IMG/VR virus record: IMGVR_UViG_3300023184_004198 | Span: 148,615 to 212,614 of that record | Strand: one strand, 5' to 3' | DNA: 64,000 nucleotides | Shown here: positions 1 to 64,000 of the stretch, piece after piece | How positions within the stretch are numbered: position 1 is the stretch's first letter | Layout of the letters: the number at the start of each line of letters is the position of its first letter | Made by a program: the position numbers and the translations under genes | The notes under the pieces: generated by a model | Seen by the model: the letters and a program-made list of their open reading frames with translations, nothing else | What the model was told of the DNA's origin: nothing | Databases searched by the model: none

Positions 1-20
1 AGAAGGACACTGAGTGGCAA

Positions 21-206
21 GTGGCCACCACGTTTGATCAGTTCCTGGAACAATGCGACAACTGTGGTGCTGAATACTACTACATCATGAAAGATGGCGT
101 TTGGTATTGCGGTGACACTTACGAGTCTAGCCCGTTAAGCAAAAAGTTAACAGTTTTGGCTGAAGCTTTGGAACAGTTTGCAGACGCTGAAGAGGTTGAC
201 CAATAA
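21..206 (+). CDS. Hypothetical phage protein, probably the 3' part of a gene starting before the window
   Basis: ORF track; no clear RBS; acidic C-terminus. Confidence 0.5.
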   Translation: MATTFDQFLEQCDNCGAEYYYIMKDGVWYCGDTYESSPLSKKLTVLAEALEQFADAEEVDQ

Positions 207-224
207 TTGCCAAAATGCTATAAT
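196..224 (+). promoter_or_regulatory. Sigma70-type early promoter
   Basis: TTGACC-N17-TATAAT with extended TG; AAGGAG RBS downstream. Confidence 0.8.
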
Positions 225-254
225 ATGAACATATTGTAACAAAAGGAGCCCACA

Positions 255-479
255 ATGCAAGACACAAAAGAAATCTATTACGGCATGTTTTCAGATGCAG
301 GCAACCAGGCTGTGCATGCTATCGTTGAACAGGCTCGTGAGAGCAAAATGGCTTGGCTCGAAGTGTACCAAGAACTGTGTCGTCTTGCTGATGTCAAGGC
401 ATTTGGTGAAGCCACTGACACCATGGTGCGTGAGATTGTTTATGACGCCCTGGGTTTCAATTCTGATTTTTACGTTTAA
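255..479 (+). CDS. Hypothetical early protein
   Basis: AAGGAG RBS, 74 aa. Confidence 0.75.
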   Translation: MQDTKEIYYGMFSDAGNQAVHAIVEQARESKMAWLEVYQELCRLADVKAFGEATDTMVREIVYDALGFNSDFYV

Positions 480-489
480 GGAGATCACA

Positions 490-675
490 ATGCGTGAAGA
501 ATATTTTTGGCTTGCACTGTTGATAGTTGTTGTTGTTGCAGGTCCGCTGTTGAGTATTTGGGCCTTGAACACCTTGTTCCCAGTGTTGGCTATTCCCTAC
601 ACCATGGAAACTTGGGCCGCAATGGCCTTGGTTGGTGGCGTGTTTCAAGGTTTGAGAATTGGTAAGAAAGACTAA
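490..675 (+). CDS. Small membrane protein (2 TM)
   Basis: AAGGAG RBS before ATG 490; MREEYFWLALLIVVVVAG... hydrophobic. Confidence 0.7.
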   Translation: MREEYFWLALLIVVVVAGPLLSIWALNTLFPVLAIPYTMETWAAMALVGGVFQGLRIGKKD

Positions 676-676
676 T

Positions 677-1444
677 ATGTTTGTAGATGTTTCTAACATG
701 ACAGCCCGCGAAATACAACGCCTGGGCCACGAGGACGATGAAGGTCCTGTGCAACGCCGGTGGACTTCACGTACCACTGCCGGTAGTGGGCATCGCGGCT
801 ACAGTATCAGCGATGTGTGGGGTGCGGCATGCCATGCGCAACGCATCAACGGTGCCTACATCAAACAAGATGAATGGGAACTGCCTTCAGAGTCGGCCAC
901 TGCTGTGCAACTCAAACGCAAGAGCAATCGCAACATCATGATGGAAGCACTGGAAAATCCTTTCATGATCACAGATGAAGATCGAGTGGCAGGTGCGGAG
1001 TGCCTAAAGTTCTTGCAAAATGACTTAACTTTCCGCGCACTGCAAAACCGGCTCACAGACTTTGACCGCGGTGTGATCAAGATCACTGCTTGGTCAGACC
1101 AATTCTTTCCGCAGGCACACAAACTGGAATTGGCCACAGTGGCTTGTTTGCCCAACAGTCACCAACGTGCCCTGAAACGCATTGAAGAACAGGACAGACT
1201 CAATCAAACTGCTGGCTATATTGGCGCCATTAGTGACAAAGTCACAGTCACAGTGGACATTGTTCGTTGTGTTTTCAGTCAAAAGTGGAACACCTACTAC
1301 GCCACTGGTATCACCAGCAACAACGAAACAGTGTTCTTTTCCATCCGTGAACCACTAAACACCGGCACACTGCTGACCGTCCGTGGTACTGTGAAAGCAC
1401 ACAGGGACGGACAGACTCAACTCAACCGTGTAGCAGTGGTATGA
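677..1444 (+). CDS. Hypothetical protein with C-terminal OB-fold-like domain
   Basis: C-terminus VTVTVDIVR...LTVRGTVKAH...TQLNRV resembles an OB-fold nucleic-acid-binding domain. Confidence 0.6.
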   Translation: MFVDVSNMTAREIQRLGHEDDEGPVQRRWTSRTTAGSGHRGYSISDVWGAACHAQRINGAYIKQDEWELPSESATAVQLKRKSNRNIMMEALENPFMITDEDRVAGAECLKFLQNDLTFRALQNRLTDFDRGVIKITAWSDQFFPQAHKLELATVACLPNSHQRALKRIEEQDRLNQTAGYIGAISDKVTVTVDIVRCVFSQKWNTYYATGITSNNETVFFSIREPLNTGTLLTVRGTVKAHRDGQTQLNRVAVV

Positions 1445-1575
1445 GGGCTGTGCTGATTGCGTTTGTGTTAACCGGATGCAGTGTGTTTCACGATGCCCGT
1501 GATGAGCTCCGAAAAGACATCATAGGCGTTCAGGCAGAATTTGCTAGACTTTACAACAAGGAGAACTCGCAATGA
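1441..1575 (+). CDS. Small lipoprotein (44 aa, not in ORF track)
   Basis: MRAVLIAFVLTGC: lipobox LTGC; ATGA overlap with upstream stop. Confidence 0.6.
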   Translation: MRAVLIAFVLTGCSVFHDARDELRKDIIGVQAEFARLYNKENSQ

Positions 1576-1700
1576 GAGGATACTTAATTGGTTTTGTATT
1601 GGGCTTGGTTGTGGCGTCAGTGGGTTTTTCGGGCATTGCTCGAATTGCCGACCGCGGTGTCCAAACCATCCAAACACAGAGCCGAGAATTGGCCCAGTAA
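1572..1700 (+). CDS. Small membrane protein (42 aa, not in ORF track)
   Basis: MRGYLIGFVLGLVVASVGF...; AAGGAG RBS, ATGA coupling. Confidence 0.6.
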   Translation: MRGYLIGFVLGLVVASVGFSGIARIADRGVQTIQTQSRELAQ

Positions 1701-1736
1701 AACGGGCAACCAGAACCAAAATTATGCAAAAAGTAG

Positions 1737-1765
1737 TTGACCAATATATCATCTTTTGCTATAAT
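1737..1765 (+). promoter_or_regulatory. Sigma70-type early promoter
   Basis: TTGACC-N17-TATAAT with extended TG. Confidence 0.8.
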
Positions 1766-1833
1766 AATGGTATGTTGTGCAGTAGTGCAACATTTTTTAA
1801 ACGTGATAGGCAACTTTTTTGAAAGGCAACACC

Positions 1834-2187
1834 ATGTCAAATGACAAAACTTTTACCGTAGCAGGTACTGCAACTAACAAAGATGGCACCGTCAAGGTCC
1901 GCTTTGCAAACGACCTTGTGGCTCGTATCAAGATCCTGAACAAGGCAGGTTGTAGCAACATCAACTTGATCGAATTGCCCCGTGCAATGACCAAGTTGGA
2001 AGCTCTGCAACACCTGCAGGCACAAGGCATCACCGGTGGTGATGAAGGCTATGCTGTGGCCAATAAATTGGCTGAAAAGAGCAAGGTCGCTAAGAAAGGC
2101 GAAGTCAAGGTCTCTGCAAAGAGTGCCAAGGCCAAGAGTGCTCCTGCAACTGTTAAGTCAGATGCAGTTGAAAGCACCAACGCCTAA
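1834..2187 (+). CDS. Hypothetical protein with Lys/Ala-rich tail
   Basis: MSNDKTFTVAGT...VKVRFAND; GAAAGG RBS. Confidence 0.75.
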   Translation: MSNDKTFTVAGTATNKDGTVKVRFANDLVARIKILNKAGCSNINLIELPRAMTKLEALQHLQAQGITGGDEGYAVANKLAEKSKVAKKGEVKVSAKSAKAKSAPATVKSDAVESTNA

Positions 2188-2203
2188 TCTACTAGGCTCC
2201 CAC

Positions 2204-2229
2204 AGCGCCGTTTAATACGGCGCTTTTTA
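2204..2229 (+). terminator. Rho-independent terminator
   Basis: AGCGCCGT-TTAAT-ACGGCGCT followed by a T run. Confidence 0.85.
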
Positions 2230-2257
2230 TTGGCCGCACAAAAGAGATAATTACTGT

Positions 2258-2518
2258 ATGCACGATTTTGAAGATGACCCCATTTACGAATATGCAAAAA
2301 CTGTGATGTTTCAAATCATGACAGTGCTGTACATGAACGGTCGCCGGGAAGCACATGTGGGTGCCATAATGCGCCTGTTGGGCGTGGATGAAGACCACGC
2401 CCGCCTGCACGATGATGAGCGCATAGAGTTGGATGAAAATTTTGCCAGGATGGCGGCAGAATTAAATATGCATGAGCTTGTGTCTGCTCAAATCCCCCTA
2501 GGAACCACAATCCATTAA
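2258..2518 (+). CDS. Hypothetical protein
   Basis: 86-aa ORF coupled to next gene. Confidence 0.7.
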   Translation: MHDFEDDPIYEYAKTVMFQIMTVLYMNGRREAHVGAIMRLLGVDEDHARLHDDERIELDENFARMAAELNMHELVSAQIPLGTTIH

Positions 2519-2763
2519 TGTCCATACCCACGTACCGTGCAGTTGAACCGCTGTACATTGTAATGTTACGCAACACCCAAGCAGAACCCATGTTCAAGAC
2601 TTGGATACGTAAAAATCAAATCGAGCATGCCACGGTCGCCGGCAACAAGATGATGCTTCACCACCAGCAGGCATTTGATCGATTTCTTGTGACTTGGACC
2701 CATGAGTGGAATATGATCACTGTATGGGATACGTGGAACCGCAGACACATCTACGTTGACTAG
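2518..2763 (+). CDS. Hypothetical protein
   Basis: TAATG coupling, 81 aa. Confidence 0.7.
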   Translation: MSIPTYRAVEPLYIVMLRNTQAEPMFKTWIRKNQIEHATVAGNKMMLHHQQAFDRFLVTWTHEWNMITVWDTWNRRHIYVD

Positions 2764-2791
2764 GCTGGAGTGCCAAAATCAATGATTTTTC

Positions 2792-2820
2792 TTGACATGC
2801 TCACACAAGGCATGTATAAT
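2792..2820 (+). promoter_or_regulatory. Perfect consensus sigma70 promoter
   Basis: TTGACA-N17-TATAAT. Confidence 0.9.
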
Positions 2821-2845
2821 TACTATTCACAACAAAGGAGTCTCG

Positions 2846-3037
2846 ATGACTAATCATGAACAAATCGTAGCCGCTTACGAAACATACATTGCGGAAAATG
2901 AAAAATTCACAGCCAAGGGTGTCAAAGCCGCGGCTGCCCGTGCCAGAAAAGCCTTGCAAGAAATGAGCAAAGGCATCAAAGAACGTCGCAAGGAAATCAC
3001 AGCGGAGAAGGAAGCTCTTGCGGCAGCACCCAAGTAA
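2846..3037 (+). CDS. Histone H1-like (Hc1 family) basic protein
   Basis: KF.AKGVKAAAARARKALQEMSKGIKERRK matches the Hc1-like pattern; AAGGAG RBS. Confidence 0.7.
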   Translation: MTNHEQIVAAYETYIAENEKFTAKGVKAAAARARKALQEMSKGIKERRKEITAEKEALAAAPK

Positions 3038-3186
3038 CGCCCAGCCTGAGATGCATGAACTACATTCATGGCCAGTGCATCTCACTGCCGACCTCAGGCA
3101 GAAACTGTTGGATGACAAACTGCGTCGAGCCCAGCATTACTGGCAGGCGCAACAAAAATCCGCAGTGCCAAAAATCGCAAATTCCC

Positions 3187-3675
3187 ATGTCAATATCAGC
3201 AACACCAATTCCCACGCTAACATTAGATGAAGTTAATGAGTTGACCACTAGTATAACCAGTGGTATAGGAACCGACACTATCACCTACAGTCCAATCTGG
3301 AGCACAACAGGCACAGTGGTACCAGGTTATGGTGCTGCCATTGGTAATGGTGGAACTGGATACACCTACACAACCAATACAACCGGTCCTTGGATTGCCA
3401 CTGGTAGTAGCCCTGGTACTTTAAGTGTCGAACAAAGCGGTACCATTGATCTGCGAGGCGAAAACCCTGACATCAAGATCAACGGCAAAAGCATGGTGGC
3501 CTGGATGGAAAAGGTAGAGGAACGACTAAACATCCTCACACCTAATCCTGAGCTGGAAAAAGAATGGGACGATTTGCGCAGACTGGGTGAACGCTATAGA
3601 GCATTGGAAAAGAAGTGTAAGGAAAAAGCCCAGATGTGGGAAGCCTTGAAAAAAGTACAACCTAAACAACCATGA
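3187..3675 (+). CDS. Hypothetical protein (Thr/Gly-rich N-terminus, coiled-coil C-terminus)
   Basis: ORF 3055..3675; start chosen at MSISATP. Confidence 0.65.
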   Translation: MSISATPIPTLTLDEVNELTTSITSGIGTDTITYSPIWSTTGTVVPGYGAAIGNGGTGYTYTTNTTGPWIATGSSPGTLSVEQSGTIDLRGENPDIKINGKSMVAWMEKVEERLNILTPNPELEKEWDDLRRLGERYRALEKKCKEKAQMWEALKKVQPKQP

Positions 3676-4460
3676 TACCCAAGCAAATGACACCCAAACA
3701 ACGCATCAAACACATCTCCAAATGGATCCGAGACTATGCCCGCAAGGCCAAGGTAGATACTTTGGTAGTAGGCATTTCGGGCGGTATTGATTCATCAGTT
3801 GTCAGTGCCTTGTGTGCAGAAACTGGCCTAAAAACTGTTGTGGTACAAATGCCTATTCGGCAGAATCGCAAATTGGACAATCTAAGTTCAGCACAAGCAG
3901 GCTGGCTGTTGGAGCACTATCCCAACAACGTCACGCACATGAGCATGGATCTAACTCCAGTGTTCACTGCATTTGAGAAAAAAGTTTCTCCTTTTGGAGA
4001 CAGTGAATTAGCGTTTGCTAATAGCAGAGCCAGATTGCGCATGATGACCCTGTATCAAATTGCACAAAGTCATGGTGGTATTGTGGTGGGCACAGGCAAC
4101 CGAGTGGAAGACTTTGGCGTGGGATTCTTTACCAAGTATGGTGATGGCGGTGTGGATATTTCCCCCATTGGCGACTGCATGAAAACTGAAGTGTGGGACC
4201 TGGGCCGCGAACTGGGCCTGCTGAAAGAAATCATTGATGCACCACCCACAGACGGCTTGTGGGCTGATGGTCGCAACGACGAAGATCAGTTAGGCATGAC
4301 TTATCCTGAACTGGAAAAGGCCATGTTGCAAGACACTTACTCAGGCATTCGCGAGTATGCCACTGCGCCAGAAAAGAAGTTACTCAAACGTTATCGTGAG
4401 ATACGTGCAAGAAATCTGCACAAGATGACACCTATTCCTGTTTGCACAATACCTCATTAA
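3672..4460 (+). CDS. nadE: NH3-dependent NAD+ synthetase
   Basis: GISGGIDSS PP-loop, N.RARLRM, GTGN, GFFTKYGDG, PT.GLW...DEDQLG. Confidence 0.95.
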   Translation: MIPKQMTPKQRIKHISKWIRDYARKAKVDTLVVGISGGIDSSVVSALCAETGLKTVVVQMPIRQNRKLDNLSSAQAGWLLEHYPNNVTHMSMDLTPVFTAFEKKVSPFGDSELAFANSRARLRMMTLYQIAQSHGGIVVGTGNRVEDFGVGFFTKYGDGGVDISPIGDCMKTEVWDLGRELGLLKEIIDAPPTDGLWADGRNDEDQLGMTYPELEKAMLQDTYSGIREYATAPEKKLLKRYREIRARNLHKMTPIPVCTIPH

Positions 4461-4537
4461 CTACAATGTTAATGACAAAAACACACCATTTTGACAGTTT
4501 TTTGACCGGCCTAGTGCCAAATAAAATAAGTAAAAGT

Positions 4538-4845
4538 GGTGGTAGAACAACACATTGCAATCAAATAGGATCTTCTACTGCTGATTGGTATCTTGTCCAA
4601 TTGAAAAAAACAAGTACCCGTAGCACTGGCAGAGGTTTGTCCAAGCCAACATCAGTGTTCGAAAGAGACTCTCGGAAAGTCTCTTCGTTGACAACTAGAA
4701 TTGGACAGGGTCATTTCTCAGGACGCGACCTTGTCCCAAACGAGTATGCCAAGGAGGCCCGAGGTCTATCTATGCTCATCTCAATCCCTAATCTGTCAAC
4801 GTGATTTACTCGGGTAACCGCGTACGGCCACGTATTGGCTTCTAA
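4538..4845 (+). ncRNA. Putative highly structured non-coding RNA / 5' leader of unknown family
   Basis: At least 7 complementary helices in a ~395-nt intergenic gap of an otherwise gene-dense genome (see findings). Confidence 0.55.
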
Positions 4846-4855
4846 AGGAAATCTA

Positions 4856-5431
4856 ATGAAATTGAATGTTAATCGACCCAATGCTCTAGCAACTTGGGCA
4901 GGTAGAATTATCAAAACTGTGGCTCTGTTTGCAGTGGCATTTACAGTATGGTCAGTGTGTCAATCACGCATGGAAGACCTAAGACAGAATCAAAACAATT
5001 GGGACCAGTCACATGTGAGTGCCGCAGAACGACTGCGCCAGTTGAACTGCTTGACCCAAAACATCTACTGGGAGGCAGCCTCAGAACCATTTGAGGGCAA
5101 AGTAGCAGTGGCGCAGGTCACGTTAAATAGAGTGGAATCAGGTAGATTTGCACCCACAGTATGCGGTGTGGTTTACCAGAAGAATGTGTTTTACGAAAAG
5201 GTAGTTTGCCAATTCAGCTGGTTGTGTGAGAGCACACACAAAACACGCCCAGTTTATCAGCCCATGTGGCAAGAGAGCGAACTAGTGGCCAAGAAAGTGT
5301 TGTTGGAAAACTTCCGATTGCCCAGCATGAAAAATGCGTTATACTATCACGCTGACTACGTAAACCCCAACTGGCGCAAGCCAAAAATTGACCAAATTGG
5401 TCGTCACATCTTTTATGGAGAACGTTCATGA
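4856..5431 (+). CDS. Cell wall hydrolase, SleB/Hydrolase_2 family, with N-terminal TM anchor
   Basis: CLTQNIYWEA..EP.EGKVAVAQVTLNRV, CQFSW, YYHADYVNPNW, IGRHIFY. Confidence 0.9.
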   Translation: MKLNVNRPNALATWAGRIIKTVALFAVAFTVWSVCQSRMEDLRQNQNNWDQSHVSAAERLRQLNCLTQNIYWEAASEPFEGKVAVAQVTLNRVESGRFAPTVCGVVYQKNVFYEKVVCQFSWLCESTHKTRPVYQPMWQESELVAKKVLLENFRLPSMKNALYYHADYVNPNWRKPKIDQIGRHIFYGERS

Positions 5432-5739
5432 ACAACTGGCCCTTTAATCTGCAAACTATCCGTGATTTTTTGAACAACCATTTGCACAAAATTTCGGCAG
5501 ACACCCTGGGCTGGTTGGCAGCCATTGTGTTGCATTGTGCCACTGTGCCTACATTGCTGGCACTAATGACTGGACTTTCAGATCGAGTGCCCAGTTTGGA
5601 TGTGGTGGCATTTCTTTGGGCAGGACTGGTCATGCTGTTCCTGCGAGCCATTGTGTTAAAAGACACCCTAAACATCATCACAATTGGGGTGGGTTTTATA
5701 GTGCAAGCCGGGCTCATGGCCTTGATCCTGTTTAGGTAA
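5428..5739 (+). CDS. 3-TM membrane protein
   Basis: Three hydrophobic segments; coupled to the hydrolase gene. Confidence 0.7.
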   Translation: MNNWPFNLQTIRDFLNNHLHKISADTLGWLAAIVLHCATVPTLLALMTGLSDRVPSLDVVAFLWAGLVMLFLRAIVLKDTLNIITIGVGFIVQAGLMALILFR

Positions 5740-5752
5740 TACTTCAGTAGTA

Positions 5753-5781
5753 TTGACCGGAAATTGCGATCATGCTATAAT
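5753..5781 (+). promoter_or_regulatory. Sigma70-type promoter
   Basis: TTGACC-N17-TATAAT with extended TG. Confidence 0.8.
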
Positions 5782-5812
5782 ACAGCATGATTAGCAACTC
5801 TGGAGTACTGCA

Positions 5813-6205
5813 ATGACTATGCATCTTGAAGGTCCGTGGCTCAGCATGAGCGGTAAAAAGCGCGGCAAGGTCAAGTTCCGCAATGCCGAAGAGGCCCGGC
5901 GTGCCCGCGAACTAGAACAGTCGTGGCGAGAACTGCTGAAACGCCAAGGCGTTGAAGCAGAAGAAAAGAAACGTGCTAGAGCCATGAAGGCACCTGCACT
6001 GGATTACAAACTGAGTGCCCCTCCTGGGCGTACAACCAGCACACACATTCCCAGCCGCGACACAGGTGGCAACGCTACACTGGCCGCACCCAAGGTTTAC
6101 ACAGGCACCAAGGTCAAGGGCATTGCCACCATGCACAAGTCAAATGCTGTGCCAGTGTTCTCGGACGAGGAGGCAGTGGAGATTTCCAGGATGCGCCGTG
6201 GCTAA
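5813..6205 (+). CDS. Basic phage protein of unknown function
   Basis: YTG...GIATMHKSNAVPV motif recalled from T4-like phage hypotheticals; GGAG RBS. Confidence 0.75.
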   Translation: MTMHLEGPWLSMSGKKRGKVKFRNAEEARRARELEQSWRELLKRQGVEAEEKKRARAMKAPALDYKLSAPPGRTTSTHIPSRDTGGNATLAAPKVYTGTKVKGIATMHKSNAVPVFSDEEAVEISRMRRG

Positions 6206-6479
6206 TACTTACTACGGGGTCGCTGGTGCTGTTGTATGGAAACTACAATGGCAACACGTATCGGGTTCCTTGGAACGAAACTGGTATCATCAACCCCGAC
6301 TCATACGTGAAAGTGAACAGGTGTGGTGTCAAGGCCCACGTGGTGGCGTCAAGTTGGTCAAAGACAGCAGTGAATCACTTCCCTGGAATGTATGGGCACC
6401 GTATCTGCGGCAGGATTCAGAAAAAATGAAACAGTTTGCCTGGATCAAACTACGAGCACGGGCGTTGAAGCAATCATGA
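6198..6479 (+). CDS. Hypothetical protein (GTG start assumed)
   Basis: 3' part of ORF 6015..6479 fills the gap between coupled genes. Confidence 0.5.
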   Translation: MANTYYGVAGAVVWKLQWQHVSGSLERNWYHQPRLIRESEQVWCQGPRGGVKLVKDSSESLPWNVWAPYLRQDSEKMKQFAWIKLRARALKQS

Positions 6480-6718
6480 TGCTACTGGGACATGGCACAG
6501 TGTATGGCGCACAGTATTATACTGTGGCTCCGCCCATGGCAGGTGTGTCATGGAGTGATATGGAAGAATGGTGTACGGAAACTTTTGGGTCCAGCACTGG
6601 CAGTATTTGGTTCAAGGCCAATATACAGGCACCTAATGAACGTTGGTATCAAAACAACAGCAAGTTTTGGTTCCGTGATGAAGCAGATAGAACTTGGTTC
6701 TTGTTGAGGTGGTCATGA
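6476..6718 (+). CDS. Small hypothetical protein (WC...F...A.WF.LRW type)
   Basis: ATGA coupling. Confidence 0.65.
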   Translation: MMLLGHGTVYGAQYYTVAPPMAGVSWSDMEEWCTETFGSSTGSIWFKANIQAPNERWYQNNSKFWFRDEADRTWFLLRWS

Positions 6719-6954
6719 AACGATATCACAGTGAAGGTGGCACACAAAATCCTGACTTCCTGTATCAGGTTCGAGTGCGCGATTTCACCACAGAAATGTA
6801 TGACTGGTGTGAGGCCTATGATGATCAAGGCGAAACATTTTGTAGATTTCATGTGAAATGGAATCTGTATGACGATCACAATGAATATGATCGTGTGACA
6901 TTTGAGCAGGAAGCACCGGCCATAATGTTTGCACTGAGATTTGGCAAGGCATGA
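6715..6954 (+). CDS. Small hypothetical protein, likely paralog of the upstream gene
   Basis: MYDWCE...VTFEQEAPAIMFALRF; GAGGT RBS. Confidence 0.65.
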   Translation: MKRYHSEGGTQNPDFLYQVRVRDFTTEMYDWCEAYDDQGETFCRFHVKWNLYDDHNEYDRVTFEQEAPAIMFALRFGKA

Positions 6955-7397
6955 AAAAGAAACGTTTATTAACCTATAGAGGAGAACCTATGTTTGAAGA
7001 ACCATTGAGCTGGGAACAGCAAGAAGTGTTTAGGTTGTTGAAAGCACAACCGGGCACCACTTACCAAGAAGCCGATGAAACAGGCCGGCACGTTTTTAGA
7101 GACTGGATGCGCGGCCTGCTGAATGTGGCAGAAATCACAGTGACGTTTGTCAAAGCAGATGGCACACTGCGTGACATGCGATGCACCCTGGACCAGGATC
7201 GTATTCCGCCCCAGCCACCACGTGCAGCCAAGCCTGCTAAGGAAGCACCAGTAGATGGTATTGTGCGTGAGAGCAAAGAAGTCACCAAGCCCGAAGAAAA
7301 CCACACCCAAAAAGTGTTTGATTTAGACGCAGGTGCTTGGCGCAGTTTTCGTTATGATCGGCTCAAAAAGGTCAGTGCCAGCATGAGTTTTGAATAA
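6951..7397 (+). CDS. WYL_2-like SH3 beta-barrel protein
   Basis: VTFVKADGTLRDMRCTL...VFDL....WRSFR. Confidence 0.7.
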   Translation: MKKKRLLTYRGEPMFEEPLSWEQQEVFRLLKAQPGTTYQEADETGRHVFRDWMRGLLNVAEITVTFVKADGTLRDMRCTLDQDRIPPQPPRAAKPAKEAPVDGIVRESKEVTKPEENHTQKVFDLDAGAWRSFRYDRLKKVSASMSFE

Positions 7398-7423
7398 GTA
7401 ATAGTATCACTTTAAGGAAACGC

Positions 7424-8419
7424 ATGGCCGCAGAATTAACTATCAAATATGTTGTAGACTCTATTGAAGGCAATTCATTGAGTACCACTGTCACTGGACC
7501 GGAACATGGTTGGGTAGAATATTGCAATCAACGAGGACAACTTGTTTATGCTGATGCGGTCAGTGAAGAGTTTTATAAAAAATGCCACCAACAAGTCATT
7601 GAACTCATTACCAAACATGCCATAGAAGATAACAAAAAAAATCTTGGATTTATAAATCACATAAGCAACATACTAGTCAATGATGATTTTGTATTTCCCA
7701 TGTTCGGATCAGTGCCCAACGGCGGCAGTGAACTTGAAATTACCACGGGGGTTACAAGATTAATTGCCAGCATAATGAATGGTCGTACCGCTCGAGAATT
7801 AAAGACTGTGGCATTTACACCTAAAGGACAATCAGCAACGCAATTAGAAAATTTAAAACCTTTGACCAGTACTGCTAATTTTGAAAAAATATACAATCTT
7901 GCAGATATTGATTACGAAATCAGCATGTCGGACTCCCCAGCTGGCGATATGAGTGAGTTTCGATTTGATCGAAGTGTGCTGAAATATTCAATCTATGACA
8001 AAAAAGATCAGGCACTGCCACATACTCAAATAGGAGCAAACGTTTCAAATTTTTGGAGTAGACATATTAAAAAAGATAAAATTCAATTGAACATAAGATG
8101 TACTCCTGAAGTAGAAAAATTAATTCAACCCAGTAAAATTTTTAACTGGAATGTAGTGCATGAAAAACACGAAGAATGGCAATGGAGTTATGGAAGAATT
8201 TTGGGTGCATATCGAAAAACAGAAGTACCTTTGTCCTTTGATGAGTCTCAAATTCATCTCTGGTTGTACGATGTGTCTGAACCTGTGTACTTGGAATTGT
8301 TATTGCCTTGGGTCACTGGACAATATACTTGTTGCCATACCAAAAATAAAAAAGCATTGTTTTTTGACACTTCCAGTGATGTGACCAGTATGCAAATTGT
8401 TGGAGACTGGGTCAAATAA
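7424..8419 (+). CDS. Hypothetical protein (AT-rich)
   Basis: 331-aa ORF, AAGGA RBS. Confidence 0.75.
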
Positions 8420-8637
8420 TGGCCAAGGAAGAAACAATTAATATGGAAGGCAAGGTGCAAGAAATTCTACCCAATGCCATGTTTAGAGTATTGCTGGATG
8501 ATGTCAACACAGAAGTTATAGGATACTTGTCGGGAAAAATGCGCACTCATAATATCAAGGTGTTGCTGGGTGATAGGGTTGCCATGGAATTTAGTCCTTA
8601 CGATTTGACACGTGGGCGTATTACAAGAAGAAGATGA
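8419..8637 (+). CDS. infA: Translation initiation factor IF-1
   Basis: [19 protein letters not shown]...[23 protein letters not shown]. Confidence 0.95.
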
Positions 8638-9254
8638 TAACAGAGTACAGTGCAAAGAAACCCAATATACGAGGATTGATTTTATTAGATTGTTGGGAAC
8701 CGGAAGTTCGCGATCATTTTTATAAAGACAAGTATTATGTAAATCTCATTGAAAAACTCAAAGATAAAAATTTTGAGTACATAGTTCACAGCGCCCATGG
8801 ATTACAAATAGATTTAAATGATACTGTCATGTCCAACACCTTCAAAGTTTGCGACTACTCTGACAATCATTCAATCATGCGTAGTTTGTTGGAACACGCA
8901 GGGGATCTTAGAACATCAAATTTGTTGGAAAAATATCTTCTCAAGCAAAATGGAGCTTCAATTAACATCATAAACATCCACGACTTTGTTTGGTTCTCTA
9001 AGGATTATTTGTTAAACCGGATAAAAAACTGGTTGATTGTAGGACATACCTGGCAGATGTGTACGCATGACCATGCACTTGGGTTGCCTCGACTGGCCAA
9101 CTTATCAAAAACATATAATTTAAATTTTTATGCTACTGATTACAGTTTTTGCACTATGACCGAGCAAACAGCAGGATTAAAAGAGTTTGAACAAGACAGT
9201 CTGAATTGGTGTTTGATTGAAGATTTTGGATATCAATTACTGCCGCAGGACTAA
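8634..9254 (+). CDS. Hypothetical protein, weak isochorismatase-like fold
   Basis: GLILLDCW near N-terminus; LIVG..W..C.H. Confidence 0.55.
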
Positions 9255-9270
9255 CTAGATAAATATCTAC

Positions 9271-9819
9271 ATGGAACTGAGAGATCACATTAACCTAGTA
9301 GAGGCCAGTACTAGACCGGCCAAGTTGGAAACCACTCCCTTGCCTTATGGTCCCAAAGACTTGGCACCGGTGATGAGTGCTGACACAATTAATTATCATT
9401 TTGAACACTTGGCCAAGGGCTATGCAAAACGTTATAATGCTGGAGAAGGCAATGCAGATTTCAATCGTGCTGGCAGTTTTTTACACAATAAGTTTTTCCC
9501 TCAGCTTCGCGCTCCCAAAGGTGCCAACAGACCCCGTGGTGCTGTACTTGCCTTGATTGAAGAGCATTTCAAAACCTACGAAGACTTCAAAGAGGCTGTT
9601 AAAGAAAAGGCCATGAAGATACAGGGTTCAGGTTGGGTGTATTTGAGCACTGGTGGTGAAATCAAAACCATTGCCAACCATGCTGTGCGCACAGATATCT
9701 GTGTGCTCATTGACTGGTGGGAACACGCCTGGGCATTGGATTATCAAAGCGACAAAGAACGCTATCTAGATAACATCTGGAAAATAATAGATTGGGACGT
9801 CTGTAACGAACGTCTGTAA
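9271..9819 (+). CDS. sod: Fe/Mn superoxide dismutase with an extra N-terminal leader
   Basis: PLPY...LAP.MS..T..YH, FN..G..LH, QGSGW.YL, DWWEHA; all four metal-ligand positions present. Confidence 0.9.
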   Translation: MELRDHINLVEASTRPAKLETTPLPYGPKDLAPVMSADTINYHFEHLAKGYAKRYNAGEGNADFNRAGSFLHNKFFPQLRAPKGANRPRGAVLALIEEHFKTYEDFKEAVKEKAMKIQGSGWVYLSTGGEIKTIANHAVRTDICVLIDWWEHAWALDYQSDKERYLDNIWKIIDWDVCNERL

Positions 9820-9828
9820 GGAGTCGGC

Positions 9829-10092
9829 ATGTGGCAACTACTGTGGGTACTACTGCCCGTTGTGGCACATGCGGACATGAATGATTGTGTGAGAGAACCC
9901 AACCAGGATAAAAAGAATTATTGTATGGCTACTTACAGCGGGAGTGCCGCTTTTTGCGATCGAATACGAGGCTACGAATATCGAACACAATGCATGCGAA
10001 TGGTCATTGCCAAGCAACGAGAAGTCGCATATCAAACACCCAAACCACCCACAAAGGAAAAAAAGAATGAACCTGCAACCAGCGGCCATTAG
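9829..10092 (+). CDS. Small secreted Cys-containing protein
   Basis: Signal peptide ending AHA; four Cys; AAGGAG RBS. Confidence 0.7.
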
Positions 10093-10387
10093 CAAACTAA
10101 AAGAACTTGTTGCTGAAGAAGGCAACCCTGAACTAAAACTACGAGTATTTGTACAAGGTGGAGGATGTTCAGGATTCAGTTATGGTTTTACATTTGATGA
10201 AGCTCGAAACGAAGATGATTTTGATTTCTCTTACGACACTGTGCAAGTTGTTGTAGATGCCATGAGCATGCAGTATCTACAAGGATCAGAGATTGATTAC
10301 AAAGAAGATATGATGGGCGCCAGCTTTGTGATCAACAATCCGCAAGCAGTCAGCACTTGCGGATGTGGATCAAGTTTTAGCATTTAA
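10067..10387 (+). CDS. erpA: Iron-sulfur cluster insertion protein, ErpA/IscA (HesB) family
   Basis: [17 protein letters not shown]...[13 protein letters not shown]. Confidence 0.9.
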
Positions 10388-13161
10388 ACTGTTTCACCAT
10401 TTTCGCGGATGAACTCAGTGTCTCCGCCTACAATATCAAACACACGCATCCAGAAGCGTTCCACTGGTCGGAATATCCAACCCCAGCGGTTTTCGCCGTA
10501 ATAGTATTTGCCATAGCATACCAAGGGATCTGCAAAAGTCTTTGTGACCAAGAACTTGAACACACGTGACTCACGCATGAGTGGCACCAGTACTTCTGCC
10601 AGTCGGTAGTAGCCTCTGCGGTTTCGACCAGTCATCTTCTCATCACGGTATCTGCGTACCACTGAATCCATGGTGCCATCACCGTAGCGAGCTTCAAGCA
10701 TGATGAAGCAGCAACCACCACCACCACCGCCGCCGCCACCTGCACTGCAACCACTGCCGGCTGAACTGCTGCAACTGCCTGCACTGCCGTCGCCACCAAA
10801 TCCTGTTTGTCCCTTGTTATGAACCACAAGGTTGTTGGCTATGTAAGTGTTGTTGCCATCTAGTTTGAAATTATAGATTACTTGTTGTTGATCTTGATCG
10901 CTGTATTCTTCAATTGAGTCGATTACAACCCCCACGCCGTCTTCAGTTTCGACTACATCGCCCACGGCATATTTGCCCACGGTCATTTTATACTTGGCGT
11001 AGGTCATTACAGGGTCAAAAGATCGCCAACCATGGCCACGTATCCATACTGGGTGATCGCTGGTCATAAATGGTGTGCTGCCGTTGAATGCCATCATGGT
11101 GGCACCGGTTTCGCCCAAAGTGGGTCGCAAAAACTCCAGCACGGTGTTGTGTGCGCCATCCATACCCAGCACAACTTCCCCTAGCGCAACATCTTCGATA
11201 TTTTTGCGTGAACCGTCGGCCATGGTAATTTGTGTACCAGCCACAAAGCAACAACAAATACGAACAGTGTCATACACTTTTGGTGGGGGAGGAGGCAACG
11301 CTCTCAAATCCGGGGGTCTAGATACTCTGGCCCAATCATCTGATTGAGATATAAAATAGGGCACAAAAGTTCCAACCACCGGTTCCCATACCCCAGCTTC
11401 GTTTACATACATGCCGTCAATTTGTTTCCACTCGCCATCTACATTAACAAAAATAGTTTTAACTTCTTGCCAACCGCCGGCAGTTCTCACTCTAGGACCA
11501 AAACTGTTGAATATGAACACAGCGCCACCGTTGCCACCTTGCACCGAACCTGGCAGTCCACCTTGTCCTACTCCGGGCAACAGGTTATGATATGGACCAG
11601 TAAAAGCCACACCCGCACCATTGGGACTTAATGCTGTGCCAGTGGCAATTGGATTTAGATAACTTACTCCTACACCACCGGCTTGTCCGTAAGCATCACC
11701 TTCGCTACTGTAACCATTTTTTCCAGCGCCGCCAGGACCGCCAGGACCGCCTGCCCCTCCACCGCCACCATCTTTGTAGAAATCGCCTTGATTTTGGCCA
11801 ACTTGTCCATTGGAAATTCCAGCGGCAGTCTGTCCACGTGGTCCTGGTGCATTGGATTCAGAAATACCAGTATCACTGTTGCCAGCACCACCGCCACCAG
11901 CGCCACCTACTGCAACTGCTATCAATGTTTCATTTGGTGTTTGTGGATTTAGTACCAATGTGGTACAACCGCCAGACCCACCACCACCACCTGAACTGCC
12001 CACAGGACCTGCCAGTCCACCAGTGGCGCCTGACCAACTTTTACTAATGACAATGGCCACACCTGCACTTGGCAAAGCTGTTTGACTAAATGAAGCAAAG
12101 AATGAAATTGTGTGATAGCCTTGACTTACTGTAACATTTGTAGTGTATGCTGTGCTGTATGAATCAGAACCCGGTGTGGTATACACCACAACACCATCAA
12201 TGCTGAGTGTGGCTGTGTTGGCAGCAGCCATCTCAACTTGATAAGACCCAGTGTAAGGAAAATACACATTGGCATAGGTTCTAGCGCATGAACTGGCTTT
12301 GAAATTTTGTTCCCACATACCAAAGTCCAACATCAAATTGCTGTAAATATTGTCAGGCTCTGTGTCAGGATTTGGCACGTATAAAGGCGGACTGGCTACA
12401 GCACTTCTAGTATCAAATACATTTCTCACCAAACCATATCCACCCAACCCTGCATTGCCAGTTGTGGCTATGGTAAGTCCTACTCCAAATACGCCGTATG
12501 TGGCTCCAACATTGGCATTGGCAAGAATACGTATGGTATGATTACCCGGAGTTATAGTGCGTACAAATTGCACACCGCCTGACTCTTGTGTCTTCCAACT
12601 GTCAACACCGGATTCCAACAATACTTCGCCGTCAAGAAAAACTGTGGCTTGGTAATACGCTGCTAATCTAAAAACATAAGTGATAGAAAAAGGAAAAAAT
12701 ACAGTAAATGATTGATCAAAGTTTAAAGTATTGGCTAAACTGGTGGTACTGCCATCCAATGCTGTGCCAGTGTTCCACACACCAGTGTCATTCAAAAATT
12801 TTGACCAGCGAGCAACCGTGGTAGCACTGGCACGAGGCAGTGCTGTGGTTCTTCCAATAGGAACAGCGGTGCGTGTGTTAAAAATACTGTCTTCGTAAGA
12901 ATTGGCTATGCTACTGTTTCGGCCACTGCCACCAGCAGCGCCCACTGCAATCTCAATCACATCACCAGGATTAACAGTAAACGACGCTGATACATATCCA
13001 CCACCAGAGCCTGAGCCACCTTGACGACTCCCGTCGCTGCCGCCGGAACCTCCGCCTGCACCCCAGAGATAAGCCTGTACAGTTTGTGAATATCCGGCAG
13101 CAGGCAAAGTCAGGGTTTGCCGAGCGTTGATCATGCTCAAAGGTCTAATTAGTGTGGTCAT
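10384..13161 (-). CDS. Gly-rich tail fibre/adhesin with Hint domain and CFI-box-like C-terminus
   Basis: WGAGGG Gly-rich domain, PA14-like segments, CFVAGT...VHN Hint, CCFI...RRYRD...YY tail. Confidence 0.8.
10816..11250 (-). other. Hint (bacterial intein-like) autoprocessing domain, ~145 aa
   Basis: Block [14 protein letters not shown], block B TSDHP, blocks [21 protein letters not shown]; the +1 residue is K. Confidence 0.85.
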
Positions 13162-13164
13162 TGT

Positions 13165-14562
13165 TTACGCTACAATTTGATACCAAATATCTCCAGTGAC
13201 ACCAGCAATGTTGGGTCCTGTGGTTCCAATGTAACGTGTGCCGTATCCGTTACTGGTGGTGGCGATAGTAATAGTTCGATCGGCACTGAGATCGCCACCA
13301 CCAGTCAAACCACCTGTGCCTGTAATTGTTCTAGTGTTGGGTGGCACGCCAAGATTGGTTCTTGCCACTGCGGCAGTTGCACCACCGGTACCACCATCTG
13401 CCACAGCCAGTGGAGTGATACCACTTACAGCACCGCCAGTTATGACAACAGCATTGGCATTTTGCACTGCCATGGTGCCCACTGTTGTGATAGCACCTGT
13501 GGCTAGTCCAAGATTGGTTCTTGCATCAGCAGCATTGCTGGCGCCAGTGCCGCCATCTGCTACAGCCAGGTCTGTAATGCCTGAAATACTTCCGCCCAAA
13601 ATAGACACAGCAGTTCTATCTTGTGTGGACATCGTGCCCAGGCCGAGGTTGGTTCTTGCGCCGGCTGCGGTACTAGCACCTGTACCGCCATCTGCTACAG
13701 CCAGATCTGCAATACCTACAATGAACCCACCAGTGATAGCAACCACAGTGGAGTCTTGGAATGCCATGGTGCCTAGAGTGTTTATGTTGTTGATTACAAA
13801 CTCAGTACTGGCAATTTGTGTGGTGCTGGTTCCATTGGCAGCAGTGGGCGCTCTAGGTATTCCAGTAAAAACAGGACTGACTTTTTCATTTTGCACAAAA
13901 CTAGTTGTGGCAATTTGTGTGGTGTTAGTGCCATATGCCGCAGTGGGTGCAGTGGGTACACCGTTGAATGCTGGACTGTTGGACACAAACGCTGTGGTAG
14001 CAATTTGTGTGGTGTTGGTTCCTGCCACAGCAGTGGGTGCTGTGGGTGTGCCAGTAAATGCAGGTGAAACTTTTTCTCCTTGTACAAATGCTGTGGTAGC
14101 AATTTGTGTTGTTCCGGTTCCTGCTGTGGCTGTGGGTGCAGTAGGTGTGCCCGAAAATGCAGGAGATACTTTGTTGTTTTGTACAAATGCTGTAGTAGCA
14201 AGTTGTGTAGTACTGGTGCTGGTGCTGGCTGTGGGTGCAGTGGGTGTGCCTGAGAATGCAGGACTAATTTTTTGTAATTGCACATAATCTTGACTGGCCA
14301 GCGCAACCCAAACATTTGCTGTGCTGTAAGCACTGATGATATCATTGCCGGAATCATACCAAAGTTGACCCAAAATAGGCTGGGTAGGTGCAGTACCGTT
14401 GGCAAAATTTTCCAACAAATATACATAGTTTTCGTTTTGATAATCCCCGTAGTTGGTAACAGCACGACCCACTAGGGCAAGATCTGTGGCAGTGGTGTTA
14501 ACTGTGCCGTCTCCTACAACTGCTACAATTTGTCCACGAGTGTTATTGATGATATATGACAT
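13165..14562 (-). CDS. Tail fibre protein with internal repeats
   Basis: Five SPAFxGTPTAPTA...TTQIATTAFV repeats, three LAVADGGTGA..ARTNLG repeats, GDIWYQ end. Confidence 0.85.
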   Translation of the reverse strand: MSYIINNTRGQIVAVVGDGTVNTTATDLALVGRAVTNYGDYQNENYVYLLENFANGTAPTQPILGQLWYDSGNDIISAYSTANVWVALASQDYVQLQKISPAFSGTPTAPTASTSTSTTQLATTAFVQNNKVSPAFSGTPTAPTATAGTGTTQIATTAFVQGEKVSPAFTGTPTAPTAVAGTNTTQIATTAFVSNSPAFNGVPTAPTAAYGTNTTQIATTSFVQNEKVSPVFTGIPRAPTAANGTSTTQIASTEFVINNINTLGTMAFQDSTVVAITGGFIVGIADLAVADGGTGASTAAGARTNLGLGTMSTQDRTAVSILGGSISGITDLAVADGGTGASNAADARTNLGLATGAITTVGTMAVQNANAVVITGGAVSGITPLAVADGGTGGATAAVARTNLGVPPNTRTITGTGGLTGGGDLSADRTITIATTSNGYGTRYIGTTGPNIAGVTGDIWYQIVA

Positions 14563-14630
14563 TGACCGCTCCGATTGTCAGTATTTAGCGGCACGCAAAG
14601 TTTTGGTAAATACTCAACTGGAACACAAAC

Positions 14631-16820
14631 ATGGCACAAGAAATTATCAACATCGGAGCAGTGGCCAACGACGGCGCTGGAGATCCTTTACGCACTGCGT
14701 TTACCAAAACCAACAACAACTTCAGTCAGTTGTTTGCAGCAGGTGGCGTGTCAGGTATTTCAAACGGCACTAGTAATATCAACATATTAAACAGTGGTGC
14801 TATATTGATGAGCCCACAAGGCGTGGCCAATGTGATCACTGTCACTGCAACTGGCGCTACTGTTACAGGAACACTGATTGGAAACACCACAATCAGTGCC
14901 GTGGGCAACGTTTTAGCAGGTCAGTTTTTCATTGGCAATGGATCACAACTTACTGGTGTTGTGTCTGTGGCTGCTGCGGCTCTGATTACCGGAAACACAT
15001 TGAGTTCTAACGTTGTAACCAGCAGTTTGACCACAGTGGGCACATTGGGTACGCTCAGTGTCACTGGTAATATTCGCGGTGGCAATATCAATACTCCTGG
15101 TGCAGTAGTTGCATCAGGTGATGTTTCTGGCACAAATGTCAATGCAGGCAGCAATGTTAACGCTTCAGGCAATGTCACTGGTGGAAATGTAATAGTTGTA
15201 GCAGATGTATCAGCAGGTGGTGTTGTCAGTGCTGTGGGCAATGTCAGTGGCGCATATTTCATTGGCAATGGATCACAACTATCAGGTATTTCTGTAAGCT
15301 CTAATGCAGCATTATTGACTTATACCACATTGAGTAGTAATGTTACAGACAGTAGTCTGCGACAACTTGGTACATTGAATTATTTAAATGTTGGAAATGC
15401 ATTAGGTGGCAATGGTGCCATCAACTCCAACAGTATTTCTGCTGGAACAACCATTGTGGCCACCGGCAACATCACTGGTGGTAACATCAACACTGGAGGC
15501 ATAGTCACCGCCACAGGGAATATTAATTCAGGTGCAATTATTTCTGCATTTGGCAACATTGCCACAGCAGCCAATATCTCAGGAGGCAATTTAAATATTG
15601 CTACTCAAATTTTCAGTGCTGGAGACATCAACGCTGTTGGTAATATTACAGGCGGTAATGTCAACACCGGTGGCGAATTGTTTGCTGCTGGCAATGTTTA
15701 TGGCGCCAATATTCAAGGTGGTGCCAATGTATTTGCTACATTGCACACAGGAACCACAGTGTCAATGACTGGTAATATACGTGGTGGTAACCTGATCACA
15801 GCCGGTTTGGCCAATGTAGCAGGACGAGTAGAAGCTGGCAACATTTTAACTTATGGTACAGTTACTGCTATTGGCAACGTCACAGCACCAAACTTCATAG
15901 GCAATGTTGTTGGTAATATCACTGGTACATTGTCTGCACCAGGATCCAATACACAAGTGGTGTTTAACGATTCTGGTACAGCCAATGCCAATGCAAGTTT
16001 AACATTCAACAAGACCACTGGAGCACTCACAGCCAATGGTACTATAACAGGCGGCAATATTAACACAGCAGGCACACTCAGTGTTGGTGGTAGCACCATT
16101 ATTGCTGGCAACTTGACAGTGAGTGGCACAACTGAATATACCAACGTTTCCACTTTGGCCATACAAGATCCTATCATCAGCATAGGTCGTGGTGCCAACA
16201 ATGCTGCGCTGTTGAGCAGTGACGGCAAAGATCGCGGCGAACAATTGTATTATTTTAGTTCTGCTGAGCGATCGGCGTTTATTGGTTATCAAGCCAGCTC
16301 AGGCAAATTGATAGCAGCAGTACAAACTACCATTACCAACGAAGTTGTAACAGTCAACAGTTATGGAACCATTGTGGTTGGCACAGTAGAAGGCACAGCA
16401 CTCAATGTCACCGGCAATGTACAAGGTGGCAATGTGATATCCAATGCTCTGGTGCAAGGTGCAAGCCTCAGCGTTACTGGTAACACCGCCACAGTCACAA
16501 GTGCCAATTATCAAATTGGCTACAGAGACTTGCCGCAGATTACCACATTCAGCACTTTGGTTGCAGATGCCGGTGGCAAACATTACTACGGTTCGGGCAC
16601 TATTACTATCCCTGCCAGTGGTACACTGAATTTTGCTGTGGGCACTGCTATCTTGATTATTGCTAGTAACAGCACTACCATTGCTAATGCCGCTGGTGTC
16701 ACACTGATTCAAGCCGGCACTGGATCCACAGGATCAAGAACTTTGGCACAATACGGTGAGGCCAGCTTGGTCAAAGTGGCCACAGATACCTGGTACATAT
16801 CAGGCGTAGGAATAAGTTAA
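14631..16820 (+). CDS. Tail fibre / baseplate-attached fibre
   Basis: N-terminal INIG..ANDG.GDPLR.AF.K.N.NF (T4 gp9/gp10-like); many GN(I/V)xGGN repeats. Confidence 0.8.
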   Translation: MAQEIINIGAVANDGAGDPLRTAFTKTNNNFSQLFAAGGVSGISNGTSNINILNSGAILMSPQGVANVITVTATGATVTGTLIGNTTISAVGNVLAGQFFIGNGSQLTGVVSVAAAALITGNTLSSNVVTSSLTTVGTLGTLSVTGNIRGGNINTPGAVVASGDVSGTNVNAGSNVNASGNVTGGNVIVVADVSAGGVVSAVGNVSGAYFIGNGSQLSGISVSSNAALLTYTTLSSNVTDSSLRQLGTLNYLNVGNALGGNGAINSNSISAGTTIVATGNITGGNINTGGIVTATGNINSGAIISAFGNIATAANISGGNLNIATQIFSAGDINAVGNITGGNVNTGGELFAAGNVYGANIQGGANVFATLHTGTTVSMTGNIRGGNLITAGLANVAGRVEAGNILTYGTVTAIGNVTAPNFIGNVVGNITGTLSAPGSNTQVVFNDSGTANANASLTFNKTTGALTANGTITGGNINTAGTLSVGGSTIIAGNLTVSGTTEYTNVSTLAIQDPIISIGRGANNAALLSSDGKDRGEQLYYFSSAERSAFIGYQASSGKLIAAVQTTITNEVVTVNSYGTIVVGTVEGTALNVTGNVQGGNVISNALVQGASLSVTGNTATVTSANYQIGYRDLPQITTFSTLVADAGGKHYYGSGTITIPASGTLNFAVGTAILIIASNSTTIANAAGVTLIQAGTGSTGSRTLAQYGEASLVKVATDTWYISGVGIS

Positions 16821-17359
16821 TGACTGGCATAATGACCGCTATCTCAGGATCAGTTGCTGGGAGAGTTTACGCCAGTGGCCTGTATCGAAGAACATATTCT
16901 GGATATTTCGCGGACAATGTAAACTATTTTGATGGTGCCTCACCCACTGCCTCGGCAGTGGACACATCACCTGTTGCTGTGCCAGGAACAATCCCCGCCG
17001 CAACCAGTTATCAATGGCTGGGCTACTGGTTGTCCACAGCAGACACACTGGTTGGTGGCACTAATACATTTTTTGGAATCACCTCAGATGATGCCAGTTA
17101 CATGTGGGTTGGCAATACTGCAATCACAGGATATACCACAGGCAATGCCTTGATCAACAACGGTGGCCTTCATTCACCGGCTAGCATTTATGCTGCATAC
17201 CCAATGACTGCAGGAGTGTATTATCCCATTAGAATACAATATGGCAATAGTGGCAGCGGTGGCGCATTTGAATTTGTTGTGTACAGCAATTCTCTAGGGC
17301 TCTATACCACCACAATGACCAGTAATATCTTTTATAATTTGGTGCTAAATGGCTTCTAA
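16820..17359 (+). CDS. PA14/GLEYA-like carbohydrate-binding virion protein
   Basis: SDDASY.W.G...NNGG.H...AG.YYPIRIQYGN. Confidence 0.75.
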   Translation: MTGIMTAISGSVAGRVYASGLYRRTYSGYFADNVNYFDGASPTASAVDTSPVAVPGTIPAATSYQWLGYWLSTADTLVGGTNTFFGITSDDASYMWVGNTAITGYTTGNALINNGGLHSPASIYAAYPMTAGVYYPIRIQYGNSGSGGAFEFVVYSNSLGLYTTTMTSNIFYNLVLNGF

Positions 17360-17394
17360 CGTCACAATAAATATGTCAAAGGCTTAATAACAAC

Positions 17395-20300
17395 ATGGCA
17401 CAACCTGTTTGGATCACCCCCGCTGGAAGCCTAGGCATCATACCTGAAGGCATATTTTATCAAAACAGCATGCGGGCCTACGATCCTGATCCTGCACCAG
17501 GCACAGATCTGTATTATCGAGTCATATCAGGTACCTTGCCAGCCGGAATTCAATGCAGTGTCACTGGTTTAATTGCCGGCGTACCTCAGGCTGTGGCCAG
17601 TTTGCAAGGTGTACCACAACCAGTTAATCGCAACGAAACCAGCAAATTTACTCTGCGTGCCTACACTGAAAATGAAGCCACTGGGCAAATTTTGCGCATT
17701 GCGGATCGTACATTTACTCTCACAGTCAGTGGCAATGACATACCTGAATTTACCACGCCTATTGGATCATTCACCGCTAGTAATACTGCACAGTTTGTGG
17801 GTGCAATTTCCGGCACAGAACTCACTGTAAGTTCTATTACATCAGGCACATTGAGCAATGGCATGGTTTTGCGCGGAACCAATATTGTTCCTGGAACAAC
17901 CATTGTTGACACAGGAACAGCCAATGGCGGCACAGGCAAATACACTGTAAATATCAGTCAAACCAATTTAGGTACAACAATCACCGGCTGGATAGGCACC
18001 TATTACGACGGAGACCTTGTTGATCTAACATTTGGGTATACCAGTTTGGATCCCGACGAAACTATCACAGTCAGGCTGGTGTCAGGTGAATTACCATTGG
18101 GGCTGACACTCAGTACTTCAGGGCGTTTGTATGGATACATAGAACCTGCTGCCAATGTAAACAAAACTCCAGGTTACGACGAAACACAAATTGACACAGT
18201 GCCTTATGACTTTGTAGTGTCTGCTATCAACAAAAATTATCAATTCACACTAGAAGTCACTGATGGGAAAAGCAGTAGTCTAAGAACATTTACAATTTAT
18301 GTTTACAACAAAAGTGATCTCACAGCAGACAATTCAATAGTAACAGGGGACAACACATTTGTCACAACTGATCAAATTGTGGATCGAAATCCATTCTTGG
18401 TCAATGCTGAGCCCAGTTATCTTGGTCGTGTGCGTTCTGACAACTATTTTGCCTATCAATTCAGGGCCAATGACTACGACACTGTGGATCTCACATATTC
18501 AATTGAAGTCAATCAAGGTGAGGGTCTTCCACCAGGATTAACACTGGATCCCACAACTGGTTGGTACTACGGATACATTCCAGATCAGGGACTGTTGGAA
18601 GTTACCTACAGTTTCAACATCACGGTAAGTCAAACTGACAATCCCACAATTACCAGTCAGCCATATCCTTTTACCTTGACCATTGTGGGCATTACCGACA
18701 GTGAATGTACTTGGATAACAGATTCAGATCTTGGTGTACTGGAAAATGGTGCCACAAGTTTGCTCAAAGTTGAAGCCATCAATCGTGGCAACAAACCACT
18801 GAGTTACAGATTAAAGAGTGGTGCATTCAATGAGTTACCACAGGGACTGACATTGTTGCCATCGGGAGAAATTGCCGGACGAGCAACATTCAACACGTTT
18901 TCAGTGGACTTGGGATTTACCACATTTGATAAATCACAAAGCAACATCACCGGTATTAGTGAAACCACGTTTGACAGCTCATACACGTTTACTGTAAACG
19001 CTTATGCTGAGGATCCCAGCCAAGATGTTTACAATGTGGCCAGTGTCACTGTGACCAATGGTGGTTCAGGCTACAGCGGCATCAATTTACCTACATTGGA
19101 ATTTTCAGCACCAATTGGTGCTGATGCAGAGCGAGCACAAGGAACGGCAGTGGTTTCAGGAGGTCAAATAGTTGCGGTTAATGTGACCAATCAAGGTGCT
19201 GGTTACTACAGTCAACCCACACTGACAGTGACTCAAGGATTTGGTGGATCAGGTGCTGTGCTTACGCCGGTGATACAACCCTATGGCGCCAGAGATGCTA
19301 TCTCAGTGTTCAAAACTTTCACTATCAGAGTATTCAGAGCTTACAACTATCCATATCAAAACTTGTATGTGGTGGCCATGCCGCCTGTAAATGACCGTGT
19401 ACTGTTGGATCAACTGCTGACTAATCAAGAAATTTTTGTACCTGAATACATTTATCGCCCAGACGATGCCAACTTTGGTGTCAGTACCGCGGTAAAATAC
19501 GAGCATGCATATGGATTAGCACCTGAAACAATCGACACTTACGTGGCTAGTTTGTATCTGAATCATTATTGGAAGAATTTGATCTTAGGATCAATTGAAA
19601 CAGCCCAGGCATTGGATGCCAATGGCAACGTGGTGTATGAAGTTGTTTACAGTAAAATTGTTGATGACCTTGTAAATTCAGCCGGAGAAAGTGTGAGCAA
19701 AATTGTAAATTTGCCATATTCCATAACTGATCCTGCAGATGGCAGCACAGAAATCACACAGGTGTATCCCAACAGTCTTGTGAACATGCGAGATCAAGTT
19801 ATTGACGTTGTGGGACAAATCAGCACAAAACTACCACTGTGGATGACTTCAAAACAAACCAATGGTCGTGTGTTGGGCTTTACCCCTGCTTGGGTGATAT
19901 GTTATGCCAATCCTGGGCGATCAAAACAGATTGCTTATTATATTTCTGAATATTTTGCTCAACAATTAAACAGTGTAGATTTCAAAGTTGATAGGTATGT
20001 GCTAGACCGTACATTGAGCAAAAATTGGAATACCGAAACACAACAATGGACTCCCACAGGAAGTCTTACCACATTTGACTACTATAATACCACTGGATAT
20101 GTTGACATTGGTCTAGTGGAATGTGCTACCAATCTAGCCTATGACGACATCAATTACAGAACCCTGGACGAAATAAATGCCTTGGGCGGCATAGATGGAC
20201 TGACCTGGATCGATGATGGTGGTGTAGCACCATTTGGCACCAAGGTAGTAATCAGAGATGGTACACGAATTATTTTTGTCAAACAAGAAGGATATTTCAA

Positions 20301-21225
20301 TTATAGCACACCAGACGATGCTTGGCAACAATACACTTCTTTGTATGATGAAACTTCATTTGACCCTGTGTTGATAAATGATGCTGTGGGCAGTTTTGAT
20401 AGTGCTTACACCATTCCCGGCGGATATCAAGTGCAATGTTCTGCCACTGTTGCTGCCACAGATCGAATCACTTGTTCAGATACCACAGACATGACTGTGG
20501 GGGACATTATTTGGTTCACTGGTTCAACATTTGGTGGAGTCGTAGGATTTGGCACCAACAATCAAATTTATTGTGTGTATGACAAACCCAATGCCACTCA
20601 ATTCCGTATTGCAGAAATTGATGGCACTTTTCGAGCATCAATTTCAGGAACCACACTTGTTGTGAGCACTGTGCTCACTGGTGTTTTACAAGTTGGTGAC
20701 GTTTTATTAGGAAGCGGAATTGCGGCTGGCACCCAGATCACTGCTTTTGCTAATGGCAGTGGGGGGACAGGAACATACACTGTTAGCATAAGTCAAACTG
20801 TGGCTCTTTCTACTGTGACTGCTACTGCCAGTCCGCCTTTGCAACTGACCACTGCCACAGGAGATATGACCGCTAGTTGGGGCAATTACCGCATGGACAT
20901 TTATAAGATTTCTATACAACCTGCCACAGCAACTGATCCAGCAATTGTTACGTTGAATCCATTACAACAAGTTGCACCCAATGACTTTGTCACAGTCACG
21001 CAAGGTACAACGTACGGTACAGCACAGTTGTACAGACCCACTGCACCAGGATCTGGGCTGAACTTAATAAATTGGCAGTCACTGATCACTGTGATCACTG
21101 TGATTGGCAATGAAACCACATTTGATGAAGCCAGTATGCAGTTCATTGAGCCTGTGGATATGTACGATACTAGCGATGCACTAGATAAATATCTGGTATT
21201 TCCCAAACAGAATATTTTGGTATAA
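17395..21225 (+). CDS. Large virion structural protein with putative Ig-like domains
   Basis: Repeated SG.LP.GL.L...G.I.G motifs; V.VTNGGSGY motif; 1276 aa. Confidence 0.8.
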
Positions 21226-21237
21226 CAAGGATAACCA

Positions 21238-22740
21238 ATGTCAAGTAATATTAACCCAAACAACATTGACGGCACATACCCCATTGCTGGTCAAGACAAT
21301 AACTCACAAGGTTTTCGTGACAATTTCACGCAGACCAAAGTTAACTTTCAGTATGCAGCCGATGAAATCAATGACTTGCAGGCCAAGGGTATTTTCAAAG
21401 CAGCACTTACTGGTACCACACTTGACAACAACATGAATGATGCGCTGTTGTATGCTGCCTTGATTCAAGATTTTGCCGCGGTAAAAATTGCACCCAGTCC
21501 GATTTCAGGCACATTAACATTGAATTATGCATCAGCACACTATCAAAGTTATACCACTGCCTCAGCAGGCAGTGTAACTCTGGCATTTTCTAACTTTCCA
21601 CCGTCGGGTACATATGGTTACATGAAATTGCAATTTACTGTGACCAATGTGAGTTACACATTGACCTTGCCTGCCGCAGTGAGTTTGGGTATCACAGGTG
21701 TGCAAGGTATTAGTCCTGGCACAGCAGGTATTCCCAATACCATTACATTTGGAACTACTGGTGTATATGAATTTGGTTTTGGCAGTTATGATGGTGGTAG
21801 CACCATAACCGTGTTTGACTTGAATCGTCCGTTGACATCCTTAGGAGGTGGTGCAGTCACTGTAGGTAGCCTAACTGCCAGTAGTTTTGTCAGCGCAACA
21901 GGCAATGTGATTGGTGGCAACATCAACTCAGCAGGTCTAGCATCAATCACTGGCAATGTGATTGGTGGCAACATCAACTCAGCAGGTCTAGCATCAATCA
22001 CTGGCAACATTCAAGGTGGCAATCTTCGCACAGTTGGCTTGGTCAGTGCCACAGGCAATGTCACAGGTGGCAACATTAATGGATTTGTCAGACCCTCCGT
22101 AGGCACTGCAACAGTTCCTGCATTGTCATTTACCACAGGCCTCAATATGACCACTCCTACAGCAGGTGCTGTAGAGTATGACGGTGTTACATTCTATGGT
22201 ACTCCCAATGCCAGCAATCGCGGTGTTTTAAACACATCGCACTTCATGGTCCTGGCCAGCGATTACATTGGCAGCGATACAAGTTCTGCACAAAAAGTTT
22301 TTAACCTAGGCACAGGATCAGCAGGTGCAATCACACTGCCTGCCAGCACCGCTTATTTCATGGAAGCAGTGTACTACATCACACGAGGAGTGGGATCAAA
22401 TTCACACACATTGAGCACACTGTTTGCACTGAGTTCAGCATTGACCGGTATTACATACACTGCCGATACTACTAGTACCACTGGTAATACCCTGGGTGCT
22501 GTGAGTAGAATATATGGTACAGCGGCCACAGCAGTGGCAGTCACTGGTGCCAGTACCAGTACAACTGAAAACATCACTGTGGTAATTCGTGGCATTGTTC
22601 GTACCAATGCATCTACAACCTTTACACCACAAGTGCAATACAGTTCGGCACCAGGTGGCGCTCCCACATTCTTGACCAACAGTTATATTCGATTGACACC
22701 AATCGGTAGCGGTGCTGTGACTTATGTGGGCAACTGGTAA
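21238..22740 (+). CDS. Virion structural/fibre protein
   Basis: YP.AGQDN.SQGFRDNF N-terminus; GNV.GGN repeats. Confidence 0.75.
   Translation: MSSNINPNNIDGTYPIAGQDNNSQGFRDNFTQTKVNFQYAADEINDLQAKGIFKAALTGTTLDNNMNDALLYAALIQDFAAVKIAPSPISGTLTLNYASAHYQSYTTASAGSVTLAFSNFPPSGTYGYMKLQFTVTNVSYTLTLPAAVSLGITGVQGISPGTAGIPNTITFGTTGVYEFGFGSYDGGSTITVFDLNRPLTSLGGGAVTVGSLTASSFVSATGNVIGGNINSAGLASITGNVIGGNINSAGLASITGNIQGGNLRTVGLVSATGNVTGGNINGFVRPSVGTATVPALSFTTGLNMTTPTAGAVEYDGVTFYGTPNASNRGVLNTSHFMVLASDYIGSDTSSAQKVFNLGTGSAGAITLPASTAYFMEAVYYITRGVGSNSHTLSTLFALSSALTGITYTADTTSTTGNTLGAVSRIYGTAATAVAVTGASTSTTENITVVIRGIVRTNASTTFTPQVQYSSAPGGAPTFLTNSYIRLTPIGSGAVTYVGNW
21901..22007 (+). repeat. Perfect 51-bp in-frame tandem duplication
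   Basis: GGCAATGTGATTGGTGGCAACATCAACTCAGCAGGTCTAGCATCAATCACT twice. Confidence 0.95.
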
Positions 22741-22750
22741 TCCAAACGCC

Positions 22751-22780
22751 TTGACTTTCATCAGCGGTCTGCTGTATAAT
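22751..22780 (+). promoter_or_regulatory. Sigma70-type promoter, probably giving a leaderless transcript
   Basis: TTGACT-N18-TATAAT; ATG 5 nt downstream. Confidence 0.7.
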
Positions 22781-22785
22781 ATACT

Positions 22786-23022
22786 ATGGAACATCCGCTG
22801 ATAGGCCCACTTGATGAATTAACGCTGGAAGAACTCGGCGCCAAAGTCAACGAACTGGGTAAAAAATTGGGCATTGCTGCCCGCACTGGAAATGGCCATT
22901 TGTGTAATCAAATACGCATGGCCATGGAAAACTATCAAAACATGTATCAAACCCGGTTGCAAGAGAGTTATAAAAAAGCTCAAGGTGACTCAAACTTCGA
23001 CGACAAAATAAACATCCAATGA
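22786..23022 (+). CDS. Hypothetical protein
   Basis: 78 aa, helical. Confidence 0.7.
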   Translation: MEHPLIGPLDELTLEELGAKVNELGKKLGIAARTGNGHLCNQIRMAMENYQNMYQTRLQESYKKAQGDSNFDDKINIQ

Positions 23023-23621
23023 ACGTTAGACTACAATACGACCTAGATTTCCTGGCAGGAATCTACTACGACGACCGATTGCAATTAAACAGTTACTCAG
23101 TGAGCATGAGTTTGTTGACCAAAACCATGGATGCTGCCAACACTAACATTGCCATGGATCGACTGAAAATGTTCATGCACGGTGAATTGGCCAATACTGT
23201 GTTCGTTAACCAAGCACACAGAGAACGTGCTGAAATGTTGCAGATCATGGGTGTGAATGTGACCACATTGCCCGAAGAACCAGTAGACCAGATTGTGGGC
23301 ATGATGCTATACTACAAGCTCAATGCCATCATGGAAGGACGCATGAGTGTGACCAGATTGGATCTCATGAGTGCATTAGGCGATTCAGTTTGGTATCAAC
23401 ATGACGCTGATGAAGACTCACCAGGTCCATTCAGAGCCGAAGGCTGGTGGCATGAACCCACTGTGCAACATGACACTGTGGCTCAGGGAGATGCTGGAGA
23501 CAACGTGGTCAAAGTCATACCCAATGCCTGGATTGAATACGGCTTGACCTGGCCCGAAAACACACCTGAACCCACTGCCAACACTGTGGTATTTGCCAAT
23601 TTCTCAAAAAATGAAGACTAA
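23019..23621 (+). CDS. Hypothetical protein, possibly a degenerate T-fold
   Basis: 200 aa, coupled on both sides. Confidence 0.7.
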   Translation: MNVRLQYDLDFLAGIYYDDRLQLNSYSVSMSLLTKTMDAANTNIAMDRLKMFMHGELANTVFVNQAHRERAEMLQIMGVNVTTLPEEPVDQIVGMMLYYKLNAIMEGRMSVTRLDLMSALGDSVWYQHDADEDSPGPFRAEGWWHEPTVQHDTVAQGDAGDNVVKVIPNAWIEYGLTWPENTPEPTANTVVFANFSKNED

Positions 23622-24123
23622 TCAATACGGCGAAATTATATATAACGAAAGTGATCTTGTGAACATGATCATGAGTGGCGCTACTATAGATGGCTTGAAA
23701 GGCATGCTGGTTGAGTCAGGCGTGAATTTAGAAACAGCGTCAGCATATTTAGAGCAGGTGCCGGAACTAATTGAATACTCATTTACAGACATGACTGTGG
23801 AAGAGTTTGATGTAATGAAACAGAACTCCTGGCACATGCCTGAAGAGTACAAACAGTTGGACATTGCCGAATATGTGTTGAGCCTGTGCGACTCAGATGC
23901 TCGACTGCAACGCTGTGGTCAAGAACTGTTGTTGTTTCAAGAACGCAACTTGTTTGATTTGTTGCGTTATCTCAAATATCTTGTGGATACGTTGACAGCC
24001 AACCACATGATTTGGGGAGTAGGACGTGGGTCCAGTGTGGCCAGTTACGTGTTGTACTTGTTGGGTGTGCATAGAATTGACAGTATGTTCTATGATTTAG
24101 ATCCCACAGAGTTCTTGCGTTAA
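23611..24123 (+). CDS. DNA polymerase III alpha (DnaE)-like fragment
   Basis: WGVGRGSSVASYVLYLLGV.RID...Y.L....FL; ends before the catalytic PDxDxD. Confidence 0.8.
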   Translation: MKTNQYGEIIYNESDLVNMIMSGATIDGLKGMLVESGVNLETASAYLEQVPELIEYSFTDMTVEEFDVMKQNSWHMPEEYKQLDIAEYVLSLCDSDARLQRCGQELLLFQERNLFDLLRYLKYLVDTLTANHMIWGVGRGSSVASYVLYLLGVHRIDSMFYDLDPTEFLR

Positions 24124-24144
24124 ATAGAGTTTTAGGAGAAAGAC

Positions 24145-24372
24145 ATGACCAAAGAAGTATACAAAAGTGCTCGTGGCAAACCTGTGGACATGGGAGCATT
24201 GCGTTTAAAAAATGAAAAAGAACGTGCAGTAGGCAATATGAAAGTGAATGCTCGTGGTGACGCTGTGGATGAAGGCAATCACCCAGTTCAAAGCCGACCA
24301 CAACAGGTGCATAAACAATATCAACAACAGATTCAAGCAAAAACTTCTTCACACAAATGGGATTTAGATTAA
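24145..24372 (+). CDS. Hypothetical protein
   Basis: AGGAG RBS; YKSARGK.VDM...AVGNMKVNARGD. Confidence 0.7.
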   Translation: MTKEVYKSARGKPVDMGALRLKNEKERAVGNMKVNARGDAVDEGNHPVQSRPQQVHKQYQQQIQAKTSSHKWDLD

Positions 24373-24749
24373 TGAAAGCAGCATACAGCGCACATAGAGT
24401 TAGCAAGTTACAAGCATTAAATGATTCAGTGTTAGTAGAAGATATGGTATTTGATGAACGCCTTTCAAATGGCGGTATTGTGCTGTTAAACGACAATGGC
24501 AAGAGTTCAGGTATTCGTCCACGCTGGGGGCGAGTGTATGCCATTGGTCCTGAGCAGCAAGATGTGCGGGTAGGTGAGTGGATTTGTGTGGCACACGGAC
24601 GTTGGACACGTGGCCTGGACATTGAAGATGACAAAGGCAAACGTACCATTCGCAAAATTGACCCCAAAGATATCTTGATGTCAGCAGATGAAAAACCATC
24701 AGATGTCACATTCTCTGATGCTATTCACGTTGAACGCAAAGAACGATGA
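24372..24749 (+). CDS. groES: GroES-like co-chaperonin
   Basis: L.AL.D.VLV...GGIVL...G.V.AIGP....V.VG. Confidence 0.8.
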   Translation: MKAAYSAHRVSKLQALNDSVLVEDMVFDERLSNGGIVLLNDNGKSSGIRPRWGRVYAIGPEQQDVRVGEWICVAHGRWTRGLDIEDDKGKRTIRKIDPKDILMSADEKPSDVTFSDAIHVERKER

Positions 24750-24979
24750 AAATTGACTGGAACGTTGACCAAGTGATTGGTGAATGTCAAAAAATGTATT
24801 ACGGGGCAACGGATCCATATGTCACAGGTTGGAACAATTGGCCTTGCAAACAAGACTTGTATCGTGTAAAATTTGCTGTGGACGAAATGTTAAAAAACAC
24901 CAGTACGTTCACTGGTGAAGAAAAGTGGTTGTTGGAACAAGAACAACAACAGATGTGGAAAATACTAAAATCAAGGTAA
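24746..24979 (+). CDS. Hypothetical protein
   Basis: 77 aa, coupled. Confidence 0.65.
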   Translation: MKIDWNVDQVIGECQKMYYGATDPYVTGWNNWPCKQDLYRVKFAVDEMLKNTSTFTGEEKWLLEQEQQQMWKILKSR

Positions 24980-24982
24980 AAC

Positions 24983-25906
24983 ATGAAACAGTTATGGACA
25001 GAAAAATATCGGCCCAACACTTTGGCGGATTATGTTTTTCGTGACCAAGCACAGCGAGAGCAGGTAGAGGGTTGGGTCAAATCTGGCGCTATCCCACACT
25101 TGCTGTTCTCTGGATCACCAGGTGTGGGCAAGACCACCTTGGCCAAGATCCTGATACATGAACTAGGCATTGATCCGTTTGATGTCATGGAAATCAATGC
25201 GTCAAGAGAAAACAACATTGATACTATTCGTGCCAAGATCACAGGCTTTGTGCAGACCATGCCGTTTGGTGATTTTAAAATTGTGTTGTTGGACGAAGCA
25301 GATTACATCACTCCCAACGGCCAAGCAGCCTTGCGTGGTGTAATGGAAACCTACTCCAGCACTGCCAGATTCATACTCACTTGCAATTATCCCAATCGTG
25401 TTATCCCGGCCTTGCACAGCAGATGTCAAGGATTCCACATTGAGAAAGTGGATGTCACAGAATTCACTGCTAGAATGGCCACCATCTTGGTAACAGAGAG
25501 TGTGGAGTTTGACCTGGATACCTTGGACAGTTATGTCAAGGCCACATATCCAGACCTGCGCAAGTGTATCAACTTGTGCCAAATGAACACAGTGGATGGC
25601 AGGTTGTCAGCCCCTCATGGGGACGAAGGTGGCGCAACATCTGACTATTTGTTGGCGGCTGTGGACATGTTCAAACGTGGCAAAATACGTGAAGCCAGAA
25701 CATTGTTGTGCCAAAATGTGCGCAGTGAGGACATGGAAGCCCTGTTCCGCTGGATGTACGACAACTTGGACTTGTGGGGCACAACACCCGAACGCCAGGA
25801 CCAAGCCATTATAATCATACGCAACAGTGCGGCCAATAACAGCCTTGTGGCGGATCACGAAATCAACTTGAGCGCAACCATTGTAGAACTGTGCAACATT
25901 CAATGA
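24983..25906 (+). CDS. Sliding-clamp loader AAA+ subunit (RFC small / T4 gp44-like)
   Basis: WTEKYRP, GSPGVGKTT, EINAS, LDEAD, SRC motif. Confidence 0.93.
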   Translation: MKQLWTEKYRPNTLADYVFRDQAQREQVEGWVKSGAIPHLLFSGSPGVGKTTLAKILIHELGIDPFDVMEINASRENNIDTIRAKITGFVQTMPFGDFKIVLLDEADYITPNGQAALRGVMETYSSTARFILTCNYPNRVIPALHSRCQGFHIEKVDVTEFTARMATILVTESVEFDLDTLDSYVKATYPDLRKCINLCQMNTVDGRLSAPHGDEGGATSDYLLAAVDMFKRGKIREARTLLCQNVRSEDMEALFRWMYDNLDLWGTTPERQDQAIIIIRNSAANNSLVADHEINLSATIVELCNIQ

Positions 25907-26193
25907 GATACTTACTTTTAACCTATTACAAAAAACCCGACGGCAAGATTGACGAAGTCATGGCCGTGGCCAAAAACTTGAAAAAACGCGACATTGCAAC
26001 TTGCAACGTCATACTTGACTTTAAAAAATTAGAAGTGATCAAAGCCAGTATGTCGGGCACAGATGTACCAAAAGATTTTGACCGCATTGCAGGGTATTAC
26101 CATCAACACTATGCTGCCACCATAGAGCGATTGTTCAACGAGAATGGCTACGAAGTTGAAGTCAACAAACCCCAACAAGATGCGGCTGGATGA
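25903..26193 (+). CDS. Hypothetical protein
   Basis: ATGA coupling, MRYLLLTYY. Confidence 0.7.
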   Translation: MRYLLLTYYKKPDGKIDEVMAVAKNLKKRDIATCNVILDFKKLEVIKASMSGTDVPKDFDRIAGYYHQHYAATIERLFNENGYEVEVNKPQQDAAG

Positions 26194-27118
26194 TTTAGAT
26201 GGTTTACACATTGAACTGACCAATCTGTGTACGTTGAAATGTCCAGGTTGCCTGAGAACACAGTTGATTAAAAAATGGCCTCGCCATTGGAAAAATTACA
26301 GTTTAGATTTGGATGTTGTTGCAAAATTCTTAGACGTTGATTTGCAGGGCAAAACCATTACCTTGTGTGGCAACACAGGCGATTCTATATATCATCCCAA
26401 GTTTCATGACTTTGTGGCATATTTTAAAAATCGCGGTGCCCAGCTTCGAGTGTTTACCAATGGTAGTTATCGCAATCAGTCTTGGTGGGACACCACTGTT
26501 TCTTATTTGGACAGCGCAGATACAGTGATTTTTAGCGTGGATGGTCTGCCAGAAAATTTTACACAATATCGAATCAATGCAGATTGGCAATCAATTTTGA
26601 TTGGCATGCAGGCTTGTATACAAGCATCTTGCAAAACTGTGTGGAAATACATTCCGTTCAATTTCAATGAAAATGACATTGCTGCCGCAGAACAACTCAG
26701 TCAAAACATGGGCTTTGATGTTTTTAAAATTGAACAAAGCAGCAGATTTGACGAACGCAATGGAGTAGATTATCAGTTGATGTCTTTCATGCCCAGCGGC
26801 AATCAACACATAGATGCAAGATATCAACATCAAGCAGAATGGAAAAACTCAAGGCTCACAATCCAGATTGATCCTGTTTGCAATGATCAAAGAAGTCATT
26901 ACATTTCGGCCAACGGGTTTTACAGTCCCTGTTGTTTTGTATCTGACTATGCATTTTATTACAAGACAGAATTTGGTAAAAACAAAAAAATGTACAACAT
27001 TGCAGACCGTACACTCACCGGGTTGTTTCAACAAACAGAATTCAATGAGTTTTACAATAATTTACACGATCACGCAGTTTGTCAATTTAGTTGTCCCGCT
27101 ACACAGGAAAGAAAATGA
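26180..27118 (+). CDS. Radical SAM protein with Twitch/SPASM-like C-terminus
   Basis: CTLKCPGC, TNG, SVDG, C...G..SPCC...C...C. Confidence 0.88.
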   Translation: MRLDDLDGLHIELTNLCTLKCPGCLRTQLIKKWPRHWKNYSLDLDVVAKFLDVDLQGKTITLCGNTGDSIYHPKFHDFVAYFKNRGAQLRVFTNGSYRNQSWWDTTVSYLDSADTVIFSVDGLPENFTQYRINADWQSILIGMQACIQASCKTVWKYIPFNFNENDIAAAEQLSQNMGFDVFKIEQSSRFDERNGVDYQLMSFMPSGNQHIDARYQHQAEWKNSRLTIQIDPVCNDQRSHYISANGFYSPCCFVSDYAFYYKTEFGKNKKMYNIADRTLTGLFQQTEFNEFYNNLHDHAVCQFSCPATQERK

Positions 27119-27696
27119 AAAAGAAATTAATATTAGTTGATGCAGATGGTGTATTGTTAGACTGGGAGTTTGCGTTCTCAGTGTGGATGGAAGAACACGG
27201 GTTTGCCAAACAGGAAGGACATCAGTTTGAATACGATATTGGTGTTCGCTACGGCATTGATCGAGAGCAGAGTTTCAAACTGATCAAAATGTTCAACGAG
27301 TCGGCTGCAATTGGATTTTTGCCACCGCTGCGTGATGCCATGTACTATGTGAAACGCCTGCACGAAGAGCATGGCTATGTGTTTCACTGCATCACCAGTT
27401 TGAGTACAGACGTCAATGCTGGTAGATTGAGAGAAATGAACCTGCGTAAGTTGTTTGGCAAGACTGCATTTACAGGTGTCACATGTTTGGCCACTGGTGC
27501 AGATAAACACTCGGCACTGGAGCCTTATACCAATTCGGGTCTGTGGTGGATTGAAGACAAGCCCGAAAATGCTGACCTAGGCTATGATCTGGGTTTGCAG
27601 AGCATATTAATGGAACACGGGCACAACATGAATCATGAGTGCCCGTATCCTGTGGTTAAAAATTGGCGGGAAATCTACGCAATAATCACCTCCTAA
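27115..27696 (+). CDS. HAD-superfamily phosphatase (5'-nucleotidase-like, T4 30.2-like)
   Basis: DADGVLLD motif I; WIEDK motif. Confidence 0.8.
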   Translation: MKKKLILVDADGVLLDWEFAFSVWMEEHGFAKQEGHQFEYDIGVRYGIDREQSFKLIKMFNESAAIGFLPPLRDAMYYVKRLHEEHGYVFHCITSLSTDVNAGRLREMNLRKLFGKTAFTGVTCLATGADKHSALEPYTNSGLWWIEDKPENADLGYDLGLQSILMEHGHNMNHECPYPVVKNWREIYAIITS

Positions 27697-28427
27697 GCGG
27701 CGTAGAGTTTCAACACTGACCCAATGATGCTGTGGCGTTGCACGTCACGAGTTTGCATTTCGCACACAGCAATTCCCGCCACTGGTGTTTGACCCAGTTT
27801 AGCGCATAGATCGTACAAGCCATTGTCCCCTCTAGCACGATCGGCTTGTTCCACATCTCCTGTAATCACTATCTTAGAGTTCTGTCCAATGCGTGTCATC
27901 AGCATTTTTACTTGTGCTGGTGTGGCATTTTGCATTTCGTCTGCGATGATCCACGAATTTTTGAAGGTTCGGCCTCTCATGTATGCCAGAGGAGATATTT
28001 CCAGAACTTGATCTTCAATCATGGCCACGATGTCTTGTGGCCTATAGTATTCACGCATGACATCCAATAAGGGACGAGTCCAAGGTTCCATTTTGGCAAC
28101 TAAATTGCCGGGCAAAAAGCCATGGCTTTCGCCCTCTACACCCACTGCGGGTCTTGTCAGCACTATTCGATCGCATACTCCTTCTCTTAGATTTTTAACA
28201 GCAGCCAGCATCGCCAGGTACGTTTTACCTGTTCCAGCGGGACCTGCTGTGACGACAATGTGTTGATCAGGGTCCTGTAGTGCCATGACCAGGCGCTCTT
28301 GATTTCGTGTTCGAGGGATCAAGTCTATGCGGCGAGGTTGTGCCCGCGGCGCTTGGTTAAAGTTAATGGTGTTTTCTACTGCCTGATTCATACGTTTTTG
28401 TGCTTTTGTTGCTCGTTGTCTACTCAA
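27693..28427 (-). CDS. phoH: PhoH family ATPase
   Basis: GPAGTGKT, RPAV, GFLPG, YMRGRTF, DEMQN, TRIG, GD..Q.D; TTG start with AGGAG RBS. Confidence 0.95.
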   Translation of the reverse strand: MSRQRATKAQKRMNQAVENTINFNQAPRAQPRRIDLIPRTRNQERLVMALQDPDQHIVVTAGPAGTGKTYLAMLAAVKNLREGVCDRIVLTRPAVGVEGESHGFLPGNLVAKMEPWTRPLLDVMREYYRPQDIVAMIEDQVLEISPLAYMRGRTFKNSWIIADEMQNATPAQVKMLMTRIGQNSKIVITGDVEQADRARGDNGLYDLCAKLGQTPVAGIAVCEMQTRDVQRHSIIGSVLKLYAA

Positions 28428-28593
28428 GTGTGATTCTCCTAAGCCCTGTAGGGCCAGGTATTTACGGTCAGCATTTTGATGATAACGGAGTGGTATTCTT
28501 TAATTCTTGGTCACTAAATACTGACCAGGCCGCAAAAAGCACACAGGCCTAAGTCTATTGTGCGCTCACAACAACTTTGGTAAATAATGCATT

Positions 28594-29205
28594 ATGCAAA
28601 CAAAGAACATACACGGCACCAACGACAAAGAACTGTTCAAGAATCACGAAGATTATTGGCAGGTCGCTGACAACATTCGTGACATTTACATGAGCGATGG
28701 CAGTCTGACCACGCTGTTGGACTTTGAACGTGTGTTGGACGAGATGGATATTTACGCATTTCGTAACTGGGAAATTGGCGAATTAGTTGCTGGCCCAGAC
28801 ATTGGCAAATACACAGTGGGTGTGACATTTATGTGGCCAGAAAAAATGATGCCTGACCCACGCGGCGGCAAAAGGCTGCTGCCATTTGATTGCAAAGTCA
28901 CATACAAAAAACAAAAGATCAAAATCCCCATCAAAATTGATGATCCATCGGATTACATTCCTGGCACCAAGAAAGCCAAGATTGTTGAGAAGCCTGTGTG
29001 GCTGGTGGAGATTGTCATGCCCAAGCGCCTCATGAGCGAGATCCGTACAGGCTCAATTGAGATGGAAGATCAAGAAATTGACTTGGATGAACTAGACGCA
29101 GCCTACGAGCAGGATCTAGACAAAGAAGACACACAAAGTGATGCAAAGGCACAAAATGCACAACAAAACTTACAACAAGACCTCCAACCCGTCCCGGCTG
29201 CTTGA
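28594..29205 (+). CDS. Hypothetical late protein
   Basis: 203 aa, TAAATA motif upstream. Confidence 0.75.
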   Translation: MQTKNIHGTNDKELFKNHEDYWQVADNIRDIYMSDGSLTTLLDFERVLDEMDIYAFRNWEIGELVAGPDIGKYTVGVTFMWPEKMMPDPRGGKRLLPFDCKVTYKKQKIKIPIKIDDPSDYIPGTKKAKIVEKPVWLVEIVMPKRLMSEIRTGSIEMEDQEIDLDELDAAYEQDLDKEDTQSDAKAQNAQQNLQQDLQPVPAA

Positions 29206-29725
29206 AGGGTTGCAATATCGTGACCTAGAAGGCATGATGAAGCCTACCATTCATGTGGATGAATTTAGTGGCAAAATGGGCGATGATGAGGATATCATTG
29301 TGTTGAGTTTCTTTGTGCGTGACAAACAAGCAGCCAAAGACCTAGTGGCCTGGTTTGAAAAAGGCTATGATTTTGTACTGGATGCTGACCGCAGCCCAGG
29401 TGAAATCAAACCCAGCCGCTATTTGGTGTATGTGGAAATGCGTCGCCGCAGTGCTGCACCACAGTATGTGGCCGAATTGATTAATGATTTAACTACACTC
29501 ACAGAACATGAACCTGAAGATTGGATAATGCGATATAATAATCAAACACAGCCTTGGAGTGAAGAAGCATTTGCAAGCACTGTGCCGCTGACTCCAGATG
29601 AGTATCGTAGAACACACGAATCAGATTTGAATGAGTGGCGCACTGCCGCTGGGTTGCCTGTAAAACAGATTCACGAAACCCGGCCTGACATGCGGGCACT
29701 ACAGGCTGCTGCTGGACTTATCTAA
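29156..29725 (+). CDS. Hypothetical protein
   Basis: ~190 aa; exact start uncertain. Confidence 0.7.
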   Translation: MHNKTYNKTSNPSRLLEGLQYRDLEGMMKPTIHVDEFSGKMGDDEDIIVLSFFVRDKQAAKDLVAWFEKGYDFVLDADRSPGEIKPSRYLVYVEMRRRSAAPQYVAELINDLTTLTEHEPEDWIMRYNNQTQPWSEEAFASTVPLTPDEYRRTHESDLNEWRTAAGLPVKQIHETRPDMRALQAAAGLI

Positions 29726-30233
29726 TCCATTCACAGTAGATTCTATTGTTGCTGTCCTGCTGTAAATCAGCAACACGGAATCCAAACTGGTCAGCATATT
29801 GATGCAACCGTTCAGGAGTCCAGTCAAAAAAATCAATAGACTTGCATTGTTCATTGCCGTGGTCTTGACGTCCAGGATTGCAACGCCAGTATATTCTAGC
29901 ATGCGGAGTCAGCAATTGAACCACATGATCAATTTGCTTTAATATTGTTTCCTCACTACCAAAATTGATACTGCCCAGGCAAAATGCCACATTAAATTGT
30001 ATATTGCTTTCAAACTCTTCAATGGTGCATTTGTAGTCAGCCTGATCAAACGCAGGATCTATGCCGGTTAGATTGGCAATGCGTCCTCGAAACGGATTGG
30101 TGCCGCAGCCTACATCCAGCACTGATTCGCCTAGTTTTATTTTTTGGAGAAGTGCCCATCCAGAATATTCATATTGATCAATGTTTGAGTGCCAATGAGT
30201 GCTGAAATATTTGTCTAAGGTGTGTTGGTCCAT
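29718..30233 (-). CDS. Class I SAM-dependent methyltransferase
   Basis: VLDVGCG, GIDP; start set at MDQHTL to avoid overlap with the divergent gene. Confidence 0.8.
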   Translation of the reverse strand: MDQHTLDKYFSTHWHSNIDQYEYSGWALLQKIKLGESVLDVGCGTNPFRGRIANLTGIDPAFDQADYKCTIEEFESNIQFNVAFCLGSINFGSEETILKQIDHVVQLLTPHARIYWRCNPGRQDHGNEQCKSIDFFDWTPERLHQYADQFGFRVADLQQDSNNRIYCEWIR

Positions 30234-30249
30234 ATAATTAATTATACAC

Positions 30250-30825
30250 ATGCTTCCCAACAGAATATTTCTAACAGGCGTGCCCGGCTCACGCTGGTCA
30301 GGTATTGCACAAACACTAGAAACCATTCCAGGTTTTAATACCACAGACCGCACACCAGCACGTACATACAGTCATCATAGTTACACAGGACACCAAGGTG
30401 CTTACTTTGGTCCAGGTATGGAACTGGAATGTAGATTAAATGACCAGTATATTGATGCGGCCTGGACTGAGCCTGGTGGCACACGATTGATTAAAAGTCA
30501 TGACTGGGCATATGTGTTGCCTCAAGTACAACATTATTTTCCCAAAGACTGGATCATGTTGGTGTATCGTCCAGACATGGCGTCATATGCATGGTGGCAC
30601 GAAGCAGGCGGGTTTCAAATCAAATACCCTTGCTATAATGCTTACCAGGACAGTACAGGCATGTTGGCAGCCATAACAAGACAGAATCAGTGCATACTTG
30701 AATATGCACACAGTCGTAATGCCACTTGGCATCACTTTACACCTGAATGGGTTGAAAGTACATTTGGACATAAGGTTGAAATTAAGAAGACTTTTCCAGA
30801 TATTTTAGTAACGGTGCTCAAATGA
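30250..30825 (+). CDS. Sulfotransferase-like P-loop protein
   Basis: IFLTGVPGSRWS resembles the 5'-PSB loop; IKSH; LVYR.D. Confidence 0.55.
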   Translation: MLPNRIFLTGVPGSRWSGIAQTLETIPGFNTTDRTPARTYSHHSYTGHQGAYFGPGMELECRLNDQYIDAAWTEPGGTRLIKSHDWAYVLPQVQHYFPKDWIMLVYRPDMASYAWWHEAGGFQIKYPCYNAYQDSTGMLAAITRQNQCILEYAHSRNATWHHFTPEWVESTFGHKVEIKKTFPDILVTVLK

Positions 30826-31052
30826 GAGATCATGTTTGGTATATCAAATACGCCAGTGCCATAACCATATTATGTGCAATGGTGTTACACGTTTTGGGCA
30901 TCACGCCCTGGAACAGTTTTGTGCAAATGATCGGAGCCGCTGGCTGGATCTATGTGGGCTATCGCTGGAATGAGCGAGCTCTGATGTTGAATTTCTTGCC
31001 CCAGTTCTTCATTATTATCCCGGGGCTGGTGTACATGTATTTTTTGCGATGA
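30822..31052 (+). CDS. Small 3-TM membrane protein
   Basis: Hydrophobic, coupled. Confidence 0.7.
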   Translation: MRDHVWYIKYASAITILCAMVLHVLGITPWNSFVQMIGAAGWIYVGYRWNERALMLNFLPQFFIIIPGLVYMYFLR

Positions 31053-31450
31053 AACGCATACTGATCATGGGTTTGAGTGGTACAGGCAAGACCACACTGG
31101 CTAAGTCACTGCAAACCAAATTGAACTCTGTACATTTTAATGCAGATCAAGTTAGAGGTATGTTCAATGACTGGGACTTCAGTGCAGAAGGACGCATACG
31201 TCAAAGTCAACGCATGCGAGATCTTGCTGATGCAGCCCAGGCTGACTATGTGATTGCTGATTTTATTGCACCATTGAATCGCATGCGAGTAATATTTGAC
31301 GCTGATTTTACCATATGGATGGACACTGTACAGCGCAGTCGGTTTGCAGACACTGACCAAATGTTTGTACCTCCTACTAGTTGGGAATATGACATGAGGA
31401 TCACCTCATTTGACTACAATATAGATAATATCTTAAAGGAACTACCATGA
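31049..31450 (+). CDS. Adenylylsulfate (APS) kinase-like P-loop kinase
   Basis: GLSGTGKTT, NAD.VR, DFS.EGR..Q, IADFIAP...R. Confidence 0.75.
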   Translation: MKRILIMGLSGTGKTTLAKSLQTKLNSVHFNADQVRGMFNDWDFSAEGRIRQSQRMRDLADAAQADYVIADFIAPLNRMRVIFDADFTIWMDTVQRSRFADTDQMFVPPTSWEYDMRITSFDYNIDNILKELP

Positions 31451-32412
31451 AACGATTACTCTTACTGTTATTAATGATTCCCATGATGGCCCTGGCCTGG
31501 GAACCCAGCCGCCCAGTTACTGTGGTGATAGGCAATGCACCTGGTGCAGGCAATGAACTAGCATTTAGAAAACTGTCACAGATCATCAATCGCACCAACA
31601 AAAAAATTACGTTTGTTGTTGAAAACCGTGCAGGCGCAGACAGCGTGATTGCAATGAATCACATGATGCAAGTATTGCCAGATGGGCATACCATTGCTGC
31701 TTTTAATCACATGAGCCAATATGTTACCCAGGACATTTGGCAGCGCGACATCAAAAAGTATGACTACAACACATTTGAGGATGTGCTTACCATAGGCAAA
31801 AGTCCCTTAGTGCTTGTTGCTATTTCCACCAGCGCAGTCAACACTCCAGATGAATTTGCTACACTGTTGCGTACCACACAACAACCCGTGTTTGTGGCTG
31901 TGGGGTCAGGCGCACATAGAATCACATTTGAGTATTTGATGCTGAAGACCGGGGGCAATAAAAACTTGGTTCGGCACATTGCTTTTAATGGGCCGGCACA
32001 GGCATTGCAAAGTGTTGCTAGTAGTGCAGGTGGCACAGAGTTTGGTATCATGCCCTTGACTGTGGCCCGTCCCTTGATCGAAGCAGGCCGGGTCAAAGCC
32101 ATTGGCATCACTGGTGATCGAAAAATAGCGCAAATGCCAAATATCCCACTATTACGAAAGATCGCCCCGGGCATCAACATATTTGCTGCCTGGAACATTG
32201 TGTTGCCGCCACGCACTGATCGTGTGATTGTGGACTATTATGCGGATTTATTTGCTCGGGCTATAAATACTACAGAATACCAAGAATGGATGGATCAAAA
32301 CTTGGTATTTGTGGAAAGCCGAGAGTTAGATCCAGATGGTTTACGGCAACATGCCCAAGAACTACGCCGAACATTCCTACCCCTAGCAAACCAAATCAAC
32401 CCCACCGAATAA
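31447..32412 (+). CDS. Bug/TctC tripartite tricarboxylate transporter substrate-binding protein
   Basis: Signal peptide, P.RPV.V.....PG.G, VVENRAGA, PDG.T, AGRVKAI.ITG..R....P.IP. Confidence 0.85.
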   Translation: MKRLLLLLLMIPMMALAWEPSRPVTVVIGNAPGAGNELAFRKLSQIINRTNKKITFVVENRAGADSVIAMNHMMQVLPDGHTIAAFNHMSQYVTQDIWQRDIKKYDYNTFEDVLTIGKSPLVLVAISTSAVNTPDEFATLLRTTQQPVFVAVGSGAHRITFEYLMLKTGGNKNLVRHIAFNGPAQALQSVASSAGGTEFGIMPLTVARPLIEAGRVKAIGITGDRKIAQMPNIPLLRKIAPGINIFAAWNIVLPPRTDRVIVDYYADLFARAINTTEYQEWMDQNLVFVESRELDPDGLRQHAQELRRTFLPLANQINPTE

Positions 32413-32451
32413 CATAAATATTCGTGTATCGATACACTTAAGGAGAATTCC

Positions 32452-33147
32452 ATGGATGCAAAACAATTTGTTAAAAAACTAGTTGAGGACAATCAAGCAT
32501 TGTTCAAGGCCAGCCAGTATAACGTTAAAGAATACTTCGACAGCAAACCTGCTCAAGAAGAATTAGTCGAGCACTTTGTTGGCCGCATGGTCAACGAGCG
32601 CATGAACATGGTGGAAATTGCCAATGCAGTTGCTGCCATGCCTGCTGACACCCCAACAGAAGAACTAGAACTGTTGACACGTCAGGCACAAGACGAAGCC
32701 CGTCACTTCCGCATGGTCAAAGAAGTCATTGAGCACATGACTGGTCAGCCGCTAGACGTAGCCGCTGCCATCGCTGCTGAGGCTGCCAAACCCACTGCCA
32801 AAGGTGCTGGCTTGTTGGCCAAGTACGAAGCAGAAACTGATCCTGTTGCCCTGGCAGCATATCAGTTGGTTGCTGAAGGCCGCGCTGAGGCTGTATGGAA
32901 CCAAATGGCTGACTGCATTGAAGACGAGTTCATCTCTACTAGTTACGCCAAGATTGCCAAAGACGAAGGTTTCCACGCCAACATTGGTGGTTGGAAACTG
33001 GAAAAATTGGTTCAAGACGAAGCCACACAACAACGTGTTGAAGTGTTGGTCGCTAAAATGCGCCGGGACTTGTATGACATTTCATGCCGGAACACCACTG
33101 CTGCTGCGGCAGGCAAGCAACTAGTGGCCGAAGCCTACGGTTGGTAA
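32452..33147 (+). CDS. Ferritin-like diiron-carboxylate protein
   Basis: E...DEARH...E...DEGFH (two ExxH motifs); AAGGAG RBS. Confidence 0.8.
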   Translation: MDAKQFVKKLVEDNQALFKASQYNVKEYFDSKPAQEELVEHFVGRMVNERMNMVEIANAVAAMPADTPTEELELLTRQAQDEARHFRMVKEVIEHMTGQPLDVAAAIAAEAAKPTAKGAGLLAKYEAETDPVALAAYQLVAEGRAEAVWNQMADCIEDEFISTSYAKIAKDEGFHANIGGWKLEKLVQDEATQQRVEVLVAKMRRDLYDISCRNTTAAAAGKQLVAEAYGW

Positions 33148-33680
33148 TGAAGATAGGACTCACACAACGAGTCCTGTTTCACCAAGATCGGGCGTATGAT
33201 TCCTTGGAGCACTCGTGGTACGAGTTTTTGCAAGGACATACGCTCATTCCAATTGCAAACAGACTTCCTGTAAACATCACAGATCTAGACGCACTAATCA
33301 TCACAGGTGGCGATGATCATGTCATACGCAACCAAGTAGAACATGAACTAGCAGATTGGATGTTTTTGCTCAATCTTCCTGTGTTAGGTATTTGTCATGG
33401 ATGCCAATTCCTAACACAGAAACTGGGTGGCACAGTTGTGCCCGTTGACGATCACATGGACAGTTATCATGAAGTTGATTATCACGGTGAATCGCACCTG
33501 GTCAACAGTTATCATTCTCTGCGTATAGAACACCCACCCCCAGGCGCCACAGTGCTGGCACGTGACCCCGATGGCTATGTAGAATCCTGGATCCAGGGAC
33601 GCACCGCTGGCATCATGTGGCATCCTGAGCGCATGTCACAACCTTGGATACCCCAAGAAATACAAAACTTACTAAATTGA
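33147..33680 (+). CDS. Class I glutamine amidotransferase (PuuD/peptidase C26-like)
   Basis: LIITGGDD, LGICHG, VNSYH, WHPE. Confidence 0.88.
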   Translation: MKIGLTQRVLFHQDRAYDSLEHSWYEFLQGHTLIPIANRLPVNITDLDALIITGGDDHVIRNQVEHELADWMFLLNLPVLGICHGCQFLTQKLGGTVVPVDDHMDSYHEVDYHGESHLVNSYHSLRIEHPPPGATVLARDPDGYVESWIQGRTAGIMWHPERMSQPWIPQEIQNLLN

Positions 33681-34678
33681 ATCGACTGGTTTATTATCCC
33701 ACAGGCAGTTACGGTACATTTATGCAGTGGCTGTGCAATACTCCCAATATTTCTTCAGCAGAAGATTTACCATTCCATGTTGATGGCAACAGTCATCAAT
33801 ATGTGCTGAGTGATCAATTCAAATTATTAGTGTCAGATCAAGACACTGAAGAATTTGTTTTGACTAAAAATTCTACTGTGGTATCCTGTATTCCTCCAGT
33901 AGACCACAACAGCAAACTTTACAACAAACATGAACAACAAGATTTTTATTACCAGACCACTTTACAACACATAGAATATTTTGATAAACGATTGGTAAAA
34001 ATATTGGTACTTTATCCAACTGAAACTAGTAAAATATGGTGGTGGCATAACAACTGCAAAAAAGTATTTTACACCGAAGAAATGTTTGATAGAAAAATCA
34101 AACATGCTCATCCTGATATCCCTTGGTTGACCACAATAGATCCTGTACAACGTGCTAGGGTGCAAATGAATTATTATCAAAGTCGTGCATGGTATCAAAC
34201 ATTGTTAGAAAATTTTAACTGCGTAAATGCACATCAACTCAGGCCTGGGCAACTGCGCACAGTGATGGCGCAAGCAATACATTACGAAACATTTGACAGT
34301 TTGAGTCATTGGGCGCAATTGCCCCCACAATTGCCCAATGTTAAATTTGTGTCTTTAGATCAACTACGAGATTGCACAAAGCAAACAGTACAAAACATAT
34401 TTGAATATTTCAAAGTGCAATCTAATTTGCCATTGGATTTTGTTTTGGATCAGTGGACTATGCGACAAACAACTCGCAATAGAGACGTCGAACACAGTAA
34501 AATTATAAACTGCATAGTTAACAATCAAACCTGTGATTGGAGCAATTTGAATTTTGATTTGTTTGACGAAGTGTACCTTTATTATGCATTAAAATATCAA
34601 CACAATATCTTATTAGACACAGACAGCATAGATTGTTTGCCAACCAACTCACAGGATCTACTGCGCCTGGCCCGCTAA
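33677..34678 (+). CDS. Hypothetical protein, possible sulfotransferase-like fold (AT-rich)
   Basis: Y.TGSYGTF..W N-terminal loop; TTG start. Confidence 0.55.
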   Translation: MNRLVYYPTGSYGTFMQWLCNTPNISSAEDLPFHVDGNSHQYVLSDQFKLLVSDQDTEEFVLTKNSTVVSCIPPVDHNSKLYNKHEQQDFYYQTTLQHIEYFDKRLVKILVLYPTETSKIWWWHNNCKKVFYTEEMFDRKIKHAHPDIPWLTTIDPVQRARVQMNYYQSRAWYQTLLENFNCVNAHQLRPGQLRTVMAQAIHYETFDSLSHWAQLPPQLPNVKFVSLDQLRDCTKQTVQNIFEYFKVQSNLPLDFVLDQWTMRQTTRNRDVEHSKIINCIVNNQTCDWSNLNFDLFDEVYLYYALKYQHNILLDTDSIDCLPTNSQDLLRLAR

Positions 34679-34686
34679 ATAATCAC

Positions 34687-35145
34687 ATGTGGATTTTACA
34701 CTTCTTACCGGACACACTCATACTTTGGATCTGCAACACGGTGTTGTTGGCAGGCATCTTGCTGACTGTGACAGCATTTTTTATCAAACGCATACCTGTC
34801 ATAAACCAATACCGGATACCCGCACAAGTTCTGGGCATCGCACTGCTGGTGATAGGCGTATACTGGCGCGGTGGCTATGCTATCGAAATGGAATGGCGAG
34901 AACGTGTGGCCGAAGTAGAAGCCAAGGTAGCGGCTGCTGAAGCACAGAGCCGAGAAGCCAACACAAAAATTGTAACCAAAGTTGTTACAAAAACACAGGT
35001 TATACGAACTCGTGGCGAAACTATCACCAAATACATTGACCGGGAAATTGTACAGTATGATACAAAGTTTGCCCCAGGTGGCCAGTGTGAAATACCACAA
35101 GAATTTATCAAAGCACACAACAGTGCAGCAGAGGCACCCAAATGA
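34687..35145 (+). CDS. Rz-like inner-membrane spanin
   Basis: TM segments, coiled coil, IVTKVV...TKYIDRE...C.IP..F...HN.AA. Confidence 0.65.
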   Translation: MWILHFLPDTLILWICNTVLLAGILLTVTAFFIKRIPVINQYRIPAQVLGIALLVIGVYWRGGYAIEMEWRERVAEVEAKVAAAEAQSREANTKIVTKVVTKTQVIRTRGETITKYIDREIVQYDTKFAPGGQCEIPQEFIKAHNSAAEAPK

Positions 35146-35678
35146 AAATTAACGACATTATTACAGAAGCCAAATCGGCACATCCACGACAGGCTGCAAA
35201 AGCCATAGCCATGAGAAATGCGGGCATAAAACCCAAGCACATGGGCGAGAGTGCAGAGTTGGCTGAAGAGTTTGATCTCATTGAATCAATCATTGAACGC
35301 CTGGCCGAACACAACGGTGTGGATTCTGAAGTGATCTGGGAAGATTTAGAAACACTGTCAGAAGATGAACTGTATGTGTTTGCTGTGACATCAGAGCCCA
35401 TCATGGAAAGTGAAGCCTGGCAAAAAGCCAACAACCGTGACAAAACAGATGGCATGAGTCGCAAAGCAGTGAAAACTTATCGCAGAGAACATCCAGGCAG
35501 TAAACTACAAACAGCAGTTACTACCAAGCCTAGTAAACTCAAGCGTGGTAGCAAGGCCAGCAAGCGTAGATCAAGTTATTGCAGTCGCAGTCGTGGACAG
35601 ATGAAGATGCACAGCATTTCGTGTTCCAAGACTCCAGACAAAGCAATATGCAAAGCACGTCGTCGTTGGAACTGCTGA
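35142..35678 (+). CDS. Leader-bearing putative internal head protein with basic Cys C-terminal domain
   Basis: MKINDIITE leader, acidic middle, RRSSYCSRS...KARRRWNC end. Confidence 0.7.
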   Translation: MKINDIITEAKSAHPRQAAKAIAMRNAGIKPKHMGESAELAEEFDLIESIIERLAEHNGVDSEVIWEDLETLSEDELYVFAVTSEPIMESEAWQKANNRDKTDGMSRKAVKTYRREHPGSKLQTAVTTKPSKLKRGSKASKRRSSYCSRSRGQMKMHSISCSKTPDKAICKARRRWNC

Positions 35679-35938
35679 TGCGAGTACTACTGTTATCATT
35701 GCTACTCACCGGTTGCAGTACTGTGGTACCTGTCACTGCCAAGTTTCCTGAAGCACCGGGTAACATAGCAATGACCCCTTGTCCACAACTGCAAAAATTA
35801 GCAGAAGATGCCAAGTTAAGTGACATCACAAAAACTGTCACAGTAAACTATGGCACGTATTATGAATGTGCTGTGAAAACAGATGCCTGGATTGAGTGGT
35901 ATCAAAAACAACAACAAATATTCAACAACATAAAATAA
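35678..35938 (+). CDS. Rz1-like outer-membrane spanin lipoprotein
   Basis: MRVLLLSLLLTGC lipobox; P..P....PCP.L..L...NY..Y.EC. Confidence 0.7.
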   Translation: MRVLLLSLLLTGCSTVVPVTAKFPEAPGNIAMTPCPQLQKLAEDAKLSDITKTVTVNYGTYYECAVKTDAWIEWYQKQQQIFNNIK

Positions 35939-35948
35939 GGAGCCACAA

Positions 35949-36563
35949 ATGGAACTAACAATCGGTCAACTAAAACAAATGGTGCCCGGCATACCCTATG
36001 CTGAACACTGGTATGAAGCATTAGACCAATTATTACCCGACTATGAGATCAACACACCCGAACGCATTGCTGCCTTTATAGCACAGTGCGCACATGAGTC
36101 AGGCGGATTCCGGTTCATCAAAGAAAACTTGAACTACAAAGCAGAAAGTCTGCGTAAAATTTTTAGCAAGTATTTTCCCACAGATGAACTAGCACAGGCC
36201 TATGCTAAAAAGCCTGAAATGATTGCCAACAGAGTTTACGCTAATCGCATGGGCAACGGTGACGAGCACTCCGGTGACGGGTATCGCTACTGCGGACGTG
36301 GGCTGATCCAACTTACTGGCAAAAGCAATTACGAAAACTTTGCTGCCAGTTTGGAAATTTCCCCAGAAGAAGCCGCAGAGTACCTGGGCACATTTGAAGG
36401 TGCCGCACAAAGTGCCTGCTGGTTCTGGGAAAGCAACAACTTGAATGTGGAAGCCGACGCCGGCGACATCAAGAAAATGACCAAGAAGATCAATGGTGGT
36501 TACATTGGTTTGGAAGATCGTATCAAGCACTACGAACACGCATTACACATCATGGGAGCATAA
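35949..36563 (+). CDS. Glycoside hydrolase family 19 endolysin
   Basis: AAFIAQCAHESGGF...ENLNY, NRMGNG, GRGLIQLTG..NY, TK.INGG..GL.DR. Confidence 0.92.
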   Translation: MELTIGQLKQMVPGIPYAEHWYEALDQLLPDYEINTPERIAAFIAQCAHESGGFRFIKENLNYKAESLRKIFSKYFPTDELAQAYAKKPEMIANRVYANRMGNGDEHSGDGYRYCGRGLIQLTGKSNYENFAASLEISPEEAAEYLGTFEGAAQSACWFWESNNLNVEADAGDIKKMTKKINGGYIGLEDRIKHYEHALHIMGA

Positions 36564-36564
36564 C

Positions 36565-37278
36565 ATGCCAATACAAATTGGCGGCGGCATTAGTATAGGT
36601 GGTGGGATTACTATAGATCAGGGATTTGCACCAAGTGTGACCTTGTCGTATGATTTAGATGCTGCCAACTATTCAGCAGTGCCCACAAACGGTTCATTGG
36701 ATGCCACAGGTACCTATGCTATCACTGTGGCCAATGCTGGTGCTAGTATTTCTTGGCAGGCTGACAATGGTGGATTATTTAGAAAAAGCAACGCTACAGG
36801 CACAGATGTAATCTACGGTGGACCCAACTGGGTTACTGGGCAAAGTTATTCAGTATTCATGGCCTACAGACGCATAGCCACATCCAGTGGACGACTGCTG
36901 AACACACAAAGCGAAGCATCAAAAGACTGGCTCATGGGATTGTACAACGGCAACCCCAACACATTCTATCCCAACTTCTCAGTGAACTTGCCTGCCACTG
37001 GTGCTGACCTTGTGTGGCGCTTTGGCTGGGCCACATGGAATACCTCTACCAGCACAGGACAGATATGGGGCGCCACTAATACTTTGCCCACAAATTACTT
37101 GTTCACAGGTACCAATGGTGCTGGCGGCGGCTTCAATCAACTGCGAATGTTCAGCAGATCCGCAGGCAGCGAAGTGCAAACCGCTGACATAGGCTTTGTC
37201 AAAGCCTACAGTGGTATACTGACATTGGCAGACATACAAGGTCTATACAATCAATACCGAACAAGATTTGGATACTAA
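36565..37278 (+). CDS. LamG/concanavalin-like virion protein
   Basis: LDAANY N-terminus; ...Y...LT..DI..LYN..R.RFG C-terminus. Confidence 0.7.
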   Translation: MPIQIGGGISIGGGITIDQGFAPSVTLSYDLDAANYSAVPTNGSLDATGTYAITVANAGASISWQADNGGLFRKSNATGTDVIYGGPNWVTGQSYSVFMAYRRIATSSGRLLNTQSEASKDWLMGLYNGNPNTFYPNFSVNLPATGADLVWRFGWATWNTSTSTGQIWGATNTLPTNYLFTGTNGAGGGFNQLRMFSRSAGSEVQTADIGFVKAYSGILTLADIQGLYNQYRTRFGY

Positions 37279-37289
37279 AGGAGAATACC

Positions 37290-37835
37290 ATGGCTGAAGA
37301 GCAAACACAACCCAAACCACTGTCACGTAGCGAACGTGAAGCAGCAATCAAAGACAAAGCAGGCCTAGTGATTGTGATCATGGCCCTGTTCATGGCTGTG
37401 ACCACTTACTTTAGCAACAGTTACTCAGGTGCTGTGTTAAAGAACATGCTCAAGGCCACAGACACCTATGCTTTCTATCAGAGCAAAAGTATCAAGCAAA
37501 GCATTGCCGAAGGACAGTTAGAACAAACTCAAAATCCTCAGCGTCGAGCAGAACTCGAAGCCAAAATTGCACGTTACGAAAGTGACCCTGCCAAGGGCGA
37601 AGGCAAACGTGAACTGTTGCAAAAGGCACAGGCCTATGAAGCAGCACGTGATGAAGCCACCCGACACTCGCCATGGTTGACATTTGCGTCCCTGGCATTT
37701 CAACTGGCCATTGTGCTGTTGAGTGCCAGCATTTTGAGTGTGAACAACACCATGTACAGAATAAGTGAAGTTGTGGCTGTGATTGGCACAGTGCTGTTGA
37801 GCCAGGGTATCTGGCTGTGGATTCCGTTCATCTAA
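37290..37835 (+). CDS. DUF4337-like membrane protein
   Basis: A.D.YAFYQSKSIKQ, RYE, FQLAIVL.SAS; 3 TM. Confidence 0.7.
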   Translation: MAEEQTQPKPLSRSEREAAIKDKAGLVIVIMALFMAVTTYFSNSYSGAVLKNMLKATDTYAFYQSKSIKQSIAEGQLEQTQNPQRRAELEAKIARYESDPAKGEGKRELLQKAQAYEAARDEATRHSPWLTFASLAFQLAIVLLSASILSVNNTMYRISEVVAVIGTVLLSQGIWLWIPFI

Positions 37836-37892
37836 CACGCACTTAATCTAGCACAAGATCCGTTAAATACTCATAGCCACCATCGAAGTGGC

Positions 37893-38726
37893 ATGAGTTA
37901 TAATAAGATGGATCCACTAACACTATTTGCATTAGCCAACGGTGCAGTTCAGGCTGTGAAAAAAGGATGTCAACTGTACAAGGACATCAAATCCGCTGCG
38001 GGCGATGTAAAAGGCGTACTTAAAGATCTTGACAATCAGTTTCACAAAAAGTACGATGGCAAGCCTGTGCCTGACGCTGCTGTCAAACAACTCAACGAAG
38101 AAAAAGCCCGGGTCAAAGACCTAAACAAACGCAGTGAAGAAAGCACCAATATCTACACAGAGATTGGAGATGCCTTGGGACAGTACTACGACAACTATTT
38201 CAAATGTTTAGCAGTGCTGGAAGATGAAGAAAAACGTAGCAAAACTGAAGTATACAGTGGTGGTGACAGTCTGGCCAAACGTGCGTTGAAACGTGTGTTG
38301 ATGAAAAAGCAACTGGAACAAATGGGCACTGAACTGCGTGAACTCATGATTTATCAAAGCCCACCTGAACTGGGTGCGCTGTTCACTGAAGTAGAGGCCA
38401 TGACCAAAGAACTAGGCAAAGAACAACGAGTTCTCATGGCACGTGAACTAGAAAAAGCACATCGTCGCCGGCAACGCATGGCCAAGTATCAATTTGAATT
38501 TGCATTAGGCATTGCTATTCTTGTGTTGATTCTCATCATGGGCGGATTTTTCATGTGGGTAGCCTATGATGCGCAACGTCGTTGGGGTAACCCCACTCAA
38601 TACCGAGACACCTTGGCTGCGGTACAAAAACAAGAATGGTTTGAGCAACAGAAAAAACTCAAAGACTACGAACAATTTTTAGAACAACGTCGGCGTGAGG
38701 CGGAACAAAATGAATCCAGTCGCTAA
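37893..38726 (+). CDS. Coiled-coil membrane-anchored protein
   Basis: MDPLTLFA.AN.A...VK.G; C-terminal TM; start 37893 or 37908. Confidence 0.75.
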   Translation: MSYNKMDPLTLFALANGAVQAVKKGCQLYKDIKSAAGDVKGVLKDLDNQFHKKYDGKPVPDAAVKQLNEEKARVKDLNKRSEESTNIYTEIGDALGQYYDNYFKCLAVLEDEEKRSKTEVYSGGDSLAKRALKRVLMKKQLEQMGTELRELMIYQSPPELGALFTEVEAMTKELGKEQRVLMARELEKAHRRRQRMAKYQFEFALGIAILVLILIMGGFFMWVAYDAQRRWGNPTQYRDTLAAVQKQEWFEQQKKLKDYEQFLEQRRREAEQNESSR

Positions 38727-39045
38727 AACTCTGTTGTTGGTCATGGGCACAATACTTGCTGTGTTTGCAATACCTGCTGTATTAATCATATTTCATGAGT
38801 ACTTGAATGCGTTTTTTGCCATTGTGCTGGTGCTGGCCTGTTTTGTGTTGTTTGCCTATTACACCTATCAAGAGTTCTTGCCAGAGTTTCAGCGAGCACA
38901 ATTAGAAGAAGAGCAAATTGTAGCCGGCTTTGACGGTGACCCTGAAAAAATACGTTTTTACCGGGGATTCAAAAAACACTTTGATGGTGATTTAAACTTA
39001 GATGAGTTAAAGCAGTGGTTAATTGATCATCCAAGAAAATATTAA
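38710..39045 (+). CDS. 2-TM membrane protein
   Basis: Hydrophobic N-terminal half. Confidence 0.65.
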   Translation: MNPVAKTLLLVMGTILAVFAIPAVLIIFHEYLNAFFAIVLVLACFVLFAYYTYQEFLPEFQRAQLEEEQIVAGFDGDPEKIRFYRGFKKHFDGDLNLDELKQWLIDHPRKY

Positions 39046-39182
39046 TGTCGGGTGTATACCCATACAAAGGTCAAAGTCACTGCGCCGGCCACAATAAAAA
39101 TCAAACCCACGGTCAGCATGAATGACCATACAGCAACATTTTCTAAGTATTTTATAAGACGATCAACAAAGGATTTACGCAT
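39042..39182 (-). CDS. Small single-TM protein (46 aa, not in ORF track)
   Basis: MRKSFVDRLIKYLENVAVWSFMLTVGLIFIVAGAVTLTFVWVYTRH; TAAATA-N5-ATG upstream. Confidence 0.6.
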   Translation of the reverse strand: MRKSFVDRLIKYLENVAVWSFMLTVGLIFIVAGAVTLTFVWVYTRH

Positions 39183-39267
39183 TTTATTATTTAAATACAA
39201 GTTGTTTAAAGAATACACAGCAGTTATCTGTATGCAAAAACCATAAATATTCTAAAAGGAGCCTGAC

Positions 39268-39702
39268 ATGGCAGAAGAACAAAAACCAGAAAAGAAAGAC
39301 GAAGACTGGATGCAGAAAAAATGGCGTCCAGCCATGGGATGGATGTACATGTTGGTATGTACCCTGGACATGGCAGTATTCCCTGTGCTGTGGTCAGTGT
39401 TGCAGATGTTTCAACACACTACCATCACTCAATGGCAACCACTGACCTTGCAAGGCGCAGGACTATTCCACTTGGCCATGGGTGCTGTGCTAGGTATTGC
39501 TGCCTTTGGTCGCACACAAGAAAAGATTGCAGGCGCTGCAGTCAATCCTGCCCCCACAGCATCTGGTGTACCACTACCAGCACCTGCTCCGGTGGTAGCA
39601 TCAGCACCTCCACCTGCTCCACCAGTGGACACACCCCCAGCAGTTACCACAGGCTTTGGCGGAAAGAAAGCGCCACCTGAACCTGCTTTCCCAGAAATCT
39701 AA
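39268..39702 (+). CDS. Holin (3TM / GTA-release holin-like)
   Basis: W...WRPAMGW.Y...MGAVLGI.A.GRT.EK; in the lysis region. Confidence 0.7.
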   Translation: MAEEQKPEKKDEDWMQKKWRPAMGWMYMLVCTLDMAVFPVLWSVLQMFQHTTITQWQPLTLQGAGLFHLAMGAVLGIAAFGRTQEKIAGAAVNPAPTASGVPLPAPAPVVASAPPPAPPVDTPPAVTTGFGGKKAPPEPAFPEI

Positions 39703-39714
39703 AAGGAAAACATC

Positions 39715-39939
39715 ATGCAAAATCGTTTATATTCAATATTACCCATCCTAGTTGGCATTGGCCTGTTGTTCCTGGCTAACCTTGCTCACGCCGAAGCACA
39801 AATCAAAGAAGTATGTAAAGATAAATTAGACAAAACTGGCAAGGTCGTAATGGATAAATCAGGCAAACCCAAACAAGACTGTAAAAAAATCAAAGTACAC
39901 AAGAAACTTGAAGGCACCAAAGTACCTGAAAAGAAATAA
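39715..39939 (+). CDS. Small secreted Lys-rich protein
   Basis: Signal peptide ending AHA; two Cys. Confidence 0.7.
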   Translation: MQNRLYSILPILVGIGLLFLANLAHAEAQIKEVCKDKLDKTGKVVMDKSGKPKQDCKKIKVHKKLEGTKVPEKK

Positions 39940-39968
39940 TTGACCTCCACACCAGGGTCCTGTATAAT
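39940..39968 (+). promoter_or_regulatory. Sigma70-type promoter for dnaJ
   Basis: TTGACC-N17-TATAAT. Confidence 0.8.
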
Positions 39969-39989
39969 TAAACATACAGGACCTTTCTT
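39954..39989 (+). terminator. Hairpin/terminator overlapping the dnaJ promoter and RBS
   Basis: AGGGTCCTGTAT-N8-ATACAGGACCTT then TCTT. Confidence 0.6.
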
Positions 39990-40775
39990 ATGACCGACTA
40001 CTACGCCACACTGGGCGTCTCTCGAACTGCCACTGCTGACGAAATTAAACGAGCCTTTCGTCGGCTGGCCAGTCAACATCATCCCGATAAAGGTGGCGAC
40101 ACACAGAAGTTTCAGGCCATACAAGCAGCCTACGCTGTGTTAGGCGAAGAGCAGAAACGTGCTGAGTATGACAATCCCAGACCACAGTTTTCGGGATTCA
40201 ACGGCGGTGTAAACATCAATGATATTTTTAACATGTTTGGACAAGGTGGCTTTCCAAGTGGGGGATTTGCACAACAACATCCCAGACGCAGTCATGTAAG
40301 AATGACACTTTGGATTACTTTGTTGGATGTAGCCACTGGTGGTCGACGCACCGTGAGTCTAGGCACACAAGCCGGAGTCAGTGCAGTAGAAATTGACATA
40401 CCCTTGGGCATTAACGACGGCGACAATGTGCAATATGAAGGAATTGGACCTGGTGGCTCAGATCTTGTGGTGCAATTCAAAATAAATCCTGATCGCAAAT
40501 GGCAGAGAGATGGGTTGAACTTGATACAAGAAGTTCGAATTGATATCTGGAATCTAATTCTAGGCGGCGAACTTACCATTGACACTTTAACTGGAAAAAC
40601 ACTCAGCACTCGTGTGCCAGAACGCACACAGCCCGGTACTGTATTACGACTCAAAGCACAAGGCTTGCGGGATCGAGCAGGGCATATAGGAGACATTTTG
40701 ATTCGAATACAGACTTTTTTGCCTGATCAAATTGCACCCGAAATCATTGATGCCATCCAAAAGCACCAAGAATAA
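39990..40775 (+). CDS. DnaJ-class chaperone (CbpA-like, no zinc finger)
   Basis: DYY..LGV...[17 protein letters not shown]-domain, G/F region, C-terminal domain. Confidence 0.92.
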
Positions 40776-40795
40776 ATATTTTGGCACAGCCCAGG

Positions 40796-40824
40796 TTGCA
40801 CCAAATATGAAAATAGCATATAAT
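40796..40824 (+). promoter_or_regulatory. Sigma70-type promoter for clpA
   Basis: TTGCAC-N17-TATAAT. Confidence 0.65.
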
Positions 40825-40851
40825 AACCCATAGGACAACTCAAGGACCCAC

Positions 40852-43107
40852 ATGCAAAATAATCCCGAAATTGAACATATTGTTGAACAAGCAGTGAAAA
40901 TTGCGCGAGACAAACATCATGAATATGTGATCACCGAACACTTGTTGTTGAGCCTGATCAGGCATACACCTTTTCGTAAAACACTGGATCGTTTTGGTGT
41001 AGAAATTACACAAATGGATCAAGAAATTGAGGCCTATCTTGATGGATTGAAACACTTGGTCAAGACTGATGCAGATTTGCAACCACGCAAAACACAGACA
41101 CTAGAACGACTGTTCAATCGTGCCAATGTGCAGGTTATGTTCACTGGTCGTAGAACACTAACAACTTTGGACCTGTACTTGAGCATCATGGCCGAAACCA
41201 ACAGCCATGCACACTACTTCTTGCTGAAATATGGTGTGAAGAAAACTGAATTTGCTGATTTCTACAGCAAAAATTACACAGCCGCCGAAACAGCCCGGAT
41301 GAATACCAATCAGGCCAACGACATTTTGAACGAGTACTGCACCAATTTAACAGCACAGGCACAAGCAGATCAGTTGGAACCACTTATTGGTCGCCAAACC
41401 GAACTGCACGAAATGATCACAGTAATGGCACGACGTTTCAAAGCCAACGTGCTCATGGTGGGTGATCCTGGTGTGGGCAAGACCTGCATTGTGGACGGCC
41501 TTGCACAGGAAATTGTTGCTGGCCGTGTGCCCAAATTCATTCAGGACCACGAAGTATGGGGTTTGGAAATTGGTAGTCTGTTGGCAGGATCAAAGTATCG
41601 TGGTGAATTTGAAGAAAAATTCAAGGCTGTGATTGCTGCCTTGGAAACCAAGAAAAAATGTATCCTGTTTATTGACGAAGCACACACTATGAAAGGTGCT
41701 GGTTCAGGTTCACAAAGCAGTCTAGACTTTGCCAACATGTTGAAACCTGCAATCACCAAAGGCCACTTGAAAGTAATTGCTAGTACAACCTGGGAAGAAT
41801 ACTACGAATCATTTGAAAAGGATCGCGCACTCATGCGTAGATTCTACAGACTCAGCATTGACGAACCCGATCAGGACACCACAGAAAAGATTTTGATTGG
41901 GTTAAGCCCCAGATTGGAAAAATTTCATGACGTCATGATTGACACAGATGCTATCATGGCCTCTGTTGAACTGGCCAATCGATACATTCATGATCGTAAG
42001 AATCCTGACAAAGCCATTGATTTGTTGGATGCGTCATGTGCTAGAGAGCGTGTAAAGGATGCGGGCACAGTCACAGTCACCAAAGAAATGATTCAAGCAC
42101 AAGTAAGCCGTGTGGCAGGTGTACCTGTGGATCGCTTACAGAATGAACGCAGTGCAAAGATTGTGGATCTCGAAAGCAATATCAAGCAGAAGTTGTATGG
42201 ACAAGACTCAGCAGTGGATTCAGTGCTGGAACGTGTGTACATCAACTTTGCTGGTATTGGCAATGCCCGGCGTCCTATTAGCAGTTTCCTGTTCCTAGGC
42301 CCCACAGGTACAGGCAAAACTGAGTTAGCCAAACTGCTCGGCGAACACTTGGAAATGAAACTGTTGCGTTATGACATGAGTGAGTATCAGGAAAAACACA
42401 CAGTGTCAAGCCTGATTGGTGCGCCTCCTGGCTATGTGGGCTTTGAAGATGGCAACGTGGGCGGCGGCAAGTTAATTTCAGACATCAGCAAGAATCCCTA
42501 TGCTATTATCTTGTTTGACGAGATTGAAAAAGCACACAGTGATGTCACCAACATCTTGTTGCAGATGCTGGACGAGGGGCACATTACTAGTGCAAATGGC
42601 AAAAGAGTTGATGTGAAAAACTGTATCATTATTATGACATCAAACTTGGGTGCTCAAGCCAATGACACCAACAACATTGGTTTTGGATCATTGGAGAAGT
42701 CAGGAGAAGAAGACCGTGCAATGAAAGACTTCTTCCGTCCTGAACTGCGCAATCGCATTGACAAGATTTGCAAGTTCAACAAACTGAACACCTTGGCCAT
42801 CAAGAAGATTGTGGTCAAGTTCGTGGACGAACTCAAAGCCAGTATGACACACAAAAACATCAGACTGGTGCTGACTGAACCGGTGATTGACTACTTGGCT
42901 GACAAAGGCTACGACTCCAAGATGGGCGCACGTCCACTGAGTCGTAAGATTGATGAACTGATTCGTGTGCCACTGAGTAAGAAGATCCTGTTTGATCGAC
43001 TGGAAAATTGCACCATCACTGCTGTGATGACTGAAGATACAGTAGAGTTCAACATTGAGCAAGATGCTGTGACCATTGTGAACTCTGAGGGGATTATTAT
43101 TGTATAA
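40852..43107 (+). CDS. clpA: ATP-dependent Clp protease ATP-binding subunit, ClpA-like
   Basis: N-domain EHLLL; GDPGVGKT and GPTGTGKT Walker A; GAPPGYVG; IGF loop; no ClpB middle domain. Confidence 0.9.
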   Translation: MQNNPEIEHIVEQAVKIARDKHHEYVITEHLLLSLIRHTPFRKTLDRFGVEITQMDQEIEAYLDGLKHLVKTDADLQPRKTQTLERLFNRANVQVMFTGRRTLTTLDLYLSIMAETNSHAHYFLLKYGVKKTEFADFYSKNYTAAETARMNTNQANDILNEYCTNLTAQAQADQLEPLIGRQTELHEMITVMARRFKANVLMVGDPGVGKTCIVDGLAQEIVAGRVPKFIQDHEVWGLEIGSLLAGSKYRGEFEEKFKAVIAALETKKKCILFIDEAHTMKGAGSGSQSSLDFANMLKPAITKGHLKVIASTTWEEYYESFEKDRALMRRFYRLSIDEPDQDTTEKILIGLSPRLEKFHDVMIDTDAIMASVELANRYIHDRKNPDKAIDLLDASCARERVKDAGTVTVTKEMIQAQVSRVAGVPVDRLQNERSAKIVDLESNIKQKLYGQDSAVDSVLERVYINFAGIGNARRPISSFLFLGPTGTGKTELAKLLGEHLEMKLLRYDMSEYQEKHTVSSLIGAPPGYVGFEDGNVGGGKLISDISKNPYAIILFDEIEKAHSDVTNILLQMLDEGHITSANGKRVDVKNCIIIMTSNLGAQANDTNNIGFGSLEKSGEEDRAMKDFFRPELRNRIDKICKFNKLNTLAIKKIVVKFVDELKASMTHKNIRLVLTEPVIDYLADKGYDSKMGARPLSRKIDELIRVPLSKKILFDRLENCTITAVMTEDTVEFNIEQDAVTIVNSEGIIIV

Positions 43108-43798
43108 AGTTGAAAAAGACGATCGTAGCAGTCTGTACTATAACCAGTACGAATATTGTGTGACCCTCAACATCTCAGATGCTAGTTGCTTACGCGATCT
43201 GCAGCCTGTGAGATTTGAGGCATCCATTCGCAATGCCAAGTACTGGGCCGAAATGGACCGTGGTGGCGCCTATCAAAATCGTGGCCGAGATGTTTGGGAA
43301 GGTACAGCCAAAGAACTTGCCTTGCGTGAAACTCGCGATATCTTGTTGGAACAAGCCGGCACATACAAAGCAGTGATCAGTTTCAATGTGTTGAGCCTGT
43401 ACACCAACAATCGCCGGTTGGCTGATCAGTTTGTCGAACTGGACAATCCCGGTGTTCGACTACATCTAGTGCGTCAAGCCATGATCACCAAACCCTCAGG
43501 TGTCGTACAGTTGCAAGAATCCAAACACGGTTACAGAACTTATCTGCGAGAACGCAAATACAGTCTGGATCAACGAAACTTGTTGCTGGATTTTTTGCGA
43601 GCACGTGAGGGAACCCTGCGTCCCTGCGGTGCATTGATGGCGTGGTTAGAGGCTCGACCCAAGTACTATATGGCCAATCTCAACTACAGCCGAAGCCACT
43701 ACTTTGTGGACCATGATCACCCCAACGAAGGCACCATGATCAGCCTGGTGATGCCGGGCATTGTAAGAAAGACTCTGCCCATTGAAACGACTAAATAA
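43100..43798 (+). CDS. Hypothetical protein
   Basis: 232 aa, TTG start with GAGGGG RBS. Confidence 0.7.
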   Translation: MYKVEKDDRSSLYYNQYEYCVTLNISDASCLRDLQPVRFEASIRNAKYWAEMDRGGAYQNRGRDVWEGTAKELALRETRDILLEQAGTYKAVISFNVLSLYTNNRRLADQFVELDNPGVRLHLVRQAMITKPSGVVQLQESKHGYRTYLRERKYSLDQRNLLLDFLRAREGTLRPCGALMAWLEARPKYYMANLNYSRSHYFVDHDHPNEGTMISLVMPGIVRKTLPIETTK

Positions 43799-43804
43799 TA
43801 TACT

Positions 43805-43969
43805 ATGGCTAAAATACACGAAGAAGTAGTTGTGATCAAACTCTCAAAATTGGTCAAAGATACCGATGCTGGCAGCGAAATTGCTACCACAGACATCGTT
43901 GCTGCCTTGCAATCAGTGGCTGAAGAGCTGGTAGGTGCAGGTGTTGTTGTAGAAGCGGACAAAGCCTAA
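43805..43969 (+). CDS. Small hypothetical protein (54 aa, not in ORF track)
   Basis: MAKIHEEVVVIKLSKLVKD...; TAAATA-N7-ATG; TAATG coupling to next gene. Confidence 0.7.
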   Translation: MAKIHEEVVVIKLSKLVKDTDAGSEIATTDIVAALQSVAEELVGAGVVVEADKA

Positions 43970-44331
43970 TGACCACAAAGACCATTCTTGCGACCACTGA
44001 GTATGGTGTGCCTTCGGGCAACTATGATGGGTCAAGTCAAGACTGGTCAAGTGATCCTGTCACTGCTGCCAACTACTATCGCGGACGCGGTGGCGTGCAG
44101 ACTATTACGTTCTCAGTCACAGATTTTGAAGGCGACATGTACCTTGATGCTTGTTTGGACGAAAATCCTGCTGAAGCCAATTGGTTTAACACATACATTT
44201 ATGGCGACGGAAGTACCATCCCACTCACTGACTATCATCCTGCTACCATCACTGGCAACTTTACATGGATGCGAGTGCGTGTTGAAGGGTTTTCAGGCGG
44301 CACTATCAACTCAGTTACTATCACTTACTAA
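43969..44331 (+). CDS. Hypothetical beta-rich (virion) protein
   Basis: 120 aa; GNFTWMRV. Confidence 0.7.
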   Translation: MTTKTILATTEYGVPSGNYDGSSQDWSSDPVTAANYYRGRGGVQTITFSVTDFEGDMYLDACLDENPAEANWFNTYIYGDGSTIPLTDYHPATITGNFTWMRVRVEGFSGGTINSVTITY

Positions 44332-44349
44332 ACTCAATTTGAGGTAAAA

Positions 44350-44784
44350 TTGGAAACTATAAACATATCATTTGATATAGATACATCAGACTCTGAATGT
44401 CCATTGGGTGTGGAAATTTTACTAGACAACATTGTGCTGTTAAAAATTGATCATGTTCAAGAAAAAATCAAATTTTCACACGCTATAAACGACGATGACG
44501 GTGAACATAAACTGAGTGTGATTATTTGTGGGAAAACGCACGAGCACACCAAAATTGACGAATTAGGTAACATTGTCAAAGACGCCACATTGCAGTTATC
44601 AAATGTTGTCATTGATGATATTGATGTAAATCAATTGTTTTTAGACAAGTGCGTGTATACACATGATTTCAATGGTACACAGTCTGAAATCGCAGACACA
44701 TTTCATGGTGTTGCAGGCTGTAATGGTACAATCAGTTTTGAATTTTCCACTCCCATTTACCTATGGTTGCTGGAAAACATGTGA
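44350..44784 (+). CDS. Hypothetical protein
   Basis: GAGG RBS, TTG start; F.TPIYLWLLEN end. Confidence 0.7.
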   Translation: METINISFDIDTSDSECPLGVEILLDNIVLLKIDHVQEKIKFSHAINDDDGEHKLSVIICGKTHEHTKIDELGNIVKDATLQLSNVVIDDIDVNQLFLDKCVYTHDFNGTQSEIADTFHGVAGCNGTISFEFSTPIYLWLLENM

Positions 44785-44799
44785 CGCTAAATACAGTTT

Positions 44800-46128
44800 A
44801 TGACAACTGTAGTAATCATGCCCGGTGGGTTTCACCCTTTTCATGCAGGACATTTGGCCCTGTATCAATCAGCGCAACGAGCCTTCCCTGGCGCCGACGT
44901 GTATGTTGCTGCCACTGATGATACCAGCACACGCCCGTTTCCCTTTCAAGTCAAAGAAAAACTAGCACAGTTGGCCGGGGTTGACCGTGGCAGATTCATG
45001 CGTGTCAAAAGCCCATTCCAGGCTGCAGAAATCACAGCACCATACAATCCCCAAAAAGATCAGTTGATATTTGTTCGCAGTGAAAAAGACGCAGACAAAC
45101 CACCACGAGCCGGTGGAGTTAAAAAGAACAGCGAGCCATCATACTTGCAACCATTGCTGGGTGCAAAAAAACTAGAACCATTTGCAAAACATGCTTACAT
45201 GGCCTACTTGCCCACAGTGGAGTTTGGTCCAGGTATGACTTCGGCCACAGAGATACGTGCTGCTTGGCCTAAATTGGATGAGCGTAGAAAAACTGCATTG
45301 GTAATGAGCTTGTATCCAAAAACACAGGCCAATCCTAAATTGGCCGCTAATGTGGTCAAAATGTTAGACAACGCTATTGGCACAGAAGTTGCTGAAAATC
45401 AAGGCTGGGCAGCCACTTACGAGTCGGACGGCATCACTGCTGGTACCGGCGTGACTGGTGGCATGCACGCCACATATCAAGATAGATACAACCAACCTGT
45501 GGACGAAGCCAAGTTGCATTTTACTGATCCCACAATCCGAGTCAACTTGTACTATGTTCCGCCAAAACTACAGCATCAAGGCAAAGTGCAGAATGTAGCT
45601 CACAATATTCCTTACTCAACTGTGCAACCATTGATTGATAGACTGATGCAAAAATATCCCAACATGCATCCTGAATATCTAGTTGTGGGACCAACAGACA
45701 AAAATCAGTATGGTCAACGACTAAAAGAACAAGAGCAGTTGTCTGGAACAATTAAAGCAATACCCAAAGACGACTCAGAATATGATTGGGACTATTACTA
45801 CAAAGATCAACAGATTCAACCGGGCACAGACATACATTCAAAGATAAAAGATTTGCACATGAGTCAAAAATATCCTGAGTATAATGCTCTGAAATCAGCA
45901 TTTGAAAAACCTTATACCTCAGGCAAAGTAATACCGCCTGAACAGTGGCCAGAAAATCAACCATCGCAGGATCGTGTTGTGCCAAACTTTTCGGATGTTG
46001 GAGGCCCTGATTATACCATTCCCAAGCAGTTTATTAAAGATCCAGAAGGTAAACCCATCAGGCTCAAAGACTTTTTACCGCATGATCCAGACATGAACGA
46101 AGACTACATTGAAGAATGTCGGTCGTAA
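44800..46128 (+). CDS. HIGH-motif nucleotidyl/cytidyltransferase-like protein with accessory C-terminal modules
   Basis: PGGFHPFHAGH; SATEIR; C-terminal modules separated by xxE linkers. Confidence 0.75.
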   Translation: MTTVVIMPGGFHPFHAGHLALYQSAQRAFPGADVYVAATDDTSTRPFPFQVKEKLAQLAGVDRGRFMRVKSPFQAAEITAPYNPQKDQLIFVRSEKDADKPPRAGGVKKNSEPSYLQPLLGAKKLEPFAKHAYMAYLPTVEFGPGMTSATEIRAAWPKLDERRKTALVMSLYPKTQANPKLAANVVKMLDNAIGTEVAENQGWAATYESDGITAGTGVTGGMHATYQDRYNQPVDEAKLHFTDPTIRVNLYYVPPKLQHQGKVQNVAHNIPYSTVQPLIDRLMQKYPNMHPEYLVVGPTDKNQYGQRLKEQEQLSGTIKAIPKDDSEYDWDYYYKDQQIQPGTDIHSKIKDLHMSQKYPEYNALKSAFEKPYTSGKVIPPEQWPENQPSQDRVVPNFSDVGGPDYTIPKQFIKDPEGKPIRLKDFLPHDPDMNEDYIEECRS

Positions 46129-46186
46129 AAAATAACACCCGCTGTTATAATCTTTAAATACTAACATAATTTTTAACGGAGAACCC

Positions 46187-47125
46187 ATGTCAGACCAAGC
46201 ACCGGTGACTACCACGCCACCAACCGATCCTGCCCAAACCAATCAGCAAAACATTCAAGTAAACATTGACTATTTGCGTACCACACGAGTGCATATTTGT
46301 ATGCCTTGTTATGGTGGACAACTAACAGAACAAACTTTTATGAGTTTTGTGAAATGGGCCAACCTATGTCGTCAACTCAACATTGACTGGACAGTGGAAA
46401 CCATGACCAATGAAAGTCTGATCAGCCGAGCACGTAATACACTTACCGCTAAATTTTTATACACCAAAGAGTCAACACATTTGATGTTTATTGACGCTGA
46501 CATTGGTTGGGAACCTTGGCACCTGTTGGTCATGCTGGATGCACAAAAAGATGTAATCGGCGGATTGTACCCTATGAAGAGCTTGCCGGTCAAATGGTGT
46601 GTGAATGGCATTCCTGGACAAGTGGAAGAGCCTGGTGCTAACTTGATCGAAGTTACCAAAACCGGCACAGGTTTCTTGTTGATCAAGCGTGATGTGTTTG
46701 AAAAGTTAAATGCACACCCTGCCACCAAGCCGTTCAACAACGACATTGGCTTGCCTGTGGAACTCAACCCTTATATGAAAACCTACTTTGACACTGCTGT
46801 GCGTGAGAACCGCTACTACAGTGAAGATTGGACTTTCTGCGAAAACTGGCGCGACATTGGTGGACAAGTATGGGTGGACAAACGTATCCTGTTGCGTCAC
46901 GTGGGCACTTACACATTTGACTATGCCACACACGAACAACTGTACAAGGACCTTAAACAGATGTTTGAACCCAGTGCAGTAACAGTTACACCTGTGTCAC
47001 AGCCAGAACAAATCACTGGCAAACCTGCTGAAGGACACGATCTAGCCAAAGAACCGCCGCCTGTGCCTGAACCCACAGTGATGGCATCCAGCAAAAAGAG
47101 CAAGAAACCAGCAACTGTTGAGTAA
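46187..47125 (+). CDS. GT-A (GT2-like) glycosyltransferase
   Basis: PCYGG, ESLISRARN, FIDADI, GTGFLLIKR, SEDW.FC, L.HVG. Confidence 0.8.
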   Translation: MSDQAPVTTTPPTDPAQTNQQNIQVNIDYLRTTRVHICMPCYGGQLTEQTFMSFVKWANLCRQLNIDWTVETMTNESLISRARNTLTAKFLYTKESTHLMFIDADIGWEPWHLLVMLDAQKDVIGGLYPMKSLPVKWCVNGIPGQVEEPGANLIEVTKTGTGFLLIKRDVFEKLNAHPATKPFNNDIGLPVELNPYMKTYFDTAVRENRYYSEDWTFCENWRDIGGQVWVDKRILLRHVGTYTFDYATHEQLYKDLKQMFEPSAVTVTPVSQPEQITGKPAEGHDLAKEPPPVPEPTVMASSKKSKKPATVE

Positions 47126-47142
47126 CGGTAAATATAGTTCGT

Positions 47143-50100
47143 ATGAACATCAACGAACTAGACTCCTATAATCTTGCAGACGCAGTAAAATTTCACCGCC
47201 GTCTCAATCCCAGAATCTGGGGGCGAGACGAGCACTTGCTGCCTGAAGTGCGTGAAAAATTACTGGCCATTGCTGCGGATTTTCAAGAATTCCTGGGCGT
47301 GGATGATCTCAACGTTCAAGACATCACTATATCAGGCTCAAATGCAGCCTATTCATATACAAAAAATTCAGACATTGACCTGCATCTTGTGGTTGAGATG
47401 CCTGATGATCCTGTGTATCAGGAACTGTTCAACGCTAAAAAATATCAATACAACGACGAGCACAATATAAAGATTGGTGGTGCGGATGTAGAGTTATATG
47501 TACAGCCTAGTGATCAAGCACATCACAGCCAAGGCATTTATTCAATTCAAGACAACCAATGGTTGCAGGTACCTCAACGCAAACGTGCTCAAATAGATGA
47601 TGCGTGTGTGCGTGACAAGGTTGCAGACCTGGATGCCAGAATTCACGCTGCCGTCAAAAGCAAAAATATCGACGCTGTGACCACATTGTGGAACAAGATC
47701 AAAACCATGCGTCAAGCGGGACTCGAACAACATGGTGAGTTTGGCTGTGAAAACATTGCTTTCAAAATGTTGCGCAACAGCGGCTGCATTGGTGCGTTGA
47801 AAGATGCTAAAACAGCACTGCAAGATCGTGAACTCAGTCTGCATGAAGAGCCACGAAAGAGATTTCGTTATGGGTATGGTTCGACAATGGTTGAAGCATC
47901 TACTCCTGATGGAGTCAGTCCTACCACTCAAATGTTTTTGAATGAAGATGACGAGATTGAAACCAAAGTACGTGACTTCATCCAACATGTGACCACAGAA
48001 CTGGGTATTGACCCCATGCCAGAAATTCACTTGCACACTGATCCCGAATGGAGTGTACACAATCACAGTTTTGGTCGTTACGACCCTGACAGTCATACTT
48101 TGAATGTCAGCATGCCCAACCGCCACATCCTGGATGTGTTGCGTACAGTGGCACATGAACTGGTGCATTGCAGTCAAAACCAACAACATGGGCACTTGCC
48201 CGACGATGCAGGTGAAACTGGCAGTCGCTGGGAAAATGATGCCAATGCTCGTGCAGGTATCATCATGCGCGACTGGGCCAACGCACACCCAGAAGATTTT
48301 GAACAAGCACCCTTGGCAGAAAATGCTTCGGGCTATATTCCCAAGAACAAACGAGAAGCAGCCCGGCCACAGTATGCCATGGCACTGAGTGTGGATATCA
48401 AACCTGGGCAGGTGGGCAAAGAAGCCAACAAGTTGGCATTGAAAACTGGACGCAATGGTGAGCCAGGCTTGCTACAACCTGATGCACAAAACTTGTTGCG
48501 TGAGTTTGCAGAATTCGCAGAAGAACAAGAAAACTTGTTTGAAATAACCATGAGCCCCTCAAGTCTGCGCAAATTGAGTGCGCAAACTGGTGCCTTGGCC
48601 GGCATGGAATTTGAAATGTGTGTGCCCAACGTCGAAGGCAACGACGACGGTGATCAAGAACCTGACTATGACTATGATGAACGCTGCCGTAGCATTGAAG
48701 ATGCTGTGCAATTTTTCTATGATGGTGATTGGAACGGTCGTAGAGACGTAGAACGCATGCGTGAAAGAATGCAGAGTGATTTCAGTGATTGGCTGATGGA
48801 CAAGGTCTATCAAGACTGGGAACGCCATGGCGAGGAATATCTGGAAGAATGGGTGCCCAACAACGTGGACGAATCTGAGTGGAATCCTGAAGGCCTGGAA
48901 GGTGAGGCTCGTCAAGAAGCACTAGAAGAATACATCGCTGCTATGCATGCCGATGCCGGCAGCAGTGGTGATGCGTTTGATGAGTACAGAGAAGAAAATC
49001 AAGAGTCATATGACGAAAGTGACTGGTTGGATGACGAAGACCTAGACCGCATGAGTAGTATTGAAAATGCCTACTCAATGAACTGGCCGCACTGGACCAA
49101 CCCCGGCCGTGGCGAAACCAGCATTGAAGATATTGCTGACAGTTTTAGAGACGCAGTGGGCCGCCCAATACTAGCCAGCACCAGTTATCACAGCAGCCGA
49201 GTTGAACGACCCAGCACCAAAAACTTGGAATACATTGTAGAACCTGACAGCAGTATTGATGTTGATGACAACGACGATCGAGGCCTGGAGTTTGTAAGCC
49301 CGCCCTTGCCTATAGAAGAACTGCTGAGTGATTTGAACAAGGTCAAAGCCTGGGCTGATCGTACTGGTTGTTATACCAACGATTCAACCGGCCTGCATAT
49401 CAACGTGTCAGTACCTGGCTGGTCCGGCGACCTCAGTCAATTGGACTATGTAAAACTGGCCCTGTTGCTGGGCGATGAGCATGTGTTGGAATCTTTTGGA
49501 CGTGCTGGCAATACCTATTGCAAGTCAGCCATGGGCAAGATACAAAAAGCAGTGAAACAAAATCCTGACAAGGCAGAAGAACTGTTGGAACGCATGCGAC
49601 AGGGCATGGATCAACTGGCCAGCAAGGCCATACACTCAGGCGTCACAGACAAATACACATCAATCAACCCCAAAAATGGCTACATTGAATTCCGTTCACC
49701 CGGGGGCGATTGGTTGAATGATAACTTCAAAGAAATCGACAACACCCTGCGTAGATTCACAGTGGCCCTGAGTGCAGCCGTGGATCCTAAAGCGTATCGC
49801 CAAGAATATCTAAAGAAACTGTACAAATTGTTGGATGTTCACAGTGAAAAAGATCCCTTATCATACTTTGCAAAATTTGCCGCAGGCGAGTTGCCCAAGG
49901 CAGCACTGAAAAGTTTTGTGCGTCAAGCACAGTTAGAACGTGGTGTCAAGCGTGGCAAAGAAACAGGCCCAATGTGGTGGCGGGTGTACAAAGAAGGCAA
50001 AAATGCTGCCAACGGTGCCGTAATCGAAGTTGTGGCTTCTAGCCGAGAAGAAGCATTAGACAAAGCCGCCGAAGAATGGGGTGTGTTTAGCAACGAATAC

Positions 50101-52059
50101 CGACGTGCCATGTATGCCGAACCTGTACGTCCTTATGACGGAGTTGATACCAGCAGAGAGTATGAATTTTACGACCGACGGTCTGGTGCAGTGGTAGCCA
50201 CATTCCGTGCCAGTGATGATGATGCAGCCATAGCAAAACTGGATCAGTTCCGCGCAGCCCAAGTGCGAACACAGGGAATAACAGTGCCTCAAGCCAATGA
50301 GATATACGGTGTTCGTTCATCAGGAGTGGTCACTGCGCCGCCCAGAGATAGACCATCCACTGCTCCTATTCCAGGAAGCACCTTGGATCTACAACGTCAA
50401 CGACTGGCACAGGCACAATCGGGCGGCAACTGGGGTATTCTAATCACATCAAATGGTCGATTTGTTCGCATGTCTGGCACAGGTGATCCAACTGATAGAG
50501 CCCTGCGCAGATTTCCAAGTCGTGAGGCTGCTGAAGAATTTCTAGCACAAACTCGTGCAGAAAATCCCAACATGAGAACTGACATTGAGATTCGTGAGAT
50601 TCCTGCAGATTATCAATCACCCGGCCAACCTGCAGCAGCAATTCCCACCATTGACATTGATGTTGAACCTGCACCAGCACCACAGCCAGCGGGCATGGGA
50701 CAATGGAACGGACAATGGCGGGTCTTGGTTGGCGGTCAAGAAGTATACCGTTTTGGTGGTGTGGGCAACAGTCAAGCAGACGCCAATAGAATAGCAGCCG
50801 CTTGGTTGCGTGACAACGGACAAGGTGTATCTGGCGAAGGCTTTGAAGTATATCCGGTGATGAACGAAAGTTTGACTGAATCCAATCAACTGCAATTAAA
50901 AGATTTTGTGGTTACAATAAGTCCACATGCCCTGAGCCAAGCATATAACAAGGGTGTGGATGTTGACATTGTAGATGACATTTTGCGCAACATCAGTACA
51001 GTCAAAGATCGTATCATGAGCCTAGAACCTGGCAGAGCCCTGATCCTTCACAACGGACAAGGTACTGGCTTAGGCGTTCGTCGACAACAAGGCAACCGAT
51101 TGACCTTGGCCACAGTGTTTCCCACCAGTCCAGGATTTACTAAAGGCAAACATCCAACTTTTCGAGTTGAAGCAAACACTGTAGATGAAGGTGTAACGTC
51201 TGCCATGGATGCTGACCAAGTATTACACTATGTAAAAAAAACACATGGCGCCGACAAATTCAACATTGAATACAGCATAACTGATCATCCCCAGTGGGAA
51301 TTAAAAAATATTCCGTTGTCACAGTTGCACTTGGATCCTGATGGTGAACAACAGGATCCTTACAATAGAACCAACTGGGTTGACTACGATGTTGTGCGTG
51401 ATTTGATACCTAAGATCAAAAGCGTTCTGAAAAATACACCTATTGTGGTAGACGCCGACGGTTGGATCATTGACGGAAATCATCGTGCCATGGCAGCACT
51501 AGATGCAGGATTAACAAGTGTGCCTGCACTTGTACCTGTTATAGTTAAAGAAGATCTGACAGAAGCCAAAACAACCCGAGAAGATTTTGAGGGTATGACC
51601 ATTGAGATGATTAAAAATGGTCATGTATTAGTGATCAATGCGATTGATGATTGGGGCAATAATATCCTGGGTTCTGTTGCTTTCAATATTGGTGATGACA
51701 ATGATTTAGATCCACAAGACTTAAAGGTCGATGAAAGATATCAAGGTCAAGGTATTGCTCGAGTCATGTATGATTATGCAAAAAGCAAGGGCTACGAGAT
51801 TCATCGTAGTTATGACCAAACTGATGCCGGTCGAGGCTTTTGGGACAAGCATCGCGGAGCGGATGTGCGTGTATGGGAAAACTTTGCGGATGGCAAGAAT
51901 CCCGGACGCAAGGGTTTGAGCAAGCGTGTAGGAGTCAACACCAAAGCGTCAGTGAGTGATTTACGTAAGACTGCTAAAAATTCATCAGGTGAGAAACAAC
52001 GCATGGCCCACTGGCTGGCCAACATGAAAGCCGGCAGAGCCAAGGCCAAGAAGAAATGA
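47143..52059 (+). CDS. 1638-aa polyvalent protein: Pol-beta NTase, zincin peptidase, amidoligase, ParB-like, GNAT and basic modules
   Basis: GSNA.Y...SDIDLH; AHELVH; GMEFE...LEFVSPPL...TGLHIN...IEFRS; IDGNHRA; YQGQGIARVMY. Confidence 0.85.
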   Translation: MNINELDSYNLADAVKFHRRLNPRIWGRDEHLLPEVREKLLAIAADFQEFLGVDDLNVQDITISGSNAAYSYTKNSDIDLHLVVEMPDDPVYQELFNAKKYQYNDEHNIKIGGADVELYVQPSDQAHHSQGIYSIQDNQWLQVPQRKRAQIDDACVRDKVADLDARIHAAVKSKNIDAVTTLWNKIKTMRQAGLEQHGEFGCENIAFKMLRNSGCIGALKDAKTALQDRELSLHEEPRKRFRYGYGSTMVEASTPDGVSPTTQMFLNEDDEIETKVRDFIQHVTTELGIDPMPEIHLHTDPEWSVHNHSFGRYDPDSHTLNVSMPNRHILDVLRTVAHELVHCSQNQQHGHLPDDAGETGSRWENDANARAGIIMRDWANAHPEDFEQAPLAENASGYIPKNKREAARPQYAMALSVDIKPGQVGKEANKLALKTGRNGEPGLLQPDAQNLLREFAEFAEEQENLFEITMSPSSLRKLSAQTGALAGMEFEMCVPNVEGNDDGDQEPDYDYDERCRSIEDAVQFFYDGDWNGRRDVERMRERMQSDFSDWLMDKVYQDWERHGEEYLEEWVPNNVDESEWNPEGLEGEARQEALEEYIAAMHADAGSSGDAFDEYREENQESYDESDWLDDEDLDRMSSIENAYSMNWPHWTNPGRGETSIEDIADSFRDAVGRPILASTSYHSSRVERPSTKNLEYIVEPDSSIDVDDNDDRGLEFVSPPLPIEELLSDLNKVKAWADRTGCYTNDSTGLHINVSVPGWSGDLSQLDYVKLALLLGDEHVLESFGRAGNTYCKSAMGKIQKAVKQNPDKAEELLERMRQGMDQLASKAIHSGVTDKYTSINPKNGYIEFRSPGGDWLNDNFKEIDNTLRRFTVALSAAVDPKAYRQEYLKKLYKLLDVHSEKDPLSYFAKFAAGELPKAALKSFVRQAQLERGVKRGKETGPMWWRVYKEGKNAANGAVIEVVASSREEALDKAAEEWGVFSNEYRRAMYAEPVRPYDGVDTSREYEFYDRRSGAVVATFRASDDDAAIAKLDQFRAAQVRTQGITVPQANEIYGVRSSGVVTAPPRDRPSTAPIPGSTLDLQRQRLAQAQSGGNWGILITSNGRFVRMSGTGDPTDRALRRFPSREAAEEFLAQTRAENPNMRTDIEIREIPADYQSPGQPAAAIPTIDIDVEPAPAPQPAGMGQWNGQWRVLVGGQEVYRFGGVGNSQADANRIAAAWLRDNGQGVSGEGFEVYPVMNESLTESNQLQLKDFVVTISPHALSQAYNKGVDVDIVDDILRNISTVKDRIMSLEPGRALILHNGQGTGLGVRRQQGNRLTLATVFPTSPGFTKGKHPTFRVEANTVDEGVTSAMDADQVLHYVKKTHGADKFNIEYSITDHPQWELKNIPLSQLHLDPDGEQQDPYNRTNWVDYDVVRDLIPKIKSVLKNTPIVVDADGWIIDGNHRAMAALDAGLTSVPALVPVIVKEDLTEAKTTREDFEGMTIEMIKNGHVLVINAIDDWGNNILGSVAFNIGDDNDLDPQDLKVDERYQGQGIARVMYDYAKSKGYEIHRSYDQTDAGRGFWDKHRGADVRVWENFADGKNPGRKGLSKRVGVNTKASVSDLRKTAKNSSGEKQRMAHWLANMKAGRAKAKKK

Positions 52060-52592
52060 AGATGTTAAAAAAATTTCCGCAGTTGGCTACATCTGCTATG
52101 TTGTTTGCTCCCTCGTTGGATGAGCATTACAAAATATTTGCTACGTTTTTCAATGACAAAGATACAGTATTGGATGTAGGGTATGGTGATGGCAGTTTTG
52201 CTAGATACATAGGTGCAGTTGGAGTAGACGAAAATACTGATCTCAGCACAATCAATTTGCAACAATTCGATACATTATTATTTTCTGAATCAATAGGGTA
52301 TTTGAGTTATTATGAATTTTTAACATACTTCAATCAAGTTCAACCTAAAAAAATAGTGATCAAAGATTTTTTGTGTACCCAACCCGTTGCTGTTCCATAT
52401 TTTAATTACAACTTTGAATTTTTTCATTCAACAATTTTGCCTTTTTTATTGAAACAAGGATATCACGCAAATGTTTCGATGTTTGATCCACACGTTGGCC
52501 GTTGGATCTCGTTGTTAGAACAATGCGGACTAGAATTTGTACCTGCACTGGACATTAAAAATATAATTGCAGTGTTTGAAAGATCATTATGA
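52056..52592 (+). CDS. SAM-dependent methyltransferase (AT-rich)
   Basis: VLDVGYGDG; FSESIGY; IKDF. Confidence 0.7.
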   Translation: MKMLKKFPQLATSAMLFAPSLDEHYKIFATFFNDKDTVLDVGYGDGSFARYIGAVGVDENTDLSTINLQQFDTLLFSESIGYLSYYEFLTYFNQVQPKKIVIKDFLCTQPVAVPYFNYNFEFFHSTILPFLLKQGYHANVSMFDPHVGRWISLLEQCGLEFVPALDIKNIIAVFERSL

Positions 52593-53017
52593 GAAACTAC
52601 ATCAACCTAATCGAAGCAGTACAACGGGGTTGTCCCTTGGCCACACATGACATTGATGAGAACTTGAAGAATCGTCAAACAGCCATAGATGAATATCACT
52701 ATGGTCCTGCCAATCCTGCCCGTGCTGAAGACTACTGGAAAAAGAGTGCCAAGATTTTTGGTGTCAGTGAGGCCACTGCAAAGACCATGCAATGTGGCAA
52801 CTGTGCGGCATTTGATGTCAGTGACAGCATGAGAGAATGTATTGCTGCGGGCATACGTGGTGATGCCACCGGAGTTGATGCCAACGCCAGCATCAACTTG
52901 GCTGACCTGGGCTACTGTAACTTTTTACACTTCAAGTGTGCAGGCACACGTAGTTGCAAGGCCTGGATCACTGGTGGGCCCATCACCGAAAAAGACAAAA
53001 ATAAAAGCGCGGACTGA
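52589..53017 (+). CDS. Cys-rich (HiPIP-like spacing) protein with leader
   Basis: MRNYINLIE leader; CGNC.AF...GYC.....C...RSC.AW. Confidence 0.65.
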   Translation: MRNYINLIEAVQRGCPLATHDIDENLKNRQTAIDEYHYGPANPARAEDYWKKSAKIFGVSEATAKTMQCGNCAAFDVSDSMRECIAAGIRGDATGVDANASINLADLGYCNFLHFKCAGTRSCKAWITGGPITEKDKNKSAD

Positions 53018-53020
53018 ACT

Positions 53021-53596
53021 GTGCAACAACATGAATTCACTGCTGAAGCCAGCCCGGACACATTGTCAGGTAGTTTTACTCCAGATCTTGTGAGCAGCAA
53101 GACTTGGTTGTGTAATCAACTCAAAAAACAACTGGGCGATACCAGTGCTGGCGACATCTATATCTTGGGCTCATGGTACGGCAACCTGGGCATATTTTTA
53201 CAGCAGGCCAACATTGACTTTGATCGCTTGATCATGGTAGAAACTCGTCCACGCTTGTTGGCCACAGCACGCCGACTGCTAGAACCACTATATCAAGCGG
53301 GGCAACTAAAGTTGGTGCTGGGTCGTGCTGAACAAATTGAGTATCCACGCAAAAACTTCACAGTGATCAACACCAGCGCCAACGACATGAGTCGTAGTTG
53401 GATAACTAGAGTACCCCTGGGCACTCTTACTGTGATACAATCACGTGACAATGTCAAAGACGTCAAGGTCATTACAGACACAGCAGCACAGTTTTATGCC
53501 AAGTTTCCCCTGGAAAACACTGTGTATTGGGGGCAACGCAGACTGCGTGATCCAGAAACACGCTACACACGCTTCATGAAGATTGGCTATAAATAA
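53021..53596 (+). CDS. Rossmann/methyltransferase-like protein with leader
   Basis: SK.WL, ILGSWYG, INTS, RFM.IG; GTG start. Confidence 0.65.
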   Translation: MQQHEFTAEASPDTLSGSFTPDLVSSKTWLCNQLKKQLGDTSAGDIYILGSWYGNLGIFLQQANIDFDRLIMVETRPRLLATARRLLEPLYQAGQLKLVLGRAEQIEYPRKNFTVINTSANDMSRSWITRVPLGTLTVIQSRDNVKDVKVITDTAAQFYAKFPLENTVYWGQRRLRDPETRYTRFMKIGYK

Positions 53597-53602
53597 ACAA
53601 TC

Positions 53603-53956
53603 ATGAAGTACAGAGAAATTCTTGAAGCCTGCTGGACTGGTTATCGCCAAGCAGGCATGAAAAACAAAGGTGGTCGCCAGGTGCCCAATTGTGTACCAGT
53701 GCATGAAGCTGAACTGGAAGAAAATCTCCGTGACTGGTTCAAAGAAAAATGGGTGCGTTTTGGGCCTGATGGCAAAATTCGCGGCGATTGTGCCAGAGGA
53801 TCAGAATCGGAGGGCAAGCCCAAGTGTTTGCCCCAGGCCAAAGCACATGCCTTGGGCAAAAAAGGTCGTGCAAGTGCAGCGGCTCGCAAGCGCAGAGAAG
53901 ATCCCAACCCCAACCGTACAGGAAAGGCCATCAACGTGGCCACTAAAAAGAAATGA
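53603..53956 (+). CDS. Leader-bearing protein made of two basic Cys micro-domains
   Basis: MKYREILE|ACW.GY...VPNCVP; LEE|NLRDWFKEKWV...C...KPKCLP. Confidence 0.75.
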   Translation: MKYREILEACWTGYRQAGMKNKGGRQVPNCVPVHEAELEENLRDWFKEKWVRFGPDGKIRGDCARGSESEGKPKCLPQAKAHALGKKGRASAAARKRREDPNPNRTGKAINVATKKK

Positions 53957-55464
53957 TCATAGACGAACTATTTGAAGCCCCACAACAGTGTCCCGAATGC
54001 GGTGGCATCAGTTTCTCAGACTTGATCTTGGCTGAAAAGAAAGACGCCTGCTACTACAAAGTCAAAGCGTCAGCCAAAGTATGGCCGTCGGCGTATGCGT
54101 CAGGACGCTTGGTACAGTGCCGCAAAAAAGGTGCTGCCAACTATGGCAACAAGTCGGAAGGTGTGGCGGAAGTATACAATGCAATTACTGGTGCATTACT
54201 AGCATACGATGAGCATGAAAAAAACAAGGGTGTGGCGGAAGGCTCCGGCAACGTTGGCAATGCTATTAAATCTTTATACCAAAAGATCTATGCTGCTGGC
54301 GACGATGAAATAGAATATTTCTACAACGACAGTCCCATTTTTGCACAATACTGGGACGAATACGAAGGTGATCTAAACTCAATCATTGCCGAAGTTGATC
54401 CCGGCGAATTACAAGTAATGCTAGACGAATTAGAATCCTATGCTCAACAGGCAGGGTTGGCGGAAGAACAAGAGTTAGACGAAAAGTGGAGCCAAAAATA
54501 CAAGAGTTCAATCAACTGTGCCAACCCCAAGGGCTTCTCACAAAAGGCACACTGTGCTGGTCGTAAGAAAAATGAATCAATAGCAGAAGCACCACTACCT
54601 GGACAACGTCGTGACCCATTGGATCTTCAACCGTTGGAAGGTGGGTCAGCCGGTGGAGGATCTCTTGGCAGCGGCATTGGCCCACGTCCTGTTGAGCCTT
54701 TGCCTAAGTGGACTCCAACACGAATACCCGGAGTTGATGTTCACACTGGTCCACCTCCTGTGGTAACAAAACCCCCAAACATCAATTCAAAAATAGATCC
54801 AGCTGCAGAAGTACCTGCTTATGTAAGACAAGGTAAACCAGATCCTGTTACTACACCTGTTGGCAAACCCAAAATTCAAATCAAGCCTGGCGAGACCATG
54901 GATCAGGCCATACAACGCACCCGGGCCGAACAAGAATTCAGCAATTTTCTCAAGGGCCAAGGCGGTCAGTCATTTGGCACTGCAGGTGGCGGGCGTGGAG
55001 GTCAAGGTGGGCCAACAGCCTCTCAAGCAACATCTGGCTCTGACCAAGTACCAACAATAAGACTTCCCGGTGGGAAATTAAGCGTGGATCCCGATCGTTT
55101 GTCTCCAAGTGGCAATTATAAAACACCGGCAACATCATCAGATCATGTCGGGGACAAAGAAGCCTATAATGCAGCCTTGAAGATACGAAAAGATCAGTGG
55201 AATCAACTGAAGACTGGCAAAGAAAAAGAAGGCGAGAAACGTCGAAGTGCATGGAAAAATCCCGAAACTGACGTAGACCTAGAAGAAACACGTAAAAAAC
55301 GTGAGCAGCCTGAAGCCAACTACGACGACGAATACGATGCCATGGTTGCTAGAGTTAAAAAATTAGCCGGATTGGGTCCCATGAAAACTGTGTATGATCC
55401 CAACAAGCGACAATATCGCAACATGCCCACAGCAGTACAACCCAAAGTACAGCCTAAAAAATGA
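53953..55464 (+). CDS. Leader-bearing modular polyprotein
   Basis: MIIDELFE; modules bounded by LAE, GVAE, GVAE, GLAE, LDE, IAE, LEE. Confidence 0.8.
   Translation: MIIDELFEAPQQCPECGGISFSDLILAEKKDACYYKVKASAKVWPSAYASGRLVQCRKKGAANYGNKSEGVAEVYNAITGALLAYDEHEKNKGVAEGSGNVGNAIKSLYQKIYAAGDDEIEYFYNDSPIFAQYWDEYEGDLNSIIAEVDPGELQVMLDELESYAQQAGLAEEQELDEKWSQKYKSSINCANPKGFSQKAHCAGRKKNESIAEAPLPGQRRDPLDLQPLEGGSAGGGSLGSGIGPRPVEPLPKWTPTRIPGVDVHTGPPPVVTKPPNINSKIDPAAEVPAYVRQGKPDPVTTPVGKPKIQIKPGETMDQAIQRTRAEQEFSNFLKGQGGQSFGTAGGGRGGQGGPTASQATSGSDQVPTIRLPGGKLSVDPDRLSPSGNYKTPATSSDHVGDKEAYNAALKIRKDQWNQLKTGKEKEGEKRRSAWKNPETDVDLEETRKKREQPEANYDDEYDAMVARVKKLAGLGPMKTVYDPNKRQYRNMPTAVQPKVQPKK
54160..54240 (+). repeat. Direct repeat GGTGTGGCGGAA(G) encoding GVAE
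   Basis: Copies at 54160-54171 and 54229-54240; variant GGGTTGGCGGAA at 54454-54465. Confidence 0.85.
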
Positions 55465-56285
55465 GAGCCCAAGAATTCATCAATGAGGCAACTGATATAA
55501 ATGCACCGCCACCTAATGTCAGGTGGAGCATGGATACAGACGTAGAAGATGGTAAACCAGTGCATGTAGCCACCTGGAAAGATCCCAAAGGCAACAATGT
55601 AAGAAGTTTTTTCAAACCAAATGATGAAGGTACATCTGCCAGGGTATTGTTTGATCGGCCAGACAAAGAAGGCAATCCTTCATACAGTAGAACTGGTCAA
55701 GGTAACGCACCACAAGTTTTTACTGGAGCATTAAGCAATACTAAAACTTTTTTAGATAATAATCCCAATATCCAATCAGTAAATTTTGACAGTCAGGCGC
55801 CTACCCGTAGTAGTCTCTATGCCAGGATGATCGACAAACACGCACCACAAGCAGGCTTGGTTGGCTCAGCAAATGTGAAAACACCTGCTTATGGCGAAGT
55901 AGAGTTTGCACTAAATCGCGCCACAAACGATCAACAACATCAGCCCATTTACAAGCAAGTACGTGATAGTATACCAGCGTTGCAGAAGGATTTTAGAAAT
56001 CCTCCTGGTACACGTTTAGGAGCACCTGTTCCGCAAACTGATTCCCCAACTGGTCCAAAAACTGGTCCGGGTGTTAGCCTAGAGAGACCGCCAGGCTATA
56101 AACAAAACACTGGTAGTTCTACCGCTGCTGCAACAAAATTACCACCGTCCGGAAAGGCTATTCCTCCCTCTGTGACGGGCCAACCGTTTACTCCTAGTTT
56201 TGCTGGTTCCCACAGCAACTCTCCTGGTGCCCAGGCCTTCCAGGACTATCAAGATTGGTTCAAACGGAAGATGCCCCGCATTTAA
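55461..56285 (+). CDS. Leader-bearing hypothetical protein
   Basis: MRAQEFINE; R.SLY.RM motif; Pro-rich tail. Confidence 0.75.
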   Translation: MRAQEFINEATDINAPPPNVRWSMDTDVEDGKPVHVATWKDPKGNNVRSFFKPNDEGTSARVLFDRPDKEGNPSYSRTGQGNAPQVFTGALSNTKTFLDNNPNIQSVNFDSQAPTRSSLYARMIDKHAPQAGLVGSANVKTPAYGEVEFALNRATNDQQHQPIYKQVRDSIPALQKDFRNPPGTRLGAPVPQTDSPTGPKTGPGVSLERPPGYKQNTGSSTAAATKLPPSGKAIPPSVTGQPFTPSFAGSHSNSPGAQAFQDYQDWFKRKMPRI

Positions 56286-56290
56286 TTAAT

Positions 56291-56932
56291 ATGAGAGCAC
56301 GAGAATTCATCAGAGAACTGGACGTAAATCCCATAGCAGGTCAAGAGTTTGATCGGTATGGCCGTCAAGATATTGCAGGACTCGATGCAAGTGAAAAACT
56401 AGGACCGGGTACGGCATCAGTGCAGGGAATTGCAAGGTCGTCTCCAGATTTTGATCCAACACATATTGACAGCAATATTTCTGCAAATTATAGATTGCCA
56501 TTGGGCAAAGGCGACGTTAGTGCTGGTGTTGTAAAAAATTACAATTCTCCTGACAACCAATACAATGTTCAAGGAAATCTTCCTGTGGCAGGTGGTAATT
56601 TCTCTGCTGGAGTTTCTGCTGCCAAAGGCCAACCCAACAATTTTAACTTGGGATATTCTCGTACAGTGGGCCCGGGGCAACTTGATCTTGGCGTCAACAA
56701 GCAAGCCCAAGGCGGACCAAGCAACGTGCAAGCCCGCTACACCATGCCTTTTGAAGAAGAATTAGATGAACAGCAACTGGACGAACTCAACTTCTTGGGA
56801 AGTGAATGCACCAAAGACTGTTCAGGACATCGTGCCGGATATGAGTGGTCAAAGCGCAAAGGTCTGCGCCAAGCCAATTCATGGTCGCCCAGTTTCAACA
56901 AAGGTGCTGGCCTGGCAGTAGCAGGAAAATAA
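56291..56932 (+). CDS. Leader-bearing protein with beta-hairpin repeat domain and Cys micro-domain
   Basis: MRAREFIRE; four amphipathic hairpins ending ARYTMPF; LDE|LNF...CTKDCSGH.AGY.W. Confidence 0.75.
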   Translation: MRAREFIRELDVNPIAGQEFDRYGRQDIAGLDASEKLGPGTASVQGIARSSPDFDPTHIDSNISANYRLPLGKGDVSAGVVKNYNSPDNQYNVQGNLPVAGGNFSAGVSAAKGQPNNFNLGYSRTVGPGQLDLGVNKQAQGGPSNVQARYTMPFEEELDEQQLDELNFLGSECTKDCSGHRAGYEWSKRKGLRQANSWSPSFNKGAGLAVAGK

Positions 56933-56964
56933 CACCCTAGCCATCAATTGCAAATACATAATGC

Positions 56965-57807
56965 ATGATTGATATTGTCACAGTTGTTTTTGAACCCGAA
57001 ATCCCCATTTTAAGAGCACAAGCACAAAGTATTGCACTAAACTGCCAACGCATTGGCATACGCAACATCTATGTGGTGTTGAATGATGTAGAAACCGTTG
57101 CGGCACAAATTGACCCATCCTGGTGGGGACCGCTAGCCAACGCAGTGTTGGTGATCCCACGCACAGCATTCTCTACACCTTTTGTGGCGAATGGCTGGGT
57201 TAGTCAGCAGGTACTAAAAATGTTGACCGCTGCAATGAGTTACAACACTTATTCAATGATCTTGGATGCCAAGACTATATTTGTGCGTGAACTAGATCCT
57301 GACACAGTAGTAGATGCCACAGGTCGAATACTCACCGGTCGGTGCCCTATATACCCTGTGTTTGAGCCCAGTAAAAAAATAGTAGAGCAGTTGTTTGAAG
57401 TTGAACTGCCAGAGCAACTGGGCCCAGGTGGAGTTCCGTTTATTGTACACAATGACACAGTACGAATGATGATTGCTGAAACCACCTTGCGCACACGCAC
57501 ATCATTTCCTGCGTGGTTCCAACAACAAGGTATGGTAACAGAATTTATCTTGTACGCAGGATTTGTAAAATTCTTGTGTGGTGATTTATCAGTGTTGTAT
57601 GATGAACAAAACAAACTTGGGCACGTGGTCAATGTCAGTCACGACGAAACTGATTCTTGGTTGATCAAAATCAGTCAAATGGCAAATAAAAAAGCCATCA
57701 CAGTGAGTGTGCATAGAGGTGCGTGGGCCAGACTCACCACGCAACAACGCCAAGAGTATCGCGACTTGCTGATACAACGTGGTATAGAAGCAGCAGGCGA
57801 CTTATGA
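56965..57807 (+). CDS. DUF6492-like putative glycosyltransferase
   Basis: GW.SQQ.LK, ILDAK.IF, TEF.LY. Confidence 0.65.
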   Translation: MIDIVTVVFEPEIPILRAQAQSIALNCQRIGIRNIYVVLNDVETVAAQIDPSWWGPLANAVLVIPRTAFSTPFVANGWVSQQVLKMLTAAMSYNTYSMILDAKTIFVRELDPDTVVDATGRILTGRCPIYPVFEPSKKIVEQLFEVELPEQLGPGGVPFIVHNDTVRMMIAETTLRTRTSFPAWFQQQGMVTEFILYAGFVKFLCGDLSVLYDEQNKLGHVVNVSHDETDSWLIKISQMANKKAITVSVHRGAWARLTTQQRQEYRDLLIQRGIEAAGDL

Positions 57808-58316
57808 AAGCACTTTGTTTGGTAGCACATCCTGATGACTGTGTGATATTTGCGTACAGTTACATCTACAATCATTCTGAGCATGACTGGACCATTGGGT
57901 ATCTGACCTACACCGCGGAAGAACCACGTGCTGCAGAACTTGCAGCCTTTTGGCAACGTCGTGGTATACCTTGTGTGTTTTTGGGATTTGAGGATCACTG
58001 GCATGACAATGAACTAAAACAATTTACTCGATGGACAGAAGAACGTGCTGAGCGAGCCTGTTGGGAATTGGCCCGGCAGTTTGACCTGGTGCTCACACAT
58101 GATGAGCATGGAGACTATGGACACATACATCATGCATTGGTACACCGTGCAGTACAATGGCATCCGTGCCTGGTAACATTTGCTCCGCCTGGACAAGGCA
58201 CAACATACACTGTGCCTAATACTGCATACAGCCTGGATGAGTTGCCACGGCACGCCAACATCATTGCTGGTTTTCACACTATACAACATCAAAATAGTTA
58301 CAAAGAACCCGTATGA
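57804..58316 (+). CDS. PIG-L family de-N-acetylase
   Basis: VAHPDD; LTHD..GDYGH.HH. Confidence 0.8.
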   Translation: MKALCLVAHPDDCVIFAYSYIYNHSEHDWTIGYLTYTAEEPRAAELAAFWQRRGIPCVFLGFEDHWHDNELKQFTRWTEERAERACWELARQFDLVLTHDEHGDYGHIHHALVHRAVQWHPCLVTFAPPGQGTTYTVPNTAYSLDELPRHANIIAGFHTIQHQNSYKEPV

Positions 58317-58984
58317 ACTTAGTAATTTGCGGCGACAGTTTTATGAGCGCTGATACTGGTCGCCCAGGCACACACTTCAGTGAACTTTTAACAACATATG
58401 GTCATTCAGTTATTAATTTAGCACGTGGAGGTATTAGCAATATTGGCATTGCATTTCAACTTGAAACAGCAGTAAACCTTAAGCCAGACATGGTTATATT
58501 TTCATCAACAGGGCCAGATAGAATTGATATTGTTGTAAAAAATAGAAAATTTAATCCTAAATTAGGATTGAAAAATTTTATATATCCTTATAAATCTGAT
58601 TCAAGCACAGGAAGCAAACATGTTGGAGGATTAGATTCATCAGTGCTGTCTGACGTGATTCCTGCGTTTTTATCTCCGCGACCCGACTTGCCTGTTGAAT
58701 TAAATGATCCTGATAGAATTGAATCAATTAAACAGTATCTGGCATTGTACCATGATGCTAGTTTTAAAAACGTTACAGATAATTGGATAATAGGATATTG
58801 GAAATATAAATTAATTGAAAAACAAATACCGTTTATATACCTGCATCATGGCAGCAAATTAGGAAAATTAATGTACGAATACGTAAAACAAAATCCAGAT
58901 AAAATAACGCAATCTGTATATCACACTGATGAACAGACACAAATTTTGATAGCATTAGAATTAAAAAATGAATTAGAAAGATAA
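58313..58984 (+). CDS. SGNH-hydrolase-like protein (AT-rich)
   Basis: GDSF, NLARGG.SN, C-terminal YH. Confidence 0.65.
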   Translation: MNLVICGDSFMSADTGRPGTHFSELLTTYGHSVINLARGGISNIGIAFQLETAVNLKPDMVIFSSTGPDRIDIVVKNRKFNPKLGLKNFIYPYKSDSSTGSKHVGGLDSSVLSDVIPAFLSPRPDLPVELNDPDRIESIKQYLALYHDASFKNVTDNWIIGYWKYKLIEKQIPFIYLHHGSKLGKLMYEYVKQNPDKITQSVYHTDEQTQILIALELKNELER

Positions 58985-58990
58985 CAAGTT

Positions 58991-59803
58991 ATGAAGAAAT
59001 TAATGATAGCAGGATGCAGCTTCAGTGCTGTGAGCAAAACGTTGCCAGGTACATCATGGAGTGAAGTGTTGGCCTCTAAACTTGGCGATTGGGAATTGAT
59101 CAATTTAGCACGTCAAGGCTGTAGCAATGGCGGCATTAGAATTCAAATAGAAGAAATACGCAAACAGCGTCCAGACTTTGCTGTGATAACTCCCACGTTT
59201 TGGGACAGAATGGAAATACCCGCCAAGTCAGTACCTTACGATTGGAATCAAAAACCCAGTTCAGGAGAGAATCCTCCACTAGAACAACACCTGCAGAACA
59301 GAGCCTTGGGCAATGGCTATCGCAGAGAAGATGGCATACGCAATGTCAACTATGGTCGAGAACCGTCAAACATGATCTGCGAAACTATCTTTACACTGGC
59401 AGAAAACTTTGATCATCCTTACAGAATGGGACGCATCACCCGACAATCACAAACAGGTGTGCGGCATTGGATTGACAGCATCTATGACAATGCTTGGAAA
59501 AAACAGTGTGATGAATGGATCATGCGAGATGGCATTACAATGATGTACCTGGATGGAATAAAATTTATTGTGTGTCCCAACTTGCTGTGGCCATTTGATC
59601 CTGACAATCAAACACAATGGCGTGATTCATTTCCAGCATTGATTCCTGATCACTATATCAATCTGGATCCTGCACAGTCACCGCAGGCCATATGTGGCAA
59701 TAATCCATTTAGTGGAGAAGATCCTGGCTATCACTCAAATCCAGTAGGACAAGAAATCATTGCAGAACATTTTTATCAAACGTGGAACGCTTACTTCAAG
59801 TGA
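58991..59803 (+). CDS. SGNH-hydrolase-like protein
   Basis: GCSFS, NLARQGCSN, D.GYH....GQ. Confidence 0.65.
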   Translation: MKKLMIAGCSFSAVSKTLPGTSWSEVLASKLGDWELINLARQGCSNGGIRIQIEEIRKQRPDFAVITPTFWDRMEIPAKSVPYDWNQKPSSGENPPLEQHLQNRALGNGYRREDGIRNVNYGREPSNMICETIFTLAENFDHPYRMGRITRQSQTGVRHWIDSIYDNAWKKQCDEWIMRDGITMMYLDGIKFIVCPNLLWPFDPDNQTQWRDSFPALIPDHYINLDPAQSPQAICGNNPFSGEDPGYHSNPVGQEIIAEHFYQTWNAYFK

Positions 59804-60876
59804 CTGATTACAAACTGCTGTAGTTCTTGAGTCTTTTCTTGTTCAAATTCATACAGTCTGTTGTGATTGTGATCCAGTTTAGGCCGTAGTTTTTGCAATA
59901 GTGCTGGCAAGTCTTGATTGCACAACCACTCAACTTGTTCAAATGCACCACTCCAACGACGTACATCATCTATCTCAGTGTCATACGTTTCGTCTATGAC
60001 ATCACCAAAGGTTTCAAATCCCCAGTCCCGGTATTGCTGTAAGAAGTTTTGTATGGCAAACACCACAAACAGTCTACGAGCTTGAAAACACTTGGCAGTT
60101 TTTTCAGCAGACAAAAAAATACGATCCTTGCCCAGGGTTTCACATACCACACTGAACCAAGAGCGATTGTAAATTTCCCAAGGCACTAGACCACTCACAG
60201 AGTTGTCCATGTCTTTTTTGACTTCCCACTCAGGATTTAAATGCGGACTCACATAGGGATATTGTAAAGTAGTGTTGTTGAATAACTTGGCCACACGTTC
60301 AGGCGTCGAATCAATCCAGTGTCCCACAAACAAGTCTCTGTAGGTCACAATACCACGATCCAGCAAGTCTGATTGTTGCATGTTCAACATCACAAAATCT
60401 CTGTGCTCACGCCTAGCACCCAGCAAACATTCAAATGCATAAGGACGTTGTAGTGGAAAATCTTCACGTGGTTGATTCCAACGCAGGAAATTGAAACTCC
60501 AGGCTGGTCTGTAAATTACTCGTGGATCAGCAGGTTCATCTAGCCACACACCTGCTGTGTGCAACAACCAGTTTTCTACACCTGTGGTTTCAATCCACGC
60601 AATGAGTTCTTTTTTACTGTGCCACTCAATGTCTGTGAACAACACTAAATCAAATTGGTGCAAGGGCAACTGCATGAATTGTTCATTGTATTCATGCTTG
60701 TTGGGCAGGCTGTAAAACACAGGCATCACTGCTATCTTATGAGGTTGTGTCAATGCAGTATCCATGTCCACAATCTGATCGTAACCAAAGCCCCATTCAG
60801 TGGCCTGATAGCCTGGAGAAAATACTTTAAGAGAGGCGTGCAAGTCGTTCACGTATCTTGTCCATGTAGTAATCAA
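59791..60876 (-). CDS. Putative GT-B glycosyltransferase
   Basis: FSVVCET...FLSAEKT.K....R.F...GFETF...IDE.YD; start may be GTG 60852. Confidence 0.6.
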   Translation of the reverse strand: MITTWTRYVNDLHASLKVFSPGYQATEWGFGYDQIVDMDTALTQPHKIAVMPVFYSLPNKHEYNEQFMQLPLHQFDLVLFTDIEWHSKKELIAWIETTGVENWLLHTAGVWLDEPADPRVIYRPAWSFNFLRWNQPREDFPLQRPYAFECLLGARREHRDFVMLNMQQSDLLDRGIVTYRDLFVGHWIDSTPERVAKLFNNTTLQYPYVSPHLNPEWEVKKDMDNSVSGLVPWEIYNRSWFSVVCETLGKDRIFLSAEKTAKCFQARRLFVVFAIQNFLQQYRDWGFETFGDVIDETYDTEIDDVRRWSGAFEQVEWLCNQDLPALLQKLRPKLDHNHNRLYEFEQEKTQELQQFVISHLK

Positions 60877-61711
60877 ATCGTACCACTTCTTGTTTGTCCC
60901 AGTCCATTTGCAAACTGAATCTTAGATCTGGCACAGCATCACACACAGCAGTGTGATAGTCAGGATCAAAGTCGCCAATGGCTTCCATGTTGTCGTAGTG
61001 ATATCTGCGTTGGAACTCCATGGTTATGGGTCTGCGACTCATGGTCCAGTTGCCAATGAATTCGTACTCTGAGAACCAGCGTATGAGTTCACCATTGCCC
61101 CAGGGTGGTACAGTTGGCTCAGGTGGACATGAATCAATCATGGCATCCAGCCATTTCTTTTGATGTCGCTCCTCTAAGAATTTTACTAAATCATTAAAGT
61201 CTTGTTTGAGCACAGGCACGTTTTCTGAAATAAAGCAGTGTGGAGTGAGTCGTTCAAAGCCCAGGCCGTTCTTGATACTTTCATAATAACCCCAACTGTG
61301 GCGTTCATTTTCCAACACTTGGAAATTCAACACACCATCTTTCATGGGCTCGTAAGGTTTAATCAGCAAACAATCACAGTCGTGCATGATCATCAAGTCA
61401 TAGTTGAGATAGTCTAGAAAAGCAAACTTGATGGCTTGTTGTCGCAACCAGTATGTTCTGTAGTCACCATCGAACACCCAGTTGTTGACTTCGGGATAGA
61501 TACGATATATTTCACTATCAGGTGCATAGTCTAGTTTGGAGGTATCAATGCCATACTTTTCAAACACTGGCCACAGTTCTTCTTTGGGCACCGGGCTGGC
61601 AATACAGGTGCGATCAATGCCAATGAGATTGTTGGCAAACTCAGGTTGAAGGCTCATGATGGCATGTGGCACACGATATCGTGCTAGGTATAAAATTCTT
61701 GCTGAAGTCAT
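60827..61711 (-). CDS. DUF6492-like putative glycosyltransferase
   Basis: WLRQQAIK, DCD, FSEYE..GNW; AAGGA RBS. Confidence 0.6.
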   Translation of the reverse strand: MTSARILYLARYRVPHAIMSLQPEFANNLIGIDRTCIASPVPKEELWPVFEKYGIDTSKLDYAPDSEIYRIYPEVNNWVFDGDYRTYWLRQQAIKFAFLDYLNYDLMIMHDCDCLLIKPYEPMKDGVLNFQVLENERHSWGYYESIKNGLGFERLTPHCFISENVPVLKQDFNDLVKFLEERHQKKWLDAMIDSCPPEPTVPPWGNGELIRWFSEYEFIGNWTMSRRPITMEFQRRYHYDNMEAIGDFDPDYHTAVCDAVPDLRFSLQMDWDKQEVVRFDYYMDKIRERLARLS

Positions 61712-61718
61712 ACGTTCC

Positions 61719-62708
61719 TTAGGTAATTGAGCAACTGTTGACACATTGATACAGCCTGCCGTCAGCAATGCTGCTTCTGGACCAGGTCTGTTCCACACGA
61801 TCAAACCACTCCAAGCAATGCGCCAAATCATATTTAAGTGCGTTGTTTTCTTGCACCAATTCTTTTGTCTGTGAATTGCCAGCATGATTCATAGTGTCAG
61901 GATAAAAACCCAGGTAACAACAAGGATATACTGAACCGTCAGCGGCTAGGTATATTTCCTTTTTGAGCTTGTGTTGACAACGTAGTTTTAACTCTGGTGT
62001 GTCTTTGTGCGACTGTACAGTGTGCGGATCAAACCATGTGATGTGACTTTGTAATAGGTCTTTTATGAGTGGCACATGTCCGCTGGGGTCTGTGCCAATC
62101 CTGTGACTGTATTCTCCTGACCTAGTGAACACTGGTCCAGAATCTCTGCCATCGTAGATGTTTTCAAACGCCGCAAATCCCATGTCCTGGGCCAGTTGTT
62201 GACATTGTTGTTCTTGATGCCTGTTATGATCAAACGGAACAAAACGCCATACTGCACGGCCACCTGCGCCAATAAACGCCTGTGCATTGGCTGTGACTCG
62301 GTTCCAATCAGTGTCTTGTCTGTACAAGGCATGAGTATCTGCCAGTCCATCCAAGGCAAATCCCACTGTAACTCCAGGCAAGGCCAGTCTGCGCCACCAG
62401 TCTTGATTGCGTAAACTACCATTGGTGTTGATGTTTATTTTGATACTGTGCGCAACAAGGTACTCGACTATTTCCACAGCGTCACGAGCACTTGCAAAGT
62501 CTCCCAGGTTGCCGTTGAAATTGGCATGTGTTAATTGTGAAATTACGGGACCGACAATGTGTTGAAATTGTGCCAAACTCAGTTCTACATCAGGGTAACC
62601 AGAGTTGTAGTCCATGCCACGATAGTTGCGCATGCACATAGGGCAGCGAGCATTGCACCGGGTAGTGAGTTCCACGTGCACCTGGCGTATTTGATCTAAC
62701 TTTAGCAT
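61719..62708 (-). CDS. Radical SAM protein with Twitch/SPASM-like C-terminus
   Basis: [27 protein letters not shown]; TATAAATA-N4-ATG. Confidence 0.88.
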
Positions 62709-62712
62709 GGGA

Positions 62713-62740
62713 TATTTATAGGCTGCTATTTTGCTAAATA
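62713..62740. promoter_or_regulatory. Divergent pair of late-type promoters
   Basis: TATAAATA on - (62713-62720) and TAAATA on + (62735-62740), each 4 nt from an ATG. Confidence 0.65.
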
Positions 62741-62744
62741 CAAT

Positions 62745-63050
62745 ATGCAAACACATTTTGTCCGAGTTGAATGCGATGTCACAGCCAAGGTACATGGTCA
62801 GCCACTGCGTTACCGAGCTTATGTAAACAATGAACTGTTTGTTGAACGCACCTGGATCTGGACTGACTGCTATTTGGAAGAGTCATTTCAAATCCAAGCC
62901 GGACCGGGAGTGTATCCCATACGATTTGAAACTGTGGACGAAGCCAATGGTCGCATCAAAGTGCGCAATCACAGAATTGTAACAGGCCCAGGCAGAATAA
63001 TAGAGTATCAAGGCGAACCAAGTTTGGAGATATCAGATGCAAGTACGTGA
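62745..63050 (+). CDS. Hypothetical protein
   Basis: YR.YVN.ELF.ERTWIW; 101 aa. Confidence 0.7.
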
Positions 63051-63255
63051 AATTGTAGAATCAGCGTCAGCAGGCGCCAGCAGTGCAGGCGGTATTGCAC
63101 CTGTGTCCATGCCCATGGGTACGTTATCAAGATCTGGCGGTTCCCTGCTGACAGGTAAATATACAACAGGTTCGGATCCAACACCGAATACACCTAAAGA
63201 ATACAAGAGGAATAATGATGCTCGCGGACAGTTTAAAAACTCTATTAGCAACTGA
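63037..63255 (+). CDS. Small leader-bearing protein
   Basis: MQVREIVE|SASAGASSAG; GGAG RBS. Confidence 0.6.
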   Translation: MQVREIVESASAGASSAGGIAPVSMPMGTLSRSGGSLLTGKYTTGSDPTPNTPKEYKRNNDARGQFKNSISN

Positions 63256-63661
63256 ATATGCTTTCAGTATCAAGGCCCAGTTGTTTCACTGGAATGTGGA
63301 AGGCCCTGATTTTGCACAACTGCACGAGTTTTTTGGCAACTTGTACGAAGAAGTCTACAACGGCAGCATAGATAAAACTGCCGAATACATTCGTGCCATG
63401 GGCGACTATGCACCAGGCAGTTTTGAACGCTTTGGTGAACTCAGTATCATACAGGGTCAAACAAAGATTCCACGTGCCCGACTCATGATTGAAGAATTGT
63501 TGGCCAACAATGGTCAATTGCTAGAACTACTCAACGAGAATTTTGCCATTGCTGAACAAGAAAATCAACAAGGCATTGCTAACTTTATTGCAGAACGCAT
63601 TGATGCACATCAGAAACATGCATGGATGCTGAGAAGTTTCTTGAAAGACCAACGAGCATGA
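63215..63661 (+). CDS. dps: Dps DNA-protection ferritin-like protein
   Basis: FHWNVEG..F..LH.FF...YEE....D..AE.IR; H.K.AWML. Confidence 0.92.
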   Translation: MMLADSLKTLLATEYAFSIKAQLFHWNVEGPDFAQLHEFFGNLYEEVYNGSIDKTAEYIRAMGDYAPGSFERFGELSIIQGQTKIPRARLMIEELLANNGQLLELLNENFAIAEQENQQGIANFIAERIDAHQKHAWMLRSFLKDQRA

Positions 63662-64000
63662 GCAACGACATCCGTGATATAATACGACGCCTGGACATGG
63701 TGGAGGGACGACTGAGCCCTGCTCAGCAAAAGGTACCACAACTGCCTGCGCTGTTCAAACCACACGGTATTCGAGCACTAGGCAGCAAAACAGATCCTGC
63801 TCATCCAATGGACGGATACATGGTTGGTGACTCAGTAGAGCCAAAGCGTACTGCTCTTGAAGAAGCCATGGCTGAGATTGAAGAAGACATGCTCAGCAAG
63901 GTCAAGAAAGACTTGACACACTATCTGGACCGACTAGAAAAGAAAGTGCGTGTTGATCGCGCATTAAAAGACAAGGCCTTGGATGCTGTGGAAAAACGTC
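63658..64000 (+). CDS. Partial leader-bearing hypothetical protein, runs off the window
   Basis: MSNDIRDIIRRLDMVE|GRL...; open to the end. Confidence 0.6.
   Translation, partial: MSNDIRDIIRRLDMVEGRLSPAQQKVPQLPALFKPHGIRALGSKTDPAHPMDGYMVGDSVEPKRTALEEAMAEIEEDMLSKVKKDLTHYLDRLEKKVRVDRALKDKALDAVEKR

What the first reader, a model, noticed from the sequence alone, without database searches (positions are those of the whole stretch)
4538..4845. Large multi-helix structured RNA upstream of the SleB hydrolase
The longest non-coding gap is dense with helices: GGTGGTAGAA/TTCTACTGCT (4538-47/4573-82) with a possible pseudoknot CAATCA/TGATTG (4558-63/4582-87); AGCACTGG/TCAGTGTT (4622-29/4652-59); AAGAGACT/AGTCTCTT (4663-70/4678-85); long-range CGTTGACA/TGTCAACG (4686-93/4794-4801) enclosing GGACAGGGTC/GACCTTGTCC (4703-12/4727-36) and GAGTAT/ATGCTC (4742-47/4772-77); outer TACCCG/CGGGTA (4615-20/4811-16); and a small hairpin just before the RBS. 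TCTTGTCCAATT (4591-4602) can pair with AATTGGACAGGG (4699-4710), which is mutually exclusive with the 4703 helix and therefore switch-like. The many G-U pairs point to RNA-level selection. I recognise no tRNA, tmRNA, RNase P or intron hallmarks. It may be a new phage ncRNA, ribozyme or riboswitch controlling a wall hydrolase.
Basis: partly seen in the sequence, partly recalled or inferred. Interest (0 to 1): 0.78.

Follow-up and report, generated by a model that had tools for sequence, protein, structure and literature searches.

The report
Structured RNA leader before phage lysin
The long gap before the phage's cell-wall hydrolase gene encodes a conserved, intricately folded RNA leader of a family absent from Rfam, always found in front of a lysin-plus-holin-like gene pair, which probably controls when these lake phages make their lysis proteins.

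Summary
Six are supported by covariation in relatives, three are not, and one is inconclusive.

The 395-nt gap (4461-4855) holds a phage promoter-like site (TAAGTA, 4527-4532) followed by a ~317-nt 5' leader of sleB. Its ~190-nt core (4654-4858) belongs to an RNA family with at least 78 distinct members in viral and freshwater metagenome contigs.

- Every member sits directly upstream of a SleB-type endolysin gene on the same strand. That gene is usually coupled to a 3-TM holin-like ORF.
- Covariation is strong: 85.8% of cells are paired, against 30-43% in slid controls.
- The 3' end forms an H-type pseudoknot, enclosed by an anti-SD/SD helix.
- The leader is more conserved (89-93% nt) than the flanking genes (77-88%).
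- No Rfam family matches.
- Close relatives lacking the leader have TAAGTA 10 nt before the ATG, which implies leaderless mRNA.
- Four lake metatranscriptomes each hold an exact contig covering only 4546-4792.

Best reading: a cis-acting translational control leader for the lysis cassette, with an unknown effector. The class (riboswitch, protein operator or ribozyme) is unresolved.

The parts
4476..4506 (+). Conserved upstream box CAAAAACACACCATTTTGACAGTTTTTTGAC, probably a promoter-upstream element.
   Evidence: It is invariant in the 8-sequence clade alignment, while 4507-4525 varies. A similar CAAAAC..CACCATTTTG box lies upstream of TAAGTA in relatives that lack the leader. Its function is inferred.
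4527..4532 (+). TAAGTA, a -10-like promoter hexamer. The predicted transcription start is about 4539.
   Evidence: TAAGTA occurs only 3 times on the + strand of the 64-kb window (4527, 7395, 39144), and all three are intergenic and upstream of + strand ORFs. It is present upstream of the motif in nearly all members, at 20-157 nt from P1. In relatives without the leader it lies 10 nt before the sleB ATG. RNA contigs start at 4546-4549.
4538..4582 (+). D1: 5'-terminal stem-loop (GGUGGUAGAA / UUCUACUGCU).
   Evidence: The pairing is shown. Equivalent stems with different sequences occur in other clades: GAGUAGA/UCUACUC, GUGUAGC/GCUACAC, GUGGU/ACCAC and CGCGGA/UCCGCG. D1 occurs alone in the short leaders of L035, L039 and L041.
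4587..4619 (+). Predicted hairpin GGUAUCUUGU / ACAAGUACC. It is specific to this clade and is untested.
   Evidence: It appears in the MFE and centroid folds. The only variation is one-sided (U-G to C-G at 4591).
4621..4660 (+). P0 hairpin with the conserved loop GUUUGUCCAA.
   Evidence: Compensatory changes CACUG/CAGUG to CACCA/UGGUG are seen within the clade. The same hairpin and loop occur in the L027, L188 and L231 clades.
4663..4685 (+). P1 hairpin (AAGAGAC...GUCUCUU) with the conserved loop UCGG.
   Evidence: It is helix 1: 94.2% of cells paired and 5 of 9 pairs with changes on both sides.
4686..4801 (+). Junction domain closed by Pc (CGUUGACA 4686-93 / UGUCAACG 4794-4801). It contains the invariant UUGACAAcUAG, P2 (4703-4736), the invariant GAGUAUGCCAAGG (4742-4754), the P3 hairpin AGGCC-CGA-GGUCU (4755-4767) and the possible P3a (4742-47/4772-77).
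   Evidence: In one search, Pc is 94.9% paired with G-C 29, G-U 27 and A-U 16 at one pair. All 9 pairs of P2 change on both sides. P3 is 91.5% paired, with a G-U pair in 66 of 73 sequences. P3a is inconclusive.
4803..4849 (+). 3' module, made of five parts. First, the P4-equivalent region (4803-4817). Second, the conserved CCG (4818-4820). Third, the pre-RBS hairpin P5 (GCCA 4827-30 / UGGC 4836-39). Fourth, pseudoknot stem S1, which pairs into the P5 loop; in this clade GUAC 4822-25 / GUAU 4832-35 is proposed. Fifth, the SD AAGGA (4845-4849).
   Evidence: In 31 non-window-clade members, S1 is 100% paired with C-G 19 versus G-C 12 and U-A 29 versus C-G 2. All 5 pairs of P5 change on both sides. 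The anti-SD CUCC / SD GGAG helix is 94.6% paired without covariation. In the window's own clade the register differs, and S1 there is my reading of the sequence.
4654..4858 (+). Extent of the covariance-model match, i.e. the core family motif.
   Evidence: Model R1 scores 150.8 bits, E 9e-45, and this is the only match in the 64-kb window.
4546..4792 (.). Stretch recovered as a discrete exact contig from four lake metatranscriptome runs.
   Evidence: In one search the contigs are 239-247 nt with 0 mismatches at depth 3-18, and no exact contig lies on nadE or sleB. Contigs carry no strand information.
4856..5431 (+). sleB: Hydrolase_2 / SleB-type endolysin with an N-terminal TM segment.
   Evidence: Pfam PF07486 at 1e-24. 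PHROG endolysin at 1.9e-20. The TM segment is shown.
5428..5739 (+). 103-aa ORF with three hydrophobic segments (holin-like). Its start overlaps the sleB stop (ATGA).
   Evidence: The translation is. The same arrangement (offset -4, 99-109 aa, 3 TM) is found in nearly all family members. The holin function is inferred, since no family matched.

Best explanation
The region is the roughly 317-nt 5' leader of a phage lysis cassette, consisting of a SleB-type endolysin gene plus a translationally coupled 3-TM holin-like gene. It is transcribed from a phage-type TAAGTA promoter, with the transcription start near 4539.

Its 3' two-thirds (4654-4858) is a member of an RNA family that matches nothing in Rfam. 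The parts, in order, are:
- the P1 hairpin with a conserved UCGG loop;
- a long-range helix Pc closing a junction with many invariant unpaired bases, P2 and P3;
- a small hairpin region;
- an H-type pseudoknot whose flanks (anti-SD CUCC / SD GGAG) enclose the ribosome-binding site.

Most likely mechanism: the leader acts in cis on translation. The pseudoknot and anti-SD helix hold the SD closed. An effector recognised by the conserved junction, either a small molecule or a phage or host protein, shifts the fold so that the ribosome can load. One candidate shift is the invariant CCG (4818-4820) docking on the P1 loop CGG instead of pairing with the SD. The holin-like gene would follow by translational coupling. 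Untranslated mRNA would be degraded, leaving the structured leader as a stable remnant.

Shown: the family, its fold, its invariable link to sleB, its higher conservation than the flanking genes, and its presence in RNA libraries. Inferred: the promoter and transcription start, SD occlusion as the output, the existence and nature of an effector, and the CCG/CGG switch.
For: Conservation. The gap is 88.7-92.3% identical to seven relatives whose SleB proteins are only 75-79% identical. The leader is 89-93% identical at the nucleotide level, against 77-88% for nadE and sleB.

Family and synteny.
- Pattern scans of viral and metagenome contigs gave 85 distinct cores. Every one with enough downstream DNA has a SleB ORF starting 132-186 nt after the core, except 3 chance hits inside coding DNA.
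- A second, independent pattern gave 5 more members, all with sleB downstream.
- The CM finds one copy in the window, and none in the 64 other SleB loci of the 80 searched.

Fold.
- 85.8% of cells are paired, against 30-43% when partners are slid.
- 431 cells have double changes, against 53-94 in slid controls.
- 0 of 500 shuffles reach the observed score.
- Abundant G-U pairs fix the strand as +.

3' module. S1 and P5 both covary and are interleaved, and the anti-SD/SD helix is 94.6% paired. L247 and L254 lack both the UCGG loop and the CCG block.

Promoter and leader insertion. Relatives have TAAGTA-AAACTACC-ATG with no SD. The window has the same promoter followed by the leader and an SD.

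Expression. Four metatranscriptomes hold exact contigs of 4546-4792 only. RNA runs hold at most 0.14 of the stretch's words, against up to 0.91 in DNA runs.

Lysis cassette.
Against: - No ligand, protein partner or conformational switch has been demonstrated.
- The anti-SD/SD helix and the CCG/CGG contact involve invariant bases, so covariation cannot test them. The joint loss in L247 and L254 is a single evolutionary event.
- In the window itself the anti-SD is weakened (AACCG instead of CUCCG or AUCCG), and the pseudoknot register differs from the other clades.
- The RNA contigs end near 4790, before the Pc 3' strand and the SD. This would also fit a separate short RNA.
- The contigs carry no strand, and assembly ends are imprecise.
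- No terminator-like site is present.
- The host is unknown.
Confidence: 0.6

Rival explanations
1. It is an independent stable non-coding RNA of about 250 nt, either a trans-acting RNA or a self-cleaving or self-processing ribozyme. It would be made from the TAAGTA promoter and end near 4790-4800. The sleB mRNA would arise only by read-through or by cleavage.
For: Metatranscriptome contigs cover only 4546-4792 in four runs, with depth up to 18, and no exact contig covers the SD or the coding region. There are many invariant unpaired nucleotides in a multi-helix junction, as in ribozymes.
Against: The 3' module up to the SD is part of the conserved, covarying family, and the distance to the start codon is tightly constrained at 132-186 nt. 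The motif is never found away from sleB. No terminator-like site is present. No known ribozyme family matches. Another strain's contig in run X8 runs from 4728 through the SD to 4875. A structured leader outliving its degraded mRNA explains the same contigs.
Confidence: 0.15
2. It is a constitutive structural leader that does not switch. It would stabilise the lysis mRNA (5' stem, compact fold) and supply an SD-led initiation site in place of the leaderless start used by relatives.
For: Relatives express sleB from the same promoter without any leader. The 5'-terminal stem D1 starts at the predicted transcription start, and D1 alone forms a short leader in L035, L039 and L041. No alternative pairing is proven.
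Against: Stabilising stems do not need about 35 invariant unpaired nucleotides, a junction conserved across SleB proteins as low as 32-38% identical, or an SD enclosed by a pseudoknot and anti-SD helix. The leader is under stronger constraint than the proteins it flanks.
Confidence: 0.2
3. It is a DNA-level element, such as a replication origin, packaging site or array of protein-binding sites, and not an RNA.
For: The region has inverted repeats and low GC at its 5' end (0.37-0.41). The upstream box and TAAGTA are probably DNA signals.
Against: Helices are maintained through G-U pairs that would be C-A on the other strand or in DNA. Examples are the P3 G-U in 66 of 73 sequences and the Pc G-U in 27. 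Covariation preserves pairing rather than sequence. The stretch is found in RNA libraries without its flanks.
Confidence: 0.02
4. It is a decayed or unrecognised small protein-coding gene, or the complementarity is due to chance.
For: A 120-aa TTG ORF (4442-4804) spans the region. The single-sequence z-score is only about -2.
Against: The ORF has no Pfam match. Relatives carry 1-nt indels and variable-length P2 inserts that would break any frame. Variation clusters in helix arms and loops, not at third codon positions. Covariation statistics exclude chance.
Confidence: 0.01

Closest known systems
c-di-AMP riboswitch (ydaO/yuaA, Rfam RF00379). From my own knowledge, it controls cell-wall hydrolase genes such as rpfA in Actinobacteria.
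   Same: It is a large structured 5' leader placed in front of peptidoglycan-hydrolase genes. It is a precedent for RNA-level control of wall hydrolases.
   Different: There is no match to RF00379 or any other Rfam model, even at E up to 10 on the region and E up to 0.5 on 12 diverse members. The pseudo-two-fold architecture of ydaO is not seen. The present family is known only from phage and metagenome contigs and is tied to a lysis cassette.
SD-sequestering pseudoknot riboswitches (preQ1-II/III, SAM-II/V, fluoride); from my own knowledge.
   Same: An H-type pseudoknot lies next to or includes the ribosome-binding site, and the presumed output is translational.
   Different: Here the pseudoknot is a 3' module downstream of a separate junction domain of about 140 nt. 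There is no sequence or CM similarity to those families, and no ligand is known.
Phage T4 lysozyme (gene e) mRNA hairpin, and the T4 gene 32 leader pseudoknot with RegA-type operators; from my own knowledge.
   Same: These are cases of translational control of a phage gene, including the endolysin, by mRNA secondary structure or a leader pseudoknot. Timing is set by which transcript or protein is present.
   Different: The T4 e hairpin is a simple stem that is bypassed by a late promoter inside it. Here the promoter lies upstream of a conserved multi-domain fold of about 317 nt with invariant junction bases. No repressor or activator protein has been identified.
Large phage-associated structured RNAs (GOLLD, ROOL), and the more than 10,000 candidate structured RNAs of IMG/VR (Fremin et al. 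2023, PMC10690425).
   Same: These are structured RNAs found by comparative analysis in phage and metagenome sequence.
   Different: GOLLD and ROOL are in Rfam and do not match. They are much larger and are not fixed 5' leaders of one gene. The main text of the Fremin catalogue mentions no hydrolase- or lysin-associated motif. Its supplementary tables were not available, so prior listing there cannot be excluded.

Membership tests
Any Rfam 15 family (4227 models) | A covariance-model match at or near the family's gathering score. | tested here: not met
   There are 0 matches at gathering over the whole window. Only three chance-level matches (E 1.4-4.3, 15-17 bits against gathering scores of 42-55) fall in 4350-4950. 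There are 0 matches at E up to 0.5 in 12 diverse family members.
Riboswitch (general class) | A conserved structured domain with covariation-supported helices and conserved unpaired junction bases. | tested here: met
   See: 85.8% of cells paired, 25 of 44 pairs with changes on both sides, and invariant junction blocks.
Riboswitch (general class) | A consistent position in the 5' leader of the regulated gene, on the same strand. | tested here: met
   All real members lie 132-186 nt (core start to start codon) upstream of sleB. The promoter-like TAAGTA lies upstream.
Riboswitch (general class) | An expression platform with mutually exclusive pairings that expose or hide the SD or a terminator. 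| tested here: inconclusive
   The anti-SD/SD helix is 94.6% paired but invariant, so there is no covariation. The candidate competing CCG/CGG contact is also invariant. There is no terminator.
Riboswitch (general class) | Direct, selective binding of a small-molecule or ion ligand. | not testable with these tools
   This needs in-line probing, ITC or a reporter assay.
c-di-AMP riboswitch (ydaO, RF00379) | A match to the family covariance model or architecture. | tested here: not met
   It does not appear.
Known self-cleaving ribozyme families (hammerhead, twister, twister-sister, pistol, hatchet, HDV-like, glmS) | A match to the family model. | tested here: not met
   These are Rfam families, and searches gave no match.
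Self-cleaving ribozyme (any, including new) | Site-specific self-cleavage of the transcript. | not testable with these tools
   RNA contig ends near 4790 are compatible with this but not diagnostic.
Transcription attenuator with intrinsic terminator | A GC-rich hairpin followed by a U-tract before the gene. | tested here: not met
   There is no + strand terminator-like site in 4000-5500.
tRNA / tmRNA | ARAGORN detection. | tested here: not met
   0 genes in the window.
Protein-coding gene | A conserved open reading frame, or a family match. | tested here: not met
   The 120-aa ORF has no Pfam match. Frame-breaking indels occur in relatives.

The most novel reading that the evidence does not exclude
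This is a new riboswitch class carried only by phages. Its conserved junction would bind a small molecule that reports the state of the infected cell, such as a nucleotide second messenger, a cell-wall precursor or a nucleotide-pool metabolite. Binding would open the SD-sequestering pseudoknot, so that the phage times translation of its endolysin and holin, and therefore lysis, by sensing a metabolite.
Probability: 0.3. Interest if true: 0.9.

Novelty: new variant of a known kind. Interest (0 to 1): 0.72.

Why it matters
Phage lysis timing is classically explained by holin protein clocks and by transcriptional cascades. A large, strongly constrained RNA fold placed in front of an endolysin and holin-like pair would add an RNA-level checkpoint to lysis. 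The fold is conserved across phages whose SleB proteins have diverged to 32-38% identity. If a metabolite is the effector, this would be a phage-borne riboswitch governing the decision to lyse.

The family is also a well-supported new candidate for riboswitch, ribozyme or RNA-protein studies:
- about 78 distinct sequences;
- covariation in six helices plus a pseudoknot;
- evidence of expression in natural lake communities;
- natural controls, since sister phages express the same gene from the same promoter without the leader.

Tried and rejected
- Rfam gave nothing at gathering score or at permissive E-values, on the window and on 12 diverse members.
- tRNA/tmRNA scan: none. Terminator and sigma-70 promoter scans: nothing in the gap.
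- blastn against cultured phages matched only nadE. tblastn with SleB found only distant (<42%) endolysins in cultured phages, so there is no cultured relative and the host is unknown.
- The viral scan with core block 1 alone gave 39 loci. 16-17 of them had no SleB and no CM match, so they are chance hits.
- Three metagenome hits (L209, L212, L234) lie inside coding DNA and are chance hits.
- The scan of 185,579 species-representative genomes gave 7 hits, and none matched the CM. The motif was therefore not found in bacterial genomes or prophages there.
- RNAalifold on the raw MAFFT alignment gave a poor structure because variable helices were out of register. This was solved by L-INS-i plus CM realignment.
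- The P3a helix (GAGUAU/AUGCUC) showed duplex energies only slightly better than shuffles (mean z -0.58), so it is left as inconclusive.
- A mutual-information scan for extra tertiary pairs was dominated by clade effects. Only the S1 pseudoknot pair stood out.
- Literature: no paper links sleB with a riboswitch or RNA motif. The Fremin 2023 catalogue has no relevant mention, and its supplements are not held.
- SleB tree: the leader label needs at least 4 changes on the quick tree, but well-supported branches force only 1. Repeated gain or loss is therefore suggested, not shown.

Full report
**What is there.** The window is part of a 212.6-kb IMG/VR viral contig. The finding lies in the 395-nt gap between nadE (3672-4460, Pfam NAD_synthase 2.5e-49) and a Hydrolase_2/SleB gene (ATG 4856, stop 5431, PF07486 1e-24).

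Single-sequence folding is only marginally better than shuffles. For 4461-4856 the z-score is -1.98 on the + strand and -1.30 on the - strand. For 4539-4858 it is -2.35. Energy alone would therefore not have settled the matter.

**Conservation.** The gap is 88.7-92.3% identical over 386-394 nt in seven related viral contigs whose SleB proteins are only 75-79% identical to the window's. Measured at the nucleotide level, the leader is 89-93% identical, against 78-88% for nadE, 77-84% for sleB and 82-92% for the next ORF. The element follows sleB even where nadE is not the upstream neighbour (L005-L007). Most nadE-sleB relatives have a gap of only 83-161 nt.

**A family.** More distant copies share an invariant core.
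- An exact-pattern scan of viral contigs with core block 1 returned 39 loci.
- A two-block pattern on metagenome contigs returned 79 loci.
- After de-duplication there were 85 distinct cores. Every one with enough downstream DNA has a SleB ORF on the same strand, except three chance hits inside coding DNA.
- The start codon lies 132-186 nt after core block 1 and is always preceded by an SD.
- SleB proteins as distant as 32-38% identity still carry the motif.
- A covariance model (R1: 193 positions, 44 pairs) finds exactly one copy in the window (4654-4858, 150.8 bits). It finds none in the 64 other SleB loci of the 80 searched, and none in the 17 core-1-only loci.
- It finds 76 full-length copies, 73 of them distinct.
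- An independent scan with core block 2 added five more, all followed by sleB.
- A scan of species-representative bacterial and archaeal genomes gave only chance hits.
- No Rfam family matches the window or 12 diverse members. There is no tRNA or tmRNA.

**Structure.** On the CM alignment, 85.8% of cells form standard pairs, against 30-43% when partners are slid by 1-3 columns. There are 431 cells with changes on both sides, against 53-94 in slid controls. The covariation score is 0.340, against at most 0.087. No shuffle of 500 reaches the observed values. By helix:
- P1 (4663-4685): 5 of 9 pairs covary.
- P2 (4703-4736): all 9 pairs covary.
- Pc (4686-93/4794-4801): one pair reads G-C 29, G-U 27, A-U 16, with a single A-C.
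- P3 (AGGCC-CGA-GGUCU, 4755-4767) is nearly invariant and keeps a G-U pair in 66 of 73 sequences.
- P4 and P5 also covary.

The many G-U pairs would be C-A on the other strand, so the RNA is read from the + strand.

Long unpaired blocks are invariant or nearly so. These are UCGUUGACAAmUrG, GAGUAUGsCAArG, the P1 loop UCGG, and CCG after P4.

P3a (4742-47/4772-77) has plausible counterparts in most clades, but it is not statistically distinguishable from shuffles.

**3' module.** In 31 members outside the window's clade, two stems are interleaved. One is a four-pair stem S1 (GCUG/CAGU). The other is the pre-RBS hairpin P5. Their order along the sequence is S1 5' arm, P5 5' arm, S1 3' arm, P5 3' arm, which is an H-type pseudoknot.
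- S1 is paired in 100% of cells. Two of its pairs show compensatory changes: C-G 19 versus G-C 12, and U-A 29 versus C-G 2.
- All five P5 pairs covary.
- Immediately outside, CUCC pairs with the SD GGAG in 94.6% of cells. Both sides are invariant, so this helix is compatible with the data but not proven.
- The CC of the anti-SD belongs to the invariant CCG, which is complementary to the invariant CGG of the P1 loop. The only members that lack the UCGG loop (L247, L254) also lack the CCG block. This suggests, weakly, a competing tertiary contact.
- In the window's own clade the register differs. My reading is GUAC 4822-25 with GUAU 4832-35 and P5 GCCA/UGGC. The window's anti-SD is weakened to AACCG.

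**Promoter and modular 5' end.**
- TAAGTA occurs only three times on the window's + strand (about 16 would be expected from length). All three are intergenic and upstream of + strand ORFs.
- Nearly all family members have TAAGTA upstream, from 20 nt before P1 in minimal leaders to 157 nt.
- Relatives that lack the RNA have ...GAG-TAAGTA-AAACTACC-ATG with no SD. This implies a leaderless sleB mRNA from the same promoter. They share the upstream CAAAAC..CACCATTTTG box with the window (4476-4506).
- The extra 5' part in the window consists of D1 (4538-4582), a clade-specific hairpin (4587-4619), and P0 (4621-4660).
- The D1 stem is replaced by different complementary sequences in other clades, and D1 occurs alone in the short leaders of L035, L039 and L041.
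- P0 has a conserved GUUUGUCCAA loop and shows compensatory changes within the clade.

**Expression.** RNA libraries hold at most 0.14 of the sampled words of 4300-5800, whereas DNA libraries hold up to 0.91. I laid four lake metatranscriptomes from different studies on the stretch. Each gave one exact contig (0 mismatches, 239-247 nt, depth 3-18) spanning only 4546/4548/4549 to 4786/4790/4792. No exact contig lay on nadE or sleB.

The 5' ends fit a start just after TAAGTA. The 3' ends fall just before the Pc 3' strand.

Three caveats apply. Contigs carry no strand, their ends are imprecise, and depth is an assembler value. A contig of another strain runs from 4728 to 4875, so read-through into sleB exists.

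**Gene context.** SleB matches PHROG endolysin families and has an N-terminal hydrophobic segment. The next ORF (5428-5739) overlaps the sleB stop (ATGA) and has three hydrophobic segments. The same pair, with offset -4 and 99-109 aa, is found in almost all members. The leader therefore precedes what looks like a two-gene lysis cassette. The holin role is inferred.

**Interpretation.** The evidence establishes a conserved, structured, + strand RNA that forms the 5' leader of sleB and belongs to a family absent from Rfam.

The most likely function is cis-acting control of translation of the lysis genes, through an SD enclosed by a pseudoknot and anti-SD helix. The conserved junction would serve as the recognition site for an unknown effector. 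The abundant leader-only RNA would be what survives when the untranslated message is degraded.

The rivals are:
- a separate stable RNA or ribozyme, which the contig ends allow;
- a constitutive stabilising leader;
- a DNA element or a hidden gene, both of which the data largely exclude.

On a quick SleB tree the leader-bearing clades are interleaved with leaderless ones. The window clade is sister to a leaderless clade, and the D1-plus-core clade is sister to a D1-only clade. Well-supported branches do not force more than one origin.

**Novelty.** No Rfam match and no paper found links sleB to an RNA motif. I rate it a new variant of a known kind, namely a structured cis-regulatory leader. 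If a metabolite effector exists, the upside is real.

Noticed in passing
window 4527, 7395, 39144 (+ strand); L009-L048 upstream of sleB: TAAGTA is strongly under-represented (3 on the + strand in 64 kb). Each copy is intergenic and upstream of a + strand ORF: sleB leader, ORF 7424-8419 and ORF 39268-39702. In relatives it lies 10 nt before the sleB ATG with no SD, which suggests a phage-specific promoter and leaderless mRNAs.
   Followed up: partly
window 5428-5739 (+): A 103-aa ORF with three hydrophobic segments whose ATG overlaps the sleB stop codon (ATGA). It is holin-like, has no PHROG or Pfam match, and is conserved next to sleB across the family.
   Followed up: partly
window 4454-4475: Perfect 8-bp inverted repeat TCATTAAC / GTTAATGA straddling the nadE stop codon, conserved in relatives. 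A similar (A/T)TTAATGG-AAAAA sequence lies about 55-60 nt upstream of TAAGTA in other clades. It may be an operator or part of the promoter.
   Followed up: no
window 4593-4600, 4637-4644 and 4792-4799: TTGTCCAA occurs twice, in the linker hairpin and in the P0 loop. It resembles the Pc 3' strand (CTGTCAAC), and all three could pair with the invariant UUGACAA (4688-4694). It is a possible competitor for Pc during folding. Untested.
   Followed up: no
L035, L039, L041 (about 130 nt upstream of sleB): A different, shorter sleB leader: TAAGTA followed by a D1-like domain only (GGTGCAGA...TCTGCACC), then an SD. This shows that the 5' domain and the core are separable modules.
   Followed up: partly
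window 3672-4460 (+): A phage-encoded NH3-dependent NAD+ synthetase (nadE). Its nearest DNA matches are in Pelagibacter phage HTVC008M and T4-like cyanophages, so it is an auxiliary metabolic gene in a large freshwater phage of unknown host.
   Followed up: no
A6 columns 47 and 98 (window about 4700 and 4739): Two unpaired junction positions co-vary as A/A (34 sequences), U/G (33) and C/G (5). This could be a tertiary pair or only clade structure.
   Followed up: no

What the first reader, a model, noticed from the sequence alone, without database searches (positions are those of the whole stretch)
9260..62745. TAAATA late-promoter motif 4-8 nt before ATG: a leaderless late-gene programme in a phage carrying IF-1
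TAAATA (core of the T4 gp55 promoter TATAAATA) lies just upstream of start codons lacking a Shine-Dalgarno: 9271 (5 nt), 28594 (7), 34687 (5), 39182 on - (5), 43805 (7), 44800 (6), 47143 (8), 53603 (7), 62708 on - (4), 62745 (4). Other copies give longer leaders, often with an SD (14631, 17395, 24145, 32452, 39268, 46187, phoH). The short spacing puts the transcription start at or near the AUG. Systematic leaderless translation together with a phage IF-1 could shift ribosomes away from host mRNA or resist anti-SD/RNase defences.
Basis: partly seen in the sequence, partly recalled or inferred. Interest (0 to 1): 0.6.

Follow-up and report, generated by a model that had tools for sequence, protein, structure and literature searches.

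The report
Late promoter boxes abutting start codons
In this uncultured freshwater huge phage and two relatives, a six-base T4-like late-promoter box sits either 4-8 bases before an ATG with no ribosome-binding site or 15-31 bases before one with such a site, so about half of the late-type genes are probably made from leaderless messages, although no RNA data exist to prove it.

Summary
In the whole 212.6-kb record, TAAATA lies within 15 nt upstream of 21 called starts against 0.7 expected. It is the only non-Shine-Dalgarno hexamer enriched there.

The spacing is bimodal:
- 4-8 nt: always ATG, never an SD.
- 15-31 nt: usually with an SD.

Two related IMG/VR contigs (about 72% and 55% protein identity) show the same pattern independently. 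Orthologous genes keep the box while the flanks diverge. TAAATA is concentrated in non-coding DNA and is rare antisense to genes. The box precedes tail sheath, tail fibre, virion, holin and spanin genes. The nearest cultured relatives use host RNA polymerase with a gp55-like late sigma and have a predicted ATAAATA late box.

Best reading: a T4-type late promoter whose short-spaced copies put +1 at or next to the AUG.

What is not shown:
- No transcription start sites are mapped, because no RNA run holds the phage.
- No gp55-like sigma was found, but the record is 61% complete and lacks the replication module.

A few sigma70-type -10 boxes also abut ATGs, so the leaderless layout is not only late. 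IF-1 is real (window 8419-8637). Its link to leaderless translation is speculation.

The parts
9260..9273 (+). TAAATA box (9260-9265), 5 nt, then the ATG of a Fe/Mn superoxide dismutase-like gene (9271-9819). Short-spaced class.
   Evidence: PF02777, 77 bits. The box is kept at 5, 5 and 4 nt in G000, G002 and G003.
28581..28596 (+). TAAATA box, 7 nt, then the ATG of a virion structural protein gene (28594-29205). It is the first gene after a divergent junction.
   Evidence: (phrog_12928, 5e-30).
34676..34689 (+). TAAATA box, 5 nt, then the ATG of an Rz-like spanin gene (34687-35145).
   Evidence: (phrog_2536, phrog_4952).
39180..39193 (-). TAAATA box on the minus strand (39188-39193; part of the palindrome 39188-39197), 5 nt, then the ATG at 39182 of a 46-aa membrane-type ORF (39042-39182).
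   Evidence: 44% identical counterpart in G002, E 5e-7. This is the weakest gene call of the set.
43792..43807 (+). TAAATA box, 7 nt, then the ATG of a 54-aa gene (43805-43969).
   Evidence: spacing 7, 7, 7 and 8 nt in four genomes.
44788..44802 (+). TAAATA box, 6 nt, then the ATG of a 442-aa gene with an N-terminal nucleotidyltransferase HxGH motif (44800-46128).
   Evidence: (spacing 6, 6, 6 and 4 nt).
47129..47145 (+). TAAATA box, 8 nt, then the ATG of a 1638-aa gene with a ParB-like domain (47143-52059).
   Evidence: spacing 8, 6, 6 and 6 nt. In the most diverged relative an intrinsic terminator lies just upstream of the box.
53590..53605 (+). TAAATA box, 7 nt, then the ATG of a 117-aa gene (53603-53956).
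   Evidence: kept at 7 nt in G002.
62706..62747 (.). A 36-bp divergent intergenic region with two back-to-back boxes. The minus-strand box (62713-62718) lies 4 nt before the ATG at 62708 of a radical-SAM gene (61719-62708). The plus-strand box (62735-62740) lies 4 nt before the ATG at 62745 of a 101-aa gene.
   Evidence: (phrog_21308).
14582..14633 (.). Divergent pair of long-spaced boxes. The minus-strand box (14582-14587) lies 19 nt before the tail-fibre gene 13165-14562. The plus-strand box (14607-14612) lies 18 nt before gene 14631-16820.
   Evidence: both kept at 19 and 18 nt in G002; tail fibre families.
17368..17397 (+). Long-spaced box, 21 nt before the 1276-aa tail-fibre-like gene (17395-21225).
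24121..24147 (+). Long-spaced box, 18 nt before gene 24145-24372, with an AGGAG SD.
   Evidence: kept in G002 and G003.
28425..28464 (-). Long-spaced box on the minus strand (28459-28464), 31 nt before the phoH-like gene 27693-28427, with an SD.
32415..32454 (+). Long-spaced box, 31 nt before gene 32452-33147, with an AAGGAG SD.
37864..37895 (+). Long-spaced box, 23 nt before gene 37893-38726.
39244..39270 (+). Long-spaced box, 18 nt before the holin-like gene 39268-39702, with an AAGGAG SD.
   Evidence: phrog_3427, holin.
46155..46189 (+). Long-spaced box, 26 nt before gene 46187-47125, with an SD.
   Evidence: kept in four genomes.
8419..8637 (+). Phage translation initiation factor IF-1 gene (72 aa).
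   Evidence: (PF01176, 74.9 bits against a cut-off of 30.2). Conserved in G002 (92%) and G003 (65%).
22775..22788 (+). Host-type extended -10 box (TGTATAAT), 5 nt before the ATG of gene 22786-23022. It is an example of the leaderless layout with the other promoter class.

Best explanation
TAAATA is the -10-type recognition box of this phage lineage's late promoter class. It corresponds to the core of the T4 late box TATAAATA, which gp55-type late sigma factors read on host RNA polymerase. There is no -35 element.

By analogy with T4, where the box spans -13 to -6, transcription should start about six bases after the box. Two gene layouts follow.
- About 20-23 genes in this record, ten of them in the window, have the box 4-8 nt before an ATG. 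The message then begins at the A of the AUG or 1-3 nt before it. It carries no Shine-Dalgarno sequence and must be translated by the leaderless route, with a 70S ribosome or 30S-IF2-fMet-tRNA binding a 5'-terminal AUG.
- About 27 genes have the box 15-36 nt upstream, with the bulk of the class at 15-31 nt. This gives a 10-26 nt leader whose first bases are often the SD itself.

Leaders of 4-9 nt, too short for an SD and too long for leaderless initiation, are almost absent.

What is shown: motif enrichment, strand bias, bimodal spacing, absence of an SD, ATG-only starts, conservation in relatives, and late functions downstream. What is inferred: the promoter function, the start-site position, the sigma factor and the translation route.
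For: - Enrichment and bimodal spacing.
- Absence of an SD and exclusive ATG use in the short class.
- True N-termini of the short-class genes.
- Concentration in non-coding DNA and the lowest antisense-to-CDS count of the 15 anagrams, as expected for a promoter and not for an RNA motif.
- Eight short-spaced genes head divergent units, with intergenic gaps as small as 24 and 36 bp, so a promoter must sit there.
- Intrinsic terminators lie 5-21 nt upstream of the box in several cases, followed by an ATG 5-8 nt after it.
- Two relatives show the same two spacing modes independently (12 and 10 short-spaced genes against 0.3 expected, all ATG). The combined histogram has 41 genes at 4-8 nt, 4 at 9-14 nt, and the bulk of the rest at 15-31 nt.
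- Orthologues keep the box while the flanks diverge, and two genes switch between the SD-led and the abutting layout.
- Genes downstream of the box include tail sheath, tail fibres, virion proteins, holin and spanin.
- The nearest cultured relatives (PA5oct, Atu_ph07, Rak2-like/CBB, SCTP-2) all carry a gp55-like late sigma.
- PA5oct depends on host RNA polymerase (PMC7318152).
- An ATAAATA late box was predicted for CBB and GAP32 (PMC5259590).
- The T4 box lies at -13 to -6 (PMC2988020).
- In Deinococcus, -10 boxes 6-7 bp before ORFs give leaderless mRNAs (PMC12340547).
- Host-type TATAAT boxes abut ATGs at the same 5-7 nt in a few genes. This is independent support that the geometry is a -10-to-+1 distance.
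Against: - No 5' ends are mapped. All 20 public runs that hold the phage are DNA.
- No gp55-like sigma, sigma70 domain or T4-type clamp was found in the record or in two relatives. The profile used does detect T4 gp55.
- The upstream TA of the T4 octamer is not conserved here.
- Fourteen short-spaced genes lie only 4-17 nt (in one case overlapping by 4 nt) from a same-strand upstream gene. They could also be translated from read-through transcripts by re-initiation.
- T4 and PA5oct show no excess of the short spacing, so there is no experimental precedent within the group.
Confidence: 0.65

Rival explanations
1. The box is a late promoter, but the short-spaced genes are translated mainly from longer read-through transcripts. 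Translation would start by termination-reinitiation or 70S scanning across the 4-17 nt gaps. The leaderless transcripts would then be minor or non-productive.
For: Fourteen of 22 short-spaced genes follow a same-strand gene at 4-17 nt or overlap it by 4 nt. In a relative, the IF-1 stop codon is part of the box of the next gene. A review states that IF1 strongly stimulates 70S scanning (PMC9031893).
Against: Eight short-spaced genes head divergent units or follow terminators, where no read-through is possible. Coupling does not explain why the box, rather than any AT-rich sequence, sits at a fixed 4-8 nt. It also does not explain why starts are ATG only.
Confidence: 0.15
2. TAAATA acts at the RNA level. 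It could be an A/U-rich translational enhancer (an S1-binding site) or a cleavage site for a phage or host endoribonuclease that trims messages close to the AUG. It would not be a promoter.
For: The motif is A/U-rich and strand-specific. No sigma factor for it was found. The T4 review warns that some mapped late 5' ends could be processing products (PMC2988020).
Against: An RNA motif gives no reason for the lowest antisense-to-CDS count among the anagrams. It would not be needed at the heads of divergent units, where a promoter is otherwise missing. An enhancer 15-31 nt upstream and separated from the ATG by a normal SD is hard to rationalise. The near absence of 9-14 nt spacings fits a fixed 5' end, not a binding site.
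Confidence: 0.1
3. The box is read by the host primary sigma as a weak -10 element, and the leaderless layout simply mirrors the host's own gene organisation. On this reading there is no phage-specific late programme.
For: Host-type TGCTATAAT boxes abut ATGs at 5-7 nt in a few genes. In Deinococcus-Thermus a -10 box alone next to an ORF is enough for expression (PMC12340547).
Against: TAAATA lacks the conserved final T of TANNNT in any register. It has no TG extension and no -35 element. The two box types precede different gene sets: small early-looking genes with strong SDs against structural and lysis genes.
Confidence: 0.07
4. The pattern is a compositional or annotation artefact: stop codons plus AT-rich spacers, or mis-called starts.
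For: Some boxes overlap the TAA stop of the upstream gene. Gene calls come from a home-made caller.
Against: P values of 1e-12 to 1e-24 in three genomes. Anagram controls. Boxes at divergent junctions with no upstream stop. N-terminal domain motifs fix the starts.
Confidence: 0.02

Closest known systems
Bacteriophage T4 late promoters (TATAAATA read by gp55, with gp33 and the gp45 clamp)
   Same: Same A/T-rich core TAAATA at the -10 position. There is no -35 element, and the boxes face either way, including divergent pairs. They precede structural and lysis genes. Relatives of this phage carry gp55 homologues.
   Different: Only six bases are fixed here, and the first two T4 positions vary. 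A C three bases upstream is common. T4 shows no excess of boxes 4-8 nt before an ATG. Neither a sigma nor a clamp was found in this incomplete record.
Predicted ATAAATA late box of Rak2-like jumbo phages (CBB, GAP32)
   Same: Same phage group by tail sheath similarity. A near-identical motif precedes structural genes, and a gp55-like sigma is present (PMC5259590).
   Different: It is a MEME prediction only. The passages retrieved from the CBB paper report no spacing analysis and no leaderless layout.
-10 boxes adjacent to ORFs in Deinococcus-Thermus (leaderless mRNA genes)
   Same: A -10 element typically 6-7 bp before the start codon. There is no SD, and the box alone suffices as a promoter (PMC12340547).
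   Different: There the box is the host TANNNT read by the primary sigma. It serves a third of cellular genes and is not a phage late class.
Thermus phage phiYS40 middle and late transcripts, and lambda cI from pRM
   Same: These are phage genes expressed from leaderless messages. This rests on my own knowledge of Sevostyanova et al. 2007, and on PMC10491246 as listed. The AR9 paper remarks that phage transcripts are often leaderless.
   Different: phiYS40 uses host-type extended -10 promoters in a host phylum rich in leaderless genes. Here the box is the T4-type late element in a T4-related huge phage.
Translation genes of huge phages (IF1, IF3, S1, S21)
   Same: The IF-1 gene is of the kind reported for many huge phages and proposed to redirect initiation (PMC7162821).
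   Different: The passages retrieved from that paper relate S1 carriage to weak SD usage and do not mention leaderless genes. Here SD-led and SD-less genes coexist.

Membership tests
T4-type late promoter | A/T-rich -10-type box with the core TAAATA and no conserved -35 element | tested here: met
   The core is invariant by construction of the search. No conserved position lies further upstream, except a C three bases before the box in 45-67% of copies. Enrichment upstream of starts has P 6e-24.
T4-type late promoter | The full 8-bp consensus TATAAATA | tested here: not met
   The two positions before TAAATA are near-random. Only about 3 of 22 short-spaced copies carry TA there.
T4-type late promoter | Drives late (virion and lysis) genes | tested here: met
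   Tail sheath, tail fibres, virion structural proteins, holin and Rz-like spanin lie downstream of boxes. Auxiliary enzymes (SOD, radical SAM, nucleotidyltransferases) do too. Timing itself is not measured.
T4-type late promoter | The phage encodes a gp55-like late sigma | tested here: inconclusive
   No match in G000, G002 or G003 with phrog_234, phrog_12791, tblastn or a custom HMM that finds T4 gp55 at 1.8e-14. The record is 61% complete and lacks the DNA polymerase module. All cultured relatives have this sigma.
T4-type late promoter | gp33 co-activator and gp45 sliding clamp | tested here: inconclusive
   A gp44-like clamp loader is present at window 24983-25906 (phrog_168, 2e-81). No clamp (phrog_223) and no gp33 (tblastn) were detected in the incomplete records.
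T4-type late promoter | Transcription starts about 6 nt downstream of the box | not testable with these tools
   No RNA run holds the phage.
Leaderless-mRNA genes | A -10 element at a -10-to-+1 distance from the start codon | tested here: met
   Spacing is 4-8 nt for 41 genes in three genomes, with peaks at 4, 5 and 7 nt. Host-type TATAAT boxes show the same 5-7 nt spacing in a few genes.
Leaderless-mRNA genes | AUG start codon and no Shine-Dalgarno sequence | tested here: met
   All 19, 12 and 10 short-spaced genes start with ATG. None has anti-SD pairing of -4 kcal/mol or better.
Leaderless-mRNA genes | Primary 5' end of the message at or within a few bases of the AUG | not testable with these tools
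   No RNA data.
Bacterial initiation factor IF-1 (PF01176) | S1-like OB-fold domain scoring above the Pfam gathering threshold, about 72 aa long | tested here: met
   74.9-75.9 bits against a cut-off of 30.2. It is 56-65% identical to IF-1 of many phyla.

The most novel reading that the evidence does not exclude
The lineage runs a two-tier late translation programme. Abundant virion proteins keep SD leaders, while about 20 or more accessory late genes are leaderless. The phage IF-1, perhaps with other factors in the missing third of the genome, would shift host ribosomes towards 5'-terminal AUGs and 70S-type initiation late in infection. Phage messages would then gain an advantage over host SD-led messages, or become insensitive to attacks on the SD/anti-SD interaction.
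Probability: 0.12. Interest if true: 0.8.

Novelty: new variant of a known kind. Interest (0 to 1): 0.55.

Why it matters
T4-type late promoters and leaderless messages are each well known. A T4-related huge phage that places its late box directly against the start codon of nearly half of its late-type genes has not been described in the papers I could search. Two relatives conserve this layout, and individual genes toggle between it and an SD-led layout.

If start-site mapping confirms it, there are three consequences:
- It gives a simple sequence rule for annotating starts and late genes in uncultured huge phages.
- It shows that leaderless expression can be a regulated viral gene class outside the Deinococcus-Thermus and actinobacterial world.
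- It offers a concrete substrate set for testing what phage-encoded initiation factors do.

Tried and rejected
- RNA evidence: the look-up of sequencing runs returned only DNA metagenomes from lakes, freshwater and a few marine sites, in 9 studies. Read laying was therefore not used, because contigs cannot show 5' ends.
- Near relatives among GenBank phages: none by megablast.
- Late sigma: searched with phrog_234 and phrog_12791, Pfam sigma70 regions 2 and 4, tblastn with T4 gp55, gp33, gp45 and dsbA and the PA5oct sigma, and an HMM of four jumbo-phage late sigmas run without filters on all six-frame ORFs. Nothing was found.
- One weak gp55 tblastn hit (E 0.005) proved to be a spurious antisense ORF inside a metallophosphoesterase gene.
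- Eighty IMG/VR loci encoding late sigmas were fetched to find the missing part of this lineage. None shares more than one conserved gene with it.
- T4-type clamp: not found.
- Host inference from IF-1 failed. It is about equally similar (56-65%) to IF-1 of many phyla.
- A phiKZ-like reading was considered because of the 'virion structural protein' PHROG labels. It was rejected: tail sheath relatives are PA5oct, Atu_ph07 and Rak2-like phages, which use host polymerase.
- The two copies at 1 nt spacing (genome 104242 and 137968) cannot serve those ATGs as leaderless promoters. They are left unexplained.

Full report
**What the sequence is.** The window is the last 64 kb of a 212,614-bp IMG/VR virus record. 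CheckV rates it 61% complete, which implies a genome of about 350 kb. GC content is 45%. It has no close relative among GenBank phages. Its tail sheath is 35-46% identical to those of Pseudomonas phage PA5oct, Agrobacterium phage Atu_ph07, Sinorhizobium phage Phosso, Vibrio phage 2.275.O, Salicola phage SCTP-2 and the Rak2-like phages such as CBB. These are the T4-related 'group 2.2' jumbo phages. They lack their own RNA polymerase and carry sigma factors and a gp33 homologue (PMC7824862). PA5oct is rifampicin-sensitive (PMC7318152). Near-identical DNA occurs in lake and freshwater metagenomes from nine studies. No RNA run holds it.

**Checking the observation.** I laid the whole record in the script box and called 274 genes with a dicodon model trained on its long ORFs.
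- TAAATA is fully contained in -15..-1 of 21 starts against 0.70 expected (P 6e-24). It is the only hexamer in the top list that is not part of a Shine-Dalgarno sequence.
- It is also the top hexamer in -40..-16, with 25 genes against 1.4 expected.
- The distance from the end of the box to the start codon is bimodal: 4-8 nt for 19 genes and 13-36 nt for 27 genes, with the bulk of that long class at 15-31 nt.
- Four more genes join the short class once the start is read at an ATG that the caller skipped: window 34687, window 62708 on the minus strand, genome 44658 and genome 85121.
- The 19 automatically called short-class genes start with ATG without exception. None pairs with the anti-SD at -4 kcal/mol or better. 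The median is +0.6 kcal/mol, which is worse than random sequence. By contrast, 70% of the long class do pair at that level.
- The ATGs are the real starts. Usually no in-frame start lies upstream. Domain-defining motifs begin within 5-25 residues: HxGH of nucleotidyltransferases, CxxxCxxC of radical-SAM enzymes, DxH of metallophosphoesterases and a signal peptide.

**Promoter or something else.** Several observations point to a DNA-level, strand-specific start signal.
- Among the 15 anagrams of the hexamer, TAAATA has the highest count in non-coding DNA (63 of 109) and the lowest count antisense to coding sequence (13; the others have 26-129). Avoidance on the antisense strand makes sense for a promoter and not for an RNA motif.
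- Eight short-class genes are the first gene after a divergent junction, with gaps as small as 24 bp (genome 113030-113053) and 36 bp (window 62709-62744). The latter holds two back-to-back boxes, each 4 nt from its ATG.
- In several cases an intrinsic terminator lies 5-21 nt upstream of the box and the ATG follows 5-8 nt after it.
- Spacings of 9-14 nt are almost absent, with 4 genes against 41 at 4-8 nt in three genomes.
- In the shortest long-class leaders the SD begins 5-8 nt after the box.

This is the pattern expected if the box fixes the 5' end about six bases downstream. A leader of 4-9 nt can neither hold an SD nor serve leaderless initiation.

**Conservation.** A protein search of IMG/VR gave four related contigs. 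I fetched two in full: G002 (146 kb, mean 72% protein identity) and G003 (130 kb, mean 55%).
- Each shows the same two spacing modes on its own: 12 and 10 short-class genes against 0.3 expected, all ATG.
- Orthologues keep the box while the flanks diverge. Gene 44800 has 6, 6, 6 and 4 nt. Gene 47143 has 8, 6, 6 and 6 nt. Gene 43805 has 7, 7, 7 and 8 nt. The SOD gene 9271 has 5, 5 and 4 nt.
- Two genes that are SD-led in this record (genome 74393 and 85557) have the box 7 nt from the ATG in G003. The lineage therefore toggles between the two layouts while keeping the box.
- Genes without a box almost never gain one in the relatives.

**Which class of genes.** Genes downstream of boxes that have a recognisable function are late ones: tail sheath, several tail fibres, virion structural proteins, a holin and an Rz-like spanin. 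The short class also holds auxiliary enzymes. These are a Fe/Mn superoxide dismutase, nucleotidyltransferases, radical-SAM proteins, metallophosphoesterases, a nuclease and a 1638-aa ParB-domain protein. A second promoter class, TTGAC-N17-TGCTATAAT, precedes mainly small genes with 20-30 nt leaders and strong AAGGAG sites. It looks like the host-type early class.

**Comparison with what is known.**
- T4 late promoters are an 8-bp TATA box at -13 to -6 with no -35 element, read by gp55 with gp33 and the gp45 clamp. Variants are known in T4 relatives (PMC2988020).
- An ATAAATA box before structural genes was predicted for CBB and GAP32, which also carry a gp55-like sigma (PMC5259590).
- If TAAATA sits at -11 to -6, +1 is the sixth base after it. 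A spacing of 5 nt puts the A of the ATG at +1, and 4-8 nt puts it within -1 to +4.
- The same geometry, a -10 box 6-7 bp before the ORF, defines leaderless genes in Deinococcus-Thermus (PMC12340547).
- T4 and PA5oct show no excess of TAAATA-N4-8-ATG over a reversed-pattern control (21 against 26, and 48 against 68). This record has 31 against 13. The layout is therefore a feature of this lineage and not of the whole group.

**What is missing.**
- I could not find the factor that reads the box. PHROG families for gp55, Pfam sigma70 regions, tblastn with T4 and PA5oct proteins, and an unfiltered HMM of four jumbo-phage late sigmas (which detects T4 gp55 at 1.8e-14) all gave nothing in G000, G002 or G003.
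- The record lacks the DNA polymerase module, which appears in a part of G002 with no counterpart here.
- All cultured relatives have the late sigma, at 37-46% identity to one another. The likeliest reading is that the gene lies in the unsampled third of the genome.
- Eighty IMG/VR loci with late sigmas did not include this lineage.
- A gp44-like clamp loader is present in the window. No T4-type clamp was detected.

**A qualification to 'late programme'.** Host-type TATAAT boxes also abut ATGs at 5-7 nt in a few genes: 4 in this record against 0.36 expected, and 2 and 5 in the relatives. Window 22786 is an example. This supports the reading that the distance is a -10-to-+1 distance. It also means that leaderless expression is not confined to the late class, and that the host ribosome presumably handles such messages before any phage factor is made.

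**IF-1.** The gene is real (window 8419-8637; PF01176, 75 bits). It is conserved in both relatives and lies just upstream of the short-class SOD gene. In G002 its stop codon is part of that gene's box. IF-1 genes are common in huge phages (PMC7162821). A review states that IF1 and IF2 stimulate leaderless translation in vitro and that IF1 strongly stimulates 70S scanning (PMC9031893). Nothing in the sequence ties this IF-1 to the leaderless genes, and the defence-evasion idea is untested.

**Verdict.** The best explanation is a T4-type late promoter box that, in about half of its copies, is placed so that the message starts at the AUG. I hold the promoter reading at about 0.8 and the leaderless consequence at about 0.65. 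I hold a functional tie to IF-1 at about 0.1-0.15. It is a new variant of known kinds, and moderately interesting. Start-site mapping would settle it.

Noticed in passing
window 39941-39992 (upstream of the DnaJ-like gene 39990-40775): A host-type promoter (TTGACC, 17 bp, TATAAT) has its -10 box inside a 12-bp-stem hairpin (-17.6 kcal/mol) followed by a T-rich run that ends at the ATG. In the most diverged relative the stem sequence differs but still pairs. It may be a terminator that doubles as a promoter, or it may hide the SD on read-through transcripts.
   Followed up: partly
window 9271-9819, 39990-40775 and 40852-43107; genome 111415-112244 (L014:11415-12244): The phage carries a set of proteostasis and stress genes: Fe/Mn superoxide dismutase, DnaJ, a ClpA/ClpB-type double AAA+ ATPase and, outside the window, Hsp20-like and ClpS-like ORFs. 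The last two are judged by eye from the translations.
   Followed up: partly
genome 135273, 147929 and 148296, and window 216-224 (TGCTATAAT copy at genome 148830): A nearly identical promoter-plus-leader cassette of about 45 bp (TGCTATAAT, a conserved leader, then AAGGAG) is repeated before several small ORFs. It looks like a duplicated early-gene expression module.
   Followed up: partly
window 39188-39197: The palindrome TATTTAAATA supplies a TAAATA box on both strands. The minus-strand copy serves the 46-aa membrane ORF at 39182. The plus-strand copy has no gene at a suitable distance.
   Followed up: no
window 26144-27118 and 61719-62708 (minus strand); genome 39515-40654: Three radical-SAM-type genes. 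Two match the same PHROG (phrog_21308). Two of the three belong to the short-spaced class.
   Followed up: no
window 23611-24123 and 24983-25906: A 170-aa protein matches a 'DNA polymerase' PHROG (phrog_11127), and a gp44-like clamp loader lies nearby. The main DNA polymerase is absent from the record and appears only in a relative's extra region.
   Followed up: partly
genome 104242 and 137968 (L014:4242 and L015:17968): Two TAAATA copies end 1 nt before an ATG start. That is too close for the box to act as a -10 element for those starts. They are unexplained.
   Followed up: no
window 46187-47125: All relatives align to this protein only from residue 23 onward, while the box and SD upstream are conserved. 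The N-terminal 22 residues are a variable extension.
   Followed up: no

What the first reader, a model, noticed from the sequence alone, without database searches (positions are those of the whole stretch)
9271..9819. Superoxide dismutase apparently addressed to the capsid
This compact Fe/Mn-SOD keeps its metal ligands but has extra N-terminal residues (MELRDHINLVE|ASTRPAK) ahead of the usual xLPxLPY start, and sits behind a late-type TAAATA motif. A virion-packaged SOD could protect DNA in sunlit water or blunt ROS at entry. ErpA, Dps and a ferritin-like gene complete an iron/oxidative-stress set.
Basis: partly seen in the sequence, partly recalled or inferred. Interest (0 to 1): 0.65.

Follow-up and report, generated by a model that had tools for sequence, protein, structure and literature searches.

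The report
Phage superoxide dismutase with capsid-address leader
A giant freshwater bacteriophage encodes an intact iron/manganese superoxide dismutase with a short N-terminal tag of the kind phage T4 uses to load proteins into its head, so the antioxidant enzyme is probably packed with the DNA and carried into the next host cell.

Summary
Window 9271-9819 (+) encodes a 182-aa Fe/Mn superoxide dismutase (SOD). All four metal ligands are present (H43, H72, D148, H152), the AF2 model is confident (pLDDT 95.8), and the hairpin is shortened. About 17 residues precede the point where cellular SODs begin.

The window is part of a 212-kb fragment of a roughly 345-kb freshwater jumbo phage with T4-type head genes.

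The extension has two parts: a fast-evolving 8-15-aa leader that always ends [L/I]-[V/I/L]-Glu|Ala, then a near-invariant linker. The main evidence:
- The same leader (consensus hydrophobic-R-x-x-I-[N/D]-[L/I]-[V/I/L]-E|A) opens two unrelated proteins of the same genome. A similar one (FEQLIE) opens the acidic head-core protein next to the prohead protease in relatives.
- All [L/I]-x-E motifs of the major capsid protein lie in its propeptide.
- 25 of 39 diverged "compact" SOD clusters carry such a leader. None of 30 canonical SODs does.
- TAAATA is a real late-promoter-like element. It sits 4-5 nt before the ATG in 64 of 74 related loci, which implies a leaderless late mRNA.

Packaging and cleavage are inferred for this phage, not shown, and the biological role is open. 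I rate it a new variant of a known kind, interest about 0.6.

The parts
9260..9265 (+). TAAATA late-promoter-like element, 5 nt upstream of the SOD start codon; implies a leaderless late mRNA
   Evidence: Sequence. About 14-fold enrichment upstream of genes. Bimodal spacing to the ATG, 4-8 nt or 15-26 nt. TAAATA-N4-5-ATG is kept in 64 of 74 related SOD loci. The same element precedes the head operon of relative G001. A gp55-like late sigma is found in relatives.
9271..9819 (+). Gene for a 182-aa Fe/Mn superoxide dismutase pro-enzyme (the end coordinate includes the stop codon)
   Evidence: AF2 model pLDDT 95.8. Foldseek TM 0.80-0.85 to solved Fe/Mn SODs.
9271..9303 (+). Leader, residues 1-11 (MELRDHINLVE). 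Proposed capsid-targeting propeptide, with the proposed cut after Glu11 (L-V-E|A)
   Evidence: Variable in length and sequence but always ends [LIV][LIV]E followed by A or Q in 120 close homologues. Position-specific consensus. Degenerate codons at conserved positions. Predicted helix 3-13.
9304..9339 (+). Linker, residues 12-23 (ASTRPAKLETTP). Near-invariant among close relatives, and the predicted new N-terminus after cleavage
   Evidence: Extended (non-helical) in the model.
9340..9816 (+). SOD catalytic body, residues 24-182. Ligand codons: H43 at 9397-9399, H72 at 9484-9486, D148 at 9712-9714, H152 at 9724-9726. The alpha-hairpin is shortened.
52589..53017 (+). Second gene with the same leader: a 142-aa protein of unknown family starting MRNYINLIE|A
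   Evidence: The leader is conserved in 80 IMG/VR relatives. No Pfam or PHROG family. It lies two genes downstream of the 1638-aa Amidoligase_2+GNAT protein at 47143-52059.

Best explanation
The gene encodes a pro-form of a compact Fe/Mn superoxide dismutase carrying a natural T4-type capsid-targeting sequence.

Proposed course of events:
1. Late in infection the gene is transcribed from a TAAATA late promoter. The transcript starts at or next to the AUG, so the mRNA is leaderless (inferred).
2. The 11-residue amphipathic N-terminal helix docks the protein onto the scaffolding core while the prohead assembles (inferred by analogy with T4 IPI-III and Alt).
3. The gp21-type prohead protease then cuts after Glu11, in the L-V-E|A motif (inferred).
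4. A 171-residue SOD starting ASTRPAK is left inside the head with the DNA.
5. From there it is most likely ejected with the genome into the next host. That would supply superoxide-scavenging activity before any phage gene is expressed. A role inside the free particle is the alternative.

Shown here: the SOD identity, the intact active site, the leader and its selection pattern, its sharing among unrelated proteins, the T4-type head and late-transcription genes in the lineage, and the promoter element.

Shown by others for a homologue only: presence in purified virions.
For: (1) SOD identity and intact ligands.

(2) Selection on the leader. In 120 homologues of 83-93% identity the first 8-15 residues vary in length and sequence. 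Yet P9 hydrophobic, P8 Arg, P5 Ile, P4 Asp/Asn, P3 Leu/Ile, P2 Val/Ile/Leu, P1 Glu (89 of 89 distinct leaders) and P1' Ala (85 of 89) are kept. They are kept through synonymous codons.

(3) Sharing among unrelated proteins. A PSSM built from the leaders of the SOD and the 142-aa protein scores three N-termini of the 212-kb record at 23.6-31.6: those two, on which it was trained, and independently a 395-aa protein at G000:131007-132194. The best of about 60,000 internal windows scores 11.5. The 142-aa protein keeps its leader across 80 relatives.

(4) Link to head assembly. The acidic head-core protein just upstream of the prohead protease in five near-complete relatives starts M-x-x-FEQLIE.

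(5) T4-type head genes. A gp23-type MCP sits at the start of the record. PF03420 protease is present in five of five near-complete relatives, in PA5oct and in Vibrio phage 2.275.O. The record begins at the last codons of the scaffold gene, so the protease gene lies just off the fragment.

(6) Protease motif. All four [L/I]-x-E motifs of the MCP lie in its first 42 residues and none in the other 356. The scaffold has 4.1 per 100 aa against a proteome mean of 0.93.

(7) Clade-wide pattern. 25 of 39 compact SOD cluster representatives, down to about 31% identity, carry a 16-29-aa extension with hydrophobic-x-E ending at residue 7-17. None of 30 canonical SODs has such a leader. The cellular SODs found in GTDB genomes lack it too.

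(8) Virion detection of a homologue. The ESI-MS/MS was done on CsCl-purified particles (PMC7318152).

(9) T4 precedent. T4 uses 10-19-aa propeptides. The first 10 residues of IPIII suffice to load foreign proteins. Processing depends on P3 and P1 (PMC9026906; PMC10229621).

(10) Late promoter..
Against: - There is no proteome, N-terminal sequence or activity measurement for this phage.
- The protease gene itself is not on the 212-kb fragment.
- The PA5oct virion list also includes proteins the authors call 'virion-unrelated enzymes' (GTP cyclohydrolase, QueD, FtsH and ligase are flagged too). Detection there may therefore reflect carry-over. The peptide table was not available to me.
- In PA5oct I found no other protein with a clearly similar leader.
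- Vibrio phage 2.275.O has the protease but its SOD truly lacks a leader. Some compact SODs carry a C-terminal extension instead. Packaging is therefore not obligatory for phage SODs.
- The SOD body holds a second L-I-E at residues 95-97, inside a predicted helix.
- Ejection of a folded metallo-enzyme dimer through a tail tube would need unfolding and re-metallation.
- Complex prediction for the protease with SOD residues 1-40 gave no verdict.
Confidence: 0.6

Rival explanations
1. The SOD works only in the cytoplasm of the infected cell, as an auxiliary antioxidant made late. The N-terminal helix is a lineage-specific appendage (stability, oligomerisation, partner binding) with no role in packaging. 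PA5oct's mass-spectrometry signal would then be carry-over of an abundant late protein.
For: Phage-encoded SODs without any leader exist, for example Vibrio phage 2.275.O and several compact clusters. PA5oct's virion list includes obviously cytoplasmic enzymes. Other stress and iron genes (ErpA-like, Dps, ClpB-like) in the window show no leader.
Against: An SOD-specific structural role does not explain why the same 9-11-aa leader heads two unrelated proteins, or why it resembles the start of the head-core protein. It also does not explain an invariant Glu-Ala junction after a fast-evolving, length-variable stretch, which is the pattern of a removable propeptide.
Confidence: 0.25
2. The leader is a sorting or regulatory tag for another destination or process. 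Candidates are another virion part, an assembly chaperone, a membrane-proximal assembly site, or controlled proteolysis by the phage's Clp-type machinery. It would not be a head-core address.
For: These phages encode Clp components. A ClpB/ClpA-like ATPase lies in the window (40852-43107). ClpX and ClpS lie beside the SOD gene in PA5oct. The actual receptor of the leader is unknown, and complex prediction gave nothing.
Against: The [L/I]-x-E|A ending matches the T4 gp21 cleavage logic. The motif is confined to the propeptide of the MCP and enriched in the scaffold. The head-core protein starts in the same way. The leader has no features of a Sec/Tat signal or membrane anchor: it is charged, amphipathic and only 9-15 aa long.
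Confidence: 0.1
3. There is no real extension: translation starts downstream and the first 17 codons are untranslated.
For: A TTG codon (Leu19) lies just before the SOD body. No Shine-Dalgarno sequence precedes ATG 9271.
Against: There is no in-frame ATG between codon 1 and Met35, which is already inside the domain. The leader shows amino-acid-level conservation with synonymous codon turnover. The promoter-to-ATG spacing of 4-5 nt is kept in 64 of 74 relatives whatever lies upstream. 23 genes of the record share this SD-less architecture.
Confidence: 0.03

Closest known systems
T4 internal proteins IPI, IPII, IPIII and Alt with their capsid-targeting sequences (CTS)
   Same: A short N-terminal propeptide (10-19 aa in T4, 9-15 aa here) ending hydrophobic-x-Glu. 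It is shared by otherwise unrelated proteins of one phage, in a phage with gp21/gp22/gp23-type head assembly and late expression (PMC9026906, PMC5694885, PMC3012670).
   Different: The cargo is a metallo-enzyme of central oxidative-stress metabolism, not a small basic DNA-associated or anti-restriction protein or an ADP-ribosyltransferase. The leader sequence has its own consensus (R at P8, I at P5, N/D at P4). Targeting and cleavage are not shown experimentally here.
Pseudomonas phage PA5oct EST35_0261 (QCG76142.1), annotated 'hypothetical protein, ESI-MS/MS'
   Same: Same length (182 aa), 37% identity over residues 3-176, the same compact SOD body with all ligands, and a leader ending I-A-E|A. 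The phage has a PF03420 protease.
   Different: Host and habitat differ (Pseudomonas rather than freshwater metagenomes). In PA5oct the motif sits about 24 nt upstream of the ATG, not abutting it. No other PA5oct protein shows a clearly similar leader. The published work does not name the protein as a SOD (no occurrence of 'superoxide' in PMC7318152).
Engineered T4 CTS fusions (GFP, staphylococcal nuclease, beta-galactosidase, LacI)
   Same: An enzyme of ordinary size is loaded into a T4-type head by a 10-aa N-terminal tag that is then cleaved off. The cargo is delivered to the infected cell and can refold there (PMC9026906 sections 2.6-2.7; PMC10229621).
   Different: Those fusions are laboratory constructs. 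This would be a natural, widespread and evolutionarily old counterpart.
Canonical cellular Fe/Mn superoxide dismutases (e.g. E. coli FeSOD 1isa, P. gingivalis SOD 1qnn, archaeal SODs 3ak1 and 1wb8)
   Same: Same fold (TM 0.80-0.85), the same four ligands, and the conserved Tyr34 equivalent (Y51), the WEH motif and the GSGW strand.
   Different: Identity is only 25-30%. About 16-19 residues are missing from the helix-1/helix-2 hairpin. A 17-aa N-terminal extension is present. The residue aligned with the MnSOD second-shell Gln is His137, as in some archaeal-type SODs. That last point is my reading of the alignments and was not tested further.
Virion-packaged Cu,Zn-SODs of eukaryotic giant viruses (chlorovirus PBCV-1, Megavirus) and encapsulin cargo-loading peptides.
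   Same: The general idea is shared: an antioxidant enzyme carried in a virus particle, or a short peptide that loads oxidative-stress enzymes into an HK97-fold shell.
   Different: The enzyme family (Cu,Zn versus Fe/Mn), the hosts and the loading signals all differ. Encapsulin signals are usually C-terminal and are not cleaved.

Membership tests
Fe/Mn superoxide dismutase (Pfam PF02777 + PF00081) | C-terminal alpha/beta domain matches the family model above its curated cut-off | tested here: met
   PF02777 E=1e-21, 77.3 bits against a cut-off of 20.9.
Fe/Mn superoxide dismutase (Pfam PF02777 + PF00081) | N-terminal alpha-hairpin domain matches the family model above its curated cut-off | tested here: inconclusive
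   PF00081 scores 24.9 bits, under the cut-off of 27. Only profile positions 5-49 of 82 match, because the hairpin is shortened. Close homologues pass, and the fold comparison covers the region.
Fe/Mn superoxide dismutase (Pfam PF02777 + PF00081) | Four metal ligands His, His, Asp, His in register | tested here: met
   H43, H72, D148 and H152 are invariant or >=90% conserved in 60 sequences. The 'HHDH' pattern holds in the representative alignment.
Fe/Mn superoxide dismutase (Pfam PF02777 + PF00081) | Two-domain SOD fold | tested here: met
   AF2 pLDDT 95.8. Foldseek probability 1.00 and TM 0.80-0.85 to many solved SODs.
Fe/Mn superoxide dismutase (Pfam PF02777 + PF00081) | Catalytic dismutation of superoxide; metal identity | not testable with these tools
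   Needs an activity gel and metal analysis of recombinant or virion protein.
T4-type capsid-targeted (CTS-bearing) internal head proteins | Short N-terminal propeptide ending in the prohead-protease motif [L/I]-x-Glu | tested here: met
   L-V-E at residues 9-11. The Glu is invariant and the next residue is Ala in 85 of 89 distinct leaders.
T4-type capsid-targeted (CTS-bearing) internal head proteins | The phage encodes a gp21-type prohead protease, a scaffold core and a gp23-type capsid protein | tested here: met
   The MCP is on the record. The protease is absent from the 61%-complete fragment but present in five of five near-complete relatives, beside the scaffold and MCP. The fragment starts at the scaffold's last codons.
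T4-type capsid-targeted (CTS-bearing) internal head proteins | The same leader is shared by unrelated proteins of one phage | tested here: met
   The SOD, the 142-aa protein and the 395-aa protein score 23.6-31.6 on the leader PSSM, against an internal maximum of 11.5. The head-core protein starts similarly.
T4-type capsid-targeted (CTS-bearing) internal head proteins | Late expression together with head genes | tested here: inconclusive
   The TAAATA element is enriched upstream of genes and stands before the head operon and the SOD. A gp55-like sigma is found in relatives. No transcript timing data exist, and the RNA contigs were uninformative.
T4-type capsid-targeted (CTS-bearing) internal head proteins | Physical presence in the head and removal of the propeptide | not testable with these tools
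   The only evidence is the PA5oct homologue's 'ESI-MS/MS' note on CsCl-purified virions.

The most novel reading that the evidence does not exclude
An abundant, globally distributed group of freshwater jumbo phages uses a portable 9-11-residue N-terminal address (hydrophobic-R-x-x-I-N/D-L-V/I-E|A) as a general cargo-loading code for its T4-type head. With it the phages pack a working antioxidant metallo-enzyme and at least two further proteins of unknown function, one with a weak nuclease-like lead, and deliver them with the DNA. This would be a natural protein-delivery system whose SOD cargo is ancient and widespread: leaders persist in compact-SOD clusters down to about 31% identity. The same phages also express much of their late programme, including this gene, from leaderless mRNAs that start at an AUG placed 4-8 nt behind the late promoter.
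Probability: 0.45. Interest if true: 0.72.

Novelty: new variant of a known kind. Interest (0 to 1): 0.6.

Why it matters
If confirmed, this would be the first natural case known to me of a Fe/Mn SOD carried as capsid cargo by a bacteriophage. I found no paper describing one, and the PA5oct protein was published as hypothetical.

It would show that T4's capsid-targeting trick is used in nature to ship housekeeping-type enzymes as well as anti-restriction proteins. It would also show that oxidative stress at the moment of genome entry, or during the particle's time in sunlit water, is a selective pressure on large phages.

The leader consensus defined here gives a simple sequence rule for predicting head cargo in uncultured T4-type jumbo phages. 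It also offers a second, independently evolved tag for engineered protein packaging.

The phage group is common: more than 3,000 SOD homologues turned up in metagenomes, and this stretch is held by runs from 10 freshwater, lake, pond or marine studies. PA5oct offers a culturable model in which the prediction can be tested directly.

Tried and rejected
- Complex prediction of the relative's prohead protease (L168:1447-2076) with SOD residues 1-40 scored 0.00. This is no verdict either way and is not evidence.
- The supplementary peptide table of the PA5oct paper is not held, so I could not check whether peptides cover the leader. The earlier preprint and the MIJ3 paper do not mention the protein.
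- PA5oct proteome scan with the leader PSSM: only the SOD stands out (14.8 against an internal maximum of 12.9). This gives no independent support from that phage.
- Megablast of the region against GenBank phages found no match.
- PHROGs gave no family for the SOD, the 142-aa protein or its neighbours. Pfam gave none for the 142-aa and 395-aa proteins.
- The protein-atlas look-up gave only unnamed viral clusters. For the 395-aa protein it gave a sub-threshold lead (0.87) to restriction endonuclease R-HinP1I, which I did not pursue.
- An apparent WYL_2-SOD fusion in a Haliscomenobacter MAG contig (L189) is a run of N in the assembly, not a fusion.
- The metatranscriptome contigs cover only about 50 nt of the SOD gene and 175 nt near the ErpA start. 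They cannot show strand, 5' ends or expression.
- A looser search for internal or alternative-start leaders found nothing convincing beyond the three proteins.
- Metal specificity (Fe, Mn or cambialistic) cannot be decided from sequence, so I make no claim.
I repeated the step using file references only.

Full report
**1. What is at the coordinates**

Window 9271-9819 (+) is an open frame of 182 codons starting MELRDHINLVEASTRPAKLETTPLPY. It is a Fe/Mn superoxide dismutase (SOD).
- Pfam Sod_Fe_C scores 1e-21, and Sod_Fe_N scores 2.8e-5, just under its cut-off.
- 155 distinct PDB SOD sequences match at E<=1e-3.
- The AlphaFold2 model built on a 60-sequence alignment has mean pLDDT 95.8. It superposes on solved Fe/Mn SODs with TM 0.80-0.85.
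- The four metal ligands are present (H43, H72, D148, H152) and conserved. So are the Tyr34 equivalent (Y51), GSGW and the D-x-W-E-H motif.
- The enzyme is 'compact': the two N-terminal ligand histidines are 29 residues apart, against 36-55 in canonical SODs.
- Solved cellular SODs align from their residues 3-5 to query residues 20-21.

**2. The genome**

The window is G000:C1:148615-212614 of a 212,614-bp IMG/VR virus record, estimated 61% complete.
- The record starts with the last codons of a scaffold gene, followed by a T4 gp23-type major capsid protein (PF07068, 2e-97).
- Near-complete relatives of 331-364 kb share the SOD at 79-91% identity. They show the full head module in T4 order: acidic core protein, PF03420 prohead protease, scaffold, MCP.
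- The protease gene of G000 therefore lies just beyond the end of the fragment, which explains the negative result.
- Relatives also encode a gp55-like late sigma factor.
- The stretch occurs in lake, freshwater, pond and one marine metagenome from 10 studies.
- The SOD family is very abundant in metagenomes, with 3,359 homologues at E<=1e-5.

**3. Anatomy of the extension**

I compared 120 homologues of 83-93% identity and 80 IMG/VR loci. The first 8-15 residues differ in length and sequence; examples are MREHIDLIE, MELRDHINLVE, MHTCIRQDIDLIE and METASAIMDFLHIVE. They always end [L/I/V]-[V/I/L]-Glu and are followed by a near-invariant ASTRPAKLETTPLPY.

Aligned on the Glu, 89 distinct leaders give this consensus:

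| Position | Residues |
|---|---|
| P9 | I/L/M |
| P8 | R (72 of 89) |
| P5 | I/L |
| P4 | D/N |
| P3 | L/I |
| P2 | V/I/L |
| P1 | E (89 of 89) |
| P1' | A (85 of 89) |

The conserved positions are written with many synonymous codons: four Arg, three Ile, six Leu, two Glu and three Ala codons. The constraint therefore acts on the peptide, not on the RNA.

The model predicts a helix for residues 3-13 and an extended linker up to the SOD body. A fast-evolving, length-variable stretch ending in an invariant junction is what a removable propeptide looks like.

**4. The leader is a shared module**

I built a position-specific matrix from the leaders of the SOD and the 142-aa protein and scanned every N-terminus and every internal window of the record. 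Three proteins score 23.6-31.6, and the best of about 60,000 internal windows scores 11.5. The three are:
- the SOD;
- a 142-aa protein at window 52589-53017 (MRNYINLIE|A);
- a 395-aa protein at G000:131007-132194 (MRDLINLIE|N), which was not used to build the matrix.

The 142-aa protein keeps its leader in 80 relatives down to 69% identity. Neither protein has a Pfam family.

In five near-complete relatives the acidic head-core protein immediately upstream of the protease starts M-x-x-FEQLIE|Y. That ties this kind of N-terminus to the head-assembly module.

The [L/I]-x-E motif also behaves like the lineage's protease site. In the MCP all four copies lie within residues 1-42 and none in the remaining 356. 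The chance of that arrangement, given four motifs, is about 1e-4. The scaffold has 4.1 motifs per 100 aa against a proteome mean of 0.93.

**5. Distribution**

I used the exhaustive search of 50%-identity cluster representatives and an alignment of the full-length hits.
- 39 clusters are 'compact' SODs with all four ligands. Of these, 25 carry an N-terminal extension of 16-29 residues with a hydrophobic-x-Glu ending at residue 7-17. Examples are MTEDVRKLINLIE|AAG, MQNIREIITLVE|AAS and MTTNIDFRQYIHILE|AHN.
- The 30 canonical SODs have either 5-12 residues before the domain, or signal peptides or long unrelated N-termini.
- The scan of one genome per prokaryotic species found this SOD only on two phage-like contigs binned into a Haliscomenobacter MAG. 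All other cellular hits are at most 33% identical and have no leader.
- The leader is not universal among phages. Vibrio phage 2.275.O has the protease but a leaderless SOD, with stop codons upstream in frame. A subgroup has C-terminal extensions instead.

**6. Experimental evidence from a homologue**

The closest cultured homologues are in the Pseudomonas jumbo phage PA5oct group: 37% identity over residues 3-176, the same 182-aa length, and the leader MNDSIKKYISIAE|AASS. PA5oct has a PF03420 protease.

[quoted passage not shown] The word 'superoxide' does not occur in that paper.

The same list contains seven 'virion-unrelated enzymes', and neighbours such as QueD and FtsH are flagged too. 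The detection alone therefore does not prove specific packaging.

**7. Promoter**

TAAATA at 9260-9265 is a genuine element. Of 109 copies in the record, 50 lie in the 60 nt upstream of gene starts in the sense orientation, against 3.6 expected.

The distance from the motif to the ATG is bimodal:
- 4-8 nt in 21 genes, plus two genes at 1 nt, with no room for a ribosome-binding site;
- 15-26 nt, with AGGA or GGAG in between.

The SOD belongs to the first class. In 64 of 74 related loci TAAATA ends 4-5 nt before the leader's ATG. This holds although the upstream neighbour differs (often the IF-1 gene directly) and the leader length varies.

The head operon of relative G001 is preceded by the same element. 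From my knowledge of T4 late promoters, transcription starts about six bases after TATAAATA. This spacing would put the 5' end at or next to the AUG, giving a leaderless late mRNA. That step is inference.

**8. Mechanism proposed**

A pro-SOD is made late. It is docked to the scaffolding core by its amphipathic leader and trimmed after Glu11 by the prohead protease. It is retained in the head as a 171-residue enzyme and most likely ejected with the DNA.

T4 provides the precedent for each step. Its propeptides are 10-19 aa long. The first ten residues of IPIII suffice to load GFP, nucleases or LacI. Processing depends on P3 and P1. Ejected cargo can refold in the host (PMC9026906, PMC10229621, PMC5694885).

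What the SOD does once packed is open. It could protect the incoming genome and phage Fe-S enzymes against superoxide at entry, or it could act in the free particle.

The neighbouring iron and stress genes (ErpA-like at 10067-10387, Dps at 63215-63661) are real. They are dispersed and carry no leader.

**9. Rivals**

- A purely cytoplasmic SOD with an unrelated N-terminal helix fits the leaderless phage SODs and the noisy PA5oct list. It does not explain the sharing of the leader or the invariant Glu-Ala junction.
- A tag for another destination or for Clp-dependent proteolysis cannot be excluded, but it fits the motif statistics less well.
- A wrong start codon is very unlikely.

**10. Verdict**

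It is a new variant of a known kind: T4-type capsid targeting with a Fe/Mn SOD as natural cargo. My confidence in the packaging model is about 0.6, and in the SOD identity above 0.95. Interest is about 0.6.

No genetic code other than table 11 was used.

Noticed in passing
G000 record as a whole; in the window e.g. 9260-9271, 47129-47145, 44788-44802, 53590-53605: 23 genes have TAAATA ending only 1-8 nt before the ATG, with no room for a Shine-Dalgarno sequence. Another 22 have it 14-32 nt upstream (most at 15-26 nt), with AGGA or GGAG in between. This suggests that about half of the late transcription units give leaderless mRNAs. The phage also encodes IF-1 (window 8419-8637). A second enriched upstream motif is TGCTATAAT, which resembles a sigma-70 -10 element.
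   Followed up: partly
window 52589-53017 (+) and G000:C1:131007-132194 (-) = L187:3008-4195: Two proteins of unknown family (142 aa and 395 aa) start with the same nonapeptide leader as the SOD (MRNYINLIE|A, MRDLINLIE|N). The 395-aa protein sits next to a 369-aa protein that by eye carries LysM-like and lytic-transglycosylase-like motifs (not scanned against a family library), and it has a weak sub-threshold lead to restriction endonuclease R-HinP1I. In relative G001 its 535-aa counterpart has Asp in place of the Glu (MRDLLDLLD|S). In T4 that change blocks cleavage but not targeting.
   Followed up: partly
window 47143-52059 (+): A 1638-aa protein with Amidoligase_2 and GNAT acetyltransferase domains, under a TAAATA 8 nt before its ATG and two genes upstream of the 142-aa leader protein. 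It resembles the 'polyvalent' multi-enzyme proteins that large phages are thought to deliver with their DNA (my own knowledge).
   Followed up: no
window 10384-13161 (-): A 925-aa glycine-rich protein with a Hint (intein/hedgehog-type) domain around residues 637-736 and long Gly runs. It is on the opposite strand to almost all neighbours and directly abuts the ErpA-like gene.
   Followed up: no
window 8634-9254 (+): The 206-aa ORF between IF-1 and the SOD is strain-specific. In most relatives the SOD promoter follows the IF-1 stop codon directly (upstream sequence encodes ...RITRR). DNA contigs of related strains cover the SOD and ErpA genes far more densely than this ORF.
   Followed up: partly
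L188 and L189 (contigs NZ_JBBAKG010000049 and ...036 of a Haliscomenobacter sp. MAG): Two contigs binned into a freshwater Bacteroidota MAG carry this phage group's SOD at 81-88% identity, with the leader on L188. This could be a host hint or a binning artefact. L189 has a run of N between the WYL_2 gene and the SOD that mimics a fusion.
   Followed up: partly
P0121, P0124, P0125, P0128 (cluster representatives, 247-368 aa): A subgroup of compact SODs (53-59% identical to this one) starts directly at the SOD body. Instead of a leader it carries an 80-200-aa C-terminal extension. One has a basic tail with a sub-threshold DUF5872 match.
   Followed up: partly
window 40852-43107, 3672-4460, 31447-32412, 26144-27118, 4835-5431: Auxiliary genes typical of jumbo phages: a ClpB/ClpA-type double-AAA chaperone, an NAD synthase, a TctC-family solute-binding protein, a radical-SAM/SPASM enzyme and a SleB-type cell-wall hydrolase.
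   Followed up: no
L186:867-2063 (MCP of relative G001) and G000:C1:57-1253: The major capsid protein has four [L/I]-x-E motifs, all within its first 42 residues (positions 7, 19, 34, 42), and none in the mature part. The likely maturation cut is after YLKE(41-42), which gives a much shorter propeptide than the roughly 65 residues I recall for T4.
   Followed up: partly
window 9829-10092 (+): An 87-aa ORF between the SOD and the ErpA-like gene starts with a signal-peptide-like stretch ([15 protein letters not shown]) and is Cys-rich. A near-identical 175-nt RNA-library contig covers its 3' end and the ErpA start.
   Followed up: no
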